Shown piece by piece: positions 1 to 64,000 of a stretch of DNA of 64,000 nucleotides. The notes under the pieces are model-generated. The model was not told the origin of the DNA, made no database searches, and saw only the letters and a list, made by a program, of their open reading frames with translations. The position numbers were made by a program, and so were the translations under genes. Location of the stretch: contig JAPLHB010000188.1 in NCBI GenBank assembly GCA_026389845.1, positions 51,026 through 115,025 of the forward strand. The letters run 5' to 3'. This stretch comes from Chloroflexota bacterium (lineage in GTDB: Bacteria > Chloroflexota > Anaerolineae > CG2-30-64-16). Positions within the stretch are counted from its first letter, which is position 1. The number at the start of each line of letters is the position of its first letter.

Positions 1-4
1 GAAA

Positions 5-30
5 CGTGGTGCGTGGTGCGTGGTGCGTGA
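5..30. repeat. heptamer tandem repeat (GCGTGGT/GCGTGAT), about 3.5 units
   Basis: cgtggtgcgtggtgcgtggtgcgtga; same unit as the array at 25040-25193. Confidence 0.8.
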
Positions 31-57
31 CGGACGCCGCAGGAGACAGATAAGGTG

Positions 58-408
58 ATGCTGCAAATTGACGCTGAACAGATTCCCTTGGCGGTGGACG
101 CCGATGAGGTGGTTCGCGTCGGCGGCACGCAGGTGACACTGGACACGGTCGTAGCCGCCTTTAGCGATGGTGCAACCGCTGAGGGGATCGTCCAGCAGTA
201 TCCACCCCTGTGCTTGGCCGATGTGTATGCTGTTCTGGGGTATTACCTCCGCCAGCGGCGAGAGGTTGAAGCCTATCTGAGTTGGCGCCAGCAGCAGGCA
301 AACGATATACGCAGACAAAACGAGGCGTGGTTTGACCCTCAAGGTGTGCGCGACCGGCTGCTGGCAAGACAAAGAACTGGTTTCGCAGCAGGCACGCCTT
401 ATTCGTAG
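58..408 (+). CDS. DUF433 domain protein (putative antitoxin)
   Basis: RVGGTQVTLDTVV..F..GATAEGIVQQYP.L.LADVYAVLGYY matches the DUF433 pattern; SD aggag/aagg upstream. Confidence 0.8.
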   Translation: MLQIDAEQIPLAVDADEVVRVGGTQVTLDTVVAAFSDGATAEGIVQQYPPLCLADVYAVLGYYLRQRREVEAYLSWRQQQANDIRRQNEAWFDPQGVRDRLLARQRTGFAAGTPYS

Positions 409-428
409 AGAAATGAGGAGGTGGGGTG

Positions 429-632
429 ATGAAAGTTGCGGTACTCGTTCATCAGGCTGAAGAGGGAGGGTATTGGGCAGAAGTCCCTGCAATTCCAGGA
501 TGCGCTACACAGGGCGAAACTTTCGAGGAACTTCTTCATAATCTGTATGAAGCGGTAGAGGGATGTCTGGCCGTGCCGTTGAATGGGCACGAATTGTCGC
601 CGCAAGACCGCTTCATTGAAATCGCCGTATGA
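429..632 (+). CDS. hicB: HicB family antitoxin (short form)
   Basis: EEGGYWAEVPAIPGCATQGETFEE motif; SD gaggagg. Confidence 0.88.
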   Translation: MKVAVLVHQAEEGGYWAEVPAIPGCATQGETFEELLHNLYEAVEGCLAVPLNGHELSPQDRFIEIAV

Positions 633-841
633 AATCCGTTTCGGGCAGGAAGCTCGCCAGGGTTCTTGAGCGATACGGCTGGCTCCTGCTGCGTATTCAA
701 GGCAGTCATCACATCTATGGGAAGCCGGGCAGCATCGTTCGGCTTTCTGTGCCGATACATGGCGACCAGCCCTTGAAAGTTGGCCTGCTGCATCACCTGC
801 TCAAGATGGCCGACTTAACCGAAGCCGATCTGGACGTTTGA
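629..841 (+). CDS. hicA: HicA family mRNA interferase toxin
   Basis: GW...RIQGSHHIY.K...VPIH..LKVGLL; 4-nt overlap with hicB. Confidence 0.9.
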   Translation: MKSVSGRKLARVLERYGWLLLRIQGSHHIYGKPGSIVRLSVPIHGDQPLKVGLLHHLLKMADLTEADLDV

Positions 842-844
842 GAT

Positions 845-1951
845 ATGGTAGGCCAGCGTTCCAAGCCTCTCGTCATCGGTCTGACCGGCAGCATCGGCAG
901 CGGCAAGAGCAACGTGCTGCACGAGCTAGTCGCGCTCGGCGCGGAGGGGATTGACGCCGACCGGGTGGCGCACCAGGTTATCGCGCCCGGCGGGCCTGCC
1001 TACGCGGCTGTGGTGGCCGAGTTCGGACCGGAAATCGTGGGGCCGGATGGCCGCATTGACCGCGGCGCGCTGGGCCGCCGCGTGTTTGCTGATCCGGCTG
1101 CACTGGCCCGGTTGGAAGCCATCGTTCATCCGGCCGTCGGGCAGGTCATCGCGGCGCGGGTGGCCGCGTCGAGCGCGCCGGTGGTGGTCATCGAGGCGAT
1201 CAAGCTGCTGGAGGCCGGGCTGAGCCGGCAACTGTGCGACCAGGTGTGGGTGACGGTCTGCTCGGAAACGGAGCAGATCGCCCGGCTGGCGACCGGCCGC
1301 GGCATGACCGAGGTTGAAGCGCGGCGCCGCCTGGCAAACCAGATGCCGGCGGAGCAGATGATCGCCCGGGCCGACCGCGTCATTGACACGAGCGGCACCC
1401 TGGCCGAAACCGCGACCCAAATCATCGCCGCCTGGGCTGAGATGGGCCTCTCCTTCCCGGCCCCGACGATCCGCCCGGCCAGACCGGACGACGCCGAGGC
1501 GGTCGCTGCGGTGTGGCGCGCCATTGTGGCTGAGGGTGGGCAGACTGTCGTGGATCGGCCGTTCACGCCTGCGCAGGAACGGGCGTACCTGGAGCAATTG
1601 CCCCCGCGAGCACGGGTCACGGTAGCCGTGGTCGGAGGCATTGTGGCCGGCTTTCAGTCGCTCGATCTCTATGCGACGTACACCTGCGCCATGGATCACG
1701 TCGGCGTGCTGGGCACCTTCGTGCTGGTGCCCTTGCGCTGTCGGGGCATCGGACGCGACCTCAGCCGGGCCACGTTCGATCACGCCCGGCAGGCCGGCTT
1801 CGCCAAGCTCGTCATCAACGTGCGGGCCGACAATCCGGGGAGCCAGACGTTTTACGTCAGCCTGGGCTTCCAACCCTGTGGCCGGCTGGCTCGCCAGGCG
1901 TTCATTGAGGGGCGATACGTGGACGAGCTGCTTTTCGAGATGTTTTTGTAG
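845..1951 (+). CDS. coaE: dephospho-CoA kinase fused to C-terminal GNAT acetyltransferase
   Basis: IGLTGSIGSGKS P-loop, DAD, IDR..LG..VF, LEAIVHP; C-terminal about 160 aa GNAT (RGIG, NPGSQTFY..LGF). Confidence 0.88.
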   Translation: MVGQRSKPLVIGLTGSIGSGKSNVLHELVALGAEGIDADRVAHQVIAPGGPAYAAVVAEFGPEIVGPDGRIDRGALGRRVFADPAALARLEAIVHPAVGQVIAARVAASSAPVVVIEAIKLLEAGLSRQLCDQVWVTVCSETEQIARLATGRGMTEVEARRRLANQMPAEQMIARADRVIDTSGTLAETATQIIAAWAEMGLSFPAPTIRPARPDDAEAVAAVWRAIVAEGGQTVVDRPFTPAQERAYLEQLPPRARVTVAVVGGIVAGFQSLDLYATYTCAMDHVGVLGTFVLVPLRCRGIGRDLSRATFDHARQAGFAKLVINVRADNPGSQTFYVSLGFQPCGRLARQAFIEGRYVDELLFEMFL

Positions 1952-1965
1952 CGACTGGGGGGCAT

Positions 1966-2181
1966 ATGCAACGAGTACGTAGGCTATGGAGCGCGCACCC
2001 GAACCTGGTGTCGTGGGCGCTGCTGGCGGTCGGCATGGTGCTGATCGTCGTCATCGCGGCCCGCAACGTCGGCTTTCAGGCCGGCCAATGGGCCGCGTTG
2101 ATCGCTGCGACGATCGGTCTAGCTGGCCTGTGCGTGTGGATCATCAGTTGGGAAGACGGCGAAGCAGAGAATAGCGAATGA
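1966..2181 (+). CDS. small two-TM membrane protein
   Basis: 71 aa with two hydrophobic segments, co-oriented in the operon. Confidence 0.6.
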   Translation: MQRVRRLWSAHPNLVSWALLAVGMVLIVVIAARNVGFQAGQWAALIAATIGLAGLCVWIISWEDGEAENSE

Positions 2182-2204
2182 GCGAAGCAGCGAATGGTAA
2201 ATTG

Positions 2205-2489
2205 GCAATAGCGCAAAACTCGCTACCAGTTGCCTGTCATTCTGAGCGGGTTCGTCCCTGGACTTTTGCTACGGCGTGACACCAGCGAAGAATCCGTTCG
2301 CTACGCTCAGGACAAGTTCTCCTTGCCGAGACGAGACCCCTTCGACTGCGCTCAGGGCAGGCTCTTCGCTGGATTCTCGCCGCGACGCGCTTCACGGGGC
2401 CGACCCGCTCAGAGCTTGCTCCTTCACTGCGTTCAGGACAGGCTCTGAGTGCAACGAAGGGGTGACAAAAGCGAGTTTTGCGGTACTGC
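2205..2489. mobile_element. MITE family A copy (TIR GCAATA[CG]CGCAAAACT) carrying a TGTCA-CTGAGCG palindromic core
   Basis: TIRs gcaatagcgcaaaactcgct / agcgagttttgcggtactgc; flanking 8-mers gtaaattg / gcaaattg. Confidence 0.75.
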
Positions 2490-2540
2490 GCAAATTGGCA
2501 CAATACCGAATACCTACTACCCAATCCCGAGTAACAACGC

Positions 2541-3683
2541 ATGAGCAAACGCGACTACTATGAAGTTCTGGGCGTCCCGCGCGACGCCCCCGAAAACACG
2601 ATCAAGAGCGCCTACCGCAAGCTGGCGCGGCAATACCACCCGGACGTCAGCACAGCCGACGATGGCGAGGAGCGCTTCAAGGAGGTCACCGAAGCCTATG
2701 AGGTGCTCAGCGACGGGGAAAAGCGGCAGATGTACGACCGCTTCGGCCACGCGGCCACGCAAGGCGGCTTCGGGGGCGCTGGCGCAGGGTCGCCGTTCGG
2801 GGGCTTCGGCGGGTTCGGCGACATCTTCGAGGAGTTCTTCGGCGGCTTCACCGGGCAGCAACGAGGCGCAGCCCGCGGCCCGGCCCGCGGCGTCGATCTG
2901 CGCTACGACATGGAGATCACCTTCCAGGAGGCCGTCTTCGGCGCGGAGAAGGAGATCGAAGTCCCGCGCGATGAGACCTGCACCGCCTGCAACGGCTCCG
3001 GCGCGGAGCCGGGCACCAAGCCGATCCGCTGCCCGCAGTGCAACGGCACGGGCGAGGTGCGCCGGGCGCAGCAGACGATCCTGGGCCAGTTCGTCAGCGT
3101 GACCGCGTGTCCGCGCTGCAACGGCGAACGCGAGATCGTCACCACGCCGTGCACCACCTGTCGCGGCCAGAAGCGCGTGCGCATCACCCGCAAGCTGTCC
3201 GTGAGCATTCCGGCCGGCGTGGATGACGGCATGAGGATCCGCCTGACAGGCGAGGGCGAGCCGGGCGATCGCGGCGGGCCGCCGGGCAGTCTCTACGTGG
3301 TGCTCGCGGTCAAGCCACACCCGTTGTTTCAGCGCCAGGAGAACGACATCCTGCTGGAGCTGCCGGTCAACATCGTCCAGGCCGCAGTGGGCGCCGAAGT
3401 GGAAGTGCCCACGCTGGAAGGCAAGACCAGGCTCACCATTCCGGCGGGCACTCAGCACGGCGCGACCTTTCGTCTGCGCGGCAAGGGCGTGCCGGTGCTC
3501 CGCAGCAACCGCCGCGGCGACCAACTCGTCACCGTGCGTGTGGTCGTGCCGGACAAGTTGAACGAGAAACAGCGCAAGCTGCTCAAAGACCTGGGCGAGA
3601 CATTGGGACTGGAATCGCTGGGTAAGGACAACCGGGGCTTGTTCGAGAAGCTGTTGGACGCGGTGGGCGATGCGTTTAGTTGA
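2541..3683 (+). CDS. dnaJ: molecular chaperone DnaJ
   Basis: J domain with HPD, G/F-rich region, four CxxCxGxG-type zinc-finger repeats. Confidence 0.97.
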   Translation: MSKRDYYEVLGVPRDAPENTIKSAYRKLARQYHPDVSTADDGEERFKEVTEAYEVLSDGEKRQMYDRFGHAATQGGFGGAGAGSPFGGFGGFGDIFEEFFGGFTGQQRGAARGPARGVDLRYDMEITFQEAVFGAEKEIEVPRDETCTACNGSGAEPGTKPIRCPQCNGTGEVRRAQQTILGQFVSVTACPRCNGEREIVTTPCTTCRGQKRVRITRKLSVSIPAGVDDGMRIRLTGEGEPGDRGGPPGSLYVVLAVKPHPLFQRQENDILLELPVNIVQAAVGAEVEVPTLEGKTRLTIPAGTQHGATFRLRGKGVPVLRSNRRGDQLVTVRVVVPDKLNEKQRKLLKDLGETLGLESLGKDNRGLFEKLLDAVGDAFS

Positions 3684-3746
3684 TTGCAGATTTGCGATTT
3701 CGGATTTCAGATTGACTCCGCTAGTTCGCAATCTGCAATCCAAAAT
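3684..3746. repeat. inverted heptamer array (gattgca/gatttgc ... gcaatct/gcaatcc)
   Basis: degenerate 7-mers followed by their reverse complements between dnaJ and prmA. Confidence 0.6.
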
Positions 3747-3754
3747 GAGGCGCC

Positions 3755-4708
3755 ATGGATTGGATCGAGATCAGCATCCGCGCGGACGGCGAGGCGGCCG
3801 AGGCGGTGAGCGAGCTTTTCAACCGGCTGAACAGCCGGGGCGATGGCGAGGGCGGCGCGGTGGTCGAGGTGGGCGGCTTTGACCCCATCGGTGACGACCA
3901 CCACCCCTTCGTCACCGTGCGCACTTACCTGCCCGCCGATCTGTCCGACATAGCCGGCCGCCAGCAGCAGATCGAGGAAGGGCTGTGGTTCCTGGGCCGC
4001 ATCTATCCGCTCGGCGAGCCGCAAATCCGCCGCCTGGCCGAGGAGGATTGGGCCAACACCTGGAAGGCTAACTACAAGCCGCTGCACATCGGCCGGCGGT
4101 TCCTGGTGGTACCCGCGTGGTTGACCCCCTCTGCCATCCCCCCCGCCGCAGCGGGGGGGACCGAGGGGGGGTTGCTCCCCATCATCCTCGACCCCGGCAT
4201 GGCGTTCGGCACGGGTCTGCACCCCAGCACGCAGCTCGTTTTGCGTGCGATGGAGGACGTAGTGGGATCGGGCCAGCGCGCGCTCGACGCGGGGTGCGGC
4301 TCCGGCATCTTGAGCATCGCCGCGGTTCGACTGGGCGCCGCATCGGTGGACGCGTTCGACATTGACCCCATCGCGGTGCGCGCCACCGAAGAAAACGCGG
4401 CCTTGAACGATCTGCCGCTGCCGATCAACGTCAGCGCCGGCGCCGGGCCGGATGACGGCCCTTTCTGGCATCTGCCGGGCGGTGCGCGACGGACCTGGGA
4501 CGTGATCCTGGTCAACATCCTGCCGCACATCATCATCGGCCTGCTCCAAAGCGGTCTGCACACCTACCTGGCCCCCGGCGGATGCATGATCCTGGCCGGC
4601 ATCATCGAGGAGCGCGAGCCGGAGGTGGTCGCCGCGCTGGCCGAGCGGGGGTTAGCCGTCGCGAAGCGTCTCGTGGAAGGGGATTGGGTGGCTTTGGTCG
4701 CTGCCTGA
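3755..4708 (+). CDS. prmA: ribosomal protein L11 methyltransferase
   Basis: EEDWANTWK, DPGMAFGTGLHPST, DAGCGSGILSI; follows dnaJ. Confidence 0.95.
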   Translation: MDWIEISIRADGEAAEAVSELFNRLNSRGDGEGGAVVEVGGFDPIGDDHHPFVTVRTYLPADLSDIAGRQQQIEEGLWFLGRIYPLGEPQIRRLAEEDWANTWKANYKPLHIGRRFLVVPAWLTPSAIPPAAAGGTEGGLLPIILDPGMAFGTGLHPSTQLVLRAMEDVVGSGQRALDAGCGSGILSIAAVRLGAASVDAFDIDPIAVRATEENAALNDLPLPINVSAGAGPDDGPFWHLPGGARRTWDVILVNILPHIIIGLLQSGLHTYLAPGGCMILAGIIEEREPEVVAALAERGLAVAKRLVEGDWVALVAA

Positions 4709-4710
4709 AA

Positions 4711-5475
4711 ATGAATCAACTCTATCCCATCCTCGAGTTCGATCCCACCCCCGAAGCGGTCATCGAGCCGTCGCGTATCATCAAGCCGATTGATGCGCCG
4801 GAACATTGTGTCGTCTGCTTCTTCCAGGAAGTCATCAACAAACTGGTTGCCGACGGCCGGGCGCGGCAGATCGCGGTCGAACGAAGCGAGATGGGCGAGC
4901 ACCCGCTCTACGAGCTGGACGTGGACGGCCGGCGGCTGGCGCTCTTCCATCCGGGCGTCGGCGCGCCGCTGGCCGCGGGCTTGCTGGAAGAGGTGATCGC
5001 GCGGGGTTGCCGCAAGTTCGTCGCCTGCGGCGGCGCCGGCGTGCTGAATCGCGAGATCGCGGTCGGGCACGTCGTCGTCCCATCGAGCGCGGTGCGCGAC
5101 GAGGGCGCCTCCTACCACTACCTGCCGCCGAGCCGCGAGGTGTCGCCCAGCCCCGAAGCGATGACCGCCATCGAGCAGGTTCTCAAGGCGCACGACGTCC
5201 CCTACGTGGTCGGCAAGACCTGGACGACCGACGCCTTTTTCCGTGAGACGTCGGCCAAGGTGCAGATGCGCCGCGAGGAAGGCTGCCTGACTGTCGAAAT
5301 GGAGGCCGCGGCCTTCTTCGCGGTGGCGCAGTTCCGCGGCGTCCCCTTCGGGCAGATCCTTTACGGCGGCGACGACGTGAGCGGCGATGATTGGGATCAC
5401 CGCGGTTGGACCAGCCGCATGACCGTGCGCGAGCGGCTCTTCTGGCTGGCCGCCGAGGCGTGTTTGACCTTGTAG
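4711..5475 (+). CDS. nucleoside (uridine-type) phosphorylase
   Basis: GVGAP, AVRDEGASYHY, WTTDAFFRET, VEMEAAA; ATG at 4711 just after the prmA stop. Confidence 0.88.
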   Translation: MNQLYPILEFDPTPEAVIEPSRIIKPIDAPEHCVVCFFQEVINKLVADGRARQIAVERSEMGEHPLYELDVDGRRLALFHPGVGAPLAAGLLEEVIARGCRKFVACGGAGVLNREIAVGHVVVPSSAVRDEGASYHYLPPSREVSPSPEAMTAIEQVLKAHDVPYVVGKTWTTDAFFRETSAKVQMRREEGCLTVEMEAAAFFAVAQFRGVPFGQILYGGDDVSGDDWDHRGWTSRMTVRERLFWLAAEACLTL

Positions 5476-5591
5476 AGCGCGCGAAGGCAGGCCGGTTCGA
5501 ACGACTGGCTACGTACTTTGACCTAAACTACCTCTTGACCTCCGCGTCTGTCTCTGGTATAGTAAGAGCGGGAAATGGAAGGAGCGACTCG

Positions 5592-6555
5592 ATGCCCGAA
5601 ACCGATTCCCCCTTGAAAGACTTGGTGCGCGATTTCGCGCCGGACTTCGCGGCCTGGTTGCTCGACGTGGATCCCGCGGACATTGTCGCGGTTCACGTCG
5701 AGAACATCGAGTTGCCGGCGGGCAAGGTGCAATCGGACACAGTGCTCCACGTGACCTTAACCAGCGGTCTGACGCCAGTGCTGCACATCGAGTTTCAGGG
5801 CATCCGCACCGAACGACCGATGCCCTGGCGGATGCTGGATTACATGAGCCGGCTCGTCCAGCAAGGTTGGAGTTCGCTGTGCAGCGCGGTGATCTACGTG
5901 GGCGACGGCGCGGGGGTTCGTGATACCGGTCAGCACCGGATTGGCTGTCCCGACGGCGGGGTGGCGTTGGCGTGGAATTACCGCGTCATCCGCCTGTGGC
6001 AGATGCGTGCCGAGGAGTTGCTGGCATTGAAGCGCCCGGCGTTGCTGGCGCTGATCGGGCAGACGCGGATTGAGAGGCCGGAACAGGTGGTGCCGGAGGC
6101 GGTGGCGACCATCGGACGAGTGGCGGATTACGGTCAGCGGGTGCGGCTGTTCGATGCGTTTGCCAGCTTGATGCGCGATGAGAGCCTGTCCTGAGCGCAG
6201 CCGAAGGAAGGTATTGATTATGGCTGAACGACTGATCGAAGCAATGGACGAAGGTTTGCTGATGGACACGCCCTTCTTGCGCCATGCCCGCGAGAAGGGT
6301 CGCGCCGAAGGTCGCACCGAGGGTCGCGCTGAAGGCCGCACCGAAGGTCGCACCGAGGGTCGCACCGAGGAGCTCCAGAAGATCATCCTGGACGTGCTAT
6401 CCACGCGCCTGAAGCTGACGGTCCCGCAATATCGCCGCATCGAGGGCCGCGTCGAGGCTCTGGGCGATGAAACTCGCCTGCGGGATCTGCTGCGCACCGT
6501 CATCCTGGCCGGCGATGTGGCCGAGTTCGAGGCCAGCCTGGCCGCAGGCGGTTGA
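5592..6555 (+). pseudogene. Rpn-family (recombination-promoting nuclease / PD-(D/E)XK) gene split by a 25-nt insertion; C-terminal part could be translated from ATG 6220
   Basis: D..LK.L, LHIEFQ, MPWRMLDY motifs; C-terminal EGR(T/A) repeats; removing 25 nt at about 6184-6208 rejoins ..MRDE-KVLIMAERL.. Confidence 0.75.
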
Positions 6556-6578
6556 CGCACCTGGTAACATGCGGCATG

Positions 6579-6611
6579 ACGTGCCAGGCACTTGCGAAGT
6601 GCCTGGCACGT
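6579..6611. repeat. REP-like palindrome family C (ACGTGCCAGGCACTT-GCG-AAGTGCCTGGCACGT)
   Basis: perfect hairpin; identical copy at 8925-8957 and tandem variant at 12795-12849. Confidence 0.85.
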
Positions 6612-6631
6612 GGCAAACACCGAGGTTCCCC

Positions 6632-9600
6632 ATGGCGCAACCCCAACCGGAGCCTACCCCCACCTACGACGTTTTCATCTCCTACAGCCACGCCGACCAG
6701 GTTTGGGTTGGGGAGTGGCTGGTTCCCCGCCTGAAGGCCGCCGGCCTGGCGGTCTGCACCGACCAGGAATCGTTCGACATCGGCGTGCCCAGCCTCGTCA
6801 ACATGGAAAATGCCGTGGCCGCCAGCCGTCACACGCTGCTGGTGCTGACCGAGGCGTGGGTGCGGAGCCAGTGGACGCAGTACGAGGCGCTGCTGGTGCA
6901 AACCGACGATCCGAGCGGCCTGTTCCAACGCACCCTGCCTGTGCTGCGCCGGCCCTGCGCGCCGCCGCGGCGCATCGGCATGTTGACCTACGCCGACCTC
7001 ACCGGCCAGGGGGACACGGAAGCCGAGTTTGCAAAGCTGCTGGACGCCATCCGCGGGGTGCGCCGGCTGCCGGACGCCGGCGCGACCGCGACCACCCTGG
7101 GGCTGAGCTACGACCTGCGCGGGGCAGCGCAGGCTGCGGAAGCCGCCGAGGTCGAGCGGGACTATCGCGATCAACTCGTCAGCGACCTGACGTGGCACGA
7201 TTTCCGCGGCATGTACCAGTTCGAGCAGCACATCCGCCTGCCGCTGGCCGAAATCTACCAGGAGTTGGGACTCCTGAAGATCGGCGGCGCGGAGGAGCAC
7301 CGGAAGACGCGCGAGCGGATGCTGGTGCTGGACGAAGCCGAGCGCATGGCCGAGGTCGAGCGCCGCGTGCAGGAGCGCGTGTCGGGCGCGCTGGCGCGCT
7401 CGCAACGCCTGGTGATCCTGGGCGATCCGGGCGCGGGCAAGACGATCTCGCTCAAGTTCATCGCCCTGATGCTGGCGAGTCGCCGCGGCGCGGAGCGTCT
7501 GGCGCTGGCTGCGCCCTACCTGCCGGTGATGGTACGGCTGGCGCACTTCGCCCAGGCGTTGGCGCAGGAACCCGCGCTGTCGCTGGATAACTACCTGCTC
7601 CAGGTGATCCCGAAGAGTTACACCACGGGGCTGGCCGACTTCGTGCGGCTGGCGCTGGGCCGCGGGGCCTGCATTCTGCTGTTGGACGGCCTTGACGAGG
7701 TGGGCGACAACCGGACGACCGGCCAGTCGTTGCGCAAGGCGGTCGTCAAGCGGGTGCAGCAGTTCGCCGATCGCTGGTGTACGGACGACCGCCCTAATCG
7801 CCTGGTCGTCACCAGCCGCATAGAGGGCTATTGGAGCGACGCGCTGGCGAACTGCGACCACGTCGAGATCAGCCCGCTCAGCCCGCCGGACGAGGTGGAA
7901 CAGTTCTTGCTGCGCTGGTACGACGCGCACGAGCGCCATCGCGTGCCCGCGCCGCTGCCCGAGGTCGCCCGGGCGCGAGCCGCGGCCCGCGTCGCCAACC
8001 TGCTGCCGCAACTGATGGACACGCCGAGCGTCAAACGGCTGGCGACCAACCCGCTGCTGCTGACCATCCTGGTCCTCATCTCCGACAAAGTGCCCAAGCT
8101 GCCCCAGAAACGGGCCAAGCTCTACGCGATTTGCACCAAGACCCTGATCGAGTCGTGGCGGCAGGAGCAGACCGAGCAGCAGAGCAAGCTGTTGAGCGAT
8201 CTGGGCGAAGGGGGCGAGGAGATCGTCACGCGCGTGATCGCGGATCTGGCCTTTTGGCTGCACGAGCATTACCCCGGCGGCGCGGCGTCGCTGGGGGAGT
8301 GCCGCGACCGGCTGTTGGCCTATCTGACCGACGATGAGGGCTATGAACGCCCGCGGGCGCAGGTCATCGCCGATGGGTTGCTCTCCTTTGCGAGCTGCGA
8401 GGCGGGGCTGCTGTGCGAGCGCGGGTTGGGGCAATACGGCTTTTTCCATCTGACCTTCGAGGAGTACCTGGCCGGTTATCACCTGACGCGCACCGAACCC
8501 GCGCAGCGCCACGACATCCTGACCGCACACTGGCGGGACGGTCGCTGGCGGGAGGTGATCCTGCTGGCGGCCGGGCAGTTGGGCGTGGTGGACAACCGGC
8601 AGTATGACGCCGGGGGCTTCCTGAACGACCTGCGCAGCATGGAGCCAACCGGCCCGGACGACGCGGGCCGGCCCGCGGTGCTGGCGGGTCGCGCCCTGGC
8701 CGACATTGGCGCCAGCGGCGTGAACCCCACCACTCGCCGCGACGTGCTGCGCGAACTGCGCCAGACGATGCAAGACCGCGATCTGGAGACCGACCGTCTG
8801 AACGAGCCGCCGCGCATCCCTGTGCTCACGCGCTACGCCGCCGGCGAAGCCTGGGACGAACTGGGCGGTCTGCCCGAAGATCTTGATGCCTGGGTTTATT
8901 GCGCGGCGGGTGGCGTGCGGGGTAACGTGCCAGGCACTTGCGAAGTGCCTGGCACGTGGCAAGCGCTTCTCGCCGCCAAATATCCAATCACCAACGCCCA
9001 GTTCGAGCGGTTCATCCAGGCCGATGGCTACGACAAACCGGGCTATTGGGGCGGCAAGGACAGCCCGGGCTGGCGTTGGCGGATGAAACCGCCCGATTAT
9101 CGCGGCGCAGGCCCGGTGACGCAGCCGGAATATTGGCAGCGTCCCCGTTTCGGCAAGGACCGCCGCGGCTACCCGGTCGTCGGCATCTCCTGGCACGAGG
9201 CCGCCGCGTATGCCGCATGGCTGACGGAGCGATTGCGGATTGGCGATTTCGGATTGCGGATTGTCTCTCCCAATGGCGTCAATCCGCAATCCGTAATCCG
9301 AAATCCGAAATGCGTCGTCCGTCTGCCCACCGATGCCGAATGGCTGTGGCTGGCCGGCGGCGAGAAGGAGGGCGAGCGAGAACGCTATCCCTGGGACGTG
9401 CCGGGCAGCGGCCGCGTTACCGATTTCGAGAGCGAGGAGGGCAAGAAAACGATCCTGGCGCGGGCTAACACGGCCGAATCCGGTATCGGCGGTACGTCGC
9501 CGGTGGCGATGTATCCCTTGGGGGAGAGCAAACCGTTCGGTCTGTGGGACGTGGCCGGCAATGTGTGGGAATGGAACGATTTATGGCATAATCAAGAGCA

Positions 9601-9742
9601 AAGTGACCGTGTGGTGCGGGGCGGGTCGTGGTACCACAGTCAGTGGCTCGCCCGCCCGTCTGTGCGCCTCTGGGACTCTCCCGACTATTCGCTCGGTTAT
9701 ATCGGGTTCCGCCTGGTCTCCCCCATTAGTTCTGGTTTCTGA
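6632..9742 (+). CDS. TIR - NACHT NTPase - FGE-sulfatase (CLec-fold) protein, NLR-like
   Basis: YDVFISYSHAD TIR; GDPGAGKT Walker A; LLLDGLDEV Walker B; LATNPLLL; FFHLTFEEY; PVVGISWHEA, RLPTDAEW, DVAGNVWEW, RGGSW..GFR. Confidence 0.9.
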   Translation: MAQPQPEPTPTYDVFISYSHADQVWVGEWLVPRLKAAGLAVCTDQESFDIGVPSLVNMENAVAASRHTLLVLTEAWVRSQWTQYEALLVQTDDPSGLFQRTLPVLRRPCAPPRRIGMLTYADLTGQGDTEAEFAKLLDAIRGVRRLPDAGATATTLGLSYDLRGAAQAAEAAEVERDYRDQLVSDLTWHDFRGMYQFEQHIRLPLAEIYQELGLLKIGGAEEHRKTRERMLVLDEAERMAEVERRVQERVSGALARSQRLVILGDPGAGKTISLKFIALMLASRRGAERLALAAPYLPVMVRLAHFAQALAQEPALSLDNYLLQVIPKSYTTGLADFVRLALGRGACILLLDGLDEVGDNRTTGQSLRKAVVKRVQQFADRWCTDDRPNRLVVTSRIEGYWSDALANCDHVEISPLSPPDEVEQFLLRWYDAHERHRVPAPLPEVARARAAARVANLLPQLMDTPSVKRLATNPLLLTILVLISDKVPKLPQKRAKLYAICTKTLIESWRQEQTEQQSKLLSDLGEGGEEIVTRVIADLAFWLHEHYPGGAASLGECRDRLLAYLTDDEGYERPRAQVIADGLLSFASCEAGLLCERGLGQYGFFHLTFEEYLAGYHLTRTEPAQRHDILTAHWRDGRWREVILLAAGQLGVVDNRQYDAGGFLNDLRSMEPTGPDDAGRPAVLAGRALADIGASGVNPTTRRDVLRELRQTMQDRDLETDRLNEPPRIPVLTRYAAGEAWDELGGLPEDLDAWVYCAAGGVRGNVPGTCEVPGTWQALLAAKYPITNAQFERFIQADGYDKPGYWGGKDSPGWRWRMKPPDYRGAGPVTQPEYWQRPRFGKDRRGYPVVGISWHEAAAYAAWLTERLRIGDFGLRIVSPNGVNPQSVIRNPKCVVRLPTDAEWLWLAGGEKEGERERYPWDVPGSGRVTDFESEEGKKTILARANTAESGIGGTSPVAMYPLGESKPFGLWDVAGNVWEWNDLWHNQEQSDRVVRGGSWYHSQWLARPSVRLWDSPDYSLGYIGFRLVSPISSGF

Positions 9743-9783
9743 TTTCTGAATTGCTGGATTCTGTCGCTCAGATATGAGGCGCG

Positions 9784-10722
9784 ATGCATCGCTTTTTCGT
9801 TTCCCCCCCATCCCTCGACCACCAGCCTGTCACCCTCACCGGCGACCAGGCACACCAGGTGCGTCGCGTGCTCCGCATGCGGCTGGGCGACCGCGCGACC
9901 CTGCTCGACGGCCGTGGCGGGGCCTACGAGGGCATCTTGATCGCGGTGGGCGACGCGGACGTCAAGTTCCAGGTCGTGCGCCGGTGGGAGGCCGAGCGCG
10001 AGCCGCGGACGCACGTCACCCTCTACCAGGCCGTGCTCAAGGGCGAGCGGTTCGGCTGGGCGCTGCAAAAGGGCACCGAGGTCGGCGTCAGCGCGTTCGT
10101 GCCGATGATCTGCGAGCGCAACGTGGTGGATGACCTGGACGCAGTCGAGAGCAAGCGCGAGTGGTGGGAGCGTATCATCCAGGAAGCGGCCGAGCAGTGC
10201 GGACGCGGCCGGCTGCCGGAGCTGGGGGCTGCGCAGTTGTTTGGGCAGGCGGTGGCAAGCGCCCCCCCGGCCCCCCGAAATCGGGGGGAGACGGGTACCA
10301 CCCCAGATTGGGGGGCTGGGGGGGAGACGGGTACCCCCCCAGATTGGGGGGCTGGGGGGGAGTCGGATTCCCCCCCAGATTGGGGGGCTGGGGGGGAGAC
10401 GGGTACCCCCCCAGATTGGGGGGCTGGGGGGAAGTCGGATTCCCCCCAGGATTGGGGGGGCAGGGGGGCCGTTCGTCTCATCCCCTGGGAAGGTGAGCAC
10501 GTGACCACCCTGCGCGACGCGCTGGTGGGGTGTAACTTCGCCGCGGGCGCGCGCATCCAAGTGTATGTCGGGCCGGAGGGGGGCTTCACCGAGGCCGAGA
10601 TAGCCCAGGCCCGGCGCTACGGCGTGCAATCCGTCACCCTCGGCCCGCGCATCCTGCGGGCGGAGACCGCGGGGGTCATCGCTGCGGCGCTGATCTTGTA
10701 CGAAGCGGGGGAGATGAACTAG
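9784..10722 (+). CDS. rsmE: 16S rRNA m3U1498 methyltransferase with in-frame repeat insertion
   Basis: HQVRRVLRM, QKGTEVGV, EAAEQCGR, VGPEGGF, LGPRILRAETA. Confidence 0.93.
   Translation: MHRFFVSPPSLDHQPVTLTGDQAHQVRRVLRMRLGDRATLLDGRGGAYEGILIAVGDADVKFQVVRRWEAEREPRTHVTLYQAVLKGERFGWALQKGTEVGVSAFVPMICERNVVDDLDAVESKREWWERIIQEAAEQCGRGRLPELGAAQLFGQAVASAPPAPRNRGETGTTPDWGAGGETGTPPDWGAGGESDSPPDWGAGGETGTPPDWGAGGKSDSPQDWGGRGAVRLIPWEGEHVTTLRDALVGCNFAAGARIQVYVGPEGGFTEAEIAQARRYGVQSVTLGPRILRAETAGVIAAALILYEAGEMN
10261..10470. repeat. 36-bp tandem C/G-tract palindromic repeat inside rsmE (encodes ETGTPPDWGAGG-like units, about 5)
   Basis: repeated cccagattggggggctgggggggag. Confidence 0.9.
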
Positions 10723-10723
10723 C

Positions 10724-10939
10724 GCAATACCGCGAAACTCACTTTGTCACCCTGAGCGGCGCGCAAGCGGTTCCGTGAAGTGCGTTGCGGCGAGAATCCA
10801 GTGAAGAGCCTGCCCTGAGCGCAGTCGAAGGAGTCTCGTTGCGACACCGGATTCTTCGCTGGGTTCTCGCCGTCGCGAGAGGTCAGGGGCAAACCCGCTC
10901 AGAATGACAGATGCTCTAAAGCAAATTTTGCCCCATTGC
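10724..10939. mobile_element. MITE family A copy
   Basis: TIR gcaataccgcgaaact / aattttgccccattgc; flanks gaactagc / gaattagc; core tgtcaccctgagcg...cgctcagaatgaca. Confidence 0.75.
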
Positions 10940-10962
10940 GAATTAGCACAGGAGTGATTGGA

Positions 10963-11967
10963 ATGTTGGACAGCCTTAACCTCAACCTTAGCCTTGGCGG
11001 CGGAGCAGAACCGGCACTGGAGCAGGCTGCGGCGGAACCCCGACCGGCGATCGAGAACGTTATCATCATCGGCAGCGGCCCGGCGGGGTGGTCGGCGGCG
11101 CTCTACACCGGCCGCGCCAACCTGCGACCGCTGCTCATCACCGGCAACGAGCTGGGCGGCCAGATCGCACTGACCACCGAGGTCGAGAACTTCCCCGGCA
11201 TCGGGACGATTCAAGGCCCGGAGCTGGTGGAGAACATGCAGAAGCAGGCCGAGCGGTTCGGCGCCGAGGTGTTGATTGACTACGTGACCGAGCTGGACGT
11301 GAACGGGCCGCCCTTCACGGTGACGACGGCCGGCGGGCATCTCTTCCGCACGAACTCGGTGATCGTCGCTACCGGCGCATCGCCGCGGCGGCTGGCCGTG
11401 CCGGACGAGGAGCGGCTGACCGGGCGCGGGGTCAGCTATTGCGCCACCTGTGACGGCTTTTTCTTCCGCGGCAAGGAAGTCGTGGTGATCGGCGGCGGCG
11501 ACAGCGCGCTGCAAGAAGCGCTCTTCCTGACTAAGTTCGCCAGCCGGGTGCGGATCATCCATCGCCGCGACTCGCTGCGGGCCGGCGCCACCCTGGCGCG
11601 TCGCGCCAAAGAGAACCCGAAGATCGAGTTCATCTGGAACAGCGTGGTGACGGCGATCAGCGGTGAGAACAAGGTCGAGAAGCTCGCGGTCAAAAACGTC
11701 GTCACCGGCGAGGAAACGACCCTGCCCGTGGATGGCGTTTTCGTCTACGTCGGCCACCTGCCCAACAACCAGCTCTTCATGGATAAACTGGCGATGGACG
11801 ACCAGGGCTATCTGATCACCGACCGGCTGATGCGTACCAGTGTGCCGGGCATCTTTGCCGCGGGCGAGATCCAGGATCATCGCTTCAAGCAGGCCGCCAC
11901 CTCCGCAGGCCAGGGCGTGGCCGCGGCCATGGAGTGCGAGAAGTATCTGGCGGAAACCGAGGCATGA
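10963..11967 (+). CDS. trxB: thioredoxin-disulfide reductase
   Basis: [37 protein letters not shown]. Confidence 0.95.
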
Positions 11968-11984
11968 AGGACGAAGGCGGAAGG

Positions 11985-12782
11985 ATGAATCTATCGGTTG
12001 CCGATCTGGAAGCCTACATGCGTAAGGCGGCGGCTTTGACCCACGACGTGGTCGAGCGGCCGCCTTTTGTGCTTTTCTTCAACCCGCACGATGCGCTGCG
12101 CTTTTACAATTACGCAAAGCTCCTCGAACCGGTCGGCGACGCCCCTTCGACACACTCAGGGGAAGTTCTGTCGGACGCGTTGGCAGAGGTGCGCGCCGCG
12201 TTCGTGGCGCGTGATCGGCTGCCCCGCTTCGAGTTCATCGCCGAGTTTGCGCCCGACTTTGGCGCAGCGTTGGCCGCGGCCGGTTTTACGCTCGAAGACC
12301 GCACCGTGCTGCTGACCTGCACCCGCGAGACCTTCCGCCCGGCGCCCCTCATCCCCGGCCTGGAGATCATCACCCTGACCCCCGATTCGCCGGCCGAAGA
12401 CCTGCTGGCGCATACGGAGGTACAGCAGCGGGGGTTTGGCGACACGAGCGGCGAGCAGCCCACGCTGGCCGACGCGGAGCATTTCCGCCCCAAGCTCGAA
12501 CGGTACGCGGCGTTCCTGGCCCGGCTGGACGGCGTGCCGGTCGCTGCGGGGGACTTCACGGCGCCGCTGGATGGCTTCACGGAACTGGTGGGGATCGCGA
12601 CGTTGGAGGCGTATCGCCGGCGGGGCATCGCCTCGGCCCTGACCGCCCAGGCCGCACAGACCGCGTTCGAGCGCGGCGTCGAGGTGGCCTTCTTGACCGC
12701 GGCCGACGAGCGCGCGGGCCGGGTCTATGAACGCGTGGGTTTCCGGCCCTATGCAACCGCGCTGGCGTACTGCGCGGAGTAA
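11985..12782 (+). CDS. GNAT family N-acetyltransferase
   Basis: C-terminal IATLEAYRRRGIA ... VYERVGF. Confidence 0.8.
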   Translation: MNLSVADLEAYMRKAAALTHDVVERPPFVLFFNPHDALRFYNYAKLLEPVGDAPSTHSGEVLSDALAEVRAAFVARDRLPRFEFIAEFAPDFGAALAAAGFTLEDRTVLLTCTRETFRPAPLIPGLEIITLTPDSPAEDLLAHTEVQQRGFGDTSGEQPTLADAEHFRPKLERYAAFLARLDGVPVAAGDFTAPLDGFTELVGIATLEAYRRRGIASALTAQAAQTAFERGVEVAFLTAADERAGRVYERVGFRPYATALAYCAE

Positions 12783-12794
12783 GCGATGTCGCGT

Positions 12795-12849
12795 ACGTGC
12801 CAGGCACGTTTCGGAAGTGCCTGGCACGTTTCGGAAGTGCCTGGCACGT
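12795..12849. repeat. REP-like palindrome family C, tandem form, between convergent genes
   Basis: acgtgccaggcacgtttcggaagtgcctggcacgtttcggaagtgcctggcacgt. Confidence 0.8.
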
Positions 12850-12855
12850 TTCGCG

Positions 12856-13713
12856 TCACCAAAACATCGGTTTCATCTCTTGTCGCGCGACGAGCGCCTG
12901 CATCTCCTCGTCAGAGGGTCGCTGCTCGAACCGGCTGGCCGCGTCCAACACCTGCGGCAGCACGTGGATGTCGCCCACGGTGTTGAGGAAGACGCCCGGC
13001 CGACCCAAGACCCAATGCACCGCCAGGTCAACGTCGGCCTGTTCTTCGAGCGGCTCATACCAGGTGGCGCGCGTCTGCGGCCGGCCTTCCCAACGGCGCC
13101 GCGTCAACCCCTTGATCGTCTGCACCGCTACGTTCCGCGCCTGGCAGATCTTCACCACAGTCTCGAAGCCCGCGGCGTAGACAAGATTTTGCATCAGCAG
13201 ATAGTTGTAGGGCAAGAGGACCGAGTCGAAGTCGAAGCGGTGCAGGCTGAGTTGGTGCATGGCCGCAATCGAGATTTCGTGCCCGGTGACGCCGATGAAG
13301 CGCACCAATCCCTGCTCGCGCGCCTCGATCAACGCCTCCAGCGCGCCGCCTGGCCCCATCGCGGTCTTCCATTCCTCCGGGTCTATCAAGGCGTGCAGTT
13401 GGATCAGATCCACGCTGTCTACCTGGAGCCGTTCCAGGGAACGATGGAATTCCTCTTTGGCTTCCGCATAGGTCCGTTTGCCGGTCTTGGTCGCCAGGAA
13501 GAACTGCTTGCGATAGCGCGGCATCCACGGGCCGACACGTAACTCTGCCTCGCCGTAGCTGGCCGCGGTGTCAATGTGGTTGACGCCATACTCCAGCAGT
13601 AGATCGAGGGTGCGGTCGGCCTCAGCCTGGGTCACGCCCCCCAGGGCCGCTGCGCCGAAGAGCGTGCGCGTGCTCAGGTGGCCGGTGCGGCCGAAAAGAA
13701 GTTTGGGGATCAT
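12856..13713 (-). CDS. aldo/keto reductase
   Basis: [46 protein letters not shown]. Confidence 0.92.
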
Positions 13714-13802
13714 GTGATTCTCCTCTGTAGAACGGTCGGAAAATACGAACAAAGTCCAACGCACCGAATGATACCACAGACTGGCCGCAATACGCGCGCG
13801 AG

Positions 13803-13919
13803 AGCCTACGGTTGAAACCGTAGTCTGGCACAGACGAAACCCGTTGAAACGGGTTGCCGCCACGGCGCGGAGTGCGTTTCAACGCACTTGCCGTGCCAGA
13901 CGGTGATTTCAATCATCGG
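13803..13919. repeat. four-hairpin REP/BIME-like cluster with TTGAAA/TTTCAA loops (family D)
   Basis: ctacggttgaaaccgtag, aacccgttgaaacgggtt, agtgcgtttcaacgcact, ggtgatttcaatcatc; inverted copy at 31981-32099. Confidence 0.8.
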
Positions 13920-14045
13920 TCCGAATGGCTTTTGCTTTGTATAGGCACGTTCCTGCCCCCGTTTGACAGTTGCCCCTGTTTGCCGGATAATCTGCCCGGC
14001 CAACCGCGTTCGTCGGAAGGGCTGTTGAGCCGATCACGAGCAATC

Positions 14046-15797
14046 ATGAACCCAATCCGCCAAATCGCCAGATTCCTCCGACCCTATCGCAGGGAAGCGA
14101 TCATCGCCCCGCTGTTGATGGTCGTGGAAGTTGCCATAGACCTGATCTTGCCGTCCCTCATGGAGCGCATTATTGACGTGGGGATCGGCACGCGCAACCT
14201 GCCGGTGGTGCTGAACACCGGTTTGTTGATGCTCGGGCTGACCTTCGTCGGCGCGTTTGGGGGCATCGGCTGCACCGTTTTCGCGGTGCGCGCGGCCATG
14301 AACTACGGCGCCGACCTGCGCAGCGCGGTCTACCGCAAGATTCAGACGCTCTCCTTCGGCAACCTCGACCGGCTCGGCACCGGTCAACTGGTCACGCGGC
14401 TCACCAACGACGTCAACCAGGCGCAGGAGGTTGTCCTGATCGCGTTGCGCATCCTCGTGCGTGCGCCACTGCTCGTCGTGGGGAGCCTCATCATGGCGAT
14501 CCTCACCAGCCTCCGCCTGGCGCCCACCCTGGTGATCCTGGTTCCGTTCCTGACGGTCGTGCTGGTCGTTGTGATCCGGCGCTCCACGCCGCTCTTTCTT
14601 CGTGTCCAGGAGAGCCTCGACCGGCTGAACACCACGCTCCAGGAAAACCTGGCCGGGGTGCGGGTGGTCAAGGCGTTTGTGCGCGGCCAGCACGAGGAGG
14701 CACGTTTCGGCGCTGCCAACGATGCGCTGATGGCAAACTCGATCCGGGCCATGCAGTTCAGCGCGATCGTCGGCCCCTTTATGATGCTGGCGCTGAATTT
14801 CGGCGTCGCTGGCGCGCTCTGGTTCGGTGGCGTTCAGGTGACGCAGGGGACGATGACCGTCGGCGAGATCGTCGCGTTCACCAACTACCTCCGCCAGACG
14901 CTCTTCTCCCTGCAGATGGTCAGCATGTTGCTCATCCAGGTCTCTCGCGCGGGCGCTTCGGCCACGCGCCTGGCCGAGGTGTTGAACGCCGCGCCAGACG
15001 TCCAGGATCGGCCCGGCGCCCAGGCGGCGTTTCCGGCGGGTGGCCGTGTCGCCTTCGAGCACGTGACCTTCGCGTATGACGGCGGCGATCCTGTGCTGCA
15101 GGACATCAGCTTCGTGGCCGAGCCGGGGCAGACGGTCGCCATCCTGGGCGCGACGGGGTCGGGCAAGTCCTCCCTGGTCAGCCTGATTCCGCGCTTCTAC
15201 GACGTGAAAGCCGGCCGAGTGACCATCGGCGGCGTGGACGTGCGCGACATCCCCCAGGCCGAGCTGCGCAGCCACATCGGCGTGGCCTTGCAAGACACCA
15301 TCCTCTTCTCCGGCAGTATCGCCGAAAACATCCGCCAGGGCCGCCCTGCGGCCGATGATGTCGCCCTGGCCGCGGCCGCGCAGGCCGCGCAGGCCGACGA
15401 TTTTATCACGGCGTTGCCCGAAGGCTACGGCGGCGAGTTGGGGCAGCGGGGGGTCAATCTCTCCGGCGGTCAAAAGCAGCGGATTGCCATCGCCCGTGCC
15501 CTGATCCGGCAGCCCGACATCCTGATCCTGGATGACAGCACGAGTGCAGTGGATGTCCAAACAGAGGCCAGGCTCCAGGCCGCGCTGGACCGGTTGATGG
15601 CCGGGCGGACCAGCTTTGTGGTGGCCCAACGCATCAGCACCGTGCTCCAGGCCGATAAGATTCTGGTCCTCGACGAGGGCCGGATCGCCGCGGAGGGCAC
15701 GCACCAGGAGTTGATCGTTACCAGTCCGATCTACCGCGAGATTTTTGAGTCGCAATTGGGCAACGGGGCGCTGGCAGCCGCGGGAGGTGTCTCATGA
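14046..15797 (+). CDS. ABC exporter ATP-binding/permease subunit (heterodimer A)
   Basis: TM domain plus GATGSGKS, LSGGQKQR, ILDDSTSAVD (degenerate site). Confidence 0.93.
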   Translation: MNPIRQIARFLRPYRREAIIAPLLMVVEVAIDLILPSLMERIIDVGIGTRNLPVVLNTGLLMLGLTFVGAFGGIGCTVFAVRAAMNYGADLRSAVYRKIQTLSFGNLDRLGTGQLVTRLTNDVNQAQEVVLIALRILVRAPLLVVGSLIMAILTSLRLAPTLVILVPFLTVVLVVVIRRSTPLFLRVQESLDRLNTTLQENLAGVRVVKAFVRGQHEEARFGAANDALMANSIRAMQFSAIVGPFMMLALNFGVAGALWFGGVQVTQGTMTVGEIVAFTNYLRQTLFSLQMVSMLLIQVSRAGASATRLAEVLNAAPDVQDRPGAQAAFPAGGRVAFEHVTFAYDGGDPVLQDISFVAEPGQTVAILGATGSGKSSLVSLIPRFYDVKAGRVTIGGVDVRDIPQAELRSHIGVALQDTILFSGSIAENIRQGRPAADDVALAAAAQAAQADDFITALPEGYGGELGQRGVNLSGGQKQRIAIARALIRQPDILILDDSTSAVDVQTEARLQAALDRLMAGRTSFVVAQRISTVLQADKILVLDEGRIAAEGTHQELIVTSPIYREIFESQLGNGALAAAGGVS

Positions 15798-17650
15798 CGC
15801 CGAATAACGCGCCCCGGCCGCAGGTGCAACCTATCTTCGGCATCGGCCCGCGCGGGCCGATGGGGCCGGGCGGCGGGTTCGGCCAGACGGCGCGCGCCAA
15901 AGACGCGCAGGGCACGCTCCACCGGCTGTGGGGCTATCTGCGACGCCAGCGGTGGCTGTTGGTGGCCGTCGTCATCCTGGTTCTGCTCACGACCGGCCTG
16001 AGCTTGCTCGGCCCCTACCTGATGGGGCTTGCCATTGACCGCTTCATCCTGGCCCATGATCTGCCCGGGCTGGCGCGGCTGATCGTGTTGATGCTCGTTT
16101 CCTACGCTGCGTTGTCGCTCACCTCGTGGCTCCAGACGATCCTGATGATTCGCGCAGCGCAGGGCACGGTGCGCGATCTGCGCCGCGATCTCTTCGCCAA
16201 GCTGCAAACGTTATCACTGCGTTTCTTCGACGGGCATACGCACGGTGAGCTGATGAGCCGGCTGACCAACGATGTCGAGAACGTCAATACGGTGCTGACC
16301 AACAGCGTGACGAGCTTCATCTCCTCCATCTTCACGCTGGTGGGCGTCATCATCGTGATGTTGGCCGTCAACGTCCCGCTGGCGCTGGTCAGCCTCATCG
16401 TCGTGCCGCTGATGGCATATCTGACGCGCTATATCGCCCGTAACAGCCGGCAGGGCTTCCGCGATCAACAGGCGGCCTTGGGCGTGCTGAACGGACTGGT
16501 CGAGGAGAGCATCACCGGTGGCAAGGCCGTTCACGCCTACGGCCGCGAGGAGGCGGTGATCGAGGAGTTCGATCAGGCAAACCGCCGGTTGCGGGCGGCT
16601 GCGATCCGTGCGCAGACCTATTCCGGTCTGATGGGCCCGGGCGGCAACATGGTCAACAACATCGGCTTCGCTGCCATGGCGACCGCGGGGGCCTGGATGG
16701 CCGTGCGGGGACTGGCGACCATCGGCACCGTTGCCAGCTTCCTGAACTACGCCCAGCAGCTCCGCCGGCCCATCAGCGACCTTGCCAGCCTCTTCAACAC
16801 CATCCAGGCGGCGTTGGCCGGCGCCGAGCGGGTCTTCGACATTCTTGACGAACACCCGGAGATCGAAGATGCGCCGGAAGCCCTGCCGCTGACGGCCATC
16901 GCCGGCAAGGTGGTCTTCGACGCGGTGGACTTCGGCTACAAGTCAGGCGTGCCCGTGCTCCGTCACGTCAGCTTGACCGCCGAGCCTGGGCAGACCATCG
17001 CGCTGGTGGGGCCGACCGGCGCGGGCAAGACGACCATCATTAACCTGCTGTCGCGCTTCTACGACGTGGATGCCGGCGCCATTCGGATTGACGACCAGGA
17101 CATCCGCGGCGTTCGCAAGGCCGATCTGCGCCGGCAGTTGGGCGTGGTGCTGCAAGACACCTTCCTCTTCTCAGAAAGCGTCAAGGAAAACATCCGTTAC
17201 GGCCGGCTGGACGCGACCGACGACGAGGTGATCGCTGCCGCACGCCTGGCGAACGCCGACCACTTCATCCACCGGCTGCCCCACAGCTACGATACGCTCC
17301 TATCGGAGCGCGCCGGCAACCTGAGCCAGGGCCAGCGGCAGTTGTTGGCGATCGCGTGCGCCATCCTGGCCGATCCCCGCATCCTCGTCCTGGACGAAGC
17401 AACCAGCAGCGTTGACACCCGCACCGAGGCACAGATCCAGGAAGCGCTGCTGCGTCTGATGGAGGGGCGGACGAGCTTCGTGGTGGCCCACCGCCTGAGC
17501 ACGATCCGCGAGGCCGACAAGATCCTCGTCATCCGCAATGGTGAGATCGTGGAGCAAGGCAGCCACAAGGCCCTGCTGGCGCAGGAGGGATTCTACTACG
17601 AGTTGTACATGAGCCAATTCAAAGGCGTGATGATCCCTGGATCGAGGTGA
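15794..17650 (+). CDS. ABC exporter ATP-binding/permease subunit (heterodimer B)
   Basis: GPTGAGKT, LSQGQRQ, LDEATSSVD, AHRLST; 4-nt overlap with partner. Confidence 0.93.
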   Translation: MTPNNAPRPQVQPIFGIGPRGPMGPGGGFGQTARAKDAQGTLHRLWGYLRRQRWLLVAVVILVLLTTGLSLLGPYLMGLAIDRFILAHDLPGLARLIVLMLVSYAALSLTSWLQTILMIRAAQGTVRDLRRDLFAKLQTLSLRFFDGHTHGELMSRLTNDVENVNTVLTNSVTSFISSIFTLVGVIIVMLAVNVPLALVSLIVVPLMAYLTRYIARNSRQGFRDQQAALGVLNGLVEESITGGKAVHAYGREEAVIEEFDQANRRLRAAAIRAQTYSGLMGPGGNMVNNIGFAAMATAGAWMAVRGLATIGTVASFLNYAQQLRRPISDLASLFNTIQAALAGAERVFDILDEHPEIEDAPEALPLTAIAGKVVFDAVDFGYKSGVPVLRHVSLTAEPGQTIALVGPTGAGKTTIINLLSRFYDVDAGAIRIDDQDIRGVRKADLRRQLGVVLQDTFLFSESVKENIRYGRLDATDDEVIAAARLANADHFIHRLPHSYDTLLSERAGNLSQGQRQLLAIACAILADPRILVLDEATSSVDTRTEAQIQEALLRLMEGRTSFVVAHRLSTIREADKILVIRNGEIVEQGSHKALLAQEGFYYELYMSQFKGVMIPGSR

Positions 17651-17677
17651 ACCCATGCCCAAAGAATACCACAACAA

Positions 17678-17819
17678 GTAACTGTTCACCGTTACTCCGC
17701 GAACGCCGTAGCATAGGGCCTTGTGCCCGTTCCGCGCCCCTTTACAGCCGTTTTGACGCCCGCGGAGCGCCCACAAGGGGCTATGCTACAAATCCGTTAC
17801 CCCAACGGTGAACAGTTCC
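17678..17819. mobile_element. MITE family F copy (TIR GTAACTGTTCACCGTT) with internal palindrome
   Basis: gtaactgttcaccgtt ... aacggtgaacagtt; caacaa on both flanks; internal gtagcatag...ctatgctac. Confidence 0.6.
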
Positions 17820-17865
17820 AACAAGCGCCGGTTGGCTTTTTGCGCCCCTCTGATGTAGAATCACC

Positions 17866-17900
17866 CTGCAATTTGCAATCCGCAATTTGCAATCTGCAAT
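17866..17900. repeat. heptamer tandem (tgcaatt/tgcaatc) x5
   Basis: ctgcaatttgcaatccgcaatttgcaatctgcaat. Confidence 0.7.
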
Positions 17901-17914
17901 GACGTGAGGTCATC

Positions 17915-18952
17915 ATGCGCGCTGTCGTCTTCTACCAACATGGTGGGCCGGATGTGTTGCAGTATCGCGAGGACATCGTCGCCCCGCAGCCTGGCCCCGG
18001 CGAAGCGCTGGTCGCCGTCCGCTACGCGGCCCTTAACCGGCTGGACAATTTCGTCCGCATCGGTTGGAAGGGACTGGATCTGGCGATGCCGCACGTGCTC
18101 GGCTCCGACTTCAGCGGCGCGATCGCCGCGCTGGGCGATGGGGTGAGCGGTTGGCAGGTGGGGCAACGCGTCGTCGCCAACCCGACTCTTTGGTGCGGCG
18201 CGTGTCCTTCGTGCGTGGCGGGCTGGCACAACCGGTGCGACCGCTTCGCGATCCTCGGCGAGCACGTGCGCGGCGCCTATGCCGAATTCGTGGTGGTCCC
18301 GGCCCGCAACCTGGTCGCCATCCCCGCCGGCTATGCCGACGATCAGGCCGCGGCCGCCCCGCTGGTGAGCGTTACCGCCTGGCACATGCTGATCACGGCC
18401 GGGCGCCTGCGGGCTGGCGAGACGGTGCTGGTGGTGGGCGCGGGCGGCGGGGTGAACAGCGTCGCCATCCAGATCGCCAGGCTGGCCGGCGCGACCGTCT
18501 TCGTGATCGCGGCCAACGCGGAGAAGGCCGCCAAAGCCCGCGCGTTGGGCGCGGATTGGGCCGTGGATCGCGCGGCCGAGCCGAACTGGAGTAAGGCAGT
18601 CTATGCCGCGACGGGCAAACGCGGGGTGGACGTGGTGGTAGACAACGTAGGCGCGGCGACCTGGAGCAGCAGCCTGCGCTGCCTGGTGAAGGGCGGCCGG
18701 CTGTTGACCGTCGGCGGGACGGCCGGTTACGAGGCGAGCACACCGGTCAACCTGCTCTTTGGCAAGCATCTGAGCATCATCGGCAGCACCATGGGCACCC
18801 AGGCCGACTTCGAGGCGGTCATGGCGCAGGTATGGGCCGGCAAGCTCAAGCCGGTGGTGGACTCCGTCTTCCCCCTGGCCGAATACCCATCCGCGCTGGC
18901 GCGGATGTTGAACGGGGAAGGGTTCGGGAAGATCCTGGTGAAAGTGGCGTGA
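17915..18952 (+). CDS. zinc-binding dehydrogenase / quinone oxidoreductase (MDR family)
   Basis: HGGPDVL, PHVLGSD, CGACPSC..G..N.C structural Zn site, GAGGGV. Confidence 0.9.
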   Translation: MRAVVFYQHGGPDVLQYREDIVAPQPGPGEALVAVRYAALNRLDNFVRIGWKGLDLAMPHVLGSDFSGAIAALGDGVSGWQVGQRVVANPTLWCGACPSCVAGWHNRCDRFAILGEHVRGAYAEFVVVPARNLVAIPAGYADDQAAAAPLVSVTAWHMLITAGRLRAGETVLVVGAGGGVNSVAIQIARLAGATVFVIAANAEKAAKARALGADWAVDRAAEPNWSKAVYAATGKRGVDVVVDNVGAATWSSSLRCLVKGGRLLTVGGTAGYEASTPVNLLFGKHLSIIGSTMGTQADFEAVMAQVWAGKLKPVVDSVFPLAEYPSALARMLNGEGFGKILVKVA

Positions 18953-19974
18953 CCGACCAGAAAGCCGTTCCTCGCACGCTCCTGCGTCGTTCCTGGCTGC
19001 TGCCCGCGGCCGGCCTGGGCCTGGCCGCGGCGACCGCGATGCGCTACTACCTGACGCACCCGCAGCGCGCCGTCGCCGAGCTGCCGGGCGACCTGGTTGC
19101 GGGGGCCAAGGATCTCTTCGTTACCGCCGAGGACGGCGCGCGGCTCCATGCGATCTGGCTGGGTGGCCGTGGCGACCGGACGATCATCCACCACCACGGC
19201 TACAACAGCAGCGGCGGCATCGTCCTGGCGCGGCGGCTGGTGATGCCACCGGCCCTGCAACGGCCGCCTTTCAGCCGGCTCTCCGAAGGGCAACTGAGCG
19301 CCTTTGTGGGTGAGGACGCCGAGCCGCTGACCGCGTGGCCGTTGGTGCGCGCAGCCCTGGGCCGCGGCTACAACTGCCTGCTCGTGGACATCCGCGGCCA
19401 TGGCCGGTCGGATGGCCCGTGGGATTCGAAGGGCGCGCTGCCGATGGACGATCTATTGGGTTGGGTGCGCTGGCTGCGGGAGGAGCAGGGCCAGCGCTGG
19501 GCTGGTCTGTGGGGCAACTCGTTCGGCGCGTCGGTGGGCCTGGCCCTGGCGGCCCAACATGCGGGCGGCGGAATAGATGCGATGGTGCTCGATAGCCCCG
19601 CGATCTCGGGCCGCGGTCTTTACTCCGGCCGGGTGCGACCTCCGATCTACTGGGCCATCCAGCCGGTGATCCAGGTGTTGGCGAATCACGATCTGTGGCG
19701 GGCCTTGCAAAACGTCCACGCCTGGATGCCGATCCTCCTTATCCACGGCATGGCCGACACCCACGTGCCTTCGTGGCAGAGCGAGCAGGTCTATAAGCTG
19801 ATCTGGGACGCCACGGCCCCGGAGCGCGCCGAGTTGTGGCTCGTCCCCGGCGCGGATCACCTGGAGGCGCTAGAGGTCGCGCCGGAGATGTACGTCAAAC
19901 GCACGTTGGACTGGTTCGATCGTTGGCTGGGAGACAATACCGCAAAGGCCACTACCGACCGCTTGTCATTCTGA
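18949..19974 (+). CDS. alpha/beta hydrolase with N-terminal anchor
   Basis: HHGY, DIRGHGRSDG, GNSFG nucleophile, IHGMADTHVP, GADH. Confidence 0.85.
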   Translation: MTDQKAVPRTLLRRSWLLPAAGLGLAAATAMRYYLTHPQRAVAELPGDLVAGAKDLFVTAEDGARLHAIWLGGRGDRTIIHHHGYNSSGGIVLARRLVMPPALQRPPFSRLSEGQLSAFVGEDAEPLTAWPLVRAALGRGYNCLLVDIRGHGRSDGPWDSKGALPMDDLLGWVRWLREEQGQRWAGLWGNSFGASVGLALAAQHAGGGIDAMVLDSPAISGRGLYSGRVRPPIYWAIQPVIQVLANHDLWRALQNVHAWMPILLIHGMADTHVPSWQSEQVYKLIWDATAPERAELWLVPGADHLEALEVAPEMYVKRTLDWFDRWLGDNTAKATTDRLSF

Positions 19975-20303
19975 GAACTGCCATGCCGCGCGGCGGCGTT
20001 CTTGCTAGAAGAAACGCCTGCGCTTGTCATGCTGAGCGGGTCTACCAGCCAGCGATCGCTGCGGCGAACATCCAGCGAAGCATCCGGCGTTGCAAGTTTC
20101 TAAGCAGCGGCTCCGCCCCGAATCTCTCGCGACGGCGTGTAACAGCGAAGAATCCCTTCGTTGCACTCAGAGCTTGCCCCTTCACTGCGTTCAGGGCTTG
20201 CCCTGAACGCAGTGAAGGGGTAGGCTCTTTGCTGGTGTGACGCCGCAACGGAATGCTCGGGAGCGACCCGCGCAGAGTGACAAAGCGAGGTTTGCGGGAA
20301 TAC
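19934..20303. mobile_element. MITE family A long composite copy (overlaps the 3' end of the hydrolase)
   Basis: TIR acaataccgcaaagg / ggtttgcgggaatac; flanks gctgggag / gtttggag; interior is a near reverse complement of 56633-56997. Confidence 0.7.
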
Positions 20304-20318
20304 GTTTGGAGGCCATTA

Positions 20319-21014
20319 GTGAACAAAACTCTTCTAGGCATTATTCGTCTGCTTATCGTCTTCGCCATGCCCATCTTCCTCGCGCTGACCGCAGCGCGCG
20401 TCATGGTGGCCGACTGGTACCCGAAGCACGAGTACGTCAAGCCCGATTTTCCGCCCGACACCTATGGCTTCACCACCGAGCAGCGGTTGGAGCGGGGGCT
20501 GACCAGCATCCACTTTCTGAATGACCCCCGCCCGGCCGACCAGGCCATCGTGTTACTCGACGCGCTGCGGCTGCCCGGCACCGACAAGGTGCTGTTCAAC
20601 CAGTACGAGCGCAGTCACATGATGGACGTCAAGCGGTTCATTGATCTCTTGTGGCGCGTGCTGGCGGTGAGCGCGCTCATCGTCGTCGGCGGGCTGGCGC
20701 TGCTGCTGGCCCGGCACAAGACGCGGGCCGATGGTTACGCGGCCATCTTCGTCGGCGGCGCGCTGACGACGGGGCTGCTCGGCTTCCTGGTCGCCTTCGT
20801 GCTGGTCGGCTGGCGTACCTTTTTCATCGGCTTCCACGAGCTTTTCTTCCAGCCCGGCAGTTGGACCTTCGACTGGAGCGACTCCCTCATCCGCCTTTTC
20901 CCCGATAAGTTCTGGTTCGACGCGGGGTTCATTTTGACGGGGGGGACGTTGGCGGCGGGGGTGGTGGTAATGGGTATTGGGTATGGGTTGGGCAGGCGTG
21001 CGCGTAGGGCGTAG
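20319..21014 (+). CDS. DUF1461-like integral membrane protein
   Basis: E.SHM.DVK, F..FHELFF..GSW.F...D.LIRLFP..FW. Confidence 0.8.
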   Translation: MNKTLLGIIRLLIVFAMPIFLALTAARVMVADWYPKHEYVKPDFPPDTYGFTTEQRLERGLTSIHFLNDPRPADQAIVLLDALRLPGTDKVLFNQYERSHMMDVKRFIDLLWRVLAVSALIVVGGLALLLARHKTRADGYAAIFVGGALTTGLLGFLVAFVLVGWRTFFIGFHELFFQPGSWTFDWSDSLIRLFPDKFWFDAGFILTGGTLAAGVVVMGIGYGLGRRARRA

Positions 21015-21031
21015 TCTATTTGGGGAAGGAA

Positions 21032-21205
21032 GTAACCGTTCAGCCTATGCCGGAACGGAAGCATCCTGAGCGGAGCGGAGCGTCTTTTGCGGAGCGCAGT
21101 CGAAGGATGCGGCCTTAGGTGATACCCGCTCCGCATTCCTTCGACTTCATCCGGCACACTTCGCCGGACTCCGCTCAGGATGCTCCGCTAGGTCTGGACG
21201 GTTAC
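21032..21205. mobile_element. MITE family F copy (TIR GTAACCGTTCAG) carrying a CATCCTGAGCGG palindrome
   Basis: gtaaccgttcag ... ctggacggttac; flanks ggaaggaa / gggaggag. Confidence 0.65.
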
Positions 21206-21220
21206 GGGAGGAGTTAGCTC

Positions 21221-21946
21221 ATGGGCTTACTCACGTGGCAAGCCGCCCTCCTGGGCCTGGGACTGGCCGTGCTTGCCATTCTACTGACGATTTGGTGGCG
21301 GCAGCAGACGTTCCGCTGGGTGATCGTGCTGCTGGTCTGCCTGGTCGCCGCGCCGCTGTTGAGTTGGTGGTCGGGCATGGCGTTCGAGGTGGCCGATTAC
21401 CGCGCCGGCTGCGATGGGTTGTGCCCTGGCTATCGCGGCGCGCCGGCGCCTTTTATCCAGGGGGAAGCGGCCGGCGGTGAGCTGCTGCCGGGGTTGTTCC
21501 TGGTCAATTGTCTGGTGTACCTGGCGCTGTTGTTGGGGTGGAGCGCGGTGATGCGCGCCATCCTCAAAAACCTACGCGCCGGCTCGCGCAACCAGCTTTG
21601 GTGGCAACTGATCGGGGGCTTGATCCTACTGGTCGGCCCGTTCGTTCTCAGCCCGCTCTACCTGCCGCCGCCGGAGGCCCATGTCCGTGGCGACTCGCAG
21701 CGCATCGCCATCAACGCGCAGCGCGAGGTGTACTTGTACGACGAGCAGGCGTCGGCGCCGATCTTGCGCGTCAGCCTGGCCGACGTGCGCCCGCGCCGTG
21801 ACGGCCAGATCGGGATGCGCGTCTGCCTGCGCCTTTACACCTTCTTCTACTTGCCCAACGGCTTCATGGTCCTGGATATGACGCCGGAAGGGGTGCATAG
21901 CAACAACGGCGGGGTGCTGCCGCTGGATAGATCCTGTTGGGACTAG
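21221..21946 (+). CDS. hypothetical membrane protein
   Basis: four hydrophobic segments, GC-typical codon use, SD ggaggag. Confidence 0.65.
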   Translation: MGLLTWQAALLGLGLAVLAILLTIWWRQQTFRWVIVLLVCLVAAPLLSWWSGMAFEVADYRAGCDGLCPGYRGAPAPFIQGEAAGGELLPGLFLVNCLVYLALLLGWSAVMRAILKNLRAGSRNQLWWQLIGGLILLVGPFVLSPLYLPPPEAHVRGDSQRIAINAQREVYLYDEQASAPILRVSLADVRPRRDGQIGMRVCLRLYTFFYLPNGFMVLDMTPEGVHSNNGGVLPLDRSCWD

Positions 21947-21972
21947 CCAAACTCGAATTACGGAGATCGCAC

Positions 21973-24066
21973 ATGACACAACGAAATCGCAACTTAATCA
22001 TCGGCCTTGTCGCCGCGGCATTGTTCCTCTGCTGCTGCGCGGTGGTCTTCGCCGGGGTAGTCGGCTGGATGACGTTCGGGCCGCAGGCGAACCGTCCGGC
22101 TACAGGCGAGCGCCCTGTCACCGTTATTACCCGTGTGGCGACGGCCGAACTGCCCGTCGCTCCTGCCACACGACCGCAGACGAGCGCAACGGCCACGCCC
22201 GGCGCCGGGGCCAAGCTGACCCCGCAGGCCGCGGCTACGCCCACGCCGCCGGCGGCGGCCGGCGGGCAGGACTTCGAGGCGCTGCTGGCCGAGGCCAAGA
22301 TGCCGGCGCGCGATCAGCGCGACCTGGCGATGCGGCTGAAGTCCGGCGTGGGCGATATCCCGCTGGTGGTCAACGCCACGCCGCCGAGCTACAAGGTTGG
22401 CGACAAGGCCAAGTTCTGGATTTCCAATGAGGACACCAAGGAACACAAACAGATCACCGCTGAGCTGCTCTACATCACGCCCCATCTCTACATGTGGGTC
22501 GAAGAGGGCATCAAGCTCAACCAGGCCGACCTGGAGAAATCCGCCAAGCGGTTCGAAGAGAAGACCTATCCTACGAATCGCGAGTTCTTTGGCAGCGAGT
22601 GGACGCCCGGCGTGGATAACGACATCCACTTGAGCATCCTCCACGCCCGCAGCCTGGGGAAGCGTGTCGCCGGTTACTACTACTCGGCCGACGAATACTC
22701 GAAATCCGTCAACCAGTATTCGAACGAGCGCGAGATGTTCTACGTCTCGGCCGAGTCGGATAACGGCAAGCCGAACAGCGACTTCTACGACGGCACCCTG
22801 GCCCACGAGTTCCAGCACATGATCCACTGGGCCAACGACCGCAACGAAGATACGTGGGTCAACGAGGGCATGTCGGAGCTGGCGAGCGAGTTGAACGGCT
22901 TCGACCCAGGCGGCGCGGAGTTCGCGTATGCCCAGAAACCCGATACACAACTGACGACCTGGGCCGACCCGAGCGAAGGCAACGACGCGCACTACGGCGC
23001 GTCGTATCTTTTCATGGCCTACTTCCTCGATCGCTTCGGCGAAGACCTGACCAAGGCGGTCGTGGCGTCGCCGGAGAACGGCATCCTCGGCTTCAACGAC
23101 GCGCTGACGAAAGCCGGTCGCGCCGAGCGGTTCGACGATATTTACGCCGATTGGCTGATCGCCAACTATCTGGACGCGCCGAAAGCCACGTCCGATGGCC
23201 GCTTCGGCTACGAGCAGATTGATCCACCTCAGCCGGCCGTGGCCGAGACGATCCGGCGCTTCCCGGCCACTGGCGCGGCGCAGGTGGGGCAGTACGCCGC
23301 AGATTTTATCAGTCTGAAGGGCCGCGGCGCAGTGACGATCAACTTCGAGGGCCAGACGCAGGTGGGGCTGGTGGACGCGCAGGTGCGAGGCAAGTCCTCG
23401 TGGTGGTCGAACCGCGGTGACGACAGCGACGCCACCCTGACCCGCGCGTTCGATCTGCGCGGCGTCAAATCGGCCACGCTGGCGTTTTCGGCCTGGTACG
23501 ACGTCGAGGACGGCTGGGACTACGCCTACGTCGCTGTTTCGACTGACGGGGGCGTAAAGTGGCAGCTCCAGCGGGGCAAGTACACCACCGACAAGAACCC
23601 CGAGGGCAACGCCTTCGGGCCGGGGTGGACGGGGATCAGCGGCGGGGGCAGAGCGCCCCAGTGGGTGCAGGAGCAGGTTGATCTGACCGCGTTCGCCGGC
23701 AAGCAGATTCTGCTGCGCTTCGAGTACGTGACCGACGACGCGGTGAACGGGCCTGGCTTCATGGTGGACGACGTTGCCATTCCCGAGCTGAGCTACAGCG
23801 ACGGCGGCGAGAACGGCGCCGGAGGTTGGGATGCGGCCGGCTGGGTGCTGACCGACAACCGGCTGGCGCAACGCTGGCTGGTGCAGTTGGTAGAGATCGG
23901 CAGCAACAAGATCACCGTTGAGCGCCTGGCCGTCGGGGCCGACGGCCGCGGTCAACTGGACGTGGCCGACCTGGGCAAGTTGGACAAAGCGGTGCTGATC
24001 ATCAGCGGTCTGGCGCCGGTGACGACCGAAGCGGCGAAGTACAGTTACACCATCGCGGTGCGATGA
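21973..24066 (+). CDS. secreted/anchored zinc metallopeptidase with immune-inhibitor-A-like C-terminal beta domain
   Basis: N-terminal TM, Pro/Thr/Ala linker, TLAHEFQHMIH...WVNEGMSE, WDYAYV.VSTDGG, RFEYVTD. Confidence 0.85.
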   Translation: MTQRNRNLIIGLVAAALFLCCCAVVFAGVVGWMTFGPQANRPATGERPVTVITRVATAELPVAPATRPQTSATATPGAGAKLTPQAAATPTPPAAAGGQDFEALLAEAKMPARDQRDLAMRLKSGVGDIPLVVNATPPSYKVGDKAKFWISNEDTKEHKQITAELLYITPHLYMWVEEGIKLNQADLEKSAKRFEEKTYPTNREFFGSEWTPGVDNDIHLSILHARSLGKRVAGYYYSADEYSKSVNQYSNEREMFYVSAESDNGKPNSDFYDGTLAHEFQHMIHWANDRNEDTWVNEGMSELASELNGFDPGGAEFAYAQKPDTQLTTWADPSEGNDAHYGASYLFMAYFLDRFGEDLTKAVVASPENGILGFNDALTKAGRAERFDDIYADWLIANYLDAPKATSDGRFGYEQIDPPQPAVAETIRRFPATGAAQVGQYAADFISLKGRGAVTINFEGQTQVGLVDAQVRGKSSWWSNRGDDSDATLTRAFDLRGVKSATLAFSAWYDVEDGWDYAYVAVSTDGGVKWQLQRGKYTTDKNPEGNAFGPGWTGISGGGRAPQWVQEQVDLTAFAGKQILLRFEYVTDDAVNGPGFMVDDVAIPELSYSDGGENGAGGWDAAGWVLTDNRLAQRWLVQLVEIGSNKITVERLAVGADGRGQLDVADLGKLDKAVLIISGLAPVTTEAAKYSYTIAVR

Positions 24067-24128
24067 GGGCGCGGAACGAACCGCAGATTGCAGATTATGG
24101 CGGCATTCCTGCGCGAATGAACTTGCGC

Positions 24129-24286
24129 TGTCATGCTGAGCGGGTTAACAAGTCAAGGTTCGCGACGGCGAGATTTCAGCGAAGCATCCTTCACTGTGTT
24201 CAGGACAGGTTCTCTTTGCGCACGAAGACTCTTTGCTGGTGTCACGCTGCGGCGCACCGTTCGTCGTCAACCCGCTCAGAGGGACA
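24129..24286. repeat. TGTCA-CTGAGCG palindromic element
   Basis: tgtcatgctgagcgggtt ... aacccgctcagagggaca. Confidence 0.75.
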
Positions 24287-24322
24287 GTTCACGAGCCGCG
24301 CGGAGCGCAGCGCAGACGAAGG

Positions 24323-25045
24323 ATGCCGCATGGAGAAGACAAGATCAAAGATTGGCTCTACCCCACGGGCGTCCTGGTTCTGATGGCGTTCGTCGCCGCG
24401 GGCACGCTGCAATCGGGGTTGCTTCTGCGCCGGTGGACGCCGCCGTTCAACCTGCTGTTGAGCCTGCCTGACAACGCGCTGCGCCTGGCGCTGATCGGCC
24501 TGTGCGTCTTCTGGGGCTGGCGCATGGGGCCGGGGCCGGCCGCGTTGGGTTGGGGCACGACCGCGCTGCCGGCCGAGCTGGCGTTCGGCGCGGGCGTGGG
24601 CCTGCTGACGGCTGCCGCGATTAATCTGGGCAGCCTGCTGGTCGTCCGCCGATGGGGGCAGGAGGCATTTTCCACCAGGCTGATCCAGTGCATCCTGCCT
24701 CTCGACAGCCGCGAGTGGCTCGGCGTGCTGCTGGCGTTGCTCCCGGCGGCCGCGGTCGAGGAACTGTTGTTCCGCTCGTTGCCGTTGGGCGGGCCGGGGC
24801 TGTTCGGGGTCGGAGGTTTGCGTCCCCACTGGCTGATGTGGCCGCTGGCGCTCTTCTTCGGATTGCTCCACTGGCCGCAAGGCGGTTGGGGCGTCGTCGG
24901 CACGACCCTGGCCGCGATCATCCTCTCGTTGCTCTTCCTCGTTACCGGAAGCCTCTGGCCGCCCCTGGCCGCACACTATGTCCTCAACGTGTCGCAGATT
25001 GTCGTGGCGAAGTGGATGGGGATGGAGGCGGTGCGGGGAGCGTGA
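24323..25045 (+). CDS. CPBP family intramembrane glutamic endopeptidase (Abi/CAAX-like)
   Basis: EELLFR, FGLLH, AHY..N motifs; multiple TM. Confidence 0.85.
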   Translation: MPHGEDKIKDWLYPTGVLVLMAFVAAGTLQSGLLLRRWTPPFNLLLSLPDNALRLALIGLCVFWGWRMGPGPAALGWGTTALPAELAFGAGVGLLTAAAINLGSLLVVRRWGQEAFSTRLIQCILPLDSREWLGVLLALLPAAAVEELLFRSLPLGGPGLFGVGGLRPHWLMWPLALFFGLLHWPQGGWGVVGTTLAAIILSLLFLVTGSLWPPLAAHYVLNVSQIVVAKWMGMEAVRGA

Positions 25046-25193
25046 TGCGTGGTGCGTGATGCGTGATGCGTGGTGCGTGATGCGTGATGCGTGATGCGTG
25101 GTGCGTGGTGCGTGGTGCGTGATGCGTGATGCGTGATGCGTGATGCGTGATGCGTGGTGCGTGATGCGTGATGCGTGATGCGTGATGCGTGGT
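25040..25193. repeat. heptamer tandem array GCGTG(A/G)T x22
   Basis: 154 nt = 22 units, varying only at one A/G position. Confidence 0.95.
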
Positions 25194-25227
25194 GTGTGTG
25201 CAGTGAATTGTCACATCATGCGGCGCG

Positions 25228-25236
25228 TGCTATACT
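25228..25236 (+). promoter_or_regulatory. putative extended -10 promoter (TGcTATACT) for hsdR
   Basis: tgctatact about 10 nt before ATG 25247, no SD visible. Confidence 0.4.
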
Positions 25237-25246
25237 TGGCACTGCC

Positions 25247-27625
25247 ATGAACAAAAAGCAACTCACCGAGCAGGAAATCCGCACCCAGTACGTGACGCCC
25301 GCAATCCAGGACGCGGGCTGGAAGCCGGGCCAGATGCGCGAGGAAGTGACCTTCGATGCTGGCCGGGTCATCGTCCGCGGAACGATCTCCATGCGCAGTT
25401 CCGACCGCAAGCGGGTGGACTATCTCCTCTACCACAAGCCCGGCATCCCCCTGGCAGTCGTCGAAGCCAAAGACAACAACCACGGCATCAGCGCGGGCAT
25501 GGATCAGGTGCTGGAATACGCCGAGATGCTGGACGTGCCGTTCGTCTACACCTCCAACGGCGACGGTTTCATGGAACATGACCGGACGGTCAAGGATGGC
25601 CCGGTCGAACGTGAGTTGGGGCTGGATGAGTTCCCGTCGCCCGATGCGCTGTGGCTGCGCTACATGCGGCATACCGGGATGGCCGCGGCCATAGAGAAGA
25701 TCGTCACCGAGGATTACTACTACGACCGCTACGGCCGCGCGCCGCGCTACTACCAGGAGGTGGCGATCAACCGGACGGTGCGCGCCATCGCCGAGGGGCA
25801 GAAGCGGCTCCTGCTGGTGATGGCGACCGGCACCGGCAAAACCTATACCGCGTTTCAGATCATCTGGCGGCTGTGGCGGGCCAAGAAGGTGCGCCGCGTG
25901 CTTTTCCTGACCGACCGGAACATCATGGCCGACCAGACCATGACCAACGACTTCCGGTTTTTCGGCGACAAGATGACCAAGGTGGTCAAGCGCCAGGTGG
26001 ACAAATCCTACGAGATCTACCTGGCGCTCTACCAGGGCATCTCAGGCGCCGAGGACTGGCAGGATGTCTATCGCCAGTTCTCGCCCGACTTTTTCGACCT
26101 GATCATCGTGGACGAATGCCACCGGGGCAGCGCGGATGCCGATTCGGCCTGGCGCGAGGTGCTGGAGTACTTCTCCTCCGCTGCGCAAATCGGCCTGACC
26201 GCCACGCCGAAGGAAACCAAGGACGCCTCCAACTTTGACTATTTCGGCGAACCGATCTACACCTACTCGCTCCGGCAGGGGATCGCCGATGGGTTCCTGG
26301 CCCCGTACAAGGTCATCCGTATTGACCTGGACCGGGACGTGGACGGCTGGCGGCCCAGGCAGGGGCAGATCGACCGCTACGGCACGCCCATCCCCGATGA
26401 GTTGTACACCAGCCGCGACTTCGATCGCACGCTGGTGATTGACGAGCGCACGGAACTGGTCGCCTGGCGCGTGAGCGAATATCTGCGAGCCACGGGCCGG
26501 ATGCAGAAGACGATCATCTTTTGTGAGGACATCGAGCACGCCGAGCGGATGCGCCACGCCATCGCCAACATGAACGGCGACCTGGTCAACGAAAACCGCC
26601 GCTACGTCATGCGGATCACCGGCGACAACCCGGTGGGCAAGGCCGAGCTGGACAACTTCATCAGCCCAGAAGAGCCTTATCCCGTGATCGCCACTACCTC
26701 TAAGCTCATGACCACTGGCGTGGATGCACAGACCTGCAAGCTGATCGTGCTGGACCAGACCATCAATTCGATGACCGAGTTCAAGCAGATCATCGGCCGC
26801 GGGACGCGCATCCGCGAGGATTTCGGCAAGACCTACTTCACGATCATGGACTTCCGCAACGTGACGCGGCTGTTCGCCGATCCCGCGTTCGACGGCGACC
26901 CGGTGCAGATTTACGAGCCGGGGCCAGACGATCCCCCCGTGCCGCCGGAGCCGGACGGCGGGACTCAGCCCCAGGCCGTCGAATACCCGATGGCTGAGGA
27001 CCAGGGCGGCGGGGCGGTCTTCACAGAACGGCCGCAGACGCGCCAGAAGTACTACGTGAACGGCGTCGAGGTGCGCATCCTGGCAGAGCGGGTACAATAC
27101 CTGGGGCCGGATGGCGTCCTCAGGACGGCCTCGTTCCGGGAGTTCAGCCGGGAGAACCTGCGGGGCCAGTACGCATCGCTGGATGATTTTCTGACCCGGT
27201 GGAACGCGGCCGCGCGCAAGGAGGCGCTGCTGGCCGAGCTGCTGGAGCAGGGCTTTTTGCTGGACAAGCTGCAAGACGGCGCCAACGCCGATCTCGACCC
27301 GTTCGACCTGATCTGCCACGTGGCGTTCGACCGGCCGCCCTTGACGCGAGGTGAGCGCGCGCGGAGTGTCCGCAAAAGCGCGCTGTTCGATGAGTACGGC
27401 GGAAAAGCCCGCGCGGTGCTCGAGGCGCTGCTTGCCAAGTACGCCGACGAGGGGATCGCACCGGTGGAGGCGGCACAGGACGACAGCAAACTGGTCAACG
27501 TGCTGCAATTGTCGCCCTTCCGGGAGATCGGCCTGCCAGTGCAGATCCTGAACGCGTTTGGCAGCAAGAAACGTTATTTCGAGGCGCTGGCCGCGCTAAA
27601 GCGTGAGATATACCGGGCGGCTTGA
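25247..27625 (+). CDS. hsdR: type I restriction enzyme R subunit (EcoAI/EcoEI-like)
   Basis: DY.L...VVEAK nuclease, RYYQ, MATGTGKT, DECHRG, GLTATP, QIIGRGTR. Confidence 0.95.
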   Translation: MNKKQLTEQEIRTQYVTPAIQDAGWKPGQMREEVTFDAGRVIVRGTISMRSSDRKRVDYLLYHKPGIPLAVVEAKDNNHGISAGMDQVLEYAEMLDVPFVYTSNGDGFMEHDRTVKDGPVERELGLDEFPSPDALWLRYMRHTGMAAAIEKIVTEDYYYDRYGRAPRYYQEVAINRTVRAIAEGQKRLLLVMATGTGKTYTAFQIIWRLWRAKKVRRVLFLTDRNIMADQTMTNDFRFFGDKMTKVVKRQVDKSYEIYLALYQGISGAEDWQDVYRQFSPDFFDLIIVDECHRGSADADSAWREVLEYFSSAAQIGLTATPKETKDASNFDYFGEPIYTYSLRQGIADGFLAPYKVIRIDLDRDVDGWRPRQGQIDRYGTPIPDELYTSRDFDRTLVIDERTELVAWRVSEYLRATGRMQKTIIFCEDIEHAERMRHAIANMNGDLVNENRRYVMRITGDNPVGKAELDNFISPEEPYPVIATTSKLMTTGVDAQTCKLIVLDQTINSMTEFKQIIGRGTRIREDFGKTYFTIMDFRNVTRLFADPAFDGDPVQIYEPGPDDPPVPPEPDGGTQPQAVEYPMAEDQGGGAVFTERPQTRQKYYVNGVEVRILAERVQYLGPDGVLRTASFREFSRENLRGQYASLDDFLTRWNAAARKEALLAELLEQGFLLDKLQDGANADLDPFDLICHVAFDRPPLTRGERARSVRKSALFDEYGGKARAVLEALLAKYADEGIAPVEAAQDDSKLVNVLQLSPFREIGLPVQILNAFGSKKRYFEALAALKREIYRAA

Positions 27626-27642
27626 GACGGGGAGGTACAACC

Positions 27643-28680
27643 ATGCCATCGCACGTGCTGGATATTCCGGCCAACTACGCAGCTTTCCTGGCCAGTCTGC
27701 AAGAGCGCATCCGCGGCGCCCAGGTACGTGCAGTGCTGTCCGTCAATCGCGAGCTGGTGCTGCTCTACTGGCAGATCGGCCGCGAGATTCTGAGCCAGCA
27801 GGATGCTCAAGGCTGGGGCGCGAAGGTGATTGACCGGCTGTCGCAGGATTTGCGCCAGGCCTTTCCTGAGATGAAGGGTTTTTCCGCACGCAACTTGAAG
27901 TACATGCGGGCGTTCGCCGAGGCCTGGCCTGACGAGCAATTTGTGCAAGAGATGCTTGCACAAATCACCTGGTACCACAACGTCGCCTTGCTCGAAAAGC
28001 TTGACCTGCCGCCAGACCGTGTCTGGTATGCCCGCAAGGCTATCGAGAACGGCTGGAGCCGCGCCATCCTCGTGCATCAGATTGATACGAAGCTACACGA
28101 GAGGCTGGGCAGTGCGCAAAGCAACTTCGCGCGCACATTGCCCGCGCCGCAATCGGAATTGGCCCAGCAGTTGCTAAAAGACCCCTACACCTTCGACTTT
28201 CTCTCCCTGGGTGAGGAGGCCCACGAGCGGGACCTGGAGCGGGCGCTGATCGAGCATCTGCGCGCCTTCCTGCTGGGGTTGGGCCTGGGCTTTGCGTTCG
28301 TCGGCAACCAGTACCATCTGGAGATCGGCGGTCAGGATTTCTACCTTGACCTGCTCTTCTACCACTTCCGCTTGCGCTGCTTCGTCGTCGTTGACCTGAA
28401 GATCGGTACCTTTCAGCCCGATGACGCAGGCAAGATGAATTTTTACCTTTCGGCGATGGATGACCTGCTGCGCGGGGAACAAGATCAGCCCTCGATCGGA
28501 CTCATCCTGTGCCGCGAGAAGAACCGGGTGATCGTGGAATACGCACTGCGCGATCTGGGCAAGCCGATCGGCATATCGGCCTATCAATTGACGCGGGCAT
28601 TGCCGGAAGGATTCCGCGGCAGCCTGCCGACGATCGAAGATCTGGAAGCCGAGCTATCCCAGAACCAGGAGACCGTGTAA
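27643..28680 (+). CDS. DUF1016/YhcG PD-(D/E)XK nuclease family protein
   Basis: VNRELVLLYWQIG, GFSARNLKYMR, KDPYTFDFL, YLDLLFYH..LRC.VVVDLK. Confidence 0.92.
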   Translation: MPSHVLDIPANYAAFLASLQERIRGAQVRAVLSVNRELVLLYWQIGREILSQQDAQGWGAKVIDRLSQDLRQAFPEMKGFSARNLKYMRAFAEAWPDEQFVQEMLAQITWYHNVALLEKLDLPPDRVWYARKAIENGWSRAILVHQIDTKLHERLGSAQSNFARTLPAPQSELAQQLLKDPYTFDFLSLGEEAHERDLERALIEHLRAFLLGLGLGFAFVGNQYHLEIGGQDFYLDLLFYHFRLRCFVVVDLKIGTFQPDDAGKMNFYLSAMDDLLRGEQDQPSIGLILCREKNRVIVEYALRDLGKPIGISAYQLTRALPEGFRGSLPTIEDLEAELSQNQETV

Positions 28681-28686
28681 CCACCC

Positions 28687-30126
28687 ATGTCCATCTCCAC
28701 CCTGATTAAATCCATCCAGGACATCATGCGCCAGGACGCGGGCGTGGACGGCGACGCGCAGCGCATCTCGCAGCTCGTCTGGATGCTGTTCCTGAAGATT
28801 TACGACGACAAAGAGCAGGAATACGAGATCGGGCCGCGTTACGTCTCGCCCATCCCCGAGCGGCTGCGCTGGCGCACGTGGGCGGCCGACGACGAAGGGA
28901 TGACCGGCGACGAACTGCTGGCGTTTATCAACAACGAGCTGTTCCCCGGCTTGAAAGAACTCAAACTGGGGCCGGGCGACGACCCGCGGGGCTTCGTCGT
29001 GCGCGATGTCTTTGTTGACGCGTACAACTACATGAAGTCGGGCACGCTGCTGCGCCAGGTGATCAACAAGATCAACGGCATTGACTTCAACGCGCTGGAA
29101 GACCGGCACCTCTTCAACGACCTCTACGAGAAGATCCTGCGCGACCTGCAGAGCGCGGGCAACGCGGGCGAGTACTACACCCCGCGCGCGGTGACGCAGT
29201 TCATGGTGGACATGACCGACCCGCGGCTCGGCCAGGTCGTGCTCGACCCCGCGTGCGGCACCGGCGGCTTCCTGGTCTGCGCATTGGAGTACCTGAAGCA
29301 GCAAGCCCGAACGCCGGACGACCTGCGGAAGCTCGGCCTCGCCATCCGCGGGGTCGAGAAGAAGCCGCTGCCGCACCTGCTGTGCATCACCAACCTGATT
29401 CTGCACGACATCGAGGTGCCGCAGATTGATCGGGACAACGCGCTCTCGCGGCGGCCCTATCGCAGCTACGGCGACGCCGACCGGGTGGACGCCATCCTGA
29501 CCAACCCACCCTTCGGCGGCATGGAGGAGCCGGGCGTGGAGAGCAACTTCCCGGCCCAGTTCCAGACCAAGGAGACCGCGGACCTGTTCCTGGCATTGAT
29601 CGTCCATCTCCTGAAAGACGGCGGCCAGGGCGCGATCGTGCTGCCCGACGGCTCGCTCTTCGGCGAAGGGGTGAAGACGCGGCTGAAGGAGCACCTGCTG
29701 GAACGCTGCAACCTGCACACCGTGGTGCGGCTGCCCAACGGCGTCTTTGCGCCCTACACCGACATCAACACCAACCTGCTCTTCTTCACCAAGGGAGAGC
29801 CGACGCGCGAGGTGTGGTATTTCGAGCACCCGCTGCCCGCGGGGTACAAGAAGTACACCAAGACCCGGCCCATTCGCATCGAGGAGTTCGACGGGGAGAA
29901 GGCGTGGTGGCACGACCGGCAGGAGAGCGTGTACGCCTGGCGCGTGACCTTCGACGAGATCAAGGCGCGCAGCTACAACCTGGACATCAAGAACCCCAAC
30001 AGCATTGACGCCGCCCATGGCGACCCGGCCCGGCTGCTGGCCGATTATCGCCGGCTGGAAGCCGAGATCGCCGCGGCCCGCGCCGCATTGAAGGCGGAAC
30101 TGATGGCCGCATTGGAACGCGGCTGA
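28687..30126 (+). CDS. hsdM: type I R-M N6-adenine methyltransferase M subunit
   Basis: GEYYTPR, DPACGTGGFL, NPPF. Confidence 0.95.
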   Translation: MSISTLIKSIQDIMRQDAGVDGDAQRISQLVWMLFLKIYDDKEQEYEIGPRYVSPIPERLRWRTWAADDEGMTGDELLAFINNELFPGLKELKLGPGDDPRGFVVRDVFVDAYNYMKSGTLLRQVINKINGIDFNALEDRHLFNDLYEKILRDLQSAGNAGEYYTPRAVTQFMVDMTDPRLGQVVLDPACGTGGFLVCALEYLKQQARTPDDLRKLGLAIRGVEKKPLPHLLCITNLILHDIEVPQIDRDNALSRRPYRSYGDADRVDAILTNPPFGGMEEPGVESNFPAQFQTKETADLFLALIVHLLKDGGQGAIVLPDGSLFGEGVKTRLKEHLLERCNLHTVVRLPNGVFAPYTDINTNLLFFTKGEPTREVWYFEHPLPAGYKKYTKTRPIRIEEFDGEKAWWHDRQESVYAWRVTFDEIKARSYNLDIKNPNSIDAAHGDPARLLADYRRLEAEIAAARAALKAELMAALERG

Positions 30127-30134
30127 TTTTCGAT

Positions 30135-30268
30135 TGTCGTGCTGAGCGGGTCGACGAGCCAAGGTCCATTACGGCGGAAATCCAGCGAAGCATCTCTTGG
30201 CGGCAACGAGACCCTTCGCTGGCGTTGTGTTGTTATTAGTGTTGAGTCGTTAACCCGCTCAGGGTGAC
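30135..30268. repeat. TGTCA-CTGAGCG palindromic element between hsdM and hsdS
   Basis: tgtcgtgctgagcgggt ... acccgctcagggtgaca. Confidence 0.75.
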
Positions 30269-30291
30269 AAACGCGCCGGAAATGAGAACTC

Positions 30292-31989
30292 ATGTCCCTT
30301 GACCTGCTCCTCCAAAACTTCGAGACCCTGATCCGCACGCCGGAGGACGTGGCGCGGCTGAACGAGGCCATCCTGGGGCTGGCCGTGCAGGGCAAGCTCG
30401 TGCCGCAAGACCCGGCCGACGAGCCGGCGAGCGAGTTGTTGAAGCACATCCGCGCGGAGAAGCGGCGGTTGGGGAAGGAAGGGAAGCTGCAGGAGTCGAA
30501 GGTGTCGCGGCGGATTGAACCGGCAGACATGCCTTACGACTTGCCGGAGTCGTGGGAATGGGTGCGCTTGGGTGATGCTGGGATTATCAACCCGAGAAAC
30601 AATGCGGACGACGATCTTCCTGTCTCTTTCATTCCCATGACTCTGATTCGCGATGGAATTGGCGGCGGCCACACGGCCCAAGAAGCGCTCTGGCGGGATA
30701 TCAAGAAGGGATTCACGCATTTTGCCGAGGGTGACGTAGGCGTGGCGAAGATCACTCCCTGCTTCCAAAATCGGAAGTCCACGGTTTTTCGAGGACTTAC
30801 GAATGGCATAGGCGCCGGAACTACCGAGCTACACATCTTTCGCCCCCTTGCGGACACTGTCCTGGCTGAATACGTGTTGGCTCTCGTGCAAACACCGCAG
30901 TTTATCGAAAACGGTAAGGCCAGCATGACCGGCACGGCCGGACAGCAGCGTGTTTCCAGAAGCTACGTGGAGGAAGCACTCTTTCCCCTCCCTCCTCTCG
31001 CCGAGCAGCGCCGCATCGTTGCCAAAGTCGAGTCCCTCTTCGCGCAGACCCGCGACCTGGAGGCCAAGCTGCGGCAGGCCCAGGCCGACATCGTGACCGT
31101 CAACCGCGCCGCGCTGCATCGGTTGAGCGTCGCGGCGGACGCCGACGCGTTCGCGGCCGCGTGGGCCACCGTGGCTGACGCCTTCGATCTGCTCTACGAC
31201 GATCCGCGCAACGTCGCCGAGCTGCGCCAGGCGATCCTCCAGTTGGCGGTGCACGGCAGGCTCGTGCCGCAGGATCCCAATGACGAGCCGGCGAGCGAGT
31301 TGCTCAAACGCATTCGCGCAGAGAAGCGGCGGTTGGTGAAGGAAGGGAAGATTAACGAGGACATTCCGCTGCCACCCATTCATCCCAATGAAATCCCGTT
31401 TGGGTTGTCCAAAGGCTGGATGTGGTATCGATTGGGTGATGCGATTAGGTTCATTGATTATCGTGGCAAGACGCCTACGAAAACCGAGTCCGGAATGCGA
31501 TTGCTCACGGCCAAGAATGTCAAGATAGGTTACCTGAGCCAAGAACCAAGAGAGTTCGTTGATCCCAGTATTTATGATAGTTGGATGACGCGGGGCATTC
31601 CCAAGAAAGGCGATCTTCTGTTCACGACAGAAGCTCCTCTGGGTAATCTCGCATTGCTTGATTCGGAGGAGAAGACCGTTCTGGCGCAGCGCATAATCAC
31701 CATGCAGCCATACGGTGCCGACTTCTGCACCGCTTACCTGTTGTATGCTCTGATGAGTCCTCCTGTTCGCAGCCTTATTTACGCCAAAGCTACGGGTACC
31801 ACGGCCCTTGGTATAAAGGCGACCCGGCTGAAACTGGTGCTTATTCCCTTTCCACCTCTCGCCGAACAGCACCGCATCGTCGCCAAGGTTGACCAGCTCA
31901 TGCGGCTGTGCGACACGTTGGAGGCCGGGCTGGCGCGGGCGGGGGTGCAGGGGCGGGCGCTCGCGGCGGCGGTGATGGGCGGTGATTGA
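30292..31989 (+). CDS. hsdS: type I R-M specificity subunit
   Basis: two copies of AIL.LAV.G.LVPQDP.DEPASELL and PPLAEQ.RIVAKV flanking two lower-GC TRDs. Confidence 0.95.
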   Translation: MSLDLLLQNFETLIRTPEDVARLNEAILGLAVQGKLVPQDPADEPASELLKHIRAEKRRLGKEGKLQESKVSRRIEPADMPYDLPESWEWVRLGDAGIINPRNNADDDLPVSFIPMTLIRDGIGGGHTAQEALWRDIKKGFTHFAEGDVGVAKITPCFQNRKSTVFRGLTNGIGAGTTELHIFRPLADTVLAEYVLALVQTPQFIENGKASMTGTAGQQRVSRSYVEEALFPLPPLAEQRRIVAKVESLFAQTRDLEAKLRQAQADIVTVNRAALHRLSVAADADAFAAAWATVADAFDLLYDDPRNVAELRQAILQLAVHGRLVPQDPNDEPASELLKRIRAEKRRLVKEGKINEDIPLPPIHPNEIPFGLSKGWMWYRLGDAIRFIDYRGKTPTKTESGMRLLTAKNVKIGYLSQEPREFVDPSIYDSWMTRGIPKKGDLLFTTEAPLGNLALLDSEEKTVLAQRIITMQPYGADFCTAYLLYALMSPPVRSLIYAKATGTTALGIKATRLKLVLIPFPPLAEQHRIVAKVDQLMRLCDTLEAGLARAGVQGRALAAAVMGGD

Positions 31990-32099
31990 AATCACCGCCT
32001 GATATGCGGCGGAAAGTGCGTTGAAACGCACTGCGCGTCTCAGCGTCAACCCGTTTCGACGGGTTTTCGGTGTCAGCCTGCGGTTTCAACCGCAGGCTA
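31981..32099. repeat. four-hairpin REP/BIME-like cluster family D (inverted copy)
   Basis: ggtgattgaaatcacc, agtgcgttgaaacgcact, aacccgtttcgacgggtt, cctgcggtttcaaccgcagg. Confidence 0.8.
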
Positions 32100-32114
32100 T
32101 TTGGTTGTCCGTCG

Positions 32115-32909
32115 TCAAAACGGCAGCCCTAGCCGCGCGGTGAGGAACGCCCGCGCCGCAGCGATCGCCCACAGCTCGACCAGGGCCAGGACGAGGGCGA
32201 CTGCCAGCGGCGCGAGGAGTTCTCGCCAGCGCGTGGCTTGGCCCTCGCGGCGCAACAGGATCAGGACGATCATCAGATTGACCGCGGCGATCAGCGCGAT
32301 GACGGCCGCTCCGCTGAACAATGCCAGGGGGTAGAGCAGGGGCGGCCATTCGCTGCCCACCAGCCCTACGACAACGGCCCCGCCCGCCAGCAGCGCGACC
32401 AGATCGCGCCAGCTTCCGACCGACGCCGCGGGGCTGGGCGCAGCCCACAACGACAGGTTGAGTATCGGCAGCAGAAACGCGGCCAACGCCAGCCCCTCCA
32501 GCGCGCCCGTCGCCAGGCGGAGGAGGTTGGCAGGCTCGTAGAGGTGCGGCAGGTCGGTGAAGAAGCTCACATAGGAATTCAGCCCGTCCACGGCCCAGGC
32601 CAGGACGAACAGCGCAAAGAGGGCGATGTAGCGGCGCCCCGGAAGACCGCCCGCGCGCGTCCGTCCGGCCAGTGTCAGCGCGGCCAGTCCGGCCAGCGCG
32701 GCCAGATAGGTGCCGGAGCACCGGGCGCACAACGGCAGGGGCCGGCCCGCCACGACGAAGACGTGCCCCGGCAGCCGCGCACATACCGCATAGGCGGCAT
32801 GGTCGGCCTTGTCCAGCAGGCCGGCCGGCGGCGCCAACAACAGCGCCATCGCGCCGATCAACGCCAGGGCGGCCAGATAGCGATCCCACCAGCGCGCGTT
32901 CGTCTGCAA
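32115..32909 (-). CDS. DUF2085-like membrane protein
   Basis: YAVCAR...PLCARCSGTY; DGLNS; RLATG. Confidence 0.7.
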   Translation of the reverse strand: MQTNARWWDRYLAALALIGAMALLLAPPAGLLDKADHAAYAVCARLPGHVFVVAGRPLPLCARCSGTYLAALAGLAALTLAGRTRAGGLPGRRYIALFALFVLAWAVDGLNSYVSFFTDLPHLYEPANLLRLATGALEGLALAAFLLPILNLSLWAAPSPAASVGSWRDLVALLAGGAVVVGLVGSEWPPLLYPLALFSGAAVIALIAAVNLMIVLILLRREGQATRWRELLAPLAVALVLALVELWAIAAARAFLTARLGLPF

Positions 32910-32946
32910 ATTCCCCTCCTTTGTCCCTCAAAGATAATCTTGCGCT

Positions 32947-33155
32947 GTCATGCTGAGCGGGTTAACGAATAAAAGTCCGCGGCGACGAGACCCCAGCGAA
33001 GCATCTCTCTGCGCCATCGAGACCCCTTCGGCTTCGCTCAGAGCTTGCCCCTTCACTGCGTTTCAGGGCAAGCTCTGAACGCAGTGAAGGGGCAGACCCT
33101 TCGCTGGTGTCACGGCGTAGTGCATTGTTCGTCGTTAACCCGCTCAGGGTGACAA
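32947..33155. repeat. TGTCA-CTGAGCG palindromic element with nested micro-inserts
   Basis: tgtcatgctgagcgggtt ... aacccgctcagggtgaca. Confidence 0.75.
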
Positions 33156-33311
33156 TTGCCGAAGTTCATGGGCGACGGCGTGAAATAGCGCTGATCTCTA
33201 CTGCCCGGCATTATACCCGAGATTCGCGACGGACGCTACCTGCCGATTTTGGGGACAGGCGCAATCTACGGTATAATTTTTCACCTAATCCACAGAGAAA
33301 TTGGAGCAGGC

Positions 33312-33857
33312 ATGGCGATTCGTGAGATCATCTTTCTCGGCCACCCGACGCTACGCCGGAAGGCGCGCAAGGTGACCAAGTTCGGGCCGGAAGTAAAGCA
33401 GTTGATTGACGACATGATCGAGACGATGCGCGTGGCGCCGGGGGTGGGCCTGGCCGCGCCCCAGGTGAACGTGCTGGAACGGGTGATCGTGGTCGAAATG
33501 CCCGCCGACGAAGAAGAGGGCACACCGGCCGAGTTGTACGCCTTCGTCAACCCGGAGATTGTCAAGACGTCGCGCGAGACCGAGGAGGGCCTGGAAGGCT
33601 GCCTTTCGATCCCCGGCTTCACCGGCGACATCACGCGGCACACGATGGTCGTCGTGCGCGGGCAGGATGCTTACGGCAAGCCCCAGCGCGTTCGCGCCTA
33701 TGACTACCTGGCGCGCATCCTCCAGCACGAGATTGACCACCTGGAAGGGATCATGTTTATTGACCGGGTAGCCGACCCGTCCAAGATCCACAAGATCACG
33801 GATGAAGAGGCCGCCAACCCGACGCCCGAAATGGCCGAGGCGATGGCGTTTGCGTGA
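33312..33857 (+). CDS. def: peptide deformylase
   Basis: GVGLAAPQ, EGCLSIPG, QHEIDHLEG. Confidence 0.97.
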   Translation: MAIREIIFLGHPTLRRKARKVTKFGPEVKQLIDDMIETMRVAPGVGLAAPQVNVLERVIVVEMPADEEEGTPAELYAFVNPEIVKTSRETEEGLEGCLSIPGFTGDITRHTMVVVRGQDAYGKPQRVRAYDYLARILQHEIDHLEGIMFIDRVADPSKIHKITDEEAANPTPEMAEAMAFA

Positions 33858-33957
33858 GGACGACGAATGACGGCGGACCAACGACGAACGACCGCTGTCG
33901 CCAACAACCGTCCTTCGTCTTTCGTCCTTCGTCACAATGACACGGAGTTGCTGACTG

Positions 33958-34521
33958 ATGGACATCTTCGACACCATCGCCGCCCGCCACAGCGTCCGCA
34001 CCTACAAGCCCGACCCGGTGCCGGATGAGCTGATCGGCCGGTGCCTGGAAGCGGCGCGGGTGGCGCCGTCGTGGCGCAACGGGCAGTGCTGGCGGTTCGT
34101 GGTGGTGCGGGAGCCGGCGACTATCGAGAAGCTGGCCGCCCAACGGGTCTACGGCTACCGGATCAACGCCTGGCTGCGCACCGCGCCGGTTGTGATCGTG
34201 GCCTGTGCCGAGCCGGGCGAGAGCGGCCAGCATACCGATCTGCCCTACTGGGCGGTGGACACGGCCATCGCTTTGGAGCACCTGGTGTTGGCAGCCACGG
34301 CCCTGGGATTGGGGACGTGTTGGATCGGCGGCTTCGACGAGAAGACCGTGCGGGCGCTGCTTGCCGCGCCGGAGCGCATCCGGGTGGTCGCCTATACGCC
34401 GCTCGGCTACCCCGCCGAGGGTGAGGCGCTGATGGGACGGGCCGTCAAGGCCATCGCCCGCAGCCACAGCCGGAAGCCGCTGGAGAAGATCGTATTCCAC
34501 GAGCGGTGGCTCGAAAAGTAG
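33958..34521 (+). CDS. nitroreductase family protein
   Basis: R.SVR.Y, APS..N.Q.WRFVVV, LGLGTCWIG, LGYP. Confidence 0.92.
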   Translation: MDIFDTIAARHSVRTYKPDPVPDELIGRCLEAARVAPSWRNGQCWRFVVVREPATIEKLAAQRVYGYRINAWLRTAPVVIVACAEPGESGQHTDLPYWAVDTAIALEHLVLAATALGLGTCWIGGFDEKTVRALLAAPERIRVVAYTPLGYPAEGEALMGRAVKAIARSHSRKPLEKIVFHERWLEK

Positions 34522-34601
34522 GGGCAGGCACACGCCTGCCCCGGTCTTTGCGCCGCGCCGCGGTTGCGGGTATAATAAAGCTCAGTTGAAAAAGGGGGCG
34601 G

Positions 34602-35381
34602 GTGGACGTCAGCCAGGCGGTGACATTCAGGCGGTTCGAGAACGGCCGCAGCGAGACGGTCGAAGGCGCGGTCGTGCGCGAAGGCCGGGTGCGACTGCAC
34701 GTCAACGGCCGCGAGATCGCCACGCTGATGTGTACGCCTCATCAGATCGATTTATTGGCGCTCGGCTTTTTGCGCAGCGAAGGCATCATCGCGGGCCTGG
34801 CCGATGTCCGGCGGGTGGTGATCTGCCCCAGCGCTGCGTGCGTCGAGGTCTGGCTGCGCCGCGCCGAGTTCGAGCTGCCCGGCCCGCCGACAATCACCAG
34901 CGGGTGCGGCGGCGGCATCACCTTTGCCGATTTGACCGCGGCCGCGCAGCCGTTGACATCGGAATTGCGGGTGAGTGCACGGCAGTTGGGCCGCCTGCTG
35001 CGCGCCCTACAAGAAACGCAGCGAACGCGCGGCATCCACACCTCGGCCCTGGCCGAGGGCGAGACATTGCTGACCGTCGTGGAGGACGTGGGTCGGCACA
35101 ACACGATTGACAAGCTCTGGGGCTACTGCCTGACGCATGACATCTCCCCCCAGGAAAAGATTTTGCTCAGCACCGGGCGGATCAGCTCCGAGATGTTGAA
35201 CAAGGCTGCGCGCATGGGCGTGCCGGTCGTCGCCACCCGCACCTCGCCGACGAGTCTTTCGCTCGCCCTGGCCGAGGCCTGGCACGTGACCCTGGTCGGC
35301 TACGTCCGCCGCGACAGCCTCAATGTGTACACGGCGCGCGAGCGCGTCGTCGAGGAGGAGAGCACCGATGCACACTTGTGA
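34602..35381 (+). CDS. fdhD: formate dehydrogenase accessory sulfurtransferase
   Basis: MCTP, GFL..EG, TSGCG, EDVGRHN..DKL.G, GRISSEM..KAAR. Confidence 0.92.
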   Translation: MDVSQAVTFRRFENGRSETVEGAVVREGRVRLHVNGREIATLMCTPHQIDLLALGFLRSEGIIAGLADVRRVVICPSAACVEVWLRRAEFELPGPPTITSGCGGGITFADLTAAAQPLTSELRVSARQLGRLLRALQETQRTRGIHTSALAEGETLLTVVEDVGRHNTIDKLWGYCLTHDISPQEKILLSTGRISSEMLNKAARMGVPVVATRTSPTSLSLALAEAWHVTLVGYVRRDSLNVYTARERVVEEESTDAHL

Positions 35382-35850
35382 CGAAGCCTGGACCGCGTTG
35401 GATCGAAGTTTCAAGGAATTCATGGATTGCCTGGGGCAGTTGACCGAAGATGAGCTGACTTCGGCCCCGGTCGCGGGCAAATGGACGGTCAAGGATGTGG
35501 TCATCCACGTCTGGTCGTGGCTCGATGAGGCGATCCACACCGCGCAGGCGTGGCATGGGCCGCGGCCGTGGCAGAAGGGCGTGACCTATAACGATGCCTG
35601 GAACGAGAAACAGGTGGATGATCGGGCCGCCCTGCCGCTCATTACCGTAGTAGACGGCATCACCAGCGCACATCGTCGCCTGATGCACGTGCTGGATTCG
35701 GCCGATGCGGAGACGTTGGCGACGGTGGGGCGAGCGCCGTGGGGCGAGGAGATGCCGCTGGTGGAGTTCTTCTATGGCATGGCCGGGCACTACACGGAAC
35801 ACGTCGCTAACTTGAAGACGTACCAGGAGCGGTGTCTGAACGGCTGTTAG
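35368..35850 (+). CDS. DinB/ClbS-like four-helix protein
   Basis: WTVKDVVIHVWSW ... HY.EH. Confidence 0.75.
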   Translation: MHTCDEAWTALDRSFKEFMDCLGQLTEDELTSAPVAGKWTVKDVVIHVWSWLDEAIHTAQAWHGPRPWQKGVTYNDAWNEKQVDDRAALPLITVVDGITSAHRRLMHVLDSADAETLATVGRAPWGEEMPLVEFFYGMAGHYTEHVANLKTYQERCLNGC

Positions 35851-35877
35851 TCGGATGGCTGGATGGTATGCGGATGC

Positions 35878-35910
35878 AGCGTAGCCGGAGAAATCCGGCT
35901 ACGCTTTTTT
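35878..35910 (+). terminator. rho-independent terminator
   Basis: agcgtagccgga-gaaa-tccggctacgct followed by a T-run. Confidence 0.8.
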
Positions 35911-36022
35911 GTGCCACCGGGCAGCGTGGCGAATTTCACGCCGGCAACCTCATCTCAACCGCAAGTGTACCGGCGTGATGGTCGAGGCGGAGCCGTTCGG
36001 CGGCTTCAAGGTGTGGCATCCC

Positions 36023-39000
36023 TTATGGCGTCACGATCACCGGCAGCCAAAGGCTCAGGTAGGTCGCCGTGGTCTCGGCTGCCAGGCTGGGCGTCCCGCT
36101 CAGATTCATCACTTCCAAGCGGTAGGTGTAGACCACGCCGCGGTGGGCGCTTTGGTCGAGCCAGGTGTAGCGATGGCCATCCGATGAGCCAGGCGAGACG
36201 CTGGGGATCACCCGAGGGTTCAGCCGCACCCAGGGGCCGTCGGGGGGGGCGCAGCGATAGAGATTGAAGCCAAGCACGCCCAATTCGCTGATGGTCTCCC
36301 ATGCCAGGGTCACACCGGCGGCCGTCGCGTCCGCGGTGAAGGACTCCAGTTCCCCCGCCGTCGGCGAGAACTTGAACTCGTAGTCCTCCACCTCGCCGCC
36401 GAAGACCACGCCGTAAGGCACAAACTCCTGGGCATATCCCTCCGGGTAGAGCCGGAACCGAGAATACAGTTGTCTGTCCGCCACATAGTTGGATGGGATG
36501 CTGAGCGTCACAGTCTGGGCTGCGCTGATCACCGTGCCCAGGTCAACCGCCTCGCCCGCATCGGAGAAGTCCCCATCATCATTCCAGTCAAACCAGGCCC
36601 ACAAATAGCCGCTGCCGCTGGCTGTCACGGTGAGGGTTCTGCTTGCGCCTGCGGTCCAGGCCCCCTGGCTCGGCGGCACGATGCCATCGTTATCGGCCGG
36701 CGTGCCCACCGCGCCATCGTTTTCGATCAGGATCGTCGGCCCCAGGTGCAGTGTGCCCGTGATCACGTGGCGTGCGCCGTCTTGCGCCAACGTGGTGTCG
36801 GCGTAAACGGTCGGCAGGTTGCCGAAGTCCAACTGCGAGACCTCGCCGGCGCTGACGCCCGTCATCTGTTGATTCGTCGCCAGGGTAAGCTCGGCGGTCA
36901 GGCCGGTCGAATCGGCTTTGTTGTCAGCGATAACCGAGCTGAACGTAAAGCCCAGCCGCTGGTAGAAGCCCACCTGGTACTTTCCTGCCGCCAGGTTCCC
37001 GAAGCTGTAGGCGCCGTTCGCATCCGAGATGCTGTACGCGGTCTGGTCATCGCCGTCTCCCCACACGCCGTTAGCACCCGCATAGTAGAGCGTGACCGGG
37101 GTATTCGCCAGCACAGGTTCGCCCGTTTCCTTGACGCCATCGTTGTCATCCTCCCAGGTGACGCCGCTGATCGAGCCCATCGTCAACGTCATGACAGTGG
37201 GGTCGCCGGTCTCCCCTGTGGCCGGATCATCGGTGGCGAGGGAGTATGCGTTGGCGCTCGCCGCGTGGCCCTGGTTGGCGAGCGTGGCAAGCTGGAACGG
37301 CAGCGGATTGTTGACCGTCACGCGGTAGGTGATCGTGGCCGAGCCGCTGCCGGCCATGCTGGCAAAGGTCACGCTGACCGCTGTGCTGCTGCTCGTGTTG
37401 CTGCACGCCGGGGCACACGTTACGCTGCCCGCAACCAGCGTGGTGTTGGGATCCGGGGTGTCGTTGTACAAGACATTGTAGGCCGTGTTCGCGCCGTTGG
37501 TGATCACCACCTGGTATTTGAGCGTGTCCCCCGGCGAGACGCCGCCGCTGCTGTCCGCATCAATGAACGGCACAATGCGCGATGAGACGTCTGAGCTGCT
37601 CAGCGCGTCCTTGGTCGCGGTCAGGCTGGTCATGGCGACCAGGGTGTTGTTGTCTGTCGCCGAAGAAGCGGGGGTGGTCTCATAGGTGGCCGTGGCTGTG
37701 TTCGCGATCACGGTCCCGACAATAGCCCCGGAGTCAACCGTTCCCCTGACCGTATAGGTGACGCTGCCGCCGGCCAGGATGGTCGCCGTATTGGCGATGT
37801 TCCCGCTGCCGTCCGCCGTGCACGTGGAGCCGCTGCTGGCGGCGCACGTCCACGTCACATCCGTGATGGCGGCCGGGAACGTGTCCTGCACGCTGACGCT
37901 GGCGGCGTCGCTTTTCCCGGTGTTGCTCACGACGATGGTGTAGATATCCCCGCGCCCCGGCGCCAGGCCCGGATTCGGGCTGCTGGTCTTGTTGACCCCT
38001 AAAGTGACCTGTGGGGTCAGGCTGCGACTCACCGAACTGCTGTTGTTGGCCTGCGCCAGGTCGGTGATGCCGGCCGGCGGGGCGACCGTGGCCGTATTGG
38101 TCAGTGTGCCCGTGGCCGCCGGAGCGATCGTGCCCTGGATGGTGTAGGTGGCCGTAGCGCCCGAGGGCAAGCTGACGGTCTCATACAGCGGATTGCTACT
38201 CCCGCTGGTGTTCGTACATGTTCCGCCCGAAGAGACACAGGTCCAGGTCACACCGGTTACGGCTGCGGGGACCGTGTCCGAAACCACCGCCCCGGTGACG
38301 GCGTTCGGGCCGTTGTTGGTCACCAGGAGCTGGTACGTCACACCATCTCCGGGTGTGGTGCCGCCCGACACAACGCTCTTGACGATGGACAGATCAGCAG
38401 CCGGGAGCAGCTCCAGGCCGGCGCCGCTCTGTCCGCTGAGGGTCTTGCCATTGGCGTCCGCATAGGTCACAGCCGCCGAGTTCGCCAGCAGGGTACTGCC
38501 GGATGGCAGCACTGTCACCACGATCTGGTCGCTGCCCGTGCAGCCGTACTGGGCGCGGGCGGTCAGCGTGGCCGTGTAGACGCCAGGCGTGGTGTATTGA
38601 TGGGTAAAGGTATTGCTCAACTGATAATCCGCCGCCGGGCTGCCATCGCCGTAGGTGATCGTGTACGAATACGGTGTGCGCCCACCGATTGCCAGCTCGT
38701 TGGCTGAGAAGACCACATCCGTATCCTCCCGGACGGTGTTGGGGGCCGAGGCAAAGGGCCGCAAGCTGGTATATGCGGCGCCCAGGTTGAACAGCAGGCC
38801 GATGTGATCTTGTCCGCCCAGGGCGGCATGGCCGCCGTGGCGATTGTTGAGCAGTTGCACGGCCAGGATGTTGATGCCCGACTGGATGCCGGGTGTGGCA
38901 GTGAAGGAATCCGCGCCGCCTGCGCCGACCTCCTGGCCCAGATAGACGCCGTTCAAGTAGATGTCGGAGACGTCATCGCCAGCCAGCTCCAGGTTGGCGC

Positions 39001-42000
39001 TCAGGCCCGTCGCGTTGAGCGGCAGGCAGAAGGCCTGGCGGAAGAAGCTGAAGTTGCCGTCCAGATGTCCGTCGGTGTTCGGCGCCACCCACTCGGCCGA
39101 GAGGTCAGCAGGGTTGGTCCAATAGCTATACTCCGTTGTACTGGAGGCAGCTGGCTGCGTCCAGCCACTGTCGTCGAACGCCGTCATGCGCGGGTTGTCG
39201 TCATAGCCCGGCGGCGGCGTGCCATCCGCGCCCTGGTAGATATCCTTGAATGCCGCACACTTGTCGAAGTCGCACCACGGTCTGGTGACTGCGGTCGTGG
39301 TGCTGGTGATAGTCACGCTGTCGCGGCCGGTTTCCGTGGAGAGGGTGGCGGTAGGCTGGGTGCTGCCGCCCGCGGTCACGCCCGGTGTGACCGCGAAGCT
39401 CACCGTGCCGCTGGCGCTGGCCGTCTTGTCACCCAGGTTCCAGGTAATGACGCCGCCGCTTTCCGTCCCACCGCCGGTGATGCTGCCTGCGACGAGCGTC
39501 GTGTTGGCTGGCAGGGTGTCCGTGACGATCGCGCTGCTTGCCGTGACGTCGCCGGTGTTGCTCCACTGGATCGTATAGGTGACCGGCTGGCCGGGATAGG
39601 CCGGCCCGGCCGCCTGCTTCTCCAGCACGATGTACGGGGCCGTGACCAGATCGCTGTCGGTGGCAGTGCCGTTCGCCGGGTTGGGATCGGCCCCGTTGGC
39701 TGTGTCGTCCGCGATCGTAACACGGTCGGCCGCCACCGAAGAGGGCAGAGCACCCGACTTGACCTTCAGGTACAGCGTAATGCTGTGCGCGCCGTCCACC
39801 GGCAGCGCTCCGATGTTCCAGATCAGCGTGCCCGCCCCTACGTCATAGGTGCTGGCAGGCGTAGAGCCGTTGTAGGTGTTCCCAGTGAGCTGCGCGGCAT
39901 CAATCTCCACCCCATTGAACAGAGTATCCGTGATCACCACACCGGCGGCGGCCTGATTTCCGGTGTTCGAGTAGGTAATCGTGTAGCGTATGGTGTCGCC
40001 TGCCAGGACCTGCTTCTGGCTATCGGTCTTGCTGATCACCAGGTCGGGCTGCGCGGTCACCGGCGTGCTGGTGGTGGAGGTGTTGTTGAGTGGCGAGGCG
40101 TCGGTAGTGGTCGTCGTGATCGCAGCGGTGTTGGCGATGGCGCTCACGCCGGCCGGCAGCGCATTGGTGATCTGAACCGTAAAGCTCACCGTCCCCGTGG
40201 CCCGGCTGGCGAGGGCGTCCAAGGACCACGTGATGATGCCACTGCCGACCGTGCCGGTGTAGGTGCCCGCGACCAGCGTCGTGTTGGCCGGCACGGCGTC
40301 CGTGATCTGCACATTCGCGGCCGGATCGAGGCCATCGTTCCTGTAGGCCAGCGTGTAGGTGATCAGATCACCGGGCATGGGCGTGGGGGAACTGGTCCCT
40401 GCCGACTTCAACACGGTCACATCGGCAGCCGTCCTCGTCGGCACGTAGAGGCTGGCCGTGTCGTTACCGGTGTCGAGGTCGGCCTGCGTCGCATCAATGA
40501 CGGCCGTGTTGAACAACGAAGCGCCGGTGATCGTGCCCACTGTGGCATTGAAGGTCAAGACGTAAGTGGCGTCGGGCGCCAGATCCGGCAGGCCCAGGGT
40601 CAGCTCTCTGGTCCCGGAGTTGTAGCTCACGGTTACGGTGGCAGAGCCGCCGTTGACAGTGAGACTGGCAGTGCCGGTATTATACGTGGTCAGCGCATCC
40701 AGCGTATCCGTGATGGTGACGCCGGTGGCTGTGGCGTGCCCGCTGTTGCCGCCGCTGAGCTGATACGTGACCGTGCTGCCCGTTCCGGCGGGCGAGGCCG
40801 AGGTAAAGGTCTTGGCGATGGTCAGGTCCGGGTGCGTCGTCACCGTGTCCACGTCCGAGACTTCGTTGTTGGTCGTGTCCTTCTCGGCGCTGGTTGTGGT
40901 CACTTTGGCGTAGTTAGATAGGGCCGTCGTGCCGTCGGGCAGCGAGCTTGCCAACTTGGCCTGCACCGTGAACGTCTTGGATGCGTCTTTCGCCAGGCTG
41001 CCCAGCGACCAGGTCCACGTGCCTGCCGGGGATTCCACCGGCGTCACGCCCGAGTCGTCGCTGACGTAGGTCAGGTACGCCGGCAGTACGTCCTTGAGTG
41101 TGACTGCGTCGGCCGTGATGCTGCCGTTGTTGACCACCGTCAGAACGTAGCTCAAGGTGTCCCCCGGCTCCGCCACGGTCTGGCTGTCGGTCTTCGTGAT
41201 GAGCAGGTCGGTTGTGCCCAGCGCCAGGTCCTGCGTCGTCGGCCCGGCAGACAGGATCGTCGGGCTGGCGCTCGCATCCTGGTAACGCGTCTGCGAGGCT
41301 GTGACGGTGGCGGCGCCGGCCGTGAAATTGCAGGCCGTGCCGGCCACGAAGCTATACGCGCCGCCGGCCCCCGTGGTGGTTGTGCATGTGGTTGAATTTT
41401 GGGTCAGCGTCACGGTGGCGCCCACGAGCGGCACGCCGGTGCCCAGGTCGGTCACCACCCCACTCAGGCTTGGGCGCACCAGGGCCAGATCCTGGACATT
41501 GGTCACGCCCGCCGTGATCGTTTTGCTGGCAGAAGTCAAGAGGTAACCTGCTGGCGCCGCGGTGGCAGCGACCGTCGCCGTGCCCGGCGCCAGCAGGCAG
41601 CCGCCCACGCCGCTGGTCACGGTGTAAACGCCGTTGGCATCCGTCGTCGCCGTGCAAATGTGACTGCCCTGGCTGTCCGTGGTCGTCACCTGCACGCTGA
41701 CATTTGCCAGTTTTGCGCCCGTATCCTTATCGGTGACCACGCCCGTCAGCGCCGTCGTCTTGACCGTGAGGCCGGCGCTGGCCATGTTGTTGGCGGAGTT
41801 GGCATCGTACAGCTCCGATGACACGCTCGCTGTGTTGGTGATCGTGCTGCCGCCCTGCCCCAGGTTGACGGTGGCCGTGATGGTCAGCCTCGCGCTGGCG
41901 CCGCTGGCCAACGCCCCCACGCTCCAGGTGGGGCTGCTGTAGCTGCCCAGGGTCGCGCTAGACGAGCCGTAGGTCAGGCCGGCGGGTAGGGGATCGGTCA

Positions 42001-44398
42001 CAGCCGCGGTCGAGACGGCGGCCGGCCCGGTGTTGGTGACGTGCACCGTGTAGACGATCGTGCCGGCCTCGGCCGGAGCGCTGTTGTCCACCGTCTTCGT
42101 CACGGTCAGGTCGGCGTTCGAGATCGCGTTGATGGTCGGCTGCTGCCCGACCGTGGCGGAATCCCCGTCGGTCTGCAGGCTGGTGTTGTTGGCGCCGCTC
42201 TGGTTCGAGTCCCAGCTCGCCACGCCCTGGTTGCTTATCTGGGTCACCCCAGCCGGCAACGGATTATTGACCGTCACCCGGAAGGTGATCGTTGCGCTTG
42301 AACCCTTGGTCGGCAGGCTGATCCCAGTGACGTTGACACTCGGCGCAGTGTAGGAAGCCGTGCCCGAGGTCGTGGCAGCGCTGCTCGCCACATAGGTCGT
42401 GTTGGCCGGGAGGGTGTCGGCGAAGGTGGCGCCGGTGACCGTATAGCTGCCAGTGTTGGTCAGCACGATCGTATAGAGCACTTCGCCGCCGGGCTGCAAG
42501 GGTGAGCTGACGACGCTGGCGGTCTTCGTCGCCGTCAGCGTGGCGACGCCACCCACCAGGAGCTGAGTCGGCTGCTTGCCGGGCGTCGCCAGGTCGGCGT
42601 CGGTAAGCACGCTGGTCGTGCCGTACGTGATCGTGCCTTGGTTGGAGATCACGTCGCGGATCTTTACGCCGCTGTTGACCGTGACCTTGAAGTCGAGCGT
42701 GGCCTGGCTGCCCGCGTTGACGCTTGCCGTCCAGGAAAGGGTCTTGGTCGTGCTGTTGTAGCTGACCGTGCCCCCCGAAGCCGTCGCGGTCCCCGTCACA
42801 TACGTCGTGTTGCTCGGCAGCGTGTCCGTGAACGACGTGGTCGGGGAATTTTGGTTGCCGGTGTTGGGCAAGACGACATGGTAGGTCAATGTTTCGCCGG
42901 GCGACACGGCGCCGTCATTATTCGCATCATTGTACGTAACCGATTTCGTAGAGGTATCGAAGTTAGGCCCCGCCGTCACCGAGATCACCGTGGCCTGGTT
43001 GCCATCGGTCACTGAATCGCCGTCGGTTTGCGAGGTGATCGAATTGTAAATGTCCCAACCCTGGTTGCTGATCTGCGACACCCCAGCAGGCAGGGAATTG
43101 TTCACCTGCACCTTGAAGGTGATGGTCGCCTGGCCGTTGGCGGGGACGGTGATGTCCGTGACGTTGAGCGTCGGGCTGGTGGCGCCGAGGACGCTGCCGG
43201 AGGGCACGCTGGCGCTGTTGGCTACGTAGGTCGTGTTGGCTGGGATCGTATCCGTGAAAACGACGCCGGTGATCGCCGTGTTCGTCTGGTTGTTGAGCAC
43301 CACGGTGTAGAGGAGTTGGTCGCCGGGCGCGACGCTGCCGCCGCCGGTGGTGGCGTTCTGCACGGCCTTGGTCGCGGTCAGGTCCGGCACCTGCTGGGTG
43401 ACATTCAAGTTGCGGATCTCGTGGTAGTTGACCTGACCGCCGGTGGAGCCTGCGAAACCCATCTTCAGGGTGCCCGGCGCCGACGTGGTCATCGTGAAAG
43501 GCCCGAACAACGTCGTCCAGGACGTGGCGCCCTTGTTGAATTTCATATCCACCGAGACTGAATAGGCCGAACCTACCGGCGTAACGGTGATTCGAACTTG
43601 CCGGGAGTAGATTGTATCCGCAGGTCGCGTCGTTCCGGCGCCGCAGCTCCCTGTAATTCCTATACCAGTAGTCCCTGTAAAGTTCTTCGGGCAGTCGAGC
43701 TTGGGTAAGGCGGGGGACAGGGTCGTAATGTTCTTTGTGCCCGCCAGGTAGGCGTAGCCCGTCGTACCACTGCCCGGCCCGCGAATGGCCACAGACTCGG
43801 GAATCGCGCCCGGCCCACCCGAGCGGCCTTCGTTCGGGTTGGAGTAGTTGCCGAACTCATCCAGCGCCAGCCCCAGGTAGCCGTTGCTGAGCCCGTTGAC
43901 GCCGGTTTTATTAGCGTACCCCAATGAGCCGCCGGATGCGCCGACGTTGAACGTCGTGGTGGCGCCGTCGAACAGGAAGAAGGTGAGGCCATCTGCGGCG
44001 GCGCCGCCCCATGCGGCGTAGTCGAAGGTGATGACCAGGCCGCGGCTTGTCTGGATCGGCATATTGTAGTAGGCGTAGCCGGCCTGGTAGGTCGTGTTTT
44101 TGGTGAGGCGCAGCCACCCGTCGCCCGCGGTATCCCCATTGCCGCTGGTCAGGTAGGCCGTGCCGCCGAGCACCCAGTTGGGGTCAGTCGTCGCCGCGTT
44201 CTTGAAAGACTCGGTGAAGGGGAAGGTGAAAGCGTCCGGCGCGGCGGGAACGAGCTGTGCGCGCAACTCGCGGGCGCCTTCGGCGCGCACGGACGTCGCC
44301 ATCCCCGGCGTCGGCAGCAGAGAGAAGGCAAACAGGGCCGCTATGACCGCCGATGCGATGCGCCGCGCCGCGTGCTTAAGCCAAACGGGATTTTTCAT
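36023..44398 (-). CDS. giant secreted surface protein: lectin-like N-terminus, many DUF11 repeats, PKD, SdrD-B-like, GEVED and C-terminal PTA..L.SF / WLP.I domain
   Basis: signal peptide; GWLRLT..ADG..FFLFDG; repeated DL..TK...PG..L.Y.....N.G........D.LP; GEVEDY; ends YLSLWLPVIVTP. Confidence 0.85.
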   Translation of the reverse strand: MKNPVWLKHAARRIASAVIAALFAFSLLPTPGMATSVRAEGARELRAQLVPAAPDAFTFPFTESFKNAATTDPNWVLGGTAYLTSGNGDTAGDGWLRLTKNTTYQAGYAYYNMPIQTSRGLVITFDYAAWGGAAADGLTFFLFDGATTTFNVGASGGSLGYANKTGVNGLSNGYLGLALDEFGNYSNPNEGRSGGPGAIPESVAIRGPGSGTTGYAYLAGTKNITTLSPALPKLDCPKNFTGTTGIGITGSCGAGTTRPADTIYSRQVRITVTPVGSAYSVSVDMKFNKGATSWTTLFGPFTMTTSAPGTLKMGFAGSTGGQVNYHEIRNLNVTQQVPDLTATKAVQNATTGGGSVAPGDQLLYTVVLNNQTNTAITGVVFTDTIPANTTYVANSASVPSGSVLGATSPTLNVTDITVPANGQATITFKVQVNNSLPAGVSQISNQGWDIYNSITSQTDGDSVTDGNQATVISVTAGPNFDTSTKSVTYNDANNDGAVSPGETLTYHVVLPNTGNQNSPTTSFTDTLPSNTTYVTGTATASGGTVSYNSTTKTLSWTASVNAGSQATLDFKVTVNSGVKIRDVISNQGTITYGTTSVLTDADLATPGKQPTQLLVGGVATLTATKTASVVSSPLQPGGEVLYTIVLTNTGSYTVTGATFADTLPANTTYVASSAATTSGTASYTAPSVNVTGISLPTKGSSATITFRVTVNNPLPAGVTQISNQGVASWDSNQSGANNTSLQTDGDSATVGQQPTINAISNADLTVTKTVDNSAPAEAGTIVYTVHVTNTGPAAVSTAAVTDPLPAGLTYGSSSATLGSYSSPTWSVGALASGASARLTITATVNLGQGGSTITNTASVSSELYDANSANNMASAGLTVKTTALTGVVTDKDTGAKLANVSVQVTTTDSQGSHICTATTDANGVYTVTSGVGGCLLAPGTATVAATAAPAGYLLTSASKTITAGVTNVQDLALVRPSLSGVVTDLGTGVPLVGATVTLTQNSTTCTTTTGAGGAYSFVAGTACNFTAGAATVTASQTRYQDASASPTILSAGPTTQDLALGTTDLLITKTDSQTVAEPGDTLSYVLTVVNNGSITADAVTLKDVLPAYLTYVSDDSGVTPVESPAGTWTWSLGSLAKDASKTFTVQAKLASSLPDGTTALSNYAKVTTTSAEKDTTNNEVSDVDTVTTHPDLTIAKTFTSASPAGTGSTVTYQLSGGNSGHATATGVTITDTLDALTTYNTGTASLTVNGGSATVTVSYNSGTRELTLGLPDLAPDATYVLTFNATVGTITGASLFNTAVIDATQADLDTGNDTASLYVPTRTAADVTVLKSAGTSSPTPMPGDLITYTLAYRNDGLDPAANVQITDAVPANTTLVAGTYTGTVGSGIITWSLDALASRATGTVSFTVQITNALPAGVSAIANTAAITTTTTDASPLNNTSTTSTPVTAQPDLVISKTDSQKQVLAGDTIRYTITYSNTGNQAAAGVVITDTLFNGVEIDAAQLTGNTYNGSTPASTYDVGAGTLIWNIGALPVDGAHSITLYLKVKSGALPSSVAADRVTIADDTANGADPNPANGTATDSDLVTAPYIVLEKQAAGPAYPGQPVTYTIQWSNTGDVTASSAIVTDTLPANTTLVAGSITGGGTESGGVITWNLGDKTASASGTVSFAVTPGVTAGGSTQPTATLSTETGRDSVTITSTTTAVTRPWCDFDKCAAFKDIYQGADGTPPPGYDDNPRMTAFDDSGWTQPAASSTTEYSYWTNPADLSAEWVAPNTDGHLDGNFSFFRQAFCLPLNATGLSANLELAGDDVSDIYLNGVYLGQEVGAGGADSFTATPGIQSGINILAVQLLNNRHGGHAALGGQDHIGLLFNLGAAYTSLRPFASAPNTVREDTDVVFSANELAIGGRTPYSYTITYGDGSPAADYQLSNTFTHQYTTPGVYTATLTARAQYGCTGSDQIVVTVLPSGSTLLANSAAVTYADANGKTLSGQSGAGLELLPAADLSIVKSVVSGGTTPGDGVTYQLLVTNNGPNAVTGAVVSDTVPAAVTGVTWTCVSSGGTCTNTSGSSNPLYETVSLPSGATATYTIQGTIAPAATGTLTNTATVAPPAGITDLAQANNSSSVSRSLTPQVTLGVNKTSSPNPGLAPGRGDIYTIVVSNTGKSDAASVSVQDTFPAAITDVTWTCAASSGSTCTADGSGNIANTATILAGGSVTYTVRGTVDSGAIVGTVIANTATATYETTPASSATDNNTLVAMTSLTATKDALSSSDVSSRIVPFIDADSSGGVSPGDTLKYQVVITNGANTAYNVLYNDTPDPNTTLVAGSVTCAPACSNTSSSTAVSVTFASMAGSGSATITYRVTVNNPLPFQLATLANQGHAASANAYSLATDDPATGETGDPTVMTLTMGSISGVTWEDDNDGVKETGEPVLANTPVTLYYAGANGVWGDGDDQTAYSISDANGAYSFGNLAAGKYQVGFYQRLGFTFSSVIADNKADSTGLTAELTLATNQQMTGVSAGEVSQLDFGNLPTVYADTTLAQDGARHVITGTLHLGPTILIENDGAVGTPADNDGIVPPSQGAWTAGASRTLTVTASGSGYLWAWFDWNDDGDFSDAGEAVDLGTVISAAQTVTLSIPSNYVADRQLYSRFRLYPEGYAQEFVPYGVVFGGEVEDYEFKFSPTAGELESFTADATAAGVTLAWETISELGVLGFNLYRCAPPDGPWVRLNPRVIPSVSPGSSDGHRYTWLDQSAHRGVVYTYRLEVMNLSGTPSLAAETTATYLSLWLPVIVTP

Positions 44399-44807
44399 GA
44401 CAAGCTCCTTGAATTCTACACAACTGAGTCACGAAGGGCGCCGGATAGGCAGAGGATGCAGGCGAGAGGCCGGTTGATCCGACCCAGCATAAGTGAAGCT
44501 TTTGTCTCACCATGACGCACAACGACTCGCCAGGACACGTAGGCCGTGGCCATGCCCGGCAACGATTTCTAAAGAGGAAGGTACCCCGGTGAGATTACGA
44601 TGGATATAACACCACGGTTAGCGGCCACGGCCGGAGCAGGTGAGATGGGAAAGTTAGCCATAGATTTTTCCTCTGCTTGGATATGATCGCCATAGGTGTA
44701 GGTTTCTGCAAATTACGTCTGATTGCGTCAAAAAAATAGCCTGATGGGAGTATACTACCATTGGAAGATAATTGCAATGGGGTACTTTACCCATTGGGTG
44801 GAGTGCG

Positions 44808-46889
44808 CTATCTGCGCGTCCAAACTGTCCAATAGCTGGCGTCCGGGGGCGTGCGGTCTTCGTAATTCACGGACTCCGACGCCCACCAGCGGCCGAAGTT
44901 GCCCTGCGCCGACAACTTCTGGCTCGCCGATGGTCGGAGTTGACTCACGACCGCGGCGGGTGGATGGCGGATCAGCCCCGCAGTGACCGCCGCGGCCTCT
45001 GGGCCGGTGTCGCCGATGCCGGAGAAGACGATGTCGAATGCCGTCGGATTCGGACGATCCACGAGCAAGTACCAGCCAGCCCCCCAGCCGGTGGTGAAGA
45101 TGGGCTGGCCCGGCGGCACGGTCTCCCGCAGCAGCGCCTGGATGGCTGTCACCTCGTCGCTGGCCGAAGCCAGCACGGCTACCGGGCCGACAGCCGTCTG
45201 AAGCCAGGTGCGCGGGGCATTTAAGTAAAGCTCGCGCGCCGTTACTTGTGTCACCAGGTTGGCGATCGTGGCGATGCCGAGCACGGCCACGGCCAGGCGC
45301 AACGGCCTCCCCGACTCCCCAAGCGTGGGGCGAGGAGGAGAGTGCGGCCCCTCCGTCCCCTCCACCGTGGGGGGAGACGGGTTCCCCCCCAGATTGGGGG
45401 GCCACCAGGGGGGCGCCTGCACCAACCACGCCAACACCGCCAACGCCGGCGCCACAGCCCCGCCGAACGCGTAGCCGGTGGTGACGTAGCGCAGGTCGGT
45501 CAGGACGGCAAAGGCCCATAGACCCCACCACGCCGGCGCCGCGCCGCGGCGCCGGGCGATCCAGCCGGCCCACAGCAACAGCGGCAACAGCGGCCCCCAC
45601 GGCAACGTGGCCAGCCACGTCAGCACGTAAACCGGGCTGAAGGCCAACTGCCCCCAGTCGCCGGTGCGCAAGACGTTCAGCACCGCCCGCGGCCCGCCGA
45701 TGAAATCGGGCGCCACGCTGCCCACGGCGAGCAGGATCAGCAGCAAAGGCCAGCCGAGCCAGCCCGTCTGATCAATCAGCCGCGGATGCGCACGGATGAA
45801 CGCGGATAAAGAAAAAAATCCGTGTCCATCCGCGCCGATCCGCGGCCTGTTTTCACCCGCAGGGGCCACGGCGCCGCGCCCGGCGCGGCGGCTCCGCCAC
45901 CAGAGCCAGCCCGTCCGATCAATCAGCCGCGGATGCACACGGATGAACGCGAATAAAGAAAAAAATCCGTGTCCATCCGCGCCGATCCGCGGCCTGTTTT
46001 CACCCGCAGGGGCCACGGCGCCGCGCCCGGCGCGGCGGCTCCGCCACCAGAGCCAGCCCGCGGCCCACGCGCTGTAGGAGCTGAGCAGCAGGCGCAGCTC
46101 GCGCTGTGGAAAGGTGAGGCCCCAGGCCCGACGTGCGGCGACCTGGTCGTAGCCGATGTAGCCGCGCCAGAGCGGTCCCCAGCCCGAGACGCTCGCCTGC
46201 CAGGCTGCGCCGGCCGCCGCAGGCAACAGCCAGGCCGCCAGCCACCAACCCCAGGCGCGGACGCCGGCCCGGCCCGCGCTCAAGACCGCGACGACGCTAC
46301 CGGCCGCGGCCAGGCCGTACTCCGGTTTGCTGAGCACGGCGGCGGCCGCAGCCAGCCCCGCGGCGACAAGCCAGGCAGTGCGCCGCGTGCTGGCCCAACG
46401 CAGCGCGGTGACGAGCGCGGCCAGGCTCGCGCCAAACCCCCACACGCTGGCCTGGGTGTAGATGTGCAAGTGCCAGCGGATCAAATCGCCCCCGACGTAG
46501 GCGCCGATCAACGCCGCGTAGGCCGTCAGCAGCAGGGCCGCTCGCGACGACACGAGCGACCGCACCGCGGTGTAGGTGAGCGGAATCGCCAGCAGCAACA
46601 GCGCGGCGTTGACCGCCGAGGCGCAGGCGGCATCCGGCCCGAACCCGCGGAAGAGCGCGGCCAACGCCTGGGCCGAGAGCGGGCCATAGGCCCACGCCAC
46701 GTCGCGGTAGAGCACCTCGCCGCGACTCATCCGCAGGGCCACCTGGAGATACCAGCCCTGGTCGGCCATGAACATGACGAAGGCGCGCCAGGCCACGACA
46801 ATCTGGGCCGTTGCGAACAGCAGCAGGCCTGCCAGCCCGGCAGGGATCAGGCGGCGATCGGCGGAGAGACGACGTAAAGGACTTGGCAT
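44808..46889 (-). CDS. GT-C-fold (ArnT/PMT-like) membrane glycosyltransferase-like protein with in-frame repeat inserts
   Basis: DQGWYL..A.RM..GEVLYRD....YGPL; L.KPEYG; many TM segments. Confidence 0.65.
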   Translation of the reverse strand: MPSPLRRLSADRRLIPAGLAGLLLFATAQIVVAWRAFVMFMADQGWYLQVALRMSRGEVLYRDVAWAYGPLSAQALAALFRGFGPDAACASAVNAALLLLAIPLTYTAVRSLVSSRAALLLTAYAALIGAYVGGDLIRWHLHIYTQASVWGFGASLAALVTALRWASTRRTAWLVAAGLAAAAAVLSKPEYGLAAAGSVVAVLSAGRAGVRAWGWWLAAWLLPAAAGAAWQASVSGWGPLWRGYIGYDQVAARRAWGLTFPQRELRLLLSSYSAWAAGWLWWRSRRAGRGAVAPAGENRPRIGADGHGFFSLFAFIRVHPRLIDRTGWLWWRSRRAGRGAVAPAGENRPRIGADGHGFFSLSAFIRAHPRLIDQTGWLGWPLLLILLAVGSVAPDFIGGPRAVLNVLRTGDWGQLAFSPVYVLTWLATLPWGPLLPLLLWAGWIARRRGAAPAWWGLWAFAVLTDLRYVTTGYAFGGAVAPALAVLAWLVQAPPWWPPNLGGNPSPPTVEGTEGPHSPPRPTLGESGRPLRLAVAVLGIATIANLVTQVTARELYLNAPRTWLQTAVGPVAVLASASDEVTAIQALLRETVPPGQPIFTTGWGAGWYLLVDRPNPTAFDIVFSGIGDTGPEAAAVTAGLIRHPPAAVVSQLRPSASQKLSAQGNFGRWWASESVNYEDRTPPDASYWTVWTRR

Positions 46890-46912
46890 GTTATCCAGTC
46901 TTGCTGCCAATT

Positions 46913-47192
46913 GTCACTCTGAGCGGATTGACGGCGAGTAGTACGTTGCGGCGTGACCCCAGCGAAGAGTCTCGTACCGAAGGTAGATGCTTCGCTGGAA
47001 TCCCGCCGTAGCGGACCTTGACTCGTTAACCCCGCTCAGCATGACAACCTGTTCAGCATAACAACTCACTGCCCCGGTACGAGCGCGAAGTCGAATTCGC
47101 CGCTCCACTGGGTCACCGTGGAGACGCCGCGGGCGTTGGCACCGCGGACGGCGTAAACGTAGTTGACGGCCACGTCGCCGATGCTGCCCGCG
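46913..47192. repeat. about 280-bp direct repeat (copy 1); copy 2 at 47881-48160
   Basis: offset 968; only about 3 mismatches seen; includes a gene 3' end plus a palindromic element. Confidence 0.9.
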
Positions 47193-47836
47193 TCGGTGTA
47201 AGCGACGTACATGAAAAGGGTCGGCGCGGGGATCACCGCCAGGGGGGACAAGCCGGGCGCGCCGGGCGTGAAGTACGGCGTCGTGCTCCGCCACACCTGG
47301 TAGCTGGTGTTTTCGGGCAGGTGCATCCATCCGAGTCGAACGCCGCCGTCCACGATCGTGGCCTGCACCACCGGGCTGGACGGCAGGGGTGGGCCGGTGT
47401 ATGTGGCGCTGACCATGTAGTCGAGATAGAGGGCCTTCAGACCGCTGAGGTCCACGTGCTCCAGCCAGTAGTAGTAGGTCACGCCGGGGGCCAGGCCGGA
47501 GCGGTCTTCGAAGATGTAGTAGTAGCCGCTCTGTGAGCCGGGATGACCGGGGATGAGCGCGGGGTTGATCTGCGTCGCCTGGGCGGGATCGGATACGATG
47601 GCCCGTTTGAGATTGAAGCCCGCTGTCTGAAGCTCGCTGACCGTCTGCCATTCGAGTCCCACGTGACCGTTTTGGGCGGTCGCCTCGAAGTATTCCAAAG
47701 AGGCGGCGGCCGGCTGCACCGGGCGCGAGTCGGAGTCGGCGCCGCCGATCCCTTGTACGCCGGACGGGAAAATCAAGGTCAGAAGCAAGAGCGCGCCGAG
47801 CGCCCGAAGCAGCAAAGTTCCGGGTGGCATCTTCAT
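47066..47836 (-). CDS. secreted protein made of the shared W.T.SE..GF.L.R domain plus a C-terminal GEFDFALVPG domain
   Basis: signal peptide, SD aaggagg, homology to the C-termini of neighbouring proteins. Confidence 0.75.
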   Translation of the reverse strand: MKMPPGTLLLRALGALLLLTLIFPSGVQGIGGADSDSRPVQPAAASLEYFEATAQNGHVGLEWQTVSELQTAGFNLKRAIVSDPAQATQINPALIPGHPGSQSGYYYIFEDRSGLAPGVTYYYWLEHVDLSGLKALYLDYMVSATYTGPPLPSSPVVQATIVDGGVRLGWMHLPENTSYQVWRSTTPYFTPGAPGLSPLAVIPAPTLFMYVAYTDAGSIGDVAVNYVYAVRGANARGVSTVTQWSGEFDFALVPGQ

Positions 47837-47881
47837 AAACCCTCCTTTGGCGATGGCGTAAAATCCACTTTTAGGCGTCTG

Positions 47882-50800
47882 TCACTCTGCGCGGATTGAC
47901 GGCGAGTAGTACGTTGCGGCGTGACCCCAGCGAAGAGTCTCGTACCGAAAGTAGATGCTTCGCTGGAATCCCGCCGTAGCGGACCTTGACTCGTTAACCC
48001 CGCTCAGCATGACAACCTGTTCAGCATAACAACTCACTGCTCCGGTACGAGCGCGAAGTCGAATTCGCCGCTCCACTGGGTCACCGTGGAGACGCCGCGG
48101 GCGTTGGCACCGCGGACGGCGTAAACGTAGTTGACGGCCACGTCGCCGATGCTGCCCGCGGGGCTGATCGCTGCGCCAGACCTGGTAGCCGGTGTTTTCC
48201 GGCAGGTGCGTCCACGTCAGCTTCATCTTGCCCGCTTCGATCAGCGGGAAGAAGGTCGGCGTGACCGGCAGCGGCGGCAGGCGGAGCTTGAGGGCTGGGT
48301 CGCCGAAGAAGATCGAGGTGTCAATCACGTCGTGGAAACCGCTGGCGTGGCTGAAGTAGTAGAGCCGGGCCGCGTCTACGGCCGGGCCGGCCCGGCCGAT
48401 GCGATCCTGGAAGATCGCCTTCACCATCCCTTGGTCCAACGTGGTCAGCGCGCTGCCGATGTGGAACCCGCTCGGCGAGACGTCGGCCACGGACCCGCGG
48501 GCGGCCGTGAGGAGCAGCGTCTCGCCCAGGCTTTGCCAGTTGTTGTCCAGGTTCATGAAGTAGCCGGCGACGCACGAGTAGGCGAAGGTCATGGGCCAGA
48601 CGGTGTTCGCGTTGAGGGTCGGCGGGTCGAAGATGTTGAACATGCTGACCGACCCCCAGCGGACGCGCGAGGCGTGGCCGAACCACTGGAGCATGAAGGC
48701 GCCGCTGTTGAGGGTCGTGGTGATGGCCTTCCGCATGTCCGCGCCCGTGCTGTAGTTGGCCGTGGCGCACGACGACGGGCTGCCGTAGTAGATCGTCTGC
48801 CCATCGTAGCCGGCCGGCAGCCAGTTGAGCCGGATATCCTCGCTGATGGCGTGGAAGTTGCCGGCCCCATCCGCGCAGTTGTCGGCCACGAAGACGACGC
48901 GGCGTTGCCAGTCGCCGGCCGGCGCGGTCGTTTCGTAGGCGATGGTCTTGCTGACGACCGCGGTCACGTCGGCGGCGGTTTGCGCGGGGATACGGCCCAC
49001 GTGCATCTCCGGCAGGTAGTCGCCCGGCCCGTCCACGCTGACGTAGCGGTTGTCGGCCGCGGTCTCCCCCAGCCAGGGGTCCACGTTGACCAGGTAGGGC
49101 GGAATGAGATTGAGCAGCGTCGTGCTGCTGGCGCCGGTGAAGTCGTAGTGCCCGTCGCCGACCAGCAGGACGTATTGCGGCCGCGGGCCGCCGGCGTTCC
49201 AGTTGTGGTAAGCAAAGGAGAGAAAGCTGCGGATCGCCTCCGGGTCGCGGCGGCCGTAGGAGAACTCGTCGTAGACGTCCTGGACGTCCACCTTCGCCAC
49301 TCGCAGGCCCTCGGCCGCGCGGTAGTCGAGGAGCGGCTGAATGGCGTCCCACAGCGAGCGGTGGACGATGGCGATATAGTCGTAGGCATTGCCGGGCGCG
49401 CCCCACGTGGTCGCCGTCTCCGGCTCGATCGCCTGGGGCGCTAACAGCCCCGCATCGGCGCTGAGGGAGTAGGTCGGGTTGGGGAGGTTGGCGTCCCAGA
49501 AGTGGATGGTGTAGGTGATGGCCTGGCCTACCTCTGGAGTCGAGGCTTTAGCCGGTGGTGCATCGGCCGGCGAGAGACCACCTGAAGGCTCGACTCCAGC
49601 TTGCGTTAAGAGGGCTTGCGCCGTCACCGTCGTAAGTTGCACCGGATGGCGGGCGTCGCGCACGTCGAACACCTTCACGGTGTCGGCCGTGAAGCCGCTG
49701 ACCGCTACCTGCGTCGTGCCGGACGCCACCGCCTCGATGTAGAGACGATCACCCGCCGCGCCTGCGGTCGCCGGATAGGTGAGTTCCACCCAATCCGGGT
49801 AGACCAGGTAGCTGGTCGAATCGGGCCGCAACCAGCGCGAGGCCAGCAGCTCGATGACGTTCGGACTCCTGTCCAGCCACGCGGCGGGCACGACGGTCGC
49901 GATCCGATAGTCTATTCCCCCGTCCCACTGGTAAACGCCCACAAGATGATCGTTAAGCTTCACCTGCACGGCCTGAAGATCGGGCGTGCTATCTATCGGA
50001 AGGCCGCCGTGGACGACGGCGCGCAACACCGCTTCGTCGGTCGTCAAGGGGTTGACCAGGGCCAGGGTGTAAGTGATGGTTTTCGACGTCGTGTCGGAGG
50101 CGCCGACGACGAGTGATTTATCGAACCAATGATCGGCTTCTTGGGGCCGGTCGGTGAACGCGCTATAGTAATCTATGTCCCGCTCGACGTGGAGCGTCTG
50201 CGTGATCACCGTGACCGGCAAGGCAGCGTCTTGCGGCGCCGTGCGCGTTGCCATACGCGCGGCGTCCGCGCCGCCCCAGGTGAACCAATAAACGTTTTGC
50301 GTCATGTATCGGCCGACATACGGCTCGGCGTAGAAGATCACCAGGTCACCGGGGTCGAAATGGCTGTCGTCTTCGCCCGTCACCTGGATATCCACCGGCT
50401 GGCCCAGGTAGGACACGGCAAAGGTGGCCGGGGCGGTCGTCGTCACCGGCACGCCGGCCGTCACCAGGTCGGCCCAGGTGAGGCGGTAGAGGCCGCGGGC
50501 GCCGGTGCGGAGGCGGAGCGCGGCGGCCGGTGAGGTTTGGATCGCGAAGCCACGAAGCGCCGCGAAGGGCACGAAGCGCGAAGGTTCATCGTCGCCGCTT
50601 CGCGCTTCGTGTTCTTCGCGCAACTTCGCGTCTTCGTGATCCGAGATTGCCACCGTCACCCGAATATCTGGATAATACCGCAGTGTCCCCGCCACGGGGT
50701 TGTATTGAAACGGGAAGACGCGCAGCGCCAGCAGCCGCCGGCCGCCTTGCCAGGCCACGCGGCCTTCCTGGACAGGCGACGCCGGGTAGAACGCGTCCGC

Positions 50801-51370
50801 CGCGTAGATGGCCGGGTCGGGGCGGTCTACGGTGGGGACGAAGTCTGGCGCATCGGACGCCGTCATTGCGAGGAGCGGGTTTTGCGATTGCGGAGCATCC
50901 CTGTGGGACGAAGCAATCTCTTGCGATGTAGGGGATTGCTTTGGCCCCAACGACGAGCCTCGCAATGACGTGTAATCGGGCACGGGGACGGACGGCAGGG
51001 GCGCGGGCATGGTCAGCGTGATCGCTTCGGCCGCGTCGTAGCTGATCGTCCAGCCGCCCTCGGCCGGTAGCTCGACGATCGTGGCCCAGACGGGCAGGTT
51101 GGGCGCGCCGGGGATGTCGTTACGGCTGTCGCCGGGCACAGCCAGCCCGGCCGCGTCGAGCGTGTAGGCGGGGGTCTGCACGCGGAGGGTGATGGATGGC
51201 CCCCCCCGCCCCCCGACGTCGGGGGGAGTCGGGGCGCTCCCAGGGGTGGCGGAAGACAGGTTTCCTCCAGGGTTGGGGGGTAGGGGGGCACTTGCACCCA
51301 TCGGCGCAGCGCCGACGAGAAGCAACAGCGCCAGTGCGATGGATAAGATGTGCGTGAGTCTCGATGTCAT
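47882..51370 (-). CDS. C25 (gingipain/PorU-like) cysteine peptidase; frameshifted near the C-terminus (ancestral stop at 48034)
   Basis: signal peptide from ATG 51370; propeptide PFQYNP; DVYDEFSYG, YVLLVGDG, GRIPA, WFGHAS (His), AYSC (Cys), FFGDPAL. Confidence 0.85.
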   Translation of the reverse strand: MTSRLTHILSIALALLLLVGAAPMGASAPLPPNPGGNLSSATPGSAPTPPDVGGRGGPSITLRVQTPAYTLDAAGLAVPGDSRNDIPGAPNLPVWATIVELPAEGGWTISYDAAEAITLTMPAPLPSVPVPDYTSLRGSSLGPKQSPTSQEIASSHRDAPQSQNPLLAMTASDAPDFVPTVDRPDPAIYAADAFYPASPVQEGRVAWQGGRRLLALRVFPFQYNPVAGTLRYYPDIRVTVAISDHEDAKLREEHEARSGDDEPSRFVPFAALRGFAIQTSPAAALRLRTGARGLYRLTWADLVTAGVPVTTTAPATFAVSYLGQPVDIQVTGEDDSHFDPGDLVIFYAEPYVGRYMTQNVYWFTWGGADAARMATRTAPQDAALPVTVITQTLHVERDIDYYSAFTDRPQEADHWFDKSLVVGASDTTSKTITYTLALVNPLTTDEAVLRAVVHGGLPIDSTPDLQAVQVKLNDHLVGVYQWDGGIDYRIATVVPAAWLDRSPNVIELLASRWLRPDSTSYLVYPDWVELTYPATAGAAGDRLYIEAVASGTTQVAVSGFTADTVKVFDVRDARHPVQLTTVTAQALLTQAGVEPSGGLSPADAPPAKASTPEVGQAITYTIHFWDANLPNPTYSLSADAGLLAPQAIEPETATTWGAPGNAYDYIAIVHRSLWDAIQPLLDYRAAEGLRVAKVDVQDVYDEFSYGRRDPEAIRSFLSFAYHNWNAGGPRPQYVLLVGDGHYDFTGASSTTLLNLIPPYLVNVDPWLGETAADNRYVSVDGPGDYLPEMHVGRIPAQTAADVTAVVSKTIAYETTAPAGDWQRRVVFVADNCADGAGNFHAISEDIRLNWLPAGYDGQTIYYGSPSSCATANYSTGADMRKAITTTLNSGAFMLQWFGHASRVRWGSVSMFNIFDPPTLNANTVWPMTFAYSCVAGYFMNLDNNWQSLGETLLLTAARGSVADVSPSGFHIGSALTTLDQGMVKAIFQDRIGRAGPAVDAARLYYFSHASGFHDVIDTSIFFGDPALKLRLPPLPVTPTFFPLIEAGKMKLTWTHLPENTGYQVWRSDQPRGQHRRRGRQLRLRRPRCQRPRRLHGDPVERRIRLRARTGAVSCYAEQVVMLSGVNESRSATAGFQRSIYFRYETLRWGHAATYYSPSIRAE

Positions 51371-51464
51371 GATATCAATCCAATGGCAAGACCCTCCCGC
51401 CGGCCCAACATCGCCCCGTGGGAGGGTCTCGTAACTTTCAGTATCCAGCTTCCAGCACTCAGCC

Positions 51465-51631
51465 CTACCGCACCACCGCCGGCAGCCAATACCAGCCAAC
51501 CGGCATCGTGACGCTGACCGTCTCCAGCGCCTCTTCGCTCCCATCCAGCCCCACGGCGGCCACGCGATAGCGGTAGGCGGCCCTGCGCGCCACATCGGCG
51601 TCGTTCCAGCGATAGCCGTAGCCCGACGGGT
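51465..51631 (-). pseudogene. remnant C-terminus of a paralog of the 52101-54824 protein
   Basis: PSGYGYRWNDADVARRAAYRYRVAAVGLDGSEEALETVSVTMPVGWYWLPAVVR*; DNA highly similar to about 52109-52266. Confidence 0.85.
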
Positions 51632-51742
51632 GCTATTCGCGTCGTTATCTTGGTAACCCCAACCCCTTTCGTAACGCTGTCCTAGTCGCTGAGAGATCAG
51701 ACGTGGGGTTTCCTTCAGAGCAATTCGTTCCTGAACCATAAC

Positions 51743-51910
51743 CTACGAAAGCTTCAGCGGCCCCAAGAAACTGCTCAACGGATTCAGCGAATCGCTGCCA
51801 GGCGCGCTGTCCTGTGCGCGCGCTTCCAACGATCGCTCCAGCACAATGGCTGGCTCCTCCCACGGCTGGCGAGACATCTGCTTCTCCGCGACTGTAGTCT
51901 GGTGTTCCAT
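51743..51910 (-). CDS. putative RiPP precursor peptide 2 (55 aa)
   Basis: SD caggagg; MEHQTTVAEKQMSRQPWEEPAIVLERSLEARAQDSAPGSDSLNPLSSFLGPLKLS; paralog of 55141-55317. Confidence 0.75.
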   Translation of the reverse strand: MEHQTTVAEKQMSRQPWEEPAIVLERSLEARAQDSAPGSDSLNPLSSFLGPLKLS

Positions 51911-52100
51911 AGGTGTATTCCTCCTGTTAGCAGGAATGACGGTTGATGAAGATTACGAATGGTGTTACAGGCGGGAGCTATCCTGCTGGCCGTTCACGAG
52001 TTCGTGGGAGATAACAACGAATCGAAGGATCGAGCGAATCGCCCCGCGACGATTCGTTTCATCCTCCGATTCGTTGTTCTATGCGCTGCTGCCGCGCCCG

Positions 52101-54824
52101 TTACTGCGCTACCGCCGGCAGCCAATACCAGCCAACCGGCATCGTGACGCTGACCGTCTCCAGCGCCTCTTCGCTCCCGTCCAGCCCTACGGCGGCCACG
52201 AGATAGCGATAGGTGGCTCCGCGCGCCACGCCGGCGTCGTTCCAGCGATAGCCGTAGCCCGACGGGGAGCCAGGTGCCTGGCTGGGGATCATGGCCGCGT
52301 TGAGCCGCGTCCAGTCGCCGCCTGCGGCATCGGCCCGGTAGACGTGATAACCCTGGCTGGATAGCTCGCTGGTCGTCTCCCACGCCACGACGATGCGGCC
52401 GCCCACGGCCGTCGCGTTCAGGCTGGAGAGCGGTGCGGCAAGGGGCGTGTCGAAGGCGGTGAAGTCGGAGAAGGTGGTTTGGGCGCCGGTGCTGAACTGG
52501 TTGCCGCTGACCGCGCCCAGCGTCTCAAAGGGATACGCGCCAGTCCATTTCTTGCCGCTCATCGCATCAGCGCCGTTCTTGTCGGCGTCCACAAAGGTAA
52601 GCGTGGCGTTATAGCCGGTGATGCTGACGACGGCTACGCCGCTGCCCGGCCAGTAACGGTCAATGTAACTGGTGGCGCTGCCGGGCTTGGAGGGGTGAGC
52701 TACGGTGGTCATGCTCAGCTTTGTGGGCGAGCTGAGCGTCCAGTAACGGTCAATGTAACTGGTGGCGCCGCCGGGCTTGTACGGGTGAACTGCATTGGTC
52801 ACGTTGAGGCAGGCCATGCCGCTGCCCCCGGTCACATTCAGGTCCATCGGCGAGTACTCGGCCGTGCCGGTGATGTCGCCGATGGGAAAGGTGAAGCTGC
52901 CCGTGGTCGCGTAGGTCTTGCACAGCATGCCCGCGCTGTCGTCAGTCACCACCATGGCCGAGGCCGACGGTGTGCCGCCGACGGATGCGGAGGAACTCAG
53001 GGTCAGAGTGTTGGCGCCCAGGATCAGCAAGCCGTTGGTGAGGCGCAGGCGTTGGCTGACGGTCTGCGTCTCGGCCAGCCGTACGGCAGAGTGGCTTGGA
53101 GAATCTGGATGAATCCGCGGAATTTCGTTGTTGACAGTCTGCGCCGCGGCCAGCGATAAGCTGCTGCGCTTGTCAATGGCCAGGTAAGCCCAGTCGGTGG
53201 CGCTGTTGATCGTCTGCACTGAGAATAGGGGGCCATTGAACACCACCTCGCGATCATTGTTGTTGAACGAGCCCGCCAAGTCGAGGGTCCAGTCGCCGCC
53301 GACGTTCAGGTCGCCGCCGCTGGCATCGCCCAGGGACAACGCACCATTGATCGTTACATCGCCGCCCACCGTCAGCGGATTGTTGAGTCCGGGAGCGCCG
53401 TAATCCATGTAGAGCGCCGAACCTGAATCAATCGTCAGACTGCCTGCCATGCTGCGCGCTGCCGTGCTGCCGTTTGGGTAGTTCAGGGTGGTGTTGTTGC
53501 TGATCTGCACGTTGGCGGGATAGCCAGCGCCGCTGGTCGCGCTCCATTCCAAGCCGCGACCGTAGGTGGTGTTGGAATTATACTTCAGCGTGGAGGATGC
53601 CCCATAGATCGGTGGGTTCGTGTTGACATACCCACCCGAGTTGATCTGAAGCGTGCCATTGACGGTAGAAATCGAAGAATCGAAATTGACACCCCCGGCG
53701 ATGGTTACGTGGTTGAAGGTGGTAGCGTTGCCTGAGACTGTGCCGGAACCGGCGAAGCTAACGGTGCCGTCGTTGGCCGTAAAGGCTCCGTTGTTCAGAA
53801 ACATTGACCCTGACTTGAGCGTCAGCGTGCGGGCAGTACTGGCTTCGCTCGTAAGCGTCTTGGATGAATTGATGACTAGATGTCTGACGGCGGCGTCCTT
53901 GTCAAGAGTGACATCATGGGCAATGGTGATCGTCTGATCGTCTGCGGGTACTTCTCCACACGTCCATGTGCCAGCCGTATTCCAATTGCCATCAGCAGCC
54001 GTAGCCCAAGAGGATGCCACTGTGTAAGAGTAGTTGGAGCCGCCATTGTTGTTCAGGTTGATCGTATAGTAGTTTGCGTCGCTTCCAGAAATAGAAGATA
54101 CATCACCTGAAGTGAAGAGGTAATACCACACCGTATTTTCAGCGGTGTTGGTACCACTCGGAATGGAGGCGCTGTAGGAGGTTCCTGAACCCGTCAACTT
54201 GACGACGGTCGAGGTGCTGAAGTTGTCTGTCGAGTAGCGAAGGTATACCGCCTGCCCTGTTGACAAAGAACCGTCCAGCGTGGCATCGACAGTCACCGCT
54301 TCGCCGGGGCAAACCGTGCCCGAAGGCGTGCGCGAGGTCGAGCTAACGCTGCGCACAGTGTCCTGGATCTCGAAGACGATGACTTTCGAGGTGCCAGGCG
54401 CGCCCGAACCCGCCGTCTTGAACACATATTTGTATGATGTGCTGCCCACATTGACGTAGTAGGCCTTGCTTCCACCCCAGCTTTGCAATCCGGTAGATGT
54501 TGCCAACGAGAGTTGGATATCACTTCCGCCGTTCGGTCCGTACTTGGTGCTGCCGGTCGAATTCCAGAAGCGGAAGTATCTGTTGCCGGTAGCCGAGTTG
54601 CTGGTCTCGAACTTGTAGCTTCCCGATCCCGATGGGGTTTCTGTCATAGCCGCGCCACTGTTCCAGCCAGCCTGTCCACTCCAGCCGTCACCACTCTCAA
54701 ATTGGTGGGGTATCTGATCGCCTGTGCCTGCATACACTGGCGCGACCGCGGACAGCCCGGCCAAGACCAGCCCCAAGATCAGCACCGCCATCGCCACGAA
54801 GTTCAAAAAACGAGTCTGTTTCAT
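52101..54824 (-). CDS. large secreted beta-rich (G/S/T/N) protein with C-terminal PLA..L / WYWLPAV domain
   Basis: signal peptide MKQTRF..VYA; SD ggagg; beta-helix-like repeats; C-terminal WETTSE..GYHVYR. Confidence 0.8.
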   Translation of the reverse strand: MKQTRFLNFVAMAVLILGLVLAGLSAVAPVYAGTGDQIPHQFESGDGWSGQAGWNSGAAMTETPSGSGSYKFETSNSATGNRYFRFWNSTGSTKYGPNGGSDIQLSLATSTGLQSWGGSKAYYVNVGSTSYKYVFKTAGSGAPGTSKVIVFEIQDTVRSVSSTSRTPSGTVCPGEAVTVDATLDGSLSTGQAVYLRYSTDNFSTSTVVKLTGSGTSYSASIPSGTNTAENTVWYYLFTSGDVSSISGSDANYYTINLNNNGGSNYSYTVASSWATAADGNWNTAGTWTCGEVPADDQTITIAHDVTLDKDAAVRHLVINSSKTLTSEASTARTLTLKSGSMFLNNGAFTANDGTVSFAGSGTVSGNATTFNHVTIAGGVNFDSSISTVNGTLQINSGGYVNTNPPIYGASSTLKYNSNTTYGRGLEWSATSGAGYPANVQISNNTTLNYPNGSTAARSMAGSLTIDSGSALYMDYGAPGLNNPLTVGGDVTINGALSLGDASGGDLNVGGDWTLDLAGSFNNNDREVVFNGPLFSVQTINSATDWAYLAIDKRSSLSLAAAQTVNNEIPRIHPDSPSHSAVRLAETQTVSQRLRLTNGLLILGANTLTLSSSASVGGTPSASAMVVTDDSAGMLCKTYATTGSFTFPIGDITGTAEYSPMDLNVTGGSGMACLNVTNAVHPYKPGGATSYIDRYWTLSSPTKLSMTTVAHPSKPGSATSYIDRYWPGSGVAVVSITGYNATLTFVDADKNGADAMSGKKWTGAYPFETLGAVSGNQFSTGAQTTFSDFTAFDTPLAAPLSSLNATAVGGRIVVAWETTSELSSQGYHVYRADAAGGDWTRLNAAMIPSQAPGSPSGYGYRWNDAGVARGATYRYLVAAVGLDGSEEALETVSVTMPVGWYWLPAVAQ

Positions 54825-55140
54825 GATTTCCTCCGCATTCGCCGGCTACTCCCGGCAGAGGCTCAGGTCGAAATATTCGTCGAAACCAGGTCCGGCCCAT
54901 CTCATCCGTCTGGCCGGTTGGCAGCAACCCTAATGGACGTTCGTCTTCCAGTCAGTGCCATGGCCGTTCGTGGCGCAGGCTGCCGCAAATGCGCCCTGGG
55001 GCTGCACGATGATCAAAGCCGCGCACACCAGGGCCAAAGCCACGCCGATTTTACCAACTTGAACGACGATTTTATCATGCCTTCCTTGCCGTTGATCGCG
55101 CGATGCAGGATTCCATGCAGCGAACAAAGAACGACGGTGC

Positions 55141-55317
55141 TCACGTGCAAGGGCCGCCGTTCGACGTGCTCAGCGGCCCCAAGAACCCGGCAAGCGGATT
55201 CCGCGAATCGCCGCCGCCCTGGCCGCGCACTTCCAACGATCGTTCCAGCACGATAGCTGGTTCCTCCCACGGCTGGCGGGACTGTGGCTCTGGTTGCGTT
55301 GACGTCTTGTGCTCCAT
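55141..55317 (-). CDS. putative RiPP precursor peptide 1 (58 aa)
   Basis: SD caggagg; MEHKTSTQPEPQSRQPWEEPAIVLERSLEVRGQGGGDSRNPLAGFLGPLSTSNGGPCT; directly downstream of the rSAM gene. Confidence 0.8.
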   Translation of the reverse strand: MEHKTSTQPEPQSRQPWEEPAIVLERSLEVRGQGGGDSRNPLAGFLGPLSTSNGGPCT

Positions 55318-55416
55318 GGCGATTTCCTCCTGATGTGTGATGATGCTGGCGAACGAGTGCGTGAGGATTCCCCCACCAAATGATAAACTGAAATCTGTTA
55401 TAGGCTGCAGAGCGAT

Positions 55417-56583
55417 TTAATCTGCGTGGCTTTCTGTATCACGTGCCCTCAATATCCATGCCTGCACCGGCGTCTCCGGCACGGACATCCCTAAATGCTG
55501 TTCGGCATACCGCGCCTGCGCGTGACGGCAGGCCAACGAGTGGCCGGCATAGGGATCGCCGCGCTCCTTCCACGCCAGCCCCGCACACCGTCCCTCGCAA
55601 TATGCGGCGAGCGGGCAGCCGCGGCAATCGGGCAGGTTGGCAAAGGTGTGCTGGCTGCGCAACTGGCGCAGGATGGGCGCATCGGCCCAGATGTCGGCAA
55701 ATCGCTGGCGGCGCTCACCGACCAGGCGACCGGCCGGAATCCGCAGCTCGTTGCAGGGATACACCACCCCGTAGGGACTGACAAGGCAGGATGCAAGCCC
55801 GACCTGGCACGTGCGCCGGCTGGCAGCGGGCGGCTTGGGGAGAAACGGCGTTCGGTCGGCAAGGAGGACGCCGGTCATCTGGCTGGTCGAGAGCTGGTAG
55901 CGTGCGGCTTTCAGCCTGCCGTCGTCGTTGGGTGAAATCTTGAACGTTTGCTCGTAGTATACACCGAATTCTTGTGCTATGTCAAGCATGGCCTGGCACT
56001 CGGCGAGGTTCAAATCCAATAACAACGTGTTCAGCTTGACCCGTACCCCGCGCTCCTGCAGCAGCCGGACGCCCCGCAGGATGCGGCGCAGCGTATCGCG
56101 GCCGCCCATCACCGCGTCGCTCGTCTCAACCGTCGCGCCCAGCAGGCTGATGTCCACCTGTACGGGGTCGAGATCGGCCACCCGCTCCGCCGCGTCCGGC
56201 GTCAGCAGCGTGCCATTGGTCTTCAGGTCGAGCGCAAAGCCCAGCGCGCGCGCCCGCCCGGCAATCGTGAAGAAATCGCGGCGGGTCAGGATCTCCCCGC
56301 CGGTCAGGGTCAGCCGCAGCGCGCCGGCCGCGGCCAACTGCGCCAGCACGTCCAGGCACTCGGCCGTGGTCAGCTCTGGCTCGGCCCGCGACACGTTGTA
56401 GCACATTACACAGGCCAGGTTGCACCGGTGCGTCAGCTCCCAGAGGATCGTGTAGGGCACGTGCTCGGCTCGGAGGCGACCCAGGAGCGCGTCGTAGGCG
56501 TCCGCAGGGGTGGCACGCTCGCCACACGCGTCGAACTGGGGGGTGGGAGGCTGGAAGCTGGAAGCTGGAAGCTGGTCGGTCAC
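55417..56583 (-). CDS. radical SAM/SPASM domain protein (PqqE/MftC-like)
   Basis: WELTHRCNLACVMC, TGGE, TNG; SPASM C..G...CLVSP.G.VYPC ... C..C.....C.G.C. Confidence 0.93.
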   Translation of the reverse strand: MTDQLPASSFQPPTPQFDACGERATPADAYDALLGRLRAEHVPYTILWELTHRCNLACVMCYNVSRAEPELTTAECLDVLAQLAAAGALRLTLTGGEILTRRDFFTIAGRARALGFALDLKTNGTLLTPDAAERVADLDPVQVDISLLGATVETSDAVMGGRDTLRRILRGVRLLQERGVRVKLNTLLLDLNLAECQAMLDIAQEFGVYYEQTFKISPNDDGRLKAARYQLSTSQMTGVLLADRTPFLPKPPAASRRTCQVGLASCLVSPYGVVYPCNELRIPAGRLVGERRQRFADIWADAPILRQLRSQHTFANLPDCRGCPLAAYCEGRCAGLAWKERGDPYAGHSLACRHAQARYAEQHLGMSVPETPVQAWILRARDTESHAD

Positions 56584-56632
56584 GATACGCTCACGATTGG
56601 ACAGGACGCTGATAAACGCAGATTCTTTCTTG

Positions 56633-56997
56633 GCGGTACCGCAAAGCTCGTTTTGTCACCCCTTCGTGTACTCAGGGCAAGCTCTGAGCGGGTTAGCCCC
56701 GTGAAGTGCGTTGCGGCGAAAATCCAGCGAAGAGCCTGCCCTGAGCGCAGTCGAAGGAGTCTCGTCGCGGGATAAGATTCTTCGCTGGTGTCACGCCGCT
56801 ACGATAGATTAGGGGCAGACCCGCTGCTCAGAAACTTGCAACGCCGGATGCTTCGCTGGATACTTGCCGCAGCAATCGTTGGCTGGTAGGCCCGCTCAGC
56901 ATGACAAGCGCGGGAGTTTCTATCTTCAAGAATGCCGCCGCGCGGCATGGCAGTTCTCAGAATGACAGGCCGTGGGTAGCGAGTTTTCCGCCATTGC
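56633..56997. mobile_element. MITE family A long composite copy with perfect 8-bp TSD
   Basis: ctttcttg on both sides; TIR gcggtaccgcaaagctcg / cgagttttccgccattgc. Confidence 0.85.
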
Positions 56998-57043
56998 CTT
57001 TCTTGGATTTGATCTGCGTCGTTCTGCGTTTATCTGCGTCCCC

Positions 57044-57325
57044 CTATTCCGCCCAGGCCAGCAGCCCCTTGGCGTCCAGCTCGGCCAGGAACGCGGCGAC
57101 GCTGGCCCGGGCGTGGTCGAGATCCACCGCGAACTCGCCGGTCAGGCTGACCGCGATCGCCTCGGCCGTGGCTGTGCCGTCGGCCAGCTCCCAGATGCGC
57201 GAGCCGACGGGGTTGAACAGCCGCACGACGTTCTCGGCCGGGCTGATCACCACCGCCTCGCCGCTGAACGTGCGCGACGCAGTGCGCGGATTGTGCATCG
57301 GTTTCCGAAGATCGAATTGGGTCAT
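57044..57325 (-). CDS. PqqD family protein (RiPP recognition element)
   Basis: GEAVVI, FNPVGSRIWELADG, F.V....A...V..FL.EL...GLL. Confidence 0.9.
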   Translation of the reverse strand: MTQFDLRKPMHNPRTASRTFSGEAVVISPAENVVRLFNPVGSRIWELADGTATAEAIAVSLTGEFAVDLDHARASVAAFLAELDAKGLLAWAE

Positions 57326-57398
57326 GGTCGCTCCCAAGTAGCCACGAATTACACGAATTGACACGAAAAATCATGCTGTAGATGTTCAGATAACCTTC

Positions 57399-64000: not shown

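What the first reader, a model, noticed from the sequence alone, without database searches (positions are those of the whole stretch)
9600..9765. TIR-NACHT-CLec protein ends in a DGR-type variable region (orphan/remote target)
Seen: GGSW-YHSQWLARPSVRLWDSPDYSLGY-IGFR. The codons at candidate variable positions are tac cac agt, tgg ctc, ctc tgg gac tct, tat, ctc ggt tat. All are NNY or NGG and map onto a template reading NNNQRNAR.S.RNRNNPDNSNNNIGFR (AAY/AGG codons changed only at A). T-ending codons are frequent here, unlike the rest of this GC-rich gene. A ttctg-repeat tract spans the stop. Established: DGRs mutate adenines, and FGE-type CLec domains, including those on NACHT proteins of multicellular bacteria, are known targets. 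No RT, Avd or TR was found in the window.
Basis: partly seen in the sequence, partly recalled or inferred. Interest (0 to 1): 0.75.

Follow-up and report, generated by a model that had tools for sequence, protein, structure and literature searches.

The report
Orphaned retroelement-diversified tip of immune sensor
The last 40 codons of a TIR-NACHT-lectin "immune sensor" gene carry the unmistakable scar of a diversity-generating retroelement, but the matching template and reverse transcriptase are missing from this genome and survive only in related bacteria, so the sensor tip now looks frozen.

Summary
Window 6632-9742 (+) encodes a TIR + NACHT + FGE-sulfatase/C-type-lectin protein.

The reading as a DGR variable region (VR) is supported.
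- A template repeat (TR) in a related genome (L023, identical to G036:C20) matches window 9605-9722. 17 of 27 TR adenines are mismatched, against 4 of 91 other bases (p=2e-10).
- Another relative (G007) has RT-Avd-TR for its ortholog.
- 25 orthologs vary at exactly the A-bearing codons.

The VR is an orphan in this assembly.
- The genome has three other DGRs, none cognate.
- rsmE starts 42 nt after the stop.
- The GC hairpin found behind real VRs is absent.
- Contigs from three runs in two studies cross the VR unchanged.

The best reading is a frozen relic of past diversification (about 0.6). An unassembled cassette acting in trans is not excluded (about 0.3).

This is a new member of a known kind (Doré 2024). 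The TTCTG tract belongs to a 3' module conserved behind VRs in Anaerolineae.

The parts
6632..9742 (+). TIR-NACHT-FGE/CLec gene. It is 1036 aa from the ATG at 6632; the longest ORF starts at 6467 and gives 1091 aa.
   Evidence: ORF list and translation. The database copy of the window protein is 1036 aa. The start position was computed.
6671..7042 (+). TIR_2 domain, the putative effector
   Evidence: Pfam PF13676, E 6.2e-22, residues 69-192 of the 1091-aa ORF. PADLOC gives TIR-type hits only.
7406..7921 (+). NACHT NTPase domain
   Evidence: Pfam PF05729, E 4.4e-7, residues 314-485. GDPGAGKT and LLLDGLDE are visible in the translation; naming them Walker A and Walker B is from recall.
8957..9718 (+). 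FGE-sulfatase / C-type-lectin-fold domain, the sensor
   Evidence: Pfam PF03781, E 4e-35, residues 831-1084.
9605..9725 (+). DGR variable region, the stretch homologous to a TR
   Evidence: Ungapped alignment to the TR of L023/G036 over 9605-9722. 17 of 27 TR adenines are mismatched, against 4 of 91 other bases. The first 27 nt are identical to that TR; 25 of them (from 9607) are also identical to the genome's own TR1.
9632..9700 (+). The variable codons themselves (YHSQWL..LWDS.DY.LGY)
   Evidence: Entropy across 25 orthologs is 2.63 bits at the 16 codons with A at position 1 or 2 of the TR, and 0.25 bits at the other 8. A joint at 9631->9702 in run X3 brackets exactly this stretch.
9701..9722 (+). 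Invariant 3' end of the VR, IMH-like
   Evidence: These 22 nt are identical between the window VR and the L023 TR. Homology ends about 3 nt further on.
9728..9763 (+). TTCTG-period tract across the stop codon, part of a conserved 3' module of VR-bearing genes
   Evidence: It aligns with the tracts behind the orthologs in G007 and G029, behind L028-L031, L037, L038 and L073, and behind the genome's own VRs. Homology stops after GATTCTG, where the others continue into a G-run hairpin.
9764..9822 (+). Place where a GC-rich hairpin is expected but absent; the junction to rsmE
   Evidence: DNA fold of 9723-9822: -6.3 kcal/mol, z +0.37. The control behind VR1a gives -31.9 kcal/mol, z -6.1.
9784..10722 (+). 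rsmE-like RNA methyltransferase gene. It is not part of the element but marks where a cassette would have been.
   Evidence: Pfam Methyltrans_RNA, E 3e-41, plus PUA_4.

Best explanation
Window 9605-9725 is a genuine DGR variable region. It lies at the C-terminal ligand-binding face of a C-type-lectin (FGE-sulfatase) domain, which serves as the sensor of a TIR-NACHT (STAND/NLR-like) conflict protein. In an ancestor, a cassette of RT, bAvd and a TR stood directly behind the gene. The TR read NNNQRNARPSVRNRNNPDNSNRNIGFR. The cassette copied the TR into error-prone cDNA, with adenines randomised, and wrote the cDNA over the VR. In this genome the cognate cassette is gone and the VR is frozen in one specificity (YHSQWL..LWDS.DY.LGY). 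Shown: the A-specific VR/TR relation, the ortholog cassettes, the absence of a cognate TR in the assembly, the missing hairpin, and the identical contigs. Inferred: that loss rather than non-assembly explains the absence, that the protein is a defence sensor, and that TIR is its effector.
For: (1) Domains: TIR_2, NACHT and FGE-sulfatase.
(2) A cognate TR exists in L023, which is 100% identical to G036:C20 over 2709 nt. Over 118 nt, 17 of 27 TR adenines are mismatched against 4 of 91 other bases, Fisher p=2.4e-10. The 4 lie at codon position 3.
(3) In L023 the ortholog (81% aa identity) is followed directly by RT, Avd and TR. In G007 the ortholog's contig ends 51 nt after its stop. A second contig starts with RT (RVT_1), then bAvd, then a TR that matches that ortholog's VR, with 18 of 29 adenines and 6 of 91 other bases mismatched.
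(4) In 25 orthologs, entropy is 2.63 bits at A-bearing codons and 0.25 bits elsewhere. CAG shows Q/L/R. The first AGG codon shows mainly R/W/G (19 of 25), the second R/G/W/E.
(5) No cognate TR lies in the 6.84-Mb assembly. The best non-self scaffold match is 65 of 90, and the assembly's own TR1 scores 63 of 90. Only three DGR RTs are present, each with its own TR and VRs.
(6) rsmE begins 42 nt after the stop. There is no hairpin (z +0.37) where VR1a, VR2a and the G029 ortholog have one. Homology to the conserved 3' module stops at 9763.
(7) Contigs of X1 (study P1), X2 and X5 (study P2) cross 9605-9763 with 0 differences.
(8) The same DGR lineage is decaying in G036: the VR end of the target is deleted, RT residues 134-281 are missing, and the TR has no VR in its genome.
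Against: The assembly is a 228-contig bin, 93.9% complete with 8% contamination. A 2-3-kb cassette could be unassembled or unbinned; G007's cassette sits on a 7.4-kb contig. All four runs laid were assembled contigs, which hide rare variants. One of them may be the sample the window came from. In the same runs, other contigs fit the flanks but not the VR: joints at 9631->9702 and 9575->9700. These could be VR variants rather than relatives. I could not run the positive control, which is to look at the genome's bona fide VRs in the same runs. Remote targets served in trans are documented (PMC10907252, section 8 read; PMC5758913, passages read). The G029 ortholog also lacks a TR yet keeps its hairpin, so the hairpin does not track TR presence.
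Confidence: 0.6

Rival explanations
1. The VR is an active remote target. A fourth RT-Avd-TR cassette with the cognate TR exists in this organism but was not assembled or binned, and it still rewrites the VR in trans.
For: The bin is 93.9% complete in 228 contigs. This genome's TR2 already serves VRs on two other contigs, with 8 of 9 and 11 of 12 mismatches at adenines. No RT, Avd or TR was found in the sequence held beside 4 related Anaerolineae targets, L028-L031 (about 1.8 to 5 kb downstream). The VR keeps an intact 22-nt IMH-like end and the TTCTG tract. Some contigs in X2, X3 and X5 fit the flanks but not the VR. Trans activity is documented in PMC10907252 (section 8 read).
Against: There is no cognate TR in 6.84 Mb. 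The VR is identical in contigs of three runs from two studies. The GC hairpin is absent, and in the BPP-1 prototype that hairpin is needed for efficient homing (PMC3240598, abstract read). In the two relatives where the cognate TR is known, it lies next to or probably next to the target.
Confidence: 0.3
2. One of the three resident DGRs (TR1 on C208 is the nearest) cross-targets this VR.
For: 25 nt at the 5' end of the VR (from 9607) are identical to TR1. The two align codon for codon, and 21 of 32 TR1 adenines are mismatched.
Against: 32 of 103 non-A positions also differ from TR1, including the scaffold codons (CAY against PSV, VSD against SPD) and the 3' IMH-like end. Homing from TR1 would have overwritten these. 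The same 25 nt are also shared with the L023 TR, so they are a conserved boundary and not evidence of TR1 use.
Confidence: 0.04
3. There is no retroelement history. The pattern is ordinary positive selection on lectin-fold loop residues in a paralogous family.
For: Binding-site residues of lectin-fold sensors can be hypervariable for selective reasons alone.
Against: Selection does not explain three things: differences from a non-coding, A-rich repeat in a relative fall on adenines 17 to 4; Q/L/R and R/W/G are the spectra seen at the CAG and AGG codons; and that repeat sits behind an RT and a bAvd.
Confidence: 0.02

Closest known systems
DGR-diversified STAND NTPase (NACHT/nSTAND)-CLec putative antigen sensors of multicellular bacteria (Doré et al. 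2024, PMC10907252; passages and section 8 read)
   Same: The architecture is the same: N-terminal effector (TIR among those listed), NACHT NTPase, and C-terminal CLec with a VR. There are several related DGRs per genome, targets away from the cassette, and filamentous Chloroflexi are among the hosts.
   Different: Here the cognate TR and RT are not in the assembly at all. They were identified only in related genomes. Read-level diversification was not shown.
The Thiohalocapsa PB-PSB1 'DGR 1' target (same paper, section 8 read)
   Same: It is a remote VR that shows no variation in natural populations.
   Different: The DGR 1 VR still matches a TR in its own genome at all non-A sites. The window VR has no such TR.
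Bordetella phage BPP-1 Mtd DGR target site: IMH plus hairpin/cruciform (Guo et al. 2011, PMC3240598; abstract read)
   Same: The VR lies at the C-terminus of a lectin-fold domain, it has an invariant GC-rich 3' segment shared with the TR, and real VRs in this genome are followed by a GC hairpin.
   Different: The window copy lacks the hairpin. In this lineage a TTCTG-period tract of about 35-50 nt lies between the VR and the hairpin. I did not find this in the passages of the three DGR papers I read, and I ran no search of the paper library for it.
Remote or non-adjacent DGR targets, e.g. Treponema (Wu et al. 2018, PMC5758913; passages read)
   Same: The target gene is far from any RT, and the host is not phage-associated.
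   Different: That survey's criterion of only A-to-N differences from a TR in the same genome is not met here.
Bacterial NACHT / Avs-type antiviral STAND proteins (recalled, not tested)
   Same: TIR effector plus NACHT NTPase plus a C-terminal sensor.
   Different: No PADLOC model matched beyond the TIR part and one weak hit in the NTPase region (PDC-M54A, E 1.7e-4, residues 292-362). The sensor is a DGR-type lectin fold, not TPR or other repeats.

Membership tests
DGR target gene / variable region | VR at the C-terminal end of a C-type-lectin (FGE-sulfatase) fold domain | tested here: met
   PF03781, E 4e-35, residues 831-1084. The VR covers residues 1047-1087 of the 1091-aa ORF.
DGR target gene / variable region | A TR in the same genome that differs from the VR only at TR adenines | tested here: not met
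   A whole-assembly scan of scaffold positions gave a best non-self score of 65 of 90. blastn with word size 7 found nothing better. The assembly is 93.9% complete.
DGR target gene / variable region | A-specific mismatch pattern against a cognate TR, wherever that TR is | tested here: met
   Against the TR of L023/G036, 17 of 27 adenines are mismatched and 4 of 91 other bases, p=2.4e-10.
DGR target gene / variable region | DGR-type RT and accessory Avd beside the cognate TR | tested here: met
   G007:C126 carries RVT_1 (E 2e-14), then bAvd (E 3e-20), then the TR. In L023/G036 the order is the same but the RT lacks residues 134-281. None of this is in the window's own genome.
DGR target gene / variable region | Invariant 3' segment (IMH-like) shared by VR and TR | tested here: met
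   Window 9701-9722 is identical to the L023 TR, and divergence follows within about 4 nt.
DGR target gene / variable region | GC-rich inverted repeat (hairpin/cruciform) just downstream of the VR | tested here: not met
   Window 9723-9822 folds at -6.3 kcal/mol, z +0.37. Controls: VR1a -31.9 kcal/mol (z -6.1), VR2a -21.3 (z -2.3), G029 ortholog -18.9 (z -1.75).
DGR target gene / variable region | Hypervariability at template-A positions within a population | tested here: inconclusive
   Only assembled contigs were available. Contigs from three runs cross the VR with 0 differences, while other contigs fit the flanks only. No raw reads were used.
DGR target gene / variable region | Orthologs vary at A-bearing codons and keep the scaffold | tested here: met
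   25 orthologs give 2.63 bits against 0.25 bits, Mann-Whitney p=9e-5. Positions 7-10 (ARPS) were fixed by the regular expression that selected the rows.
STAND / NLR-like NACHT NTPase with TIR effector | TIR domain, NACHT P-loop NTPase and C-terminal sensor in one chain | tested here: met
   Pfam hits. P-loop-like GDPGAGKT and DGLDE motifs are seen; the motif names are recalled. NTPase, NADase and defence activity are not testable here.

The most novel reading that the evidence does not exclude
The TTCTG-period tract that follows the stop codon is not just another of this genome's heptamer arrays. It is a lineage-specific DGR target-site element of Anaerolineae, a conserved 3' module of the form ...GFRLVSP-xx-TCTGG-TTCTGATTTCTG-GATTTCTGAAG-G-run hairpin. 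It marks lectin-fold ends for retrohoming, so that any gene carrying it can be served in trans. On this reading the window VR, which keeps the IMH-like end and the tract, is still a live remote target of a cassette that assemblies miss.
Probability: 0.12. Interest if true: 0.7.

Novelty: new member of a known kind. Interest (0 to 1): 0.45.

Why it matters
The finding shows that a DGR scar can be recognised from codon shape alone and then confirmed with a template from another genus. It also gives a natural pair of half-decayed systems. This genome keeps the VR without the cassette. G036 keeps the TR and Avd, with a broken RT and no VR. G007 appears to keep everything. That pair documents how hypermutated immune-sensor tips become fixed alleles once the retroelement is lost. 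It also warns that tools requiring a TR/VR pair in one genome miss such targets: VR-type ends with no TR found in their own genome were seen in four genomes here (G000, G029, G037, G038). The conserved tract-plus-hairpin module gives a testable candidate for target recognition in non-phage DGRs.

Tried and rejected
1. TR1 on C208 as the cognate template. Rejected: 32 of 103 non-A positions differ.

2. Near-identical VR variants among short database proteins. There were 94 hits, the best at 83% identity, and none from the same strain. This gives no information on within-population variation. 6 of the 35 tails printed were frameshifted inside the VR (ending ..GLPH). That could be assembly collapse of a variable region or real decay; I did not resolve it.

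3. The contig layout as a test for a hidden TR. In X1, depth over 9652-9698 is 9.0 against 8.4 in the flanks, and only 4 T>A changes were listed over the whole stretch. So no TR-like contig of comparable depth was laid. A TR is only about 82% like the VR, contigs drop things, and the tool warns that missing cover proves nothing, so this was not used as evidence.

4. Synteny downstream of the cassette. G007's downstream genes match G000 contig C58, L023's match C33, and the window has rsmE. There is no shared right flank, so a simple deletion could not be demonstrated.

5. The search for related loci in genome contigs returned only more distant relatives, at most 51% identity. It was useful for the 3' module but not for the cognate TR.

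6. PADLOC gave no family beyond the TIR part.

7. The supplements of the DGR papers were not consulted. They may list Chloroflexi loci, or 3' motifs, that bear on the novelty of the tract.
Full report
WHAT IS THERE

The ORF 6467-9742 (+) probably starts at the ATG at 6632, because the database copy is 1036 aa. It encodes TIR_2 (E 6e-22), NACHT (E 4e-7) and FGE-sulfatase (E 4e-35) domains. The last 45 residues read DRVVRGGSW YHSQWL ARPSVR LWDS P DY S LGY IGFRLVSPISSGF*.

All 13 codons are NNY or NGG, against 58.4% of the other 996 codons (about 9e-4 by chance). 5 of the 13 end in T, against 97 of 996 elsewhere (p=0.006). A TTCTG-period tract (9728-9763) spans the stop at 9740-9742.

THE GENOME'S OWN DGRS

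A search of the whole assembly (6.84 Mb, 228 contigs, 93.9% complete, 8.1% contamination) found three DGRs.
- C208: target, RT (RVT_1), bAvd, TR1, then a second target. 21 of 23 and 19 of 19 TR/VR mismatches fall on TR adenines.
- C108: TR2 serves a local VR (9 of 10 mismatches at A). It also serves VRs on contigs C104 (8 of 9) and C72 (11 of 12).
- C191: TR3 serves two VRs (20 of 21 and 19 of 20).

All the targets checked with Pfam were NACHT + FGE-sulfatase proteins.

None of these TRs is cognate to the window VR. Against TR1, the nearest, the window VR aligns codon for codon and its first 25 nt (from 9607) are identical. But 32 of 103 non-A positions differ, scaffold codons included. A scan of both strands of every contig scored only the 90 scaffold positions. 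The best non-self match was 65 of 90. tblastn with RT and Avd proteins found only those three cassettes, and none on the window's contig.

THE COGNATE TEMPLATE EXISTS ELSEWHERE

I selected 25 distinct orthologs with a regular expression that fixes ARPS. In these, entropy averages 2.63 bits at the 16 codons with A at position 1 or 2 of the TR, and 0.25 bits at the other 8 (Mann-Whitney p=9e-5). The CAG codon shows Q/L/R. The first AGG codon shows mainly R/W/G (19 of 25), the second R/G/W/E, and the third is more mixed.

In the same taxonomic family, 4 of 37 genomes (G000 included) have an ortholog at E<=1e-40. 13 of 37 have a DGR-type RT.

G007, in another genus, has the ortholog on a contig that ends 51 nt after the stop. 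On a second contig it has RT, then bAvd, then a TR reading NNNQRNARPSALNRNNPDNSNRNIGFR. Against its own VR, that TR is mismatched at 18 of 29 adenines and 6 of 91 other bases.

I then scanned the metagenome collection with an 18-nt scaffold stretch of the window plus NNCNGG. It returned two loci. L023 carries a TR whose scaffold is identical to the window VR. Over 9605-9722, 17 of 27 TR adenines are mismatched, against 4 of 91 other bases. All four lie at third codon positions (AAC/AGT, GAT/GAC, AGG/GGT, AAC/TAT). Fisher p=2.4e-10.

L023 is 100% identical over 2709 nt to G036:C20, a genome of the same family and another genus. Its layout is ortholog of the window gene, RT, Avd, TR. The system is decayed:
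- The ortholog (81% aa identity) is frameshifted and stops at about residue 1002, so it has no VR.
- The RT keeps only residues 1-133 and 282-351.

The TR has no VR anywhere in G036. G036 therefore holds an orphan TR, and the window holds the matching orphan VR.

IS THE WINDOW VR STILL WRITTEN?

Evidence against:
- No cognate TR is in the assembly.
- rsmE begins 42 nt after the stop, and prmA lies upstream, so the gene sits between two housekeeping genes.
- The conserved 3' module of VR-bearing genes in this lineage consists of the tract, then GAAG, then a G-run hairpin. In the window it breaks off after GATTCTG at 9763.
- The following 100 nt fold no better than shuffles (-6.3 kcal/mol, z +0.37). 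VR1a gives -31.9 (z -6.1), VR2a -21.3 (z -2.3) and the G029 ortholog -18.9 (z -1.75).
- In the BPP-1 prototype such a hairpin is needed for efficient homing (PMC3240598, abstract read).
- Contigs of X1 (study P1; 910 nt, 9233-10142), X2 (study P2; 865 nt, 8938-9802) and X5 (study P2; 575 nt, 9233-9807) cross the VR with zero differences.

Evidence for continued activity, or leaving it open:
- These are assembled contigs, not reads, and one run may be the source of the window.
- In X3 no listed contig spans the VR unchanged.
- Joints at 9631->9702 (X3), 9575->9700 (X2, X3, X5) and 9574->9607/9611 show contigs that fit the flanks but not the VR. They may come from relatives, from paralogs, or from VR variants.
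- The bin is incomplete.
- VR-type ends without a TR in their own genome also appear in G029 (99% complete), G038 and G037 (three such ends). Either orphaning is common, or cassettes are systematically missed.

MECHANISM

Established DGR biology says that the RT, with Avd, copies the TR RNA with adenine-specific infidelity, and the cDNA replaces the VR from the IMH end (PMC3240598 abstract; PMC5758913 passages). Applied here, the ancestor of this gene had its lectin-fold binding face randomised at about 16 codons. The present allele is one outcome.

By analogy with the STAND-CLec sensors described by Doré et al. (PMC10907252, passages and section 8 read), ligand binding at the lectin face would trigger NACHT oligomerisation and TIR effector activity. 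This step is inference and nothing here tests it.

VERDICT

The feature is a new member of a known kind. My best reading is a frozen, orphaned VR (0.6). The main rival is a live remote target of an unassembled cassette (0.3).

I saw the conserved tract-plus-hairpin module behind the VR-type ends of 7 loci from five other genomes: L010 (G007), L011 (G029), L029, L031, L037, L038 and L073. L028 and L030 keep only a short remnant of the tract. The module also follows this genome's VRs. It is the most novel loose end.

The tract may therefore be a domesticated or merely tolerated member of that class.

Noticed in passing
window 9728-9763; also G000 C208:~17217-17260, C191:50649-50723 and 55954-56003, C108:~7590-7650; L010, L011, L028-L031, L037, L038, L073: A TTCTG/YCTG tract of 7-8-nt period starts in the last codons (it encodes ..SSGF*) and runs 30-50 nt past the stop. 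It usually ends in GATTTCTGAAG followed by a G-run hairpin. It lies behind all 7 TR-matched VRs of this genome, behind C203, behind the window VR, and behind orthologs in other genera, including complete target-RT-Avd-TR loci (L037, L038). The TRs lack it. YCTG counts are 3-8 per 87 nt, against a genome mean of 0.9. 8 of the 13 FGE paralogs that have no TR match and are not C203 have 0-1.
   Followed up: partly
G000 C208:11900-20000, C108:6800-9400 with C104:~16050-16140 and C72:~15280-15370, C191:49900-56100: Three separate RT-bAvd-TR cassettes diversify at least seven NACHT-FGE targets. TR2 serves VRs on two other contigs. C203:6783-7007 looks like a third TR1 target, but it has a 2-nt insertion that shifts the frame inside the VR.
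   Followed up: partly
L023 (identical to G036:C20, about 36250-38050): This is a decayed DGR of the same lineage. The target is frameshifted and cut before its VR, the RT lacks its catalytic core (residues 134-281), and Avd and the TR are intact. No VR for this TR exists in a 98%-complete genome. It is the reciprocal half of the window's orphan VR.
   Followed up: yes
window 8925-8958 and 6582-6612: A palindromic element of about 31-34 nt (GTGCCAGGCAC..GTGCCTGGCAC, read in frame as VPGTCEVPGTW) occurs twice. One copy lies inside the coding linker before the FGE domain and one just upstream of the probable start. Copies lie on many other contigs. Contig depth spikes about 100-fold there in all four runs. 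It is a dispersed hairpin repeat tolerated in frame.
   Followed up: partly
window 9229-9315: Two inverted heptamer arrays, (GGATTGC)n ... (GCAATCC)n, sit in frame inside the FGE-sulfatase domain and encode RLRIGDFGLRIVSPNGVNPQSVIRNPK. The G-rich arm comes first. Contig depth spikes there too. The frameshift in the G036 ortholog falls in the same region.
   Followed up: no
whole genome G000 (e.g. C191:57092-57214, C18:14265-14366, C23:10892-10986): 41 arrays meet a strict criterion of at least 5 TCTG in 60 nt. Almost all are perfect heptamer tandem repeats (CAATCTG, CCATCTG and others) at gene junctions, often next to a second array of a different unit.
   Followed up: no
window 3755-4708 and 9784-10722: The sensor gene, together with a PNP_UDP_1 gene and an unannotated ORF, lies between prmA and an rsmE-like gene. 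From recall, these two are neighbours in many bacteria, which suggests the sensor arrived by insertion.
   Followed up: no
database orthologs P0131, P0141, P0144, P0146, P0147, P0151: 6 of the 35 short orthologs printed are frameshifted within the VR and end in ..PPGLPH, the +1 reading of GFRLVSP. This may be assembly collapse of hypervariable populations or real decay.
   Followed up: no

Follow-up and report, generated by a model that had tools for sequence, protein, structure and literature searches.

We propose, with moderate confidence, that a secreted PorU-like C25 peptidase and neighbouring clients carrying a dedicated FN3-fold C-terminal domain comprise a module that recurs in Chloroflexota. 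The pair is likely a PorU-like enzyme-client system with a mechanism that we infer, and it suggests a protein-processing or anchoring system working without the usual secretion machine of PorU. In the excerpts of the relevant literature, PorU takes off the C-terminal domain of T9SS cargo (PMC5121618), is the only C25 enzyme known as a sortase and is described only within the Bacteroidota T9SS (PMC5445135, PMC5121618). Full-text literature searches, with supplementary files and subscription journals outside their scope, returned no paper on C25 or YLP tails in Chloroflexota.

The locus

The window, meaning the whole stretch of DNA analysed, is 64,000 nt long and belongs to a Chloroflexota bacterium (Anaerolineae; CG2-30-64-16; assembly GCA_026389845.1, contig JAPLHB010000188.1, positions 51,026 to 115,025, forward strand) whose genome is 93.9% complete. 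The five minus-strand ORFs of the locus are present as earlier described, and they are listed with their neighbours in Table 1. Signal peptides at the locus were assessed by eye and without a predictor.

Table 1. Features of the C25 locus, in positions of the window
Feature	Position	Strand	Evidence or remark
PorU-like C25 cysteine peptidase	47882..51370	-	Pfam C25, 1.9e-77; NCBIfam PorU model, 186.5 bits against a cut-off of 420; PDB PorU 6za2, 3.2e-45
C25 catalytic domain with His1022 (WFGHAS) and Cys1056 (AYSC)	48284..49378	-	Numbering from the first ATG of the ORF
281-nt repeat, 99% identical to 46912-47192; the C25 ORF runs into it out of frame	47880..48160	-	
Small secreted protein: signal peptide, shared FN3-like domain (about 47396-47710), second FN3-like domain	47066..47836	-	Profile match, alignment
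907-aa secreted protein; shared domain and WLPAVAQ tail C-terminal (about 52104-52440)	52101..54824	-	Profile match, alignment
Remnant of a deleted paralogue of 52101-54824: last 55 codons and stop, ending WLPAVVR	51465..51632	-	Repeats D3 (93%), D7/D8
2791-aa adhesin-like protein; shared domain (about 36026-36367) and tail WLPVIVTP at the end	36023..44398	-	Pfam/NCBIfam, profile match
Radical SAM/SPASM protein, upstream neighbour	55417-56583	-	Family, size, position
HprK-related-kinase-like protein, upstream neighbour	57454-58371	-	Family, size, position
Wzc-like polysaccharide tyrosine autokinase, upstream neighbour	59079-60737	-	Family, size, position

The adhesin-like protein contains 12 DUF11 repeats together with isopeptide/SpaA-type, PKD, SdrD_B and GEVED domains. 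The second FN3-like domain of the small secreted protein is of the kind that closes C25 orthologues (GEFDFALVPG), and the N-terminal part of the 907-aa protein shares 42% identity over 255 residues with a gene beside the C25 paralogue on another contig, C19. The remnant copies 165 nt from the 3' end of the 907-aa gene at 93% identity (repeat D3), and just above it lie copies of the upstream region of the same gene, 83-86% identical (repeats D7/D8); judging from these repeats, a paralogue is mostly deleted at this site. ORF clusters matching the radical SAM/SPASM, HprK-related-kinase-like and Wzc-like genes were found in 29, 27 and 15 of 91 related C25 loci, respectively, the window genes being assigned to these clusters via size, position and family and not by direct comparison. 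The membrane protein at 44808-46910 was considered as a sorting enzyme or glycosyltransferase partner and rejected: it had no Pfam or NCBIfam match, its matches in its own genome were those of an inserted repeat only, and it had no relative in the 91 loci.

The C25 peptidase and its relation to PorU

The original prediction of a C25 peptidase with intact His (WFGHAS) and Cys (AYSC) was borne out. The ORF at 47882-51739 matched Pfam Peptidase_C25 (PF01364; E 1.9e-77, 261.5 bits, cut-off 23) through residues 788-1152, covering profile positions 1-374 of 374. Translation probably starts at Met124 (base 51370), ahead of a signal-peptide-like stretch. Behind this come a stretch weakly resembling Propeptide_C25, N-terminal domains of the PorU kind, the catalytic domain and, at the C-terminus, an FN3-like domain that the present assembly disrupts. 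The genome holds seven strong C25 loci, and the catalytic His and Cys columns are invariant across all seven paralogues; in a 49-sequence alignment the His is invariant and the Cys at least 90% conserved. A C25-like match beside a domain gene on contig C213 was not accepted as an eighth, since only the C-terminal part of the Pfam model was matched (8.2e-9) and the protein appeared by eye to be of another caspase-like kind.

A frame-shift at 48160/48161 affects the 3' end of the C25 ORF, which there runs into the 281-nt repeat shared, at 99% identity, with the 3' end of 47066-47836. Because the contigs over the C25 gene, one each from runs X1 and X2 of a single study that is maybe the window's own source, depart from the window sequence exactly at 48161, the break is probably an assembly mis-join. 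The run-contig pieces listed leave 47921-48160 and 51505-51595 unbridged; these being contigs only, such gaps are uninformative.

By profile, PorU is the nearest match of the window enzyme over almost the full chain, in agreement with the PorU-likeness originally claimed. The 49-sequence profile matched PorU (6za2) at 3.2e-45, with profile positions 84-825 aligned to chain residues 14-789, about 740 positions that include the N-terminal domains. The gingipains RgpB and Kgp were matched at 9e-27 and 7e-17 in the catalytic domain, and the gingipain pro-domain was matched weakly at the N-terminus (5.9e-7); however, only the catalytic part aligns to gingipains, compared with almost the whole length for PorU, and the window enzyme is without the T9SS C-terminal domain. 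Apart from the catalytic domain with its His/Cys dyad, the likeness to PorU and its system extends to the signal-peptide-like N-terminus, to clients marked by a C-terminal beta-sandwich and to enzyme copies of which some bear a client-type C-terminus. The differences are that the window enzyme scores under the NCBIfam PorU cut-offs (186.5 against 420 for NF033707 and 178.8 against 450 for NF052324), that its genome carries seven paralogues, most with a domain-bearing neighbour, and that its lineage is Chloroflexota.

The setting is not that of a T9SS, as had been noted. Omp85 had no match in the genome, although 7 of 14 control genomes were matched, and therefore we conclude that this is not a T9SS. 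SprA_N and Por_Secre_tail also had no match there, a weak result as none of the control genomes was matched either; the search covered these three families. Chloroflexota appear to be without an outer membrane.

The shared FN3-like domain

A domain of about 95 aa is common to three secreted proteins and the remnant, consistent with the roughly 100-aa domain originally described. It aligns over 36026-36400, 52104-52478, 47396-47740 and 51468-51632, the other copies being 33-40% identical to the first. A profile built from the three window copies found 23 ORFs genome-wide (24 after iteration), and therefore the similarity is far beyond chance. The predicted structure (pLDDT 85.5) had 41 Foldseek matches in the PDB at E up to 0.001, most of the top-ranked ones being FnIII domains (best 4wtx, 8.2e-5), and no T9SS C-terminal domain was named in the entry titles of the 41. 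The top PDB sequence match was an Fn3-like protein (3mpc, 1.1e-4). None of 21 copies matched an FN3-type Pfam or NCBIfam model at E 1; the domain matches no model of either collection, and its nearest Atlas clusters are without a Pfam family. Going by the structure prediction, the shared domain is an FN3-fold module.

Elsewhere the domain is, as its sequence contexts indicate, a general stalk-like module. The profile matched 108,433 representative proteins, the best of which are tandem arrays with up to 46 matched stretches, and some copies sit upstream of a genuine Por_Secre_tail (31.1 and 33 bits, cut-off 27); the stalk-like role is read from these arrays and from the copies ahead of T9SS C-terminal domains. 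Together with the FN3 fold, which differs from the 3+4 Ig-like T9SS domain as described in the excerpt of PMC11285876, these observations do not agree with the earlier suggestion that the domain is the counterpart of the T9SS C-terminal domain. The P[TLA]A motif, which had been taken as a linker marking a cleavage site, opens the first strand of the domain and repeats at each boundary of the tandem arrays, and therefore its conservation alone marks no cleavage site.

Most copies of the domain lie at the C-terminus of large passenger proteins, varied in kind and reaching about 3000 aa. One class of domain proteins ends in a hydrophobic helix with an Arg-rich tail, and there are small proteins, beside short C25 genes, which consist of a signal peptide, the domain and a membrane anchor only. 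In some C25 proteins the shared domain and an anchor belong to the same chain.

Association of the peptidase with the domain

The C25 peptidase and the shared domain are functionally tied, as supported by their adjacency and co-occurrence. A domain ORF lies within 3.9 kb at six of the seven C25 loci of the genome, and at the seventh the contig ends after about 200 bp. Of the 23 domain ORFs, 9 lay no more than 5 kb from a C25 catalytic domain, versus 1 of 79 YLP-tailed ORFs without the domain; only 0.96% of the genome is that near. The C25 peptidase is thus tracked by the domain and not by the tail.

The same arrangement was observed in relatives. All 79 loci of the best C25 relatives came from Chloroflexota records, and 43 contained a domain ORF, within 1 kb in 32 and out to 10 kb in 11 more; among the 32, 29 had it on the same strand and 6 had it in the same ORF as the C25 domain. 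No domain ORF was found in the retrieved DNA of the other 36 loci, many of which are incomplete. Fusions of C25 and the shared domain in one ORF were recorded on contig C154 of the window's genome and at loci L031, L035, L071 and L110.

Among 301 genomes of the phylum, C25 was present in 44 and the domain in 45; 39 had both, 5 had C25 only, 6 had the domain only and 251 had neither, so that the originally proposed test of co-occurrence gave a positive answer. The matches in the six domain-only genomes were all weaker than 1e-11, and three of the genomes (G016, G052 and G105) had a clear C25 (E 1e-55 to 1e-63) with no domain match at 1e-8. Since related genomes are not independent, these counts overstate the case. 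The two features also co-vary inside families: in family f2 C25 occurred in 1 of 19 genomes, the same genome that has the domain, with one further f2 genome showing a weak domain match only, and co-variation was likewise seen inside f4, f38 and f56. The pair lies within 10 kb in 23 of the 38 other genomes holding both features, and at all 12 loci retrieved from such genomes the domain gene was beside the C25 gene or formed a single ORF with it. Some of the pair-carrying genomes are complete single-contig assemblies.

The YLP/WLP tails

Three members of the window end in WLP as predicted (WLPVIVTP, WLPAVAQ and WLPAVVR), and by position and alignment these tails are in register with the YLP tails of their paralogues. 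The genome has roughly 70-90 YLP/WLP-type tails, mostly on proteins without the shared domain. In ORFs of at least 200 aa the motif [YWF][LIV]P[LVAIMTF] begins 7, 8 and 9 residues from the end in 36, 21 and 18 cases, respectively, and at each offset from 14 to 60 in 0-7 cases. The tails resemble, in an aromatic-L-P-hydrophobic motif within the last 7-9 residues and in having no membrane helix, a much larger class, named 'YLP-box putative sorting motif' in NCBIfam (NF050076 sort_motif_YLP; NF053834 ultrashort_CTERM), a name in which no sorting enzyme is mentioned. For 36023-44398 and 52101-54824 the tails matched neither model at E 1; tails of paralogues and orthologues passed both, among them the one at the related locus L116 (18.2 against 15 and 15.9 against 10), and that of the C25 protein on contig C154 scored 16.1. 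From this motif, the WLP tails look like members of the general YLP-box class and a separate, more general tag.

Genome-wide use of the two NCBIfam models was abandoned after 10 and 11 of 14 control genomes were matched; because the models, of 10-11 positions, are too short for specificity, a positional regular expression and a DNA pattern with a backward-read control were adopted. Wider DNA tail patterns had a poor signal to noise, for example 78 matches versus 37 controls. The pattern Y-[LF]-P-h-h-x-[RS]-stop gave 225 matches versus 47 backward-read controls in the 44 C25-positive genomes and 101 matches versus 160 controls in the 257 C25-negative genomes, and at least five matches were found in 14 of the former versus 1 of the latter. 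That tails occur without the enzyme is indicated by genome G242 (97% complete, 3 contigs), with five matches and no controls and with no C25 match at E 0.01; four of its matches, with a true stop, close ORFs of 569-985 aa. Six genomes of genus g53 have C25 and the domain and no excess of the DNA pattern, perhaps owing to tails of another sequence or codon usage. The YLP-type tail is not tied to the C25 peptidase by this evidence; it is carried mostly by proteins without the domain and occurs also in the C25-free G242.

Predicted complex of enzyme and domain

A complex model of the C25 enzyme with the protein at 47066-47836 scored 0.68, and the best of three controls scored 0.00. Among solved complexes 58 of 80 reached 0.68, as did 2 of 110 mismatched pairs; these counts are only rough because of user-supplied alignments. 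In three runs at least 85% of the contacts agreed and the partner pLDDT was at least 82. The modelled interface includes residues 692-698 and 725-728 of the enzyme, which contain the catalytic His and Cys, and residues 11-17 (V-Q-P-A-A-A-S, with the N-terminal P-A-A segment) and 69-77 (the PGS loop) of the domain; the domain is thus predicted to dock at the catalytic-dyad stretches. A model of this kind does not separate a substrate from an inhibitor. PDB profile searches returned no solved complex of a C25 enzyme with an FN3-like domain, the relatives being PorU alone (6za2) and gingipains with their own pro-domain.

Discussion

Dedicated gene pairs of enzyme and client are known from the sortase/LPXTG and exosortase/PEP-CTERM systems. 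The locus resembles these in the adjoining of enzyme and client genes, in the class of domain proteins with a hydrophobic helix and an Arg-rich end, and in the giant protein at 36023-44398 with its pilin/adhesin-type domains, but the enzyme family is unrelated to C25. Generic anchor models were borderline on the helix-type tails (LPXTG_anchor 16.5 against 15.9 in one of five scanned; MYXO-CTERM 18.6 against 20). Two true sortases are also encoded in the genome; on contig C205, one of the two is flanked by a C25 gene and a domain gene.

In the mechanism that we propose, the client chain would continue beyond the domain into either a short YLP/WLP tail or a transmembrane helix that closes with Arg-rich residues. 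Sec would export both client and enzyme, and the client would be kept at the cell surface by its C-terminal tail or helix. The peptidase would then dock on a conserved face of the FN3-like domain, formed by the P-x-A start, the outward side of the W.T.SE strand and the PGS..G loop, and would cut the client next to the domain, so that the passenger would be released or handed to an envelope polymer as PorU does. Client cleavage, its site and any transfer are here what we infer. A more specific version, which we offer as a tentative possibility, is a T9SS-independent Chloroflexota anchoring system in which the PorU-like C25 transpeptidase recognises the FN3-fold C-terminal domain, cuts at the P-x-A boundary before it and links adhesins and enzymes covalently to a polysaccharide of the envelope or sheath; the pairs would be duplicated as whole modules, and the recurrent upstream tyrosine-kinase and radical-SAM genes of one clade could provide the acceptor or alter it. 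A cut at each P-x-A boundary would break the tandem-array proteins into pieces, which counts against the proposed cleavage.

It is unlikely, in our estimate, that the FN3-like domain is a non-substrate partner at which nothing is cut, that is, a tether at a membrane or surface protein or a latency cap over the active site, for which the gingipain pro-domain offers a comparison. Such a partner would account for the signal peptide-domain-anchor proteins encoded 4 bp from, or overlapping, short tail-less C25 genes (L111, L112 and L114; C33 in the own genome), which fit an anchor or inhibitor role better because they have no passenger to release, and for the C25 proteins with domain and anchor in one chain. 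The weak Propeptide_C25-like stretch would make latency control a part of the C25 family, and the modelled interface includes the catalytic-dyad stretches, as an inhibitor would sit. However, the same model cannot tell a substrate from an inhibitor, and most copies of the domain end large, varied passengers of up to about 3000 aa, the layout of sorting clients and not of inhibitors.

We regard it as decidedly unlikely that there is no specific link at all, with the C25 enzymes being ordinary secreted proteases on the YLP-box route, the domain a generic stalk, and their adjacency a product of surface-gene clustering and shared ancestry. The C25 enzymes do look like cargo, because many end in YLP-type tails (4 of the 7 paralogues and, at related loci, 28 of the 77 C25 ORFs that are complete); the domain occurs very widely and in repeats, and the sampled genomes are related to one another. 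Against this, proximity to C25 genes distinguishes domain ORFs (9 of 23) from tail-only ORFs (1 of 79), domain ORFs are concentrated in the first kilobase around the C25 gene (32 loci versus 11 more to 10 kb), the pair occurs in several families of the phylum with the two features co-varying inside families, and the complex model exceeds its controls (0.68 versus 0.00). It is highly improbable that all YLP-box proteins are sorted by the C25 peptidase, through clipping of the ultrashort tail and attachment of the protein. Other clan CD transpeptidases act on short C-terminal signals, and the excess of the DNA pattern in C25-positive genomes (225 versus 47 controls, compared with 101 versus 160 in C25-negative ones; at least five matches in 14 of 44 versus 1 of 257) would be expected of such a sorter; yet G242 has the tails and, at E 0.01, no C25 match, tail-only genes lie away from C25 genes, and the six g53 genomes with C25 and domain lack the pattern excess.

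The enzyme-client module is directly testable because some pair-carrying genomes are complete single-contig assemblies, which usually come from cultures. If the module is real, PorU-type chemistry would be older or more portable than the T9SS, and a function would be assigned to an FN3-like family so far unannotated and to many proteins whose only label is C25 family peptidase. It would also be a possible explanation of how filamentous Chloroflexota, which include abundant wastewater and hot-spring lineages, process or attach very large surface proteins.

Gene content of the C25 locus

The C25 peptidase gene lies in a minus-strand gene group at 36-55 kb of the window, and ORF comparison within the window bore out on all points what had been read from the sequence: a C25 peptidase with its His and Cys motifs, a domain shared by the secreted proteins, a gene remnant and short WLP tails (of the aromatic-L-P or YLP type described below) at the extreme C-terminus. 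Domain searches of the 2791-aa protein revealed 12 DUF11 repeats, isopeptide/SpaA-type domains and a GEVED domain, the last of which usually stands beside C-terminal sorting signals and is here immediately N-terminal to the shared domain.

Features of the C25 locus and its flanks (window positions)
Position	Strand	Feature	Basis
33249-35381		Peptide deformylase and FdhD/NarQ	
36023-44398	-	2791-aa repeat protein	ORF and domain matches
44808-46910	-	700-aa polytopic membrane protein	ORF
45749-46042		Two tandem 147-nt copies	
47066-47836	-	256-aa secreted protein	ORF
47882-51739	-	C25 peptidase	Pfam Peptidase_C25
51465-51632	-	Gene remnant	ORF comparison
51754-51875 and 55170-55282		Duplicated upstream region	
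52101-54824	-	907-aa secreted protein	ORF
55417-60737		Radical SAM/SPASM, HprK-related-kinase-like and Wzc-like polysaccharide tyrosine autokinase genes, upstream of the C25 locus	

The two 147-nt copies within the polytopic membrane protein gene are in frame and 97% identical, and their unit of about 49 aa has matches in numerous short ORFs carried by other contigs of this genome, so they appear to be a dispersed repeat element inserted into the gene. Just above the remnant lies a duplicate, 83-86% identical, of the region upstream of the 907-aa protein gene, which reveals a former tandem paralogue whose middle was lost; contigs of the sequencing runs break or fold back near this duplication. 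Since its low-coordinate flank carries housekeeping genes, the locus is not an obvious mobile island. Among 91 related loci, ORF clusters resembling the upstream radical SAM/SPASM, HprK-related-kinase-like and Wzc-like genes in size and position were found at 29, 27 and 15, mostly at loci whose C25 is closely related to that of the window; a family of 404-aa ORFs with no known function was present at 13. On another contig of the own genome (C205), a C25 gene and a domain-bearing gene flank one of its two sortase-family genes (13493-13975).

The C25 peptidase and its relation to PorU

The enzyme matches Pfam Peptidase_C25 (1.9e-77) with the motifs WFGHAS and AYSC; translation probably begins at Met124 (base 51370), ahead of a stretch judged by eye to be signal-peptide-like. 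In a profile search, PorU (PDB 6za2) matched the C25 profile over about 740 positions (3.2e-45), whereas the match of gingipains was confined to the catalytic part; the window protein fell below both NCBIfam PorU cut-offs. Judged by these matches, it has a PorU-like architecture but falls outside the T9SS PorU family. Omp85 gave no match in the own genome (93.9% complete, 8.1% contamination) and was matched in 7 of 14 control genomes; SprA_N and Por_Secre_tail gave none there either, which is weak evidence because none of the 14 controls matched for these two.

Self-comparison of the window revealed that the C25 ORF changes frame at 48160/48161, on entering a 281-nt segment at its 3' end that shares 99% identity with the 3' end of the 256-aa protein gene; the other frame of this segment encodes the ending ...GEFDFALVP, which closes 11 of 77 complete C25 ORFs at related loci. 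Two sequencing runs, X1 and X2, each contained one contig over the C25 gene that departs from the window exactly at 48161 and continues with 112 and 171 other letters, respectively; because the two runs share a study and may have yielded the window sequence itself, they do not count as independent evidence. The sequence comparison suggests that the break is probably an assembly mis-join at the repeat, and the catalytic domain is untouched whether or not the break is real.

Structure and distribution of the shared domain

A genome-wide profile count had been proposed as a check on the shared domain, and a profile from the three window copies identified 23 ORFs in the 6.84-Mb own genome (24 after iteration). 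In about 18 of these, roughly 27 further residues come after the domain and close in [WYF][LIV]P...R/K at the very C-terminus, and two carry it near the N-terminus together with a C-terminal membrane helix. One copy (contig C197, 94-2853) goes out of frame partway, reflecting either a pseudogene or another assembly error. The AlphaFold model is a beta-sandwich (pLDDT 85.5) whose best PDB matches are mostly fibronectin type III (FN3) domains; no entry title among them names the T9SS C-terminal domain, none of 21 copies matched Pfam or NCBIfam FN3-type models at E 1, and the nearest Atlas clusters were unnamed.

Searching 1.84 billion representative proteins gave 108,433 matches at E <= 0.001, with up to 46 matched stretches per protein among the best. 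Of eight matched proteins inspected as examples, one carried nine tandem copies and ended in a YLP-type tail, two closed in a membrane helix, and two had a genuine Por_Secre_tail, above Pfam's cut-off, after three or four copies. By these architectures the domain is a module preceding C-terminal anchors of several kinds and does not itself correspond to the C-terminal domain of T9SS cargo. P[TLA]A, proposed as a linker at a cleavage site, proved to be the start of the domain's first strand, present at every repeat boundary. Many domain proteins of related loci (e.g. L028, L045, L069 and L071) have a fixed three-part tail, composed of an extra P-T-A-V-x-L strand start, a hydrophobic helix and RRRR, with the look of a classical sorting signal; one of five scanned reached a curated cut-off, barely (generic LPXTG_anchor, 16.5 bits versus 15.9).

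Association of C25 with the domain

Seven strong C25 loci were found in the own genome, six with a domain ORF at most 3.9 kb away and the seventh about 200 bp from a contig end. The regions within 5 kb of a C25 catalytic domain, 0.96% of the genome, held 9 of the 23 domain ORFs versus 1 of 79 tail-only ORFs (YLP-tailed, without the domain). Adjacency to C25 is a property of the shared domain, not of the tail.

The 79 best C25 loci from scanning one genome per species all have Chloroflexota in the record title and are mostly from Anaerolineae orders. A domain ORF was present at 43, within 1 kb of C25 at 32 and beyond, out to 10 kb, at just 11 more; in those 32, it was on the same strand in 29, and in the same ORF as C25, downstream or upstream in 6, 14 and 12, respectively. 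Among 301 sampled genomes of the phylum (C25 at E <= 1e-10, domain at E <= 1e-8), C25 was detected in 44 and the domain in 45: both in 39, C25 alone in 5, the domain alone in 6 (every match weaker than 1e-11) and neither in 251. The two distributions, whose independence would have told against the original prediction, go together, and the Fisher test (p = 4.6e-37) overstates the case because related genomes are not independent. Within family f2, C25 occurs in 1 of 19 genomes, which also holds the domain, and one further genome has a weak domain match alone; the two also co-vary within f4, f38 and f56. The pair lies within 10 kb in 23 of 38 other genomes holding both, and all 12 loci fetched from such genomes fit a single-ORF fusion or one of two layouts: a large client (secreted domain protein) closing in the domain and a YLP-type tail, then a C25 gene whose product itself carries a YLP-type tail; or a small protein with signal peptide, domain and membrane anchor, whose gene overlaps a short tailless C25 gene or lies 4 bp from it.

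Modelled complex of C25 and the domain

Residues 330-1165 of the window C25 were folded together with residues 30-150 of the small protein encoded next to it, on a supplied alignment for each chain. The complex scored 0.68 and the best of three controls 0.00; solved complexes attain this mark in 58 of 80 cases and mismatched pairs in 2 of 110, counts that hold only roughly because the alignments were self-supplied. At least 85% of contacts agreed between runs, with partner pLDDT of at least 82, and the model supports binding as a prediction. The modelled interface comprises enzyme residues 692-698 and 725-728, the stretches holding the catalytic His and Cys, and portions of its PorU-like N-terminal domains; the shared domain contributes residues 11-17 (V-Q-P-A-A-A-S), the outward-facing side of its W.T.SE strand and the PGS loop (residues 69-77), the motifs picked out in the original reading. 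As solved relatives, the profile search identified PorU by itself (6za2) and gingipains paired with their own pro-domain, so there is no obvious template for this interface.

The YLP-type tail

Two very short NCBIfam models named 'YLP-box putative sorting motif-containing protein' were matched weakly by domain ORFs; two scanned window tails fell short of them, and tails of relatives reached them. Among ORFs of at least 200 aa in the own genome, [YWF][LIV]P[LVAIMTF] starts 7, 8 and 9 residues before the end in 36, 21 and 18 ORFs and at offsets 14-60 in 0-7 per offset, which suggests roughly 70-90 tailed proteins. A few are histidine-kinase look-alikes, most lack the shared domain, and the tail closes 4 of 7 C25 paralogues. 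The DNA pattern Y-[LF]-P-h-h-x-[RS]-stop gave 14 matches versus 0 controls in the own genome, 225 versus 47 in the 44 C25-positive genomes and 101 versus 160 in the 257 C25-negative genomes, with at least five matches in 14 of 44 versus 1 of 257.

Interpretation

That C25 is a general YLP-box sortase might be read from the tail's frequency in C25-positive genomes, but we consider it very improbable: in the sole C25-negative exception, G242 (three contigs, 97% complete), genuine YLP tails close ORFs of 569-985 aa and a search at E 0.01 detected no C25, and in the own genome tail-only ORFs hardly ever lie near C25. That C25 and the domain have no specific link is improbable; kinship among the genomes would agree with it, and the adjacency, co-variation within families and modelled interface point the other way. 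The domain may instead be an anchor or latency partner of C25, which is unlikely but deserves some weight; the model would fit a substrate as well as an inhibitor.

The original prediction was partly supported, in that an enzyme-domain link outside the T9SS stood and the reading of P[TLA]A conservation as a cleavage mark did not. We lean towards a T9SS-independent enzyme-client module, in which the PorU-like C25 would recognise its clients by a dedicated C-terminal domain of FN3 fold and probably cleave next to it; client cleavage, its site and any transfer would follow from this reading, and the upstream genes would fit an envelope-polysaccharide acceptor.
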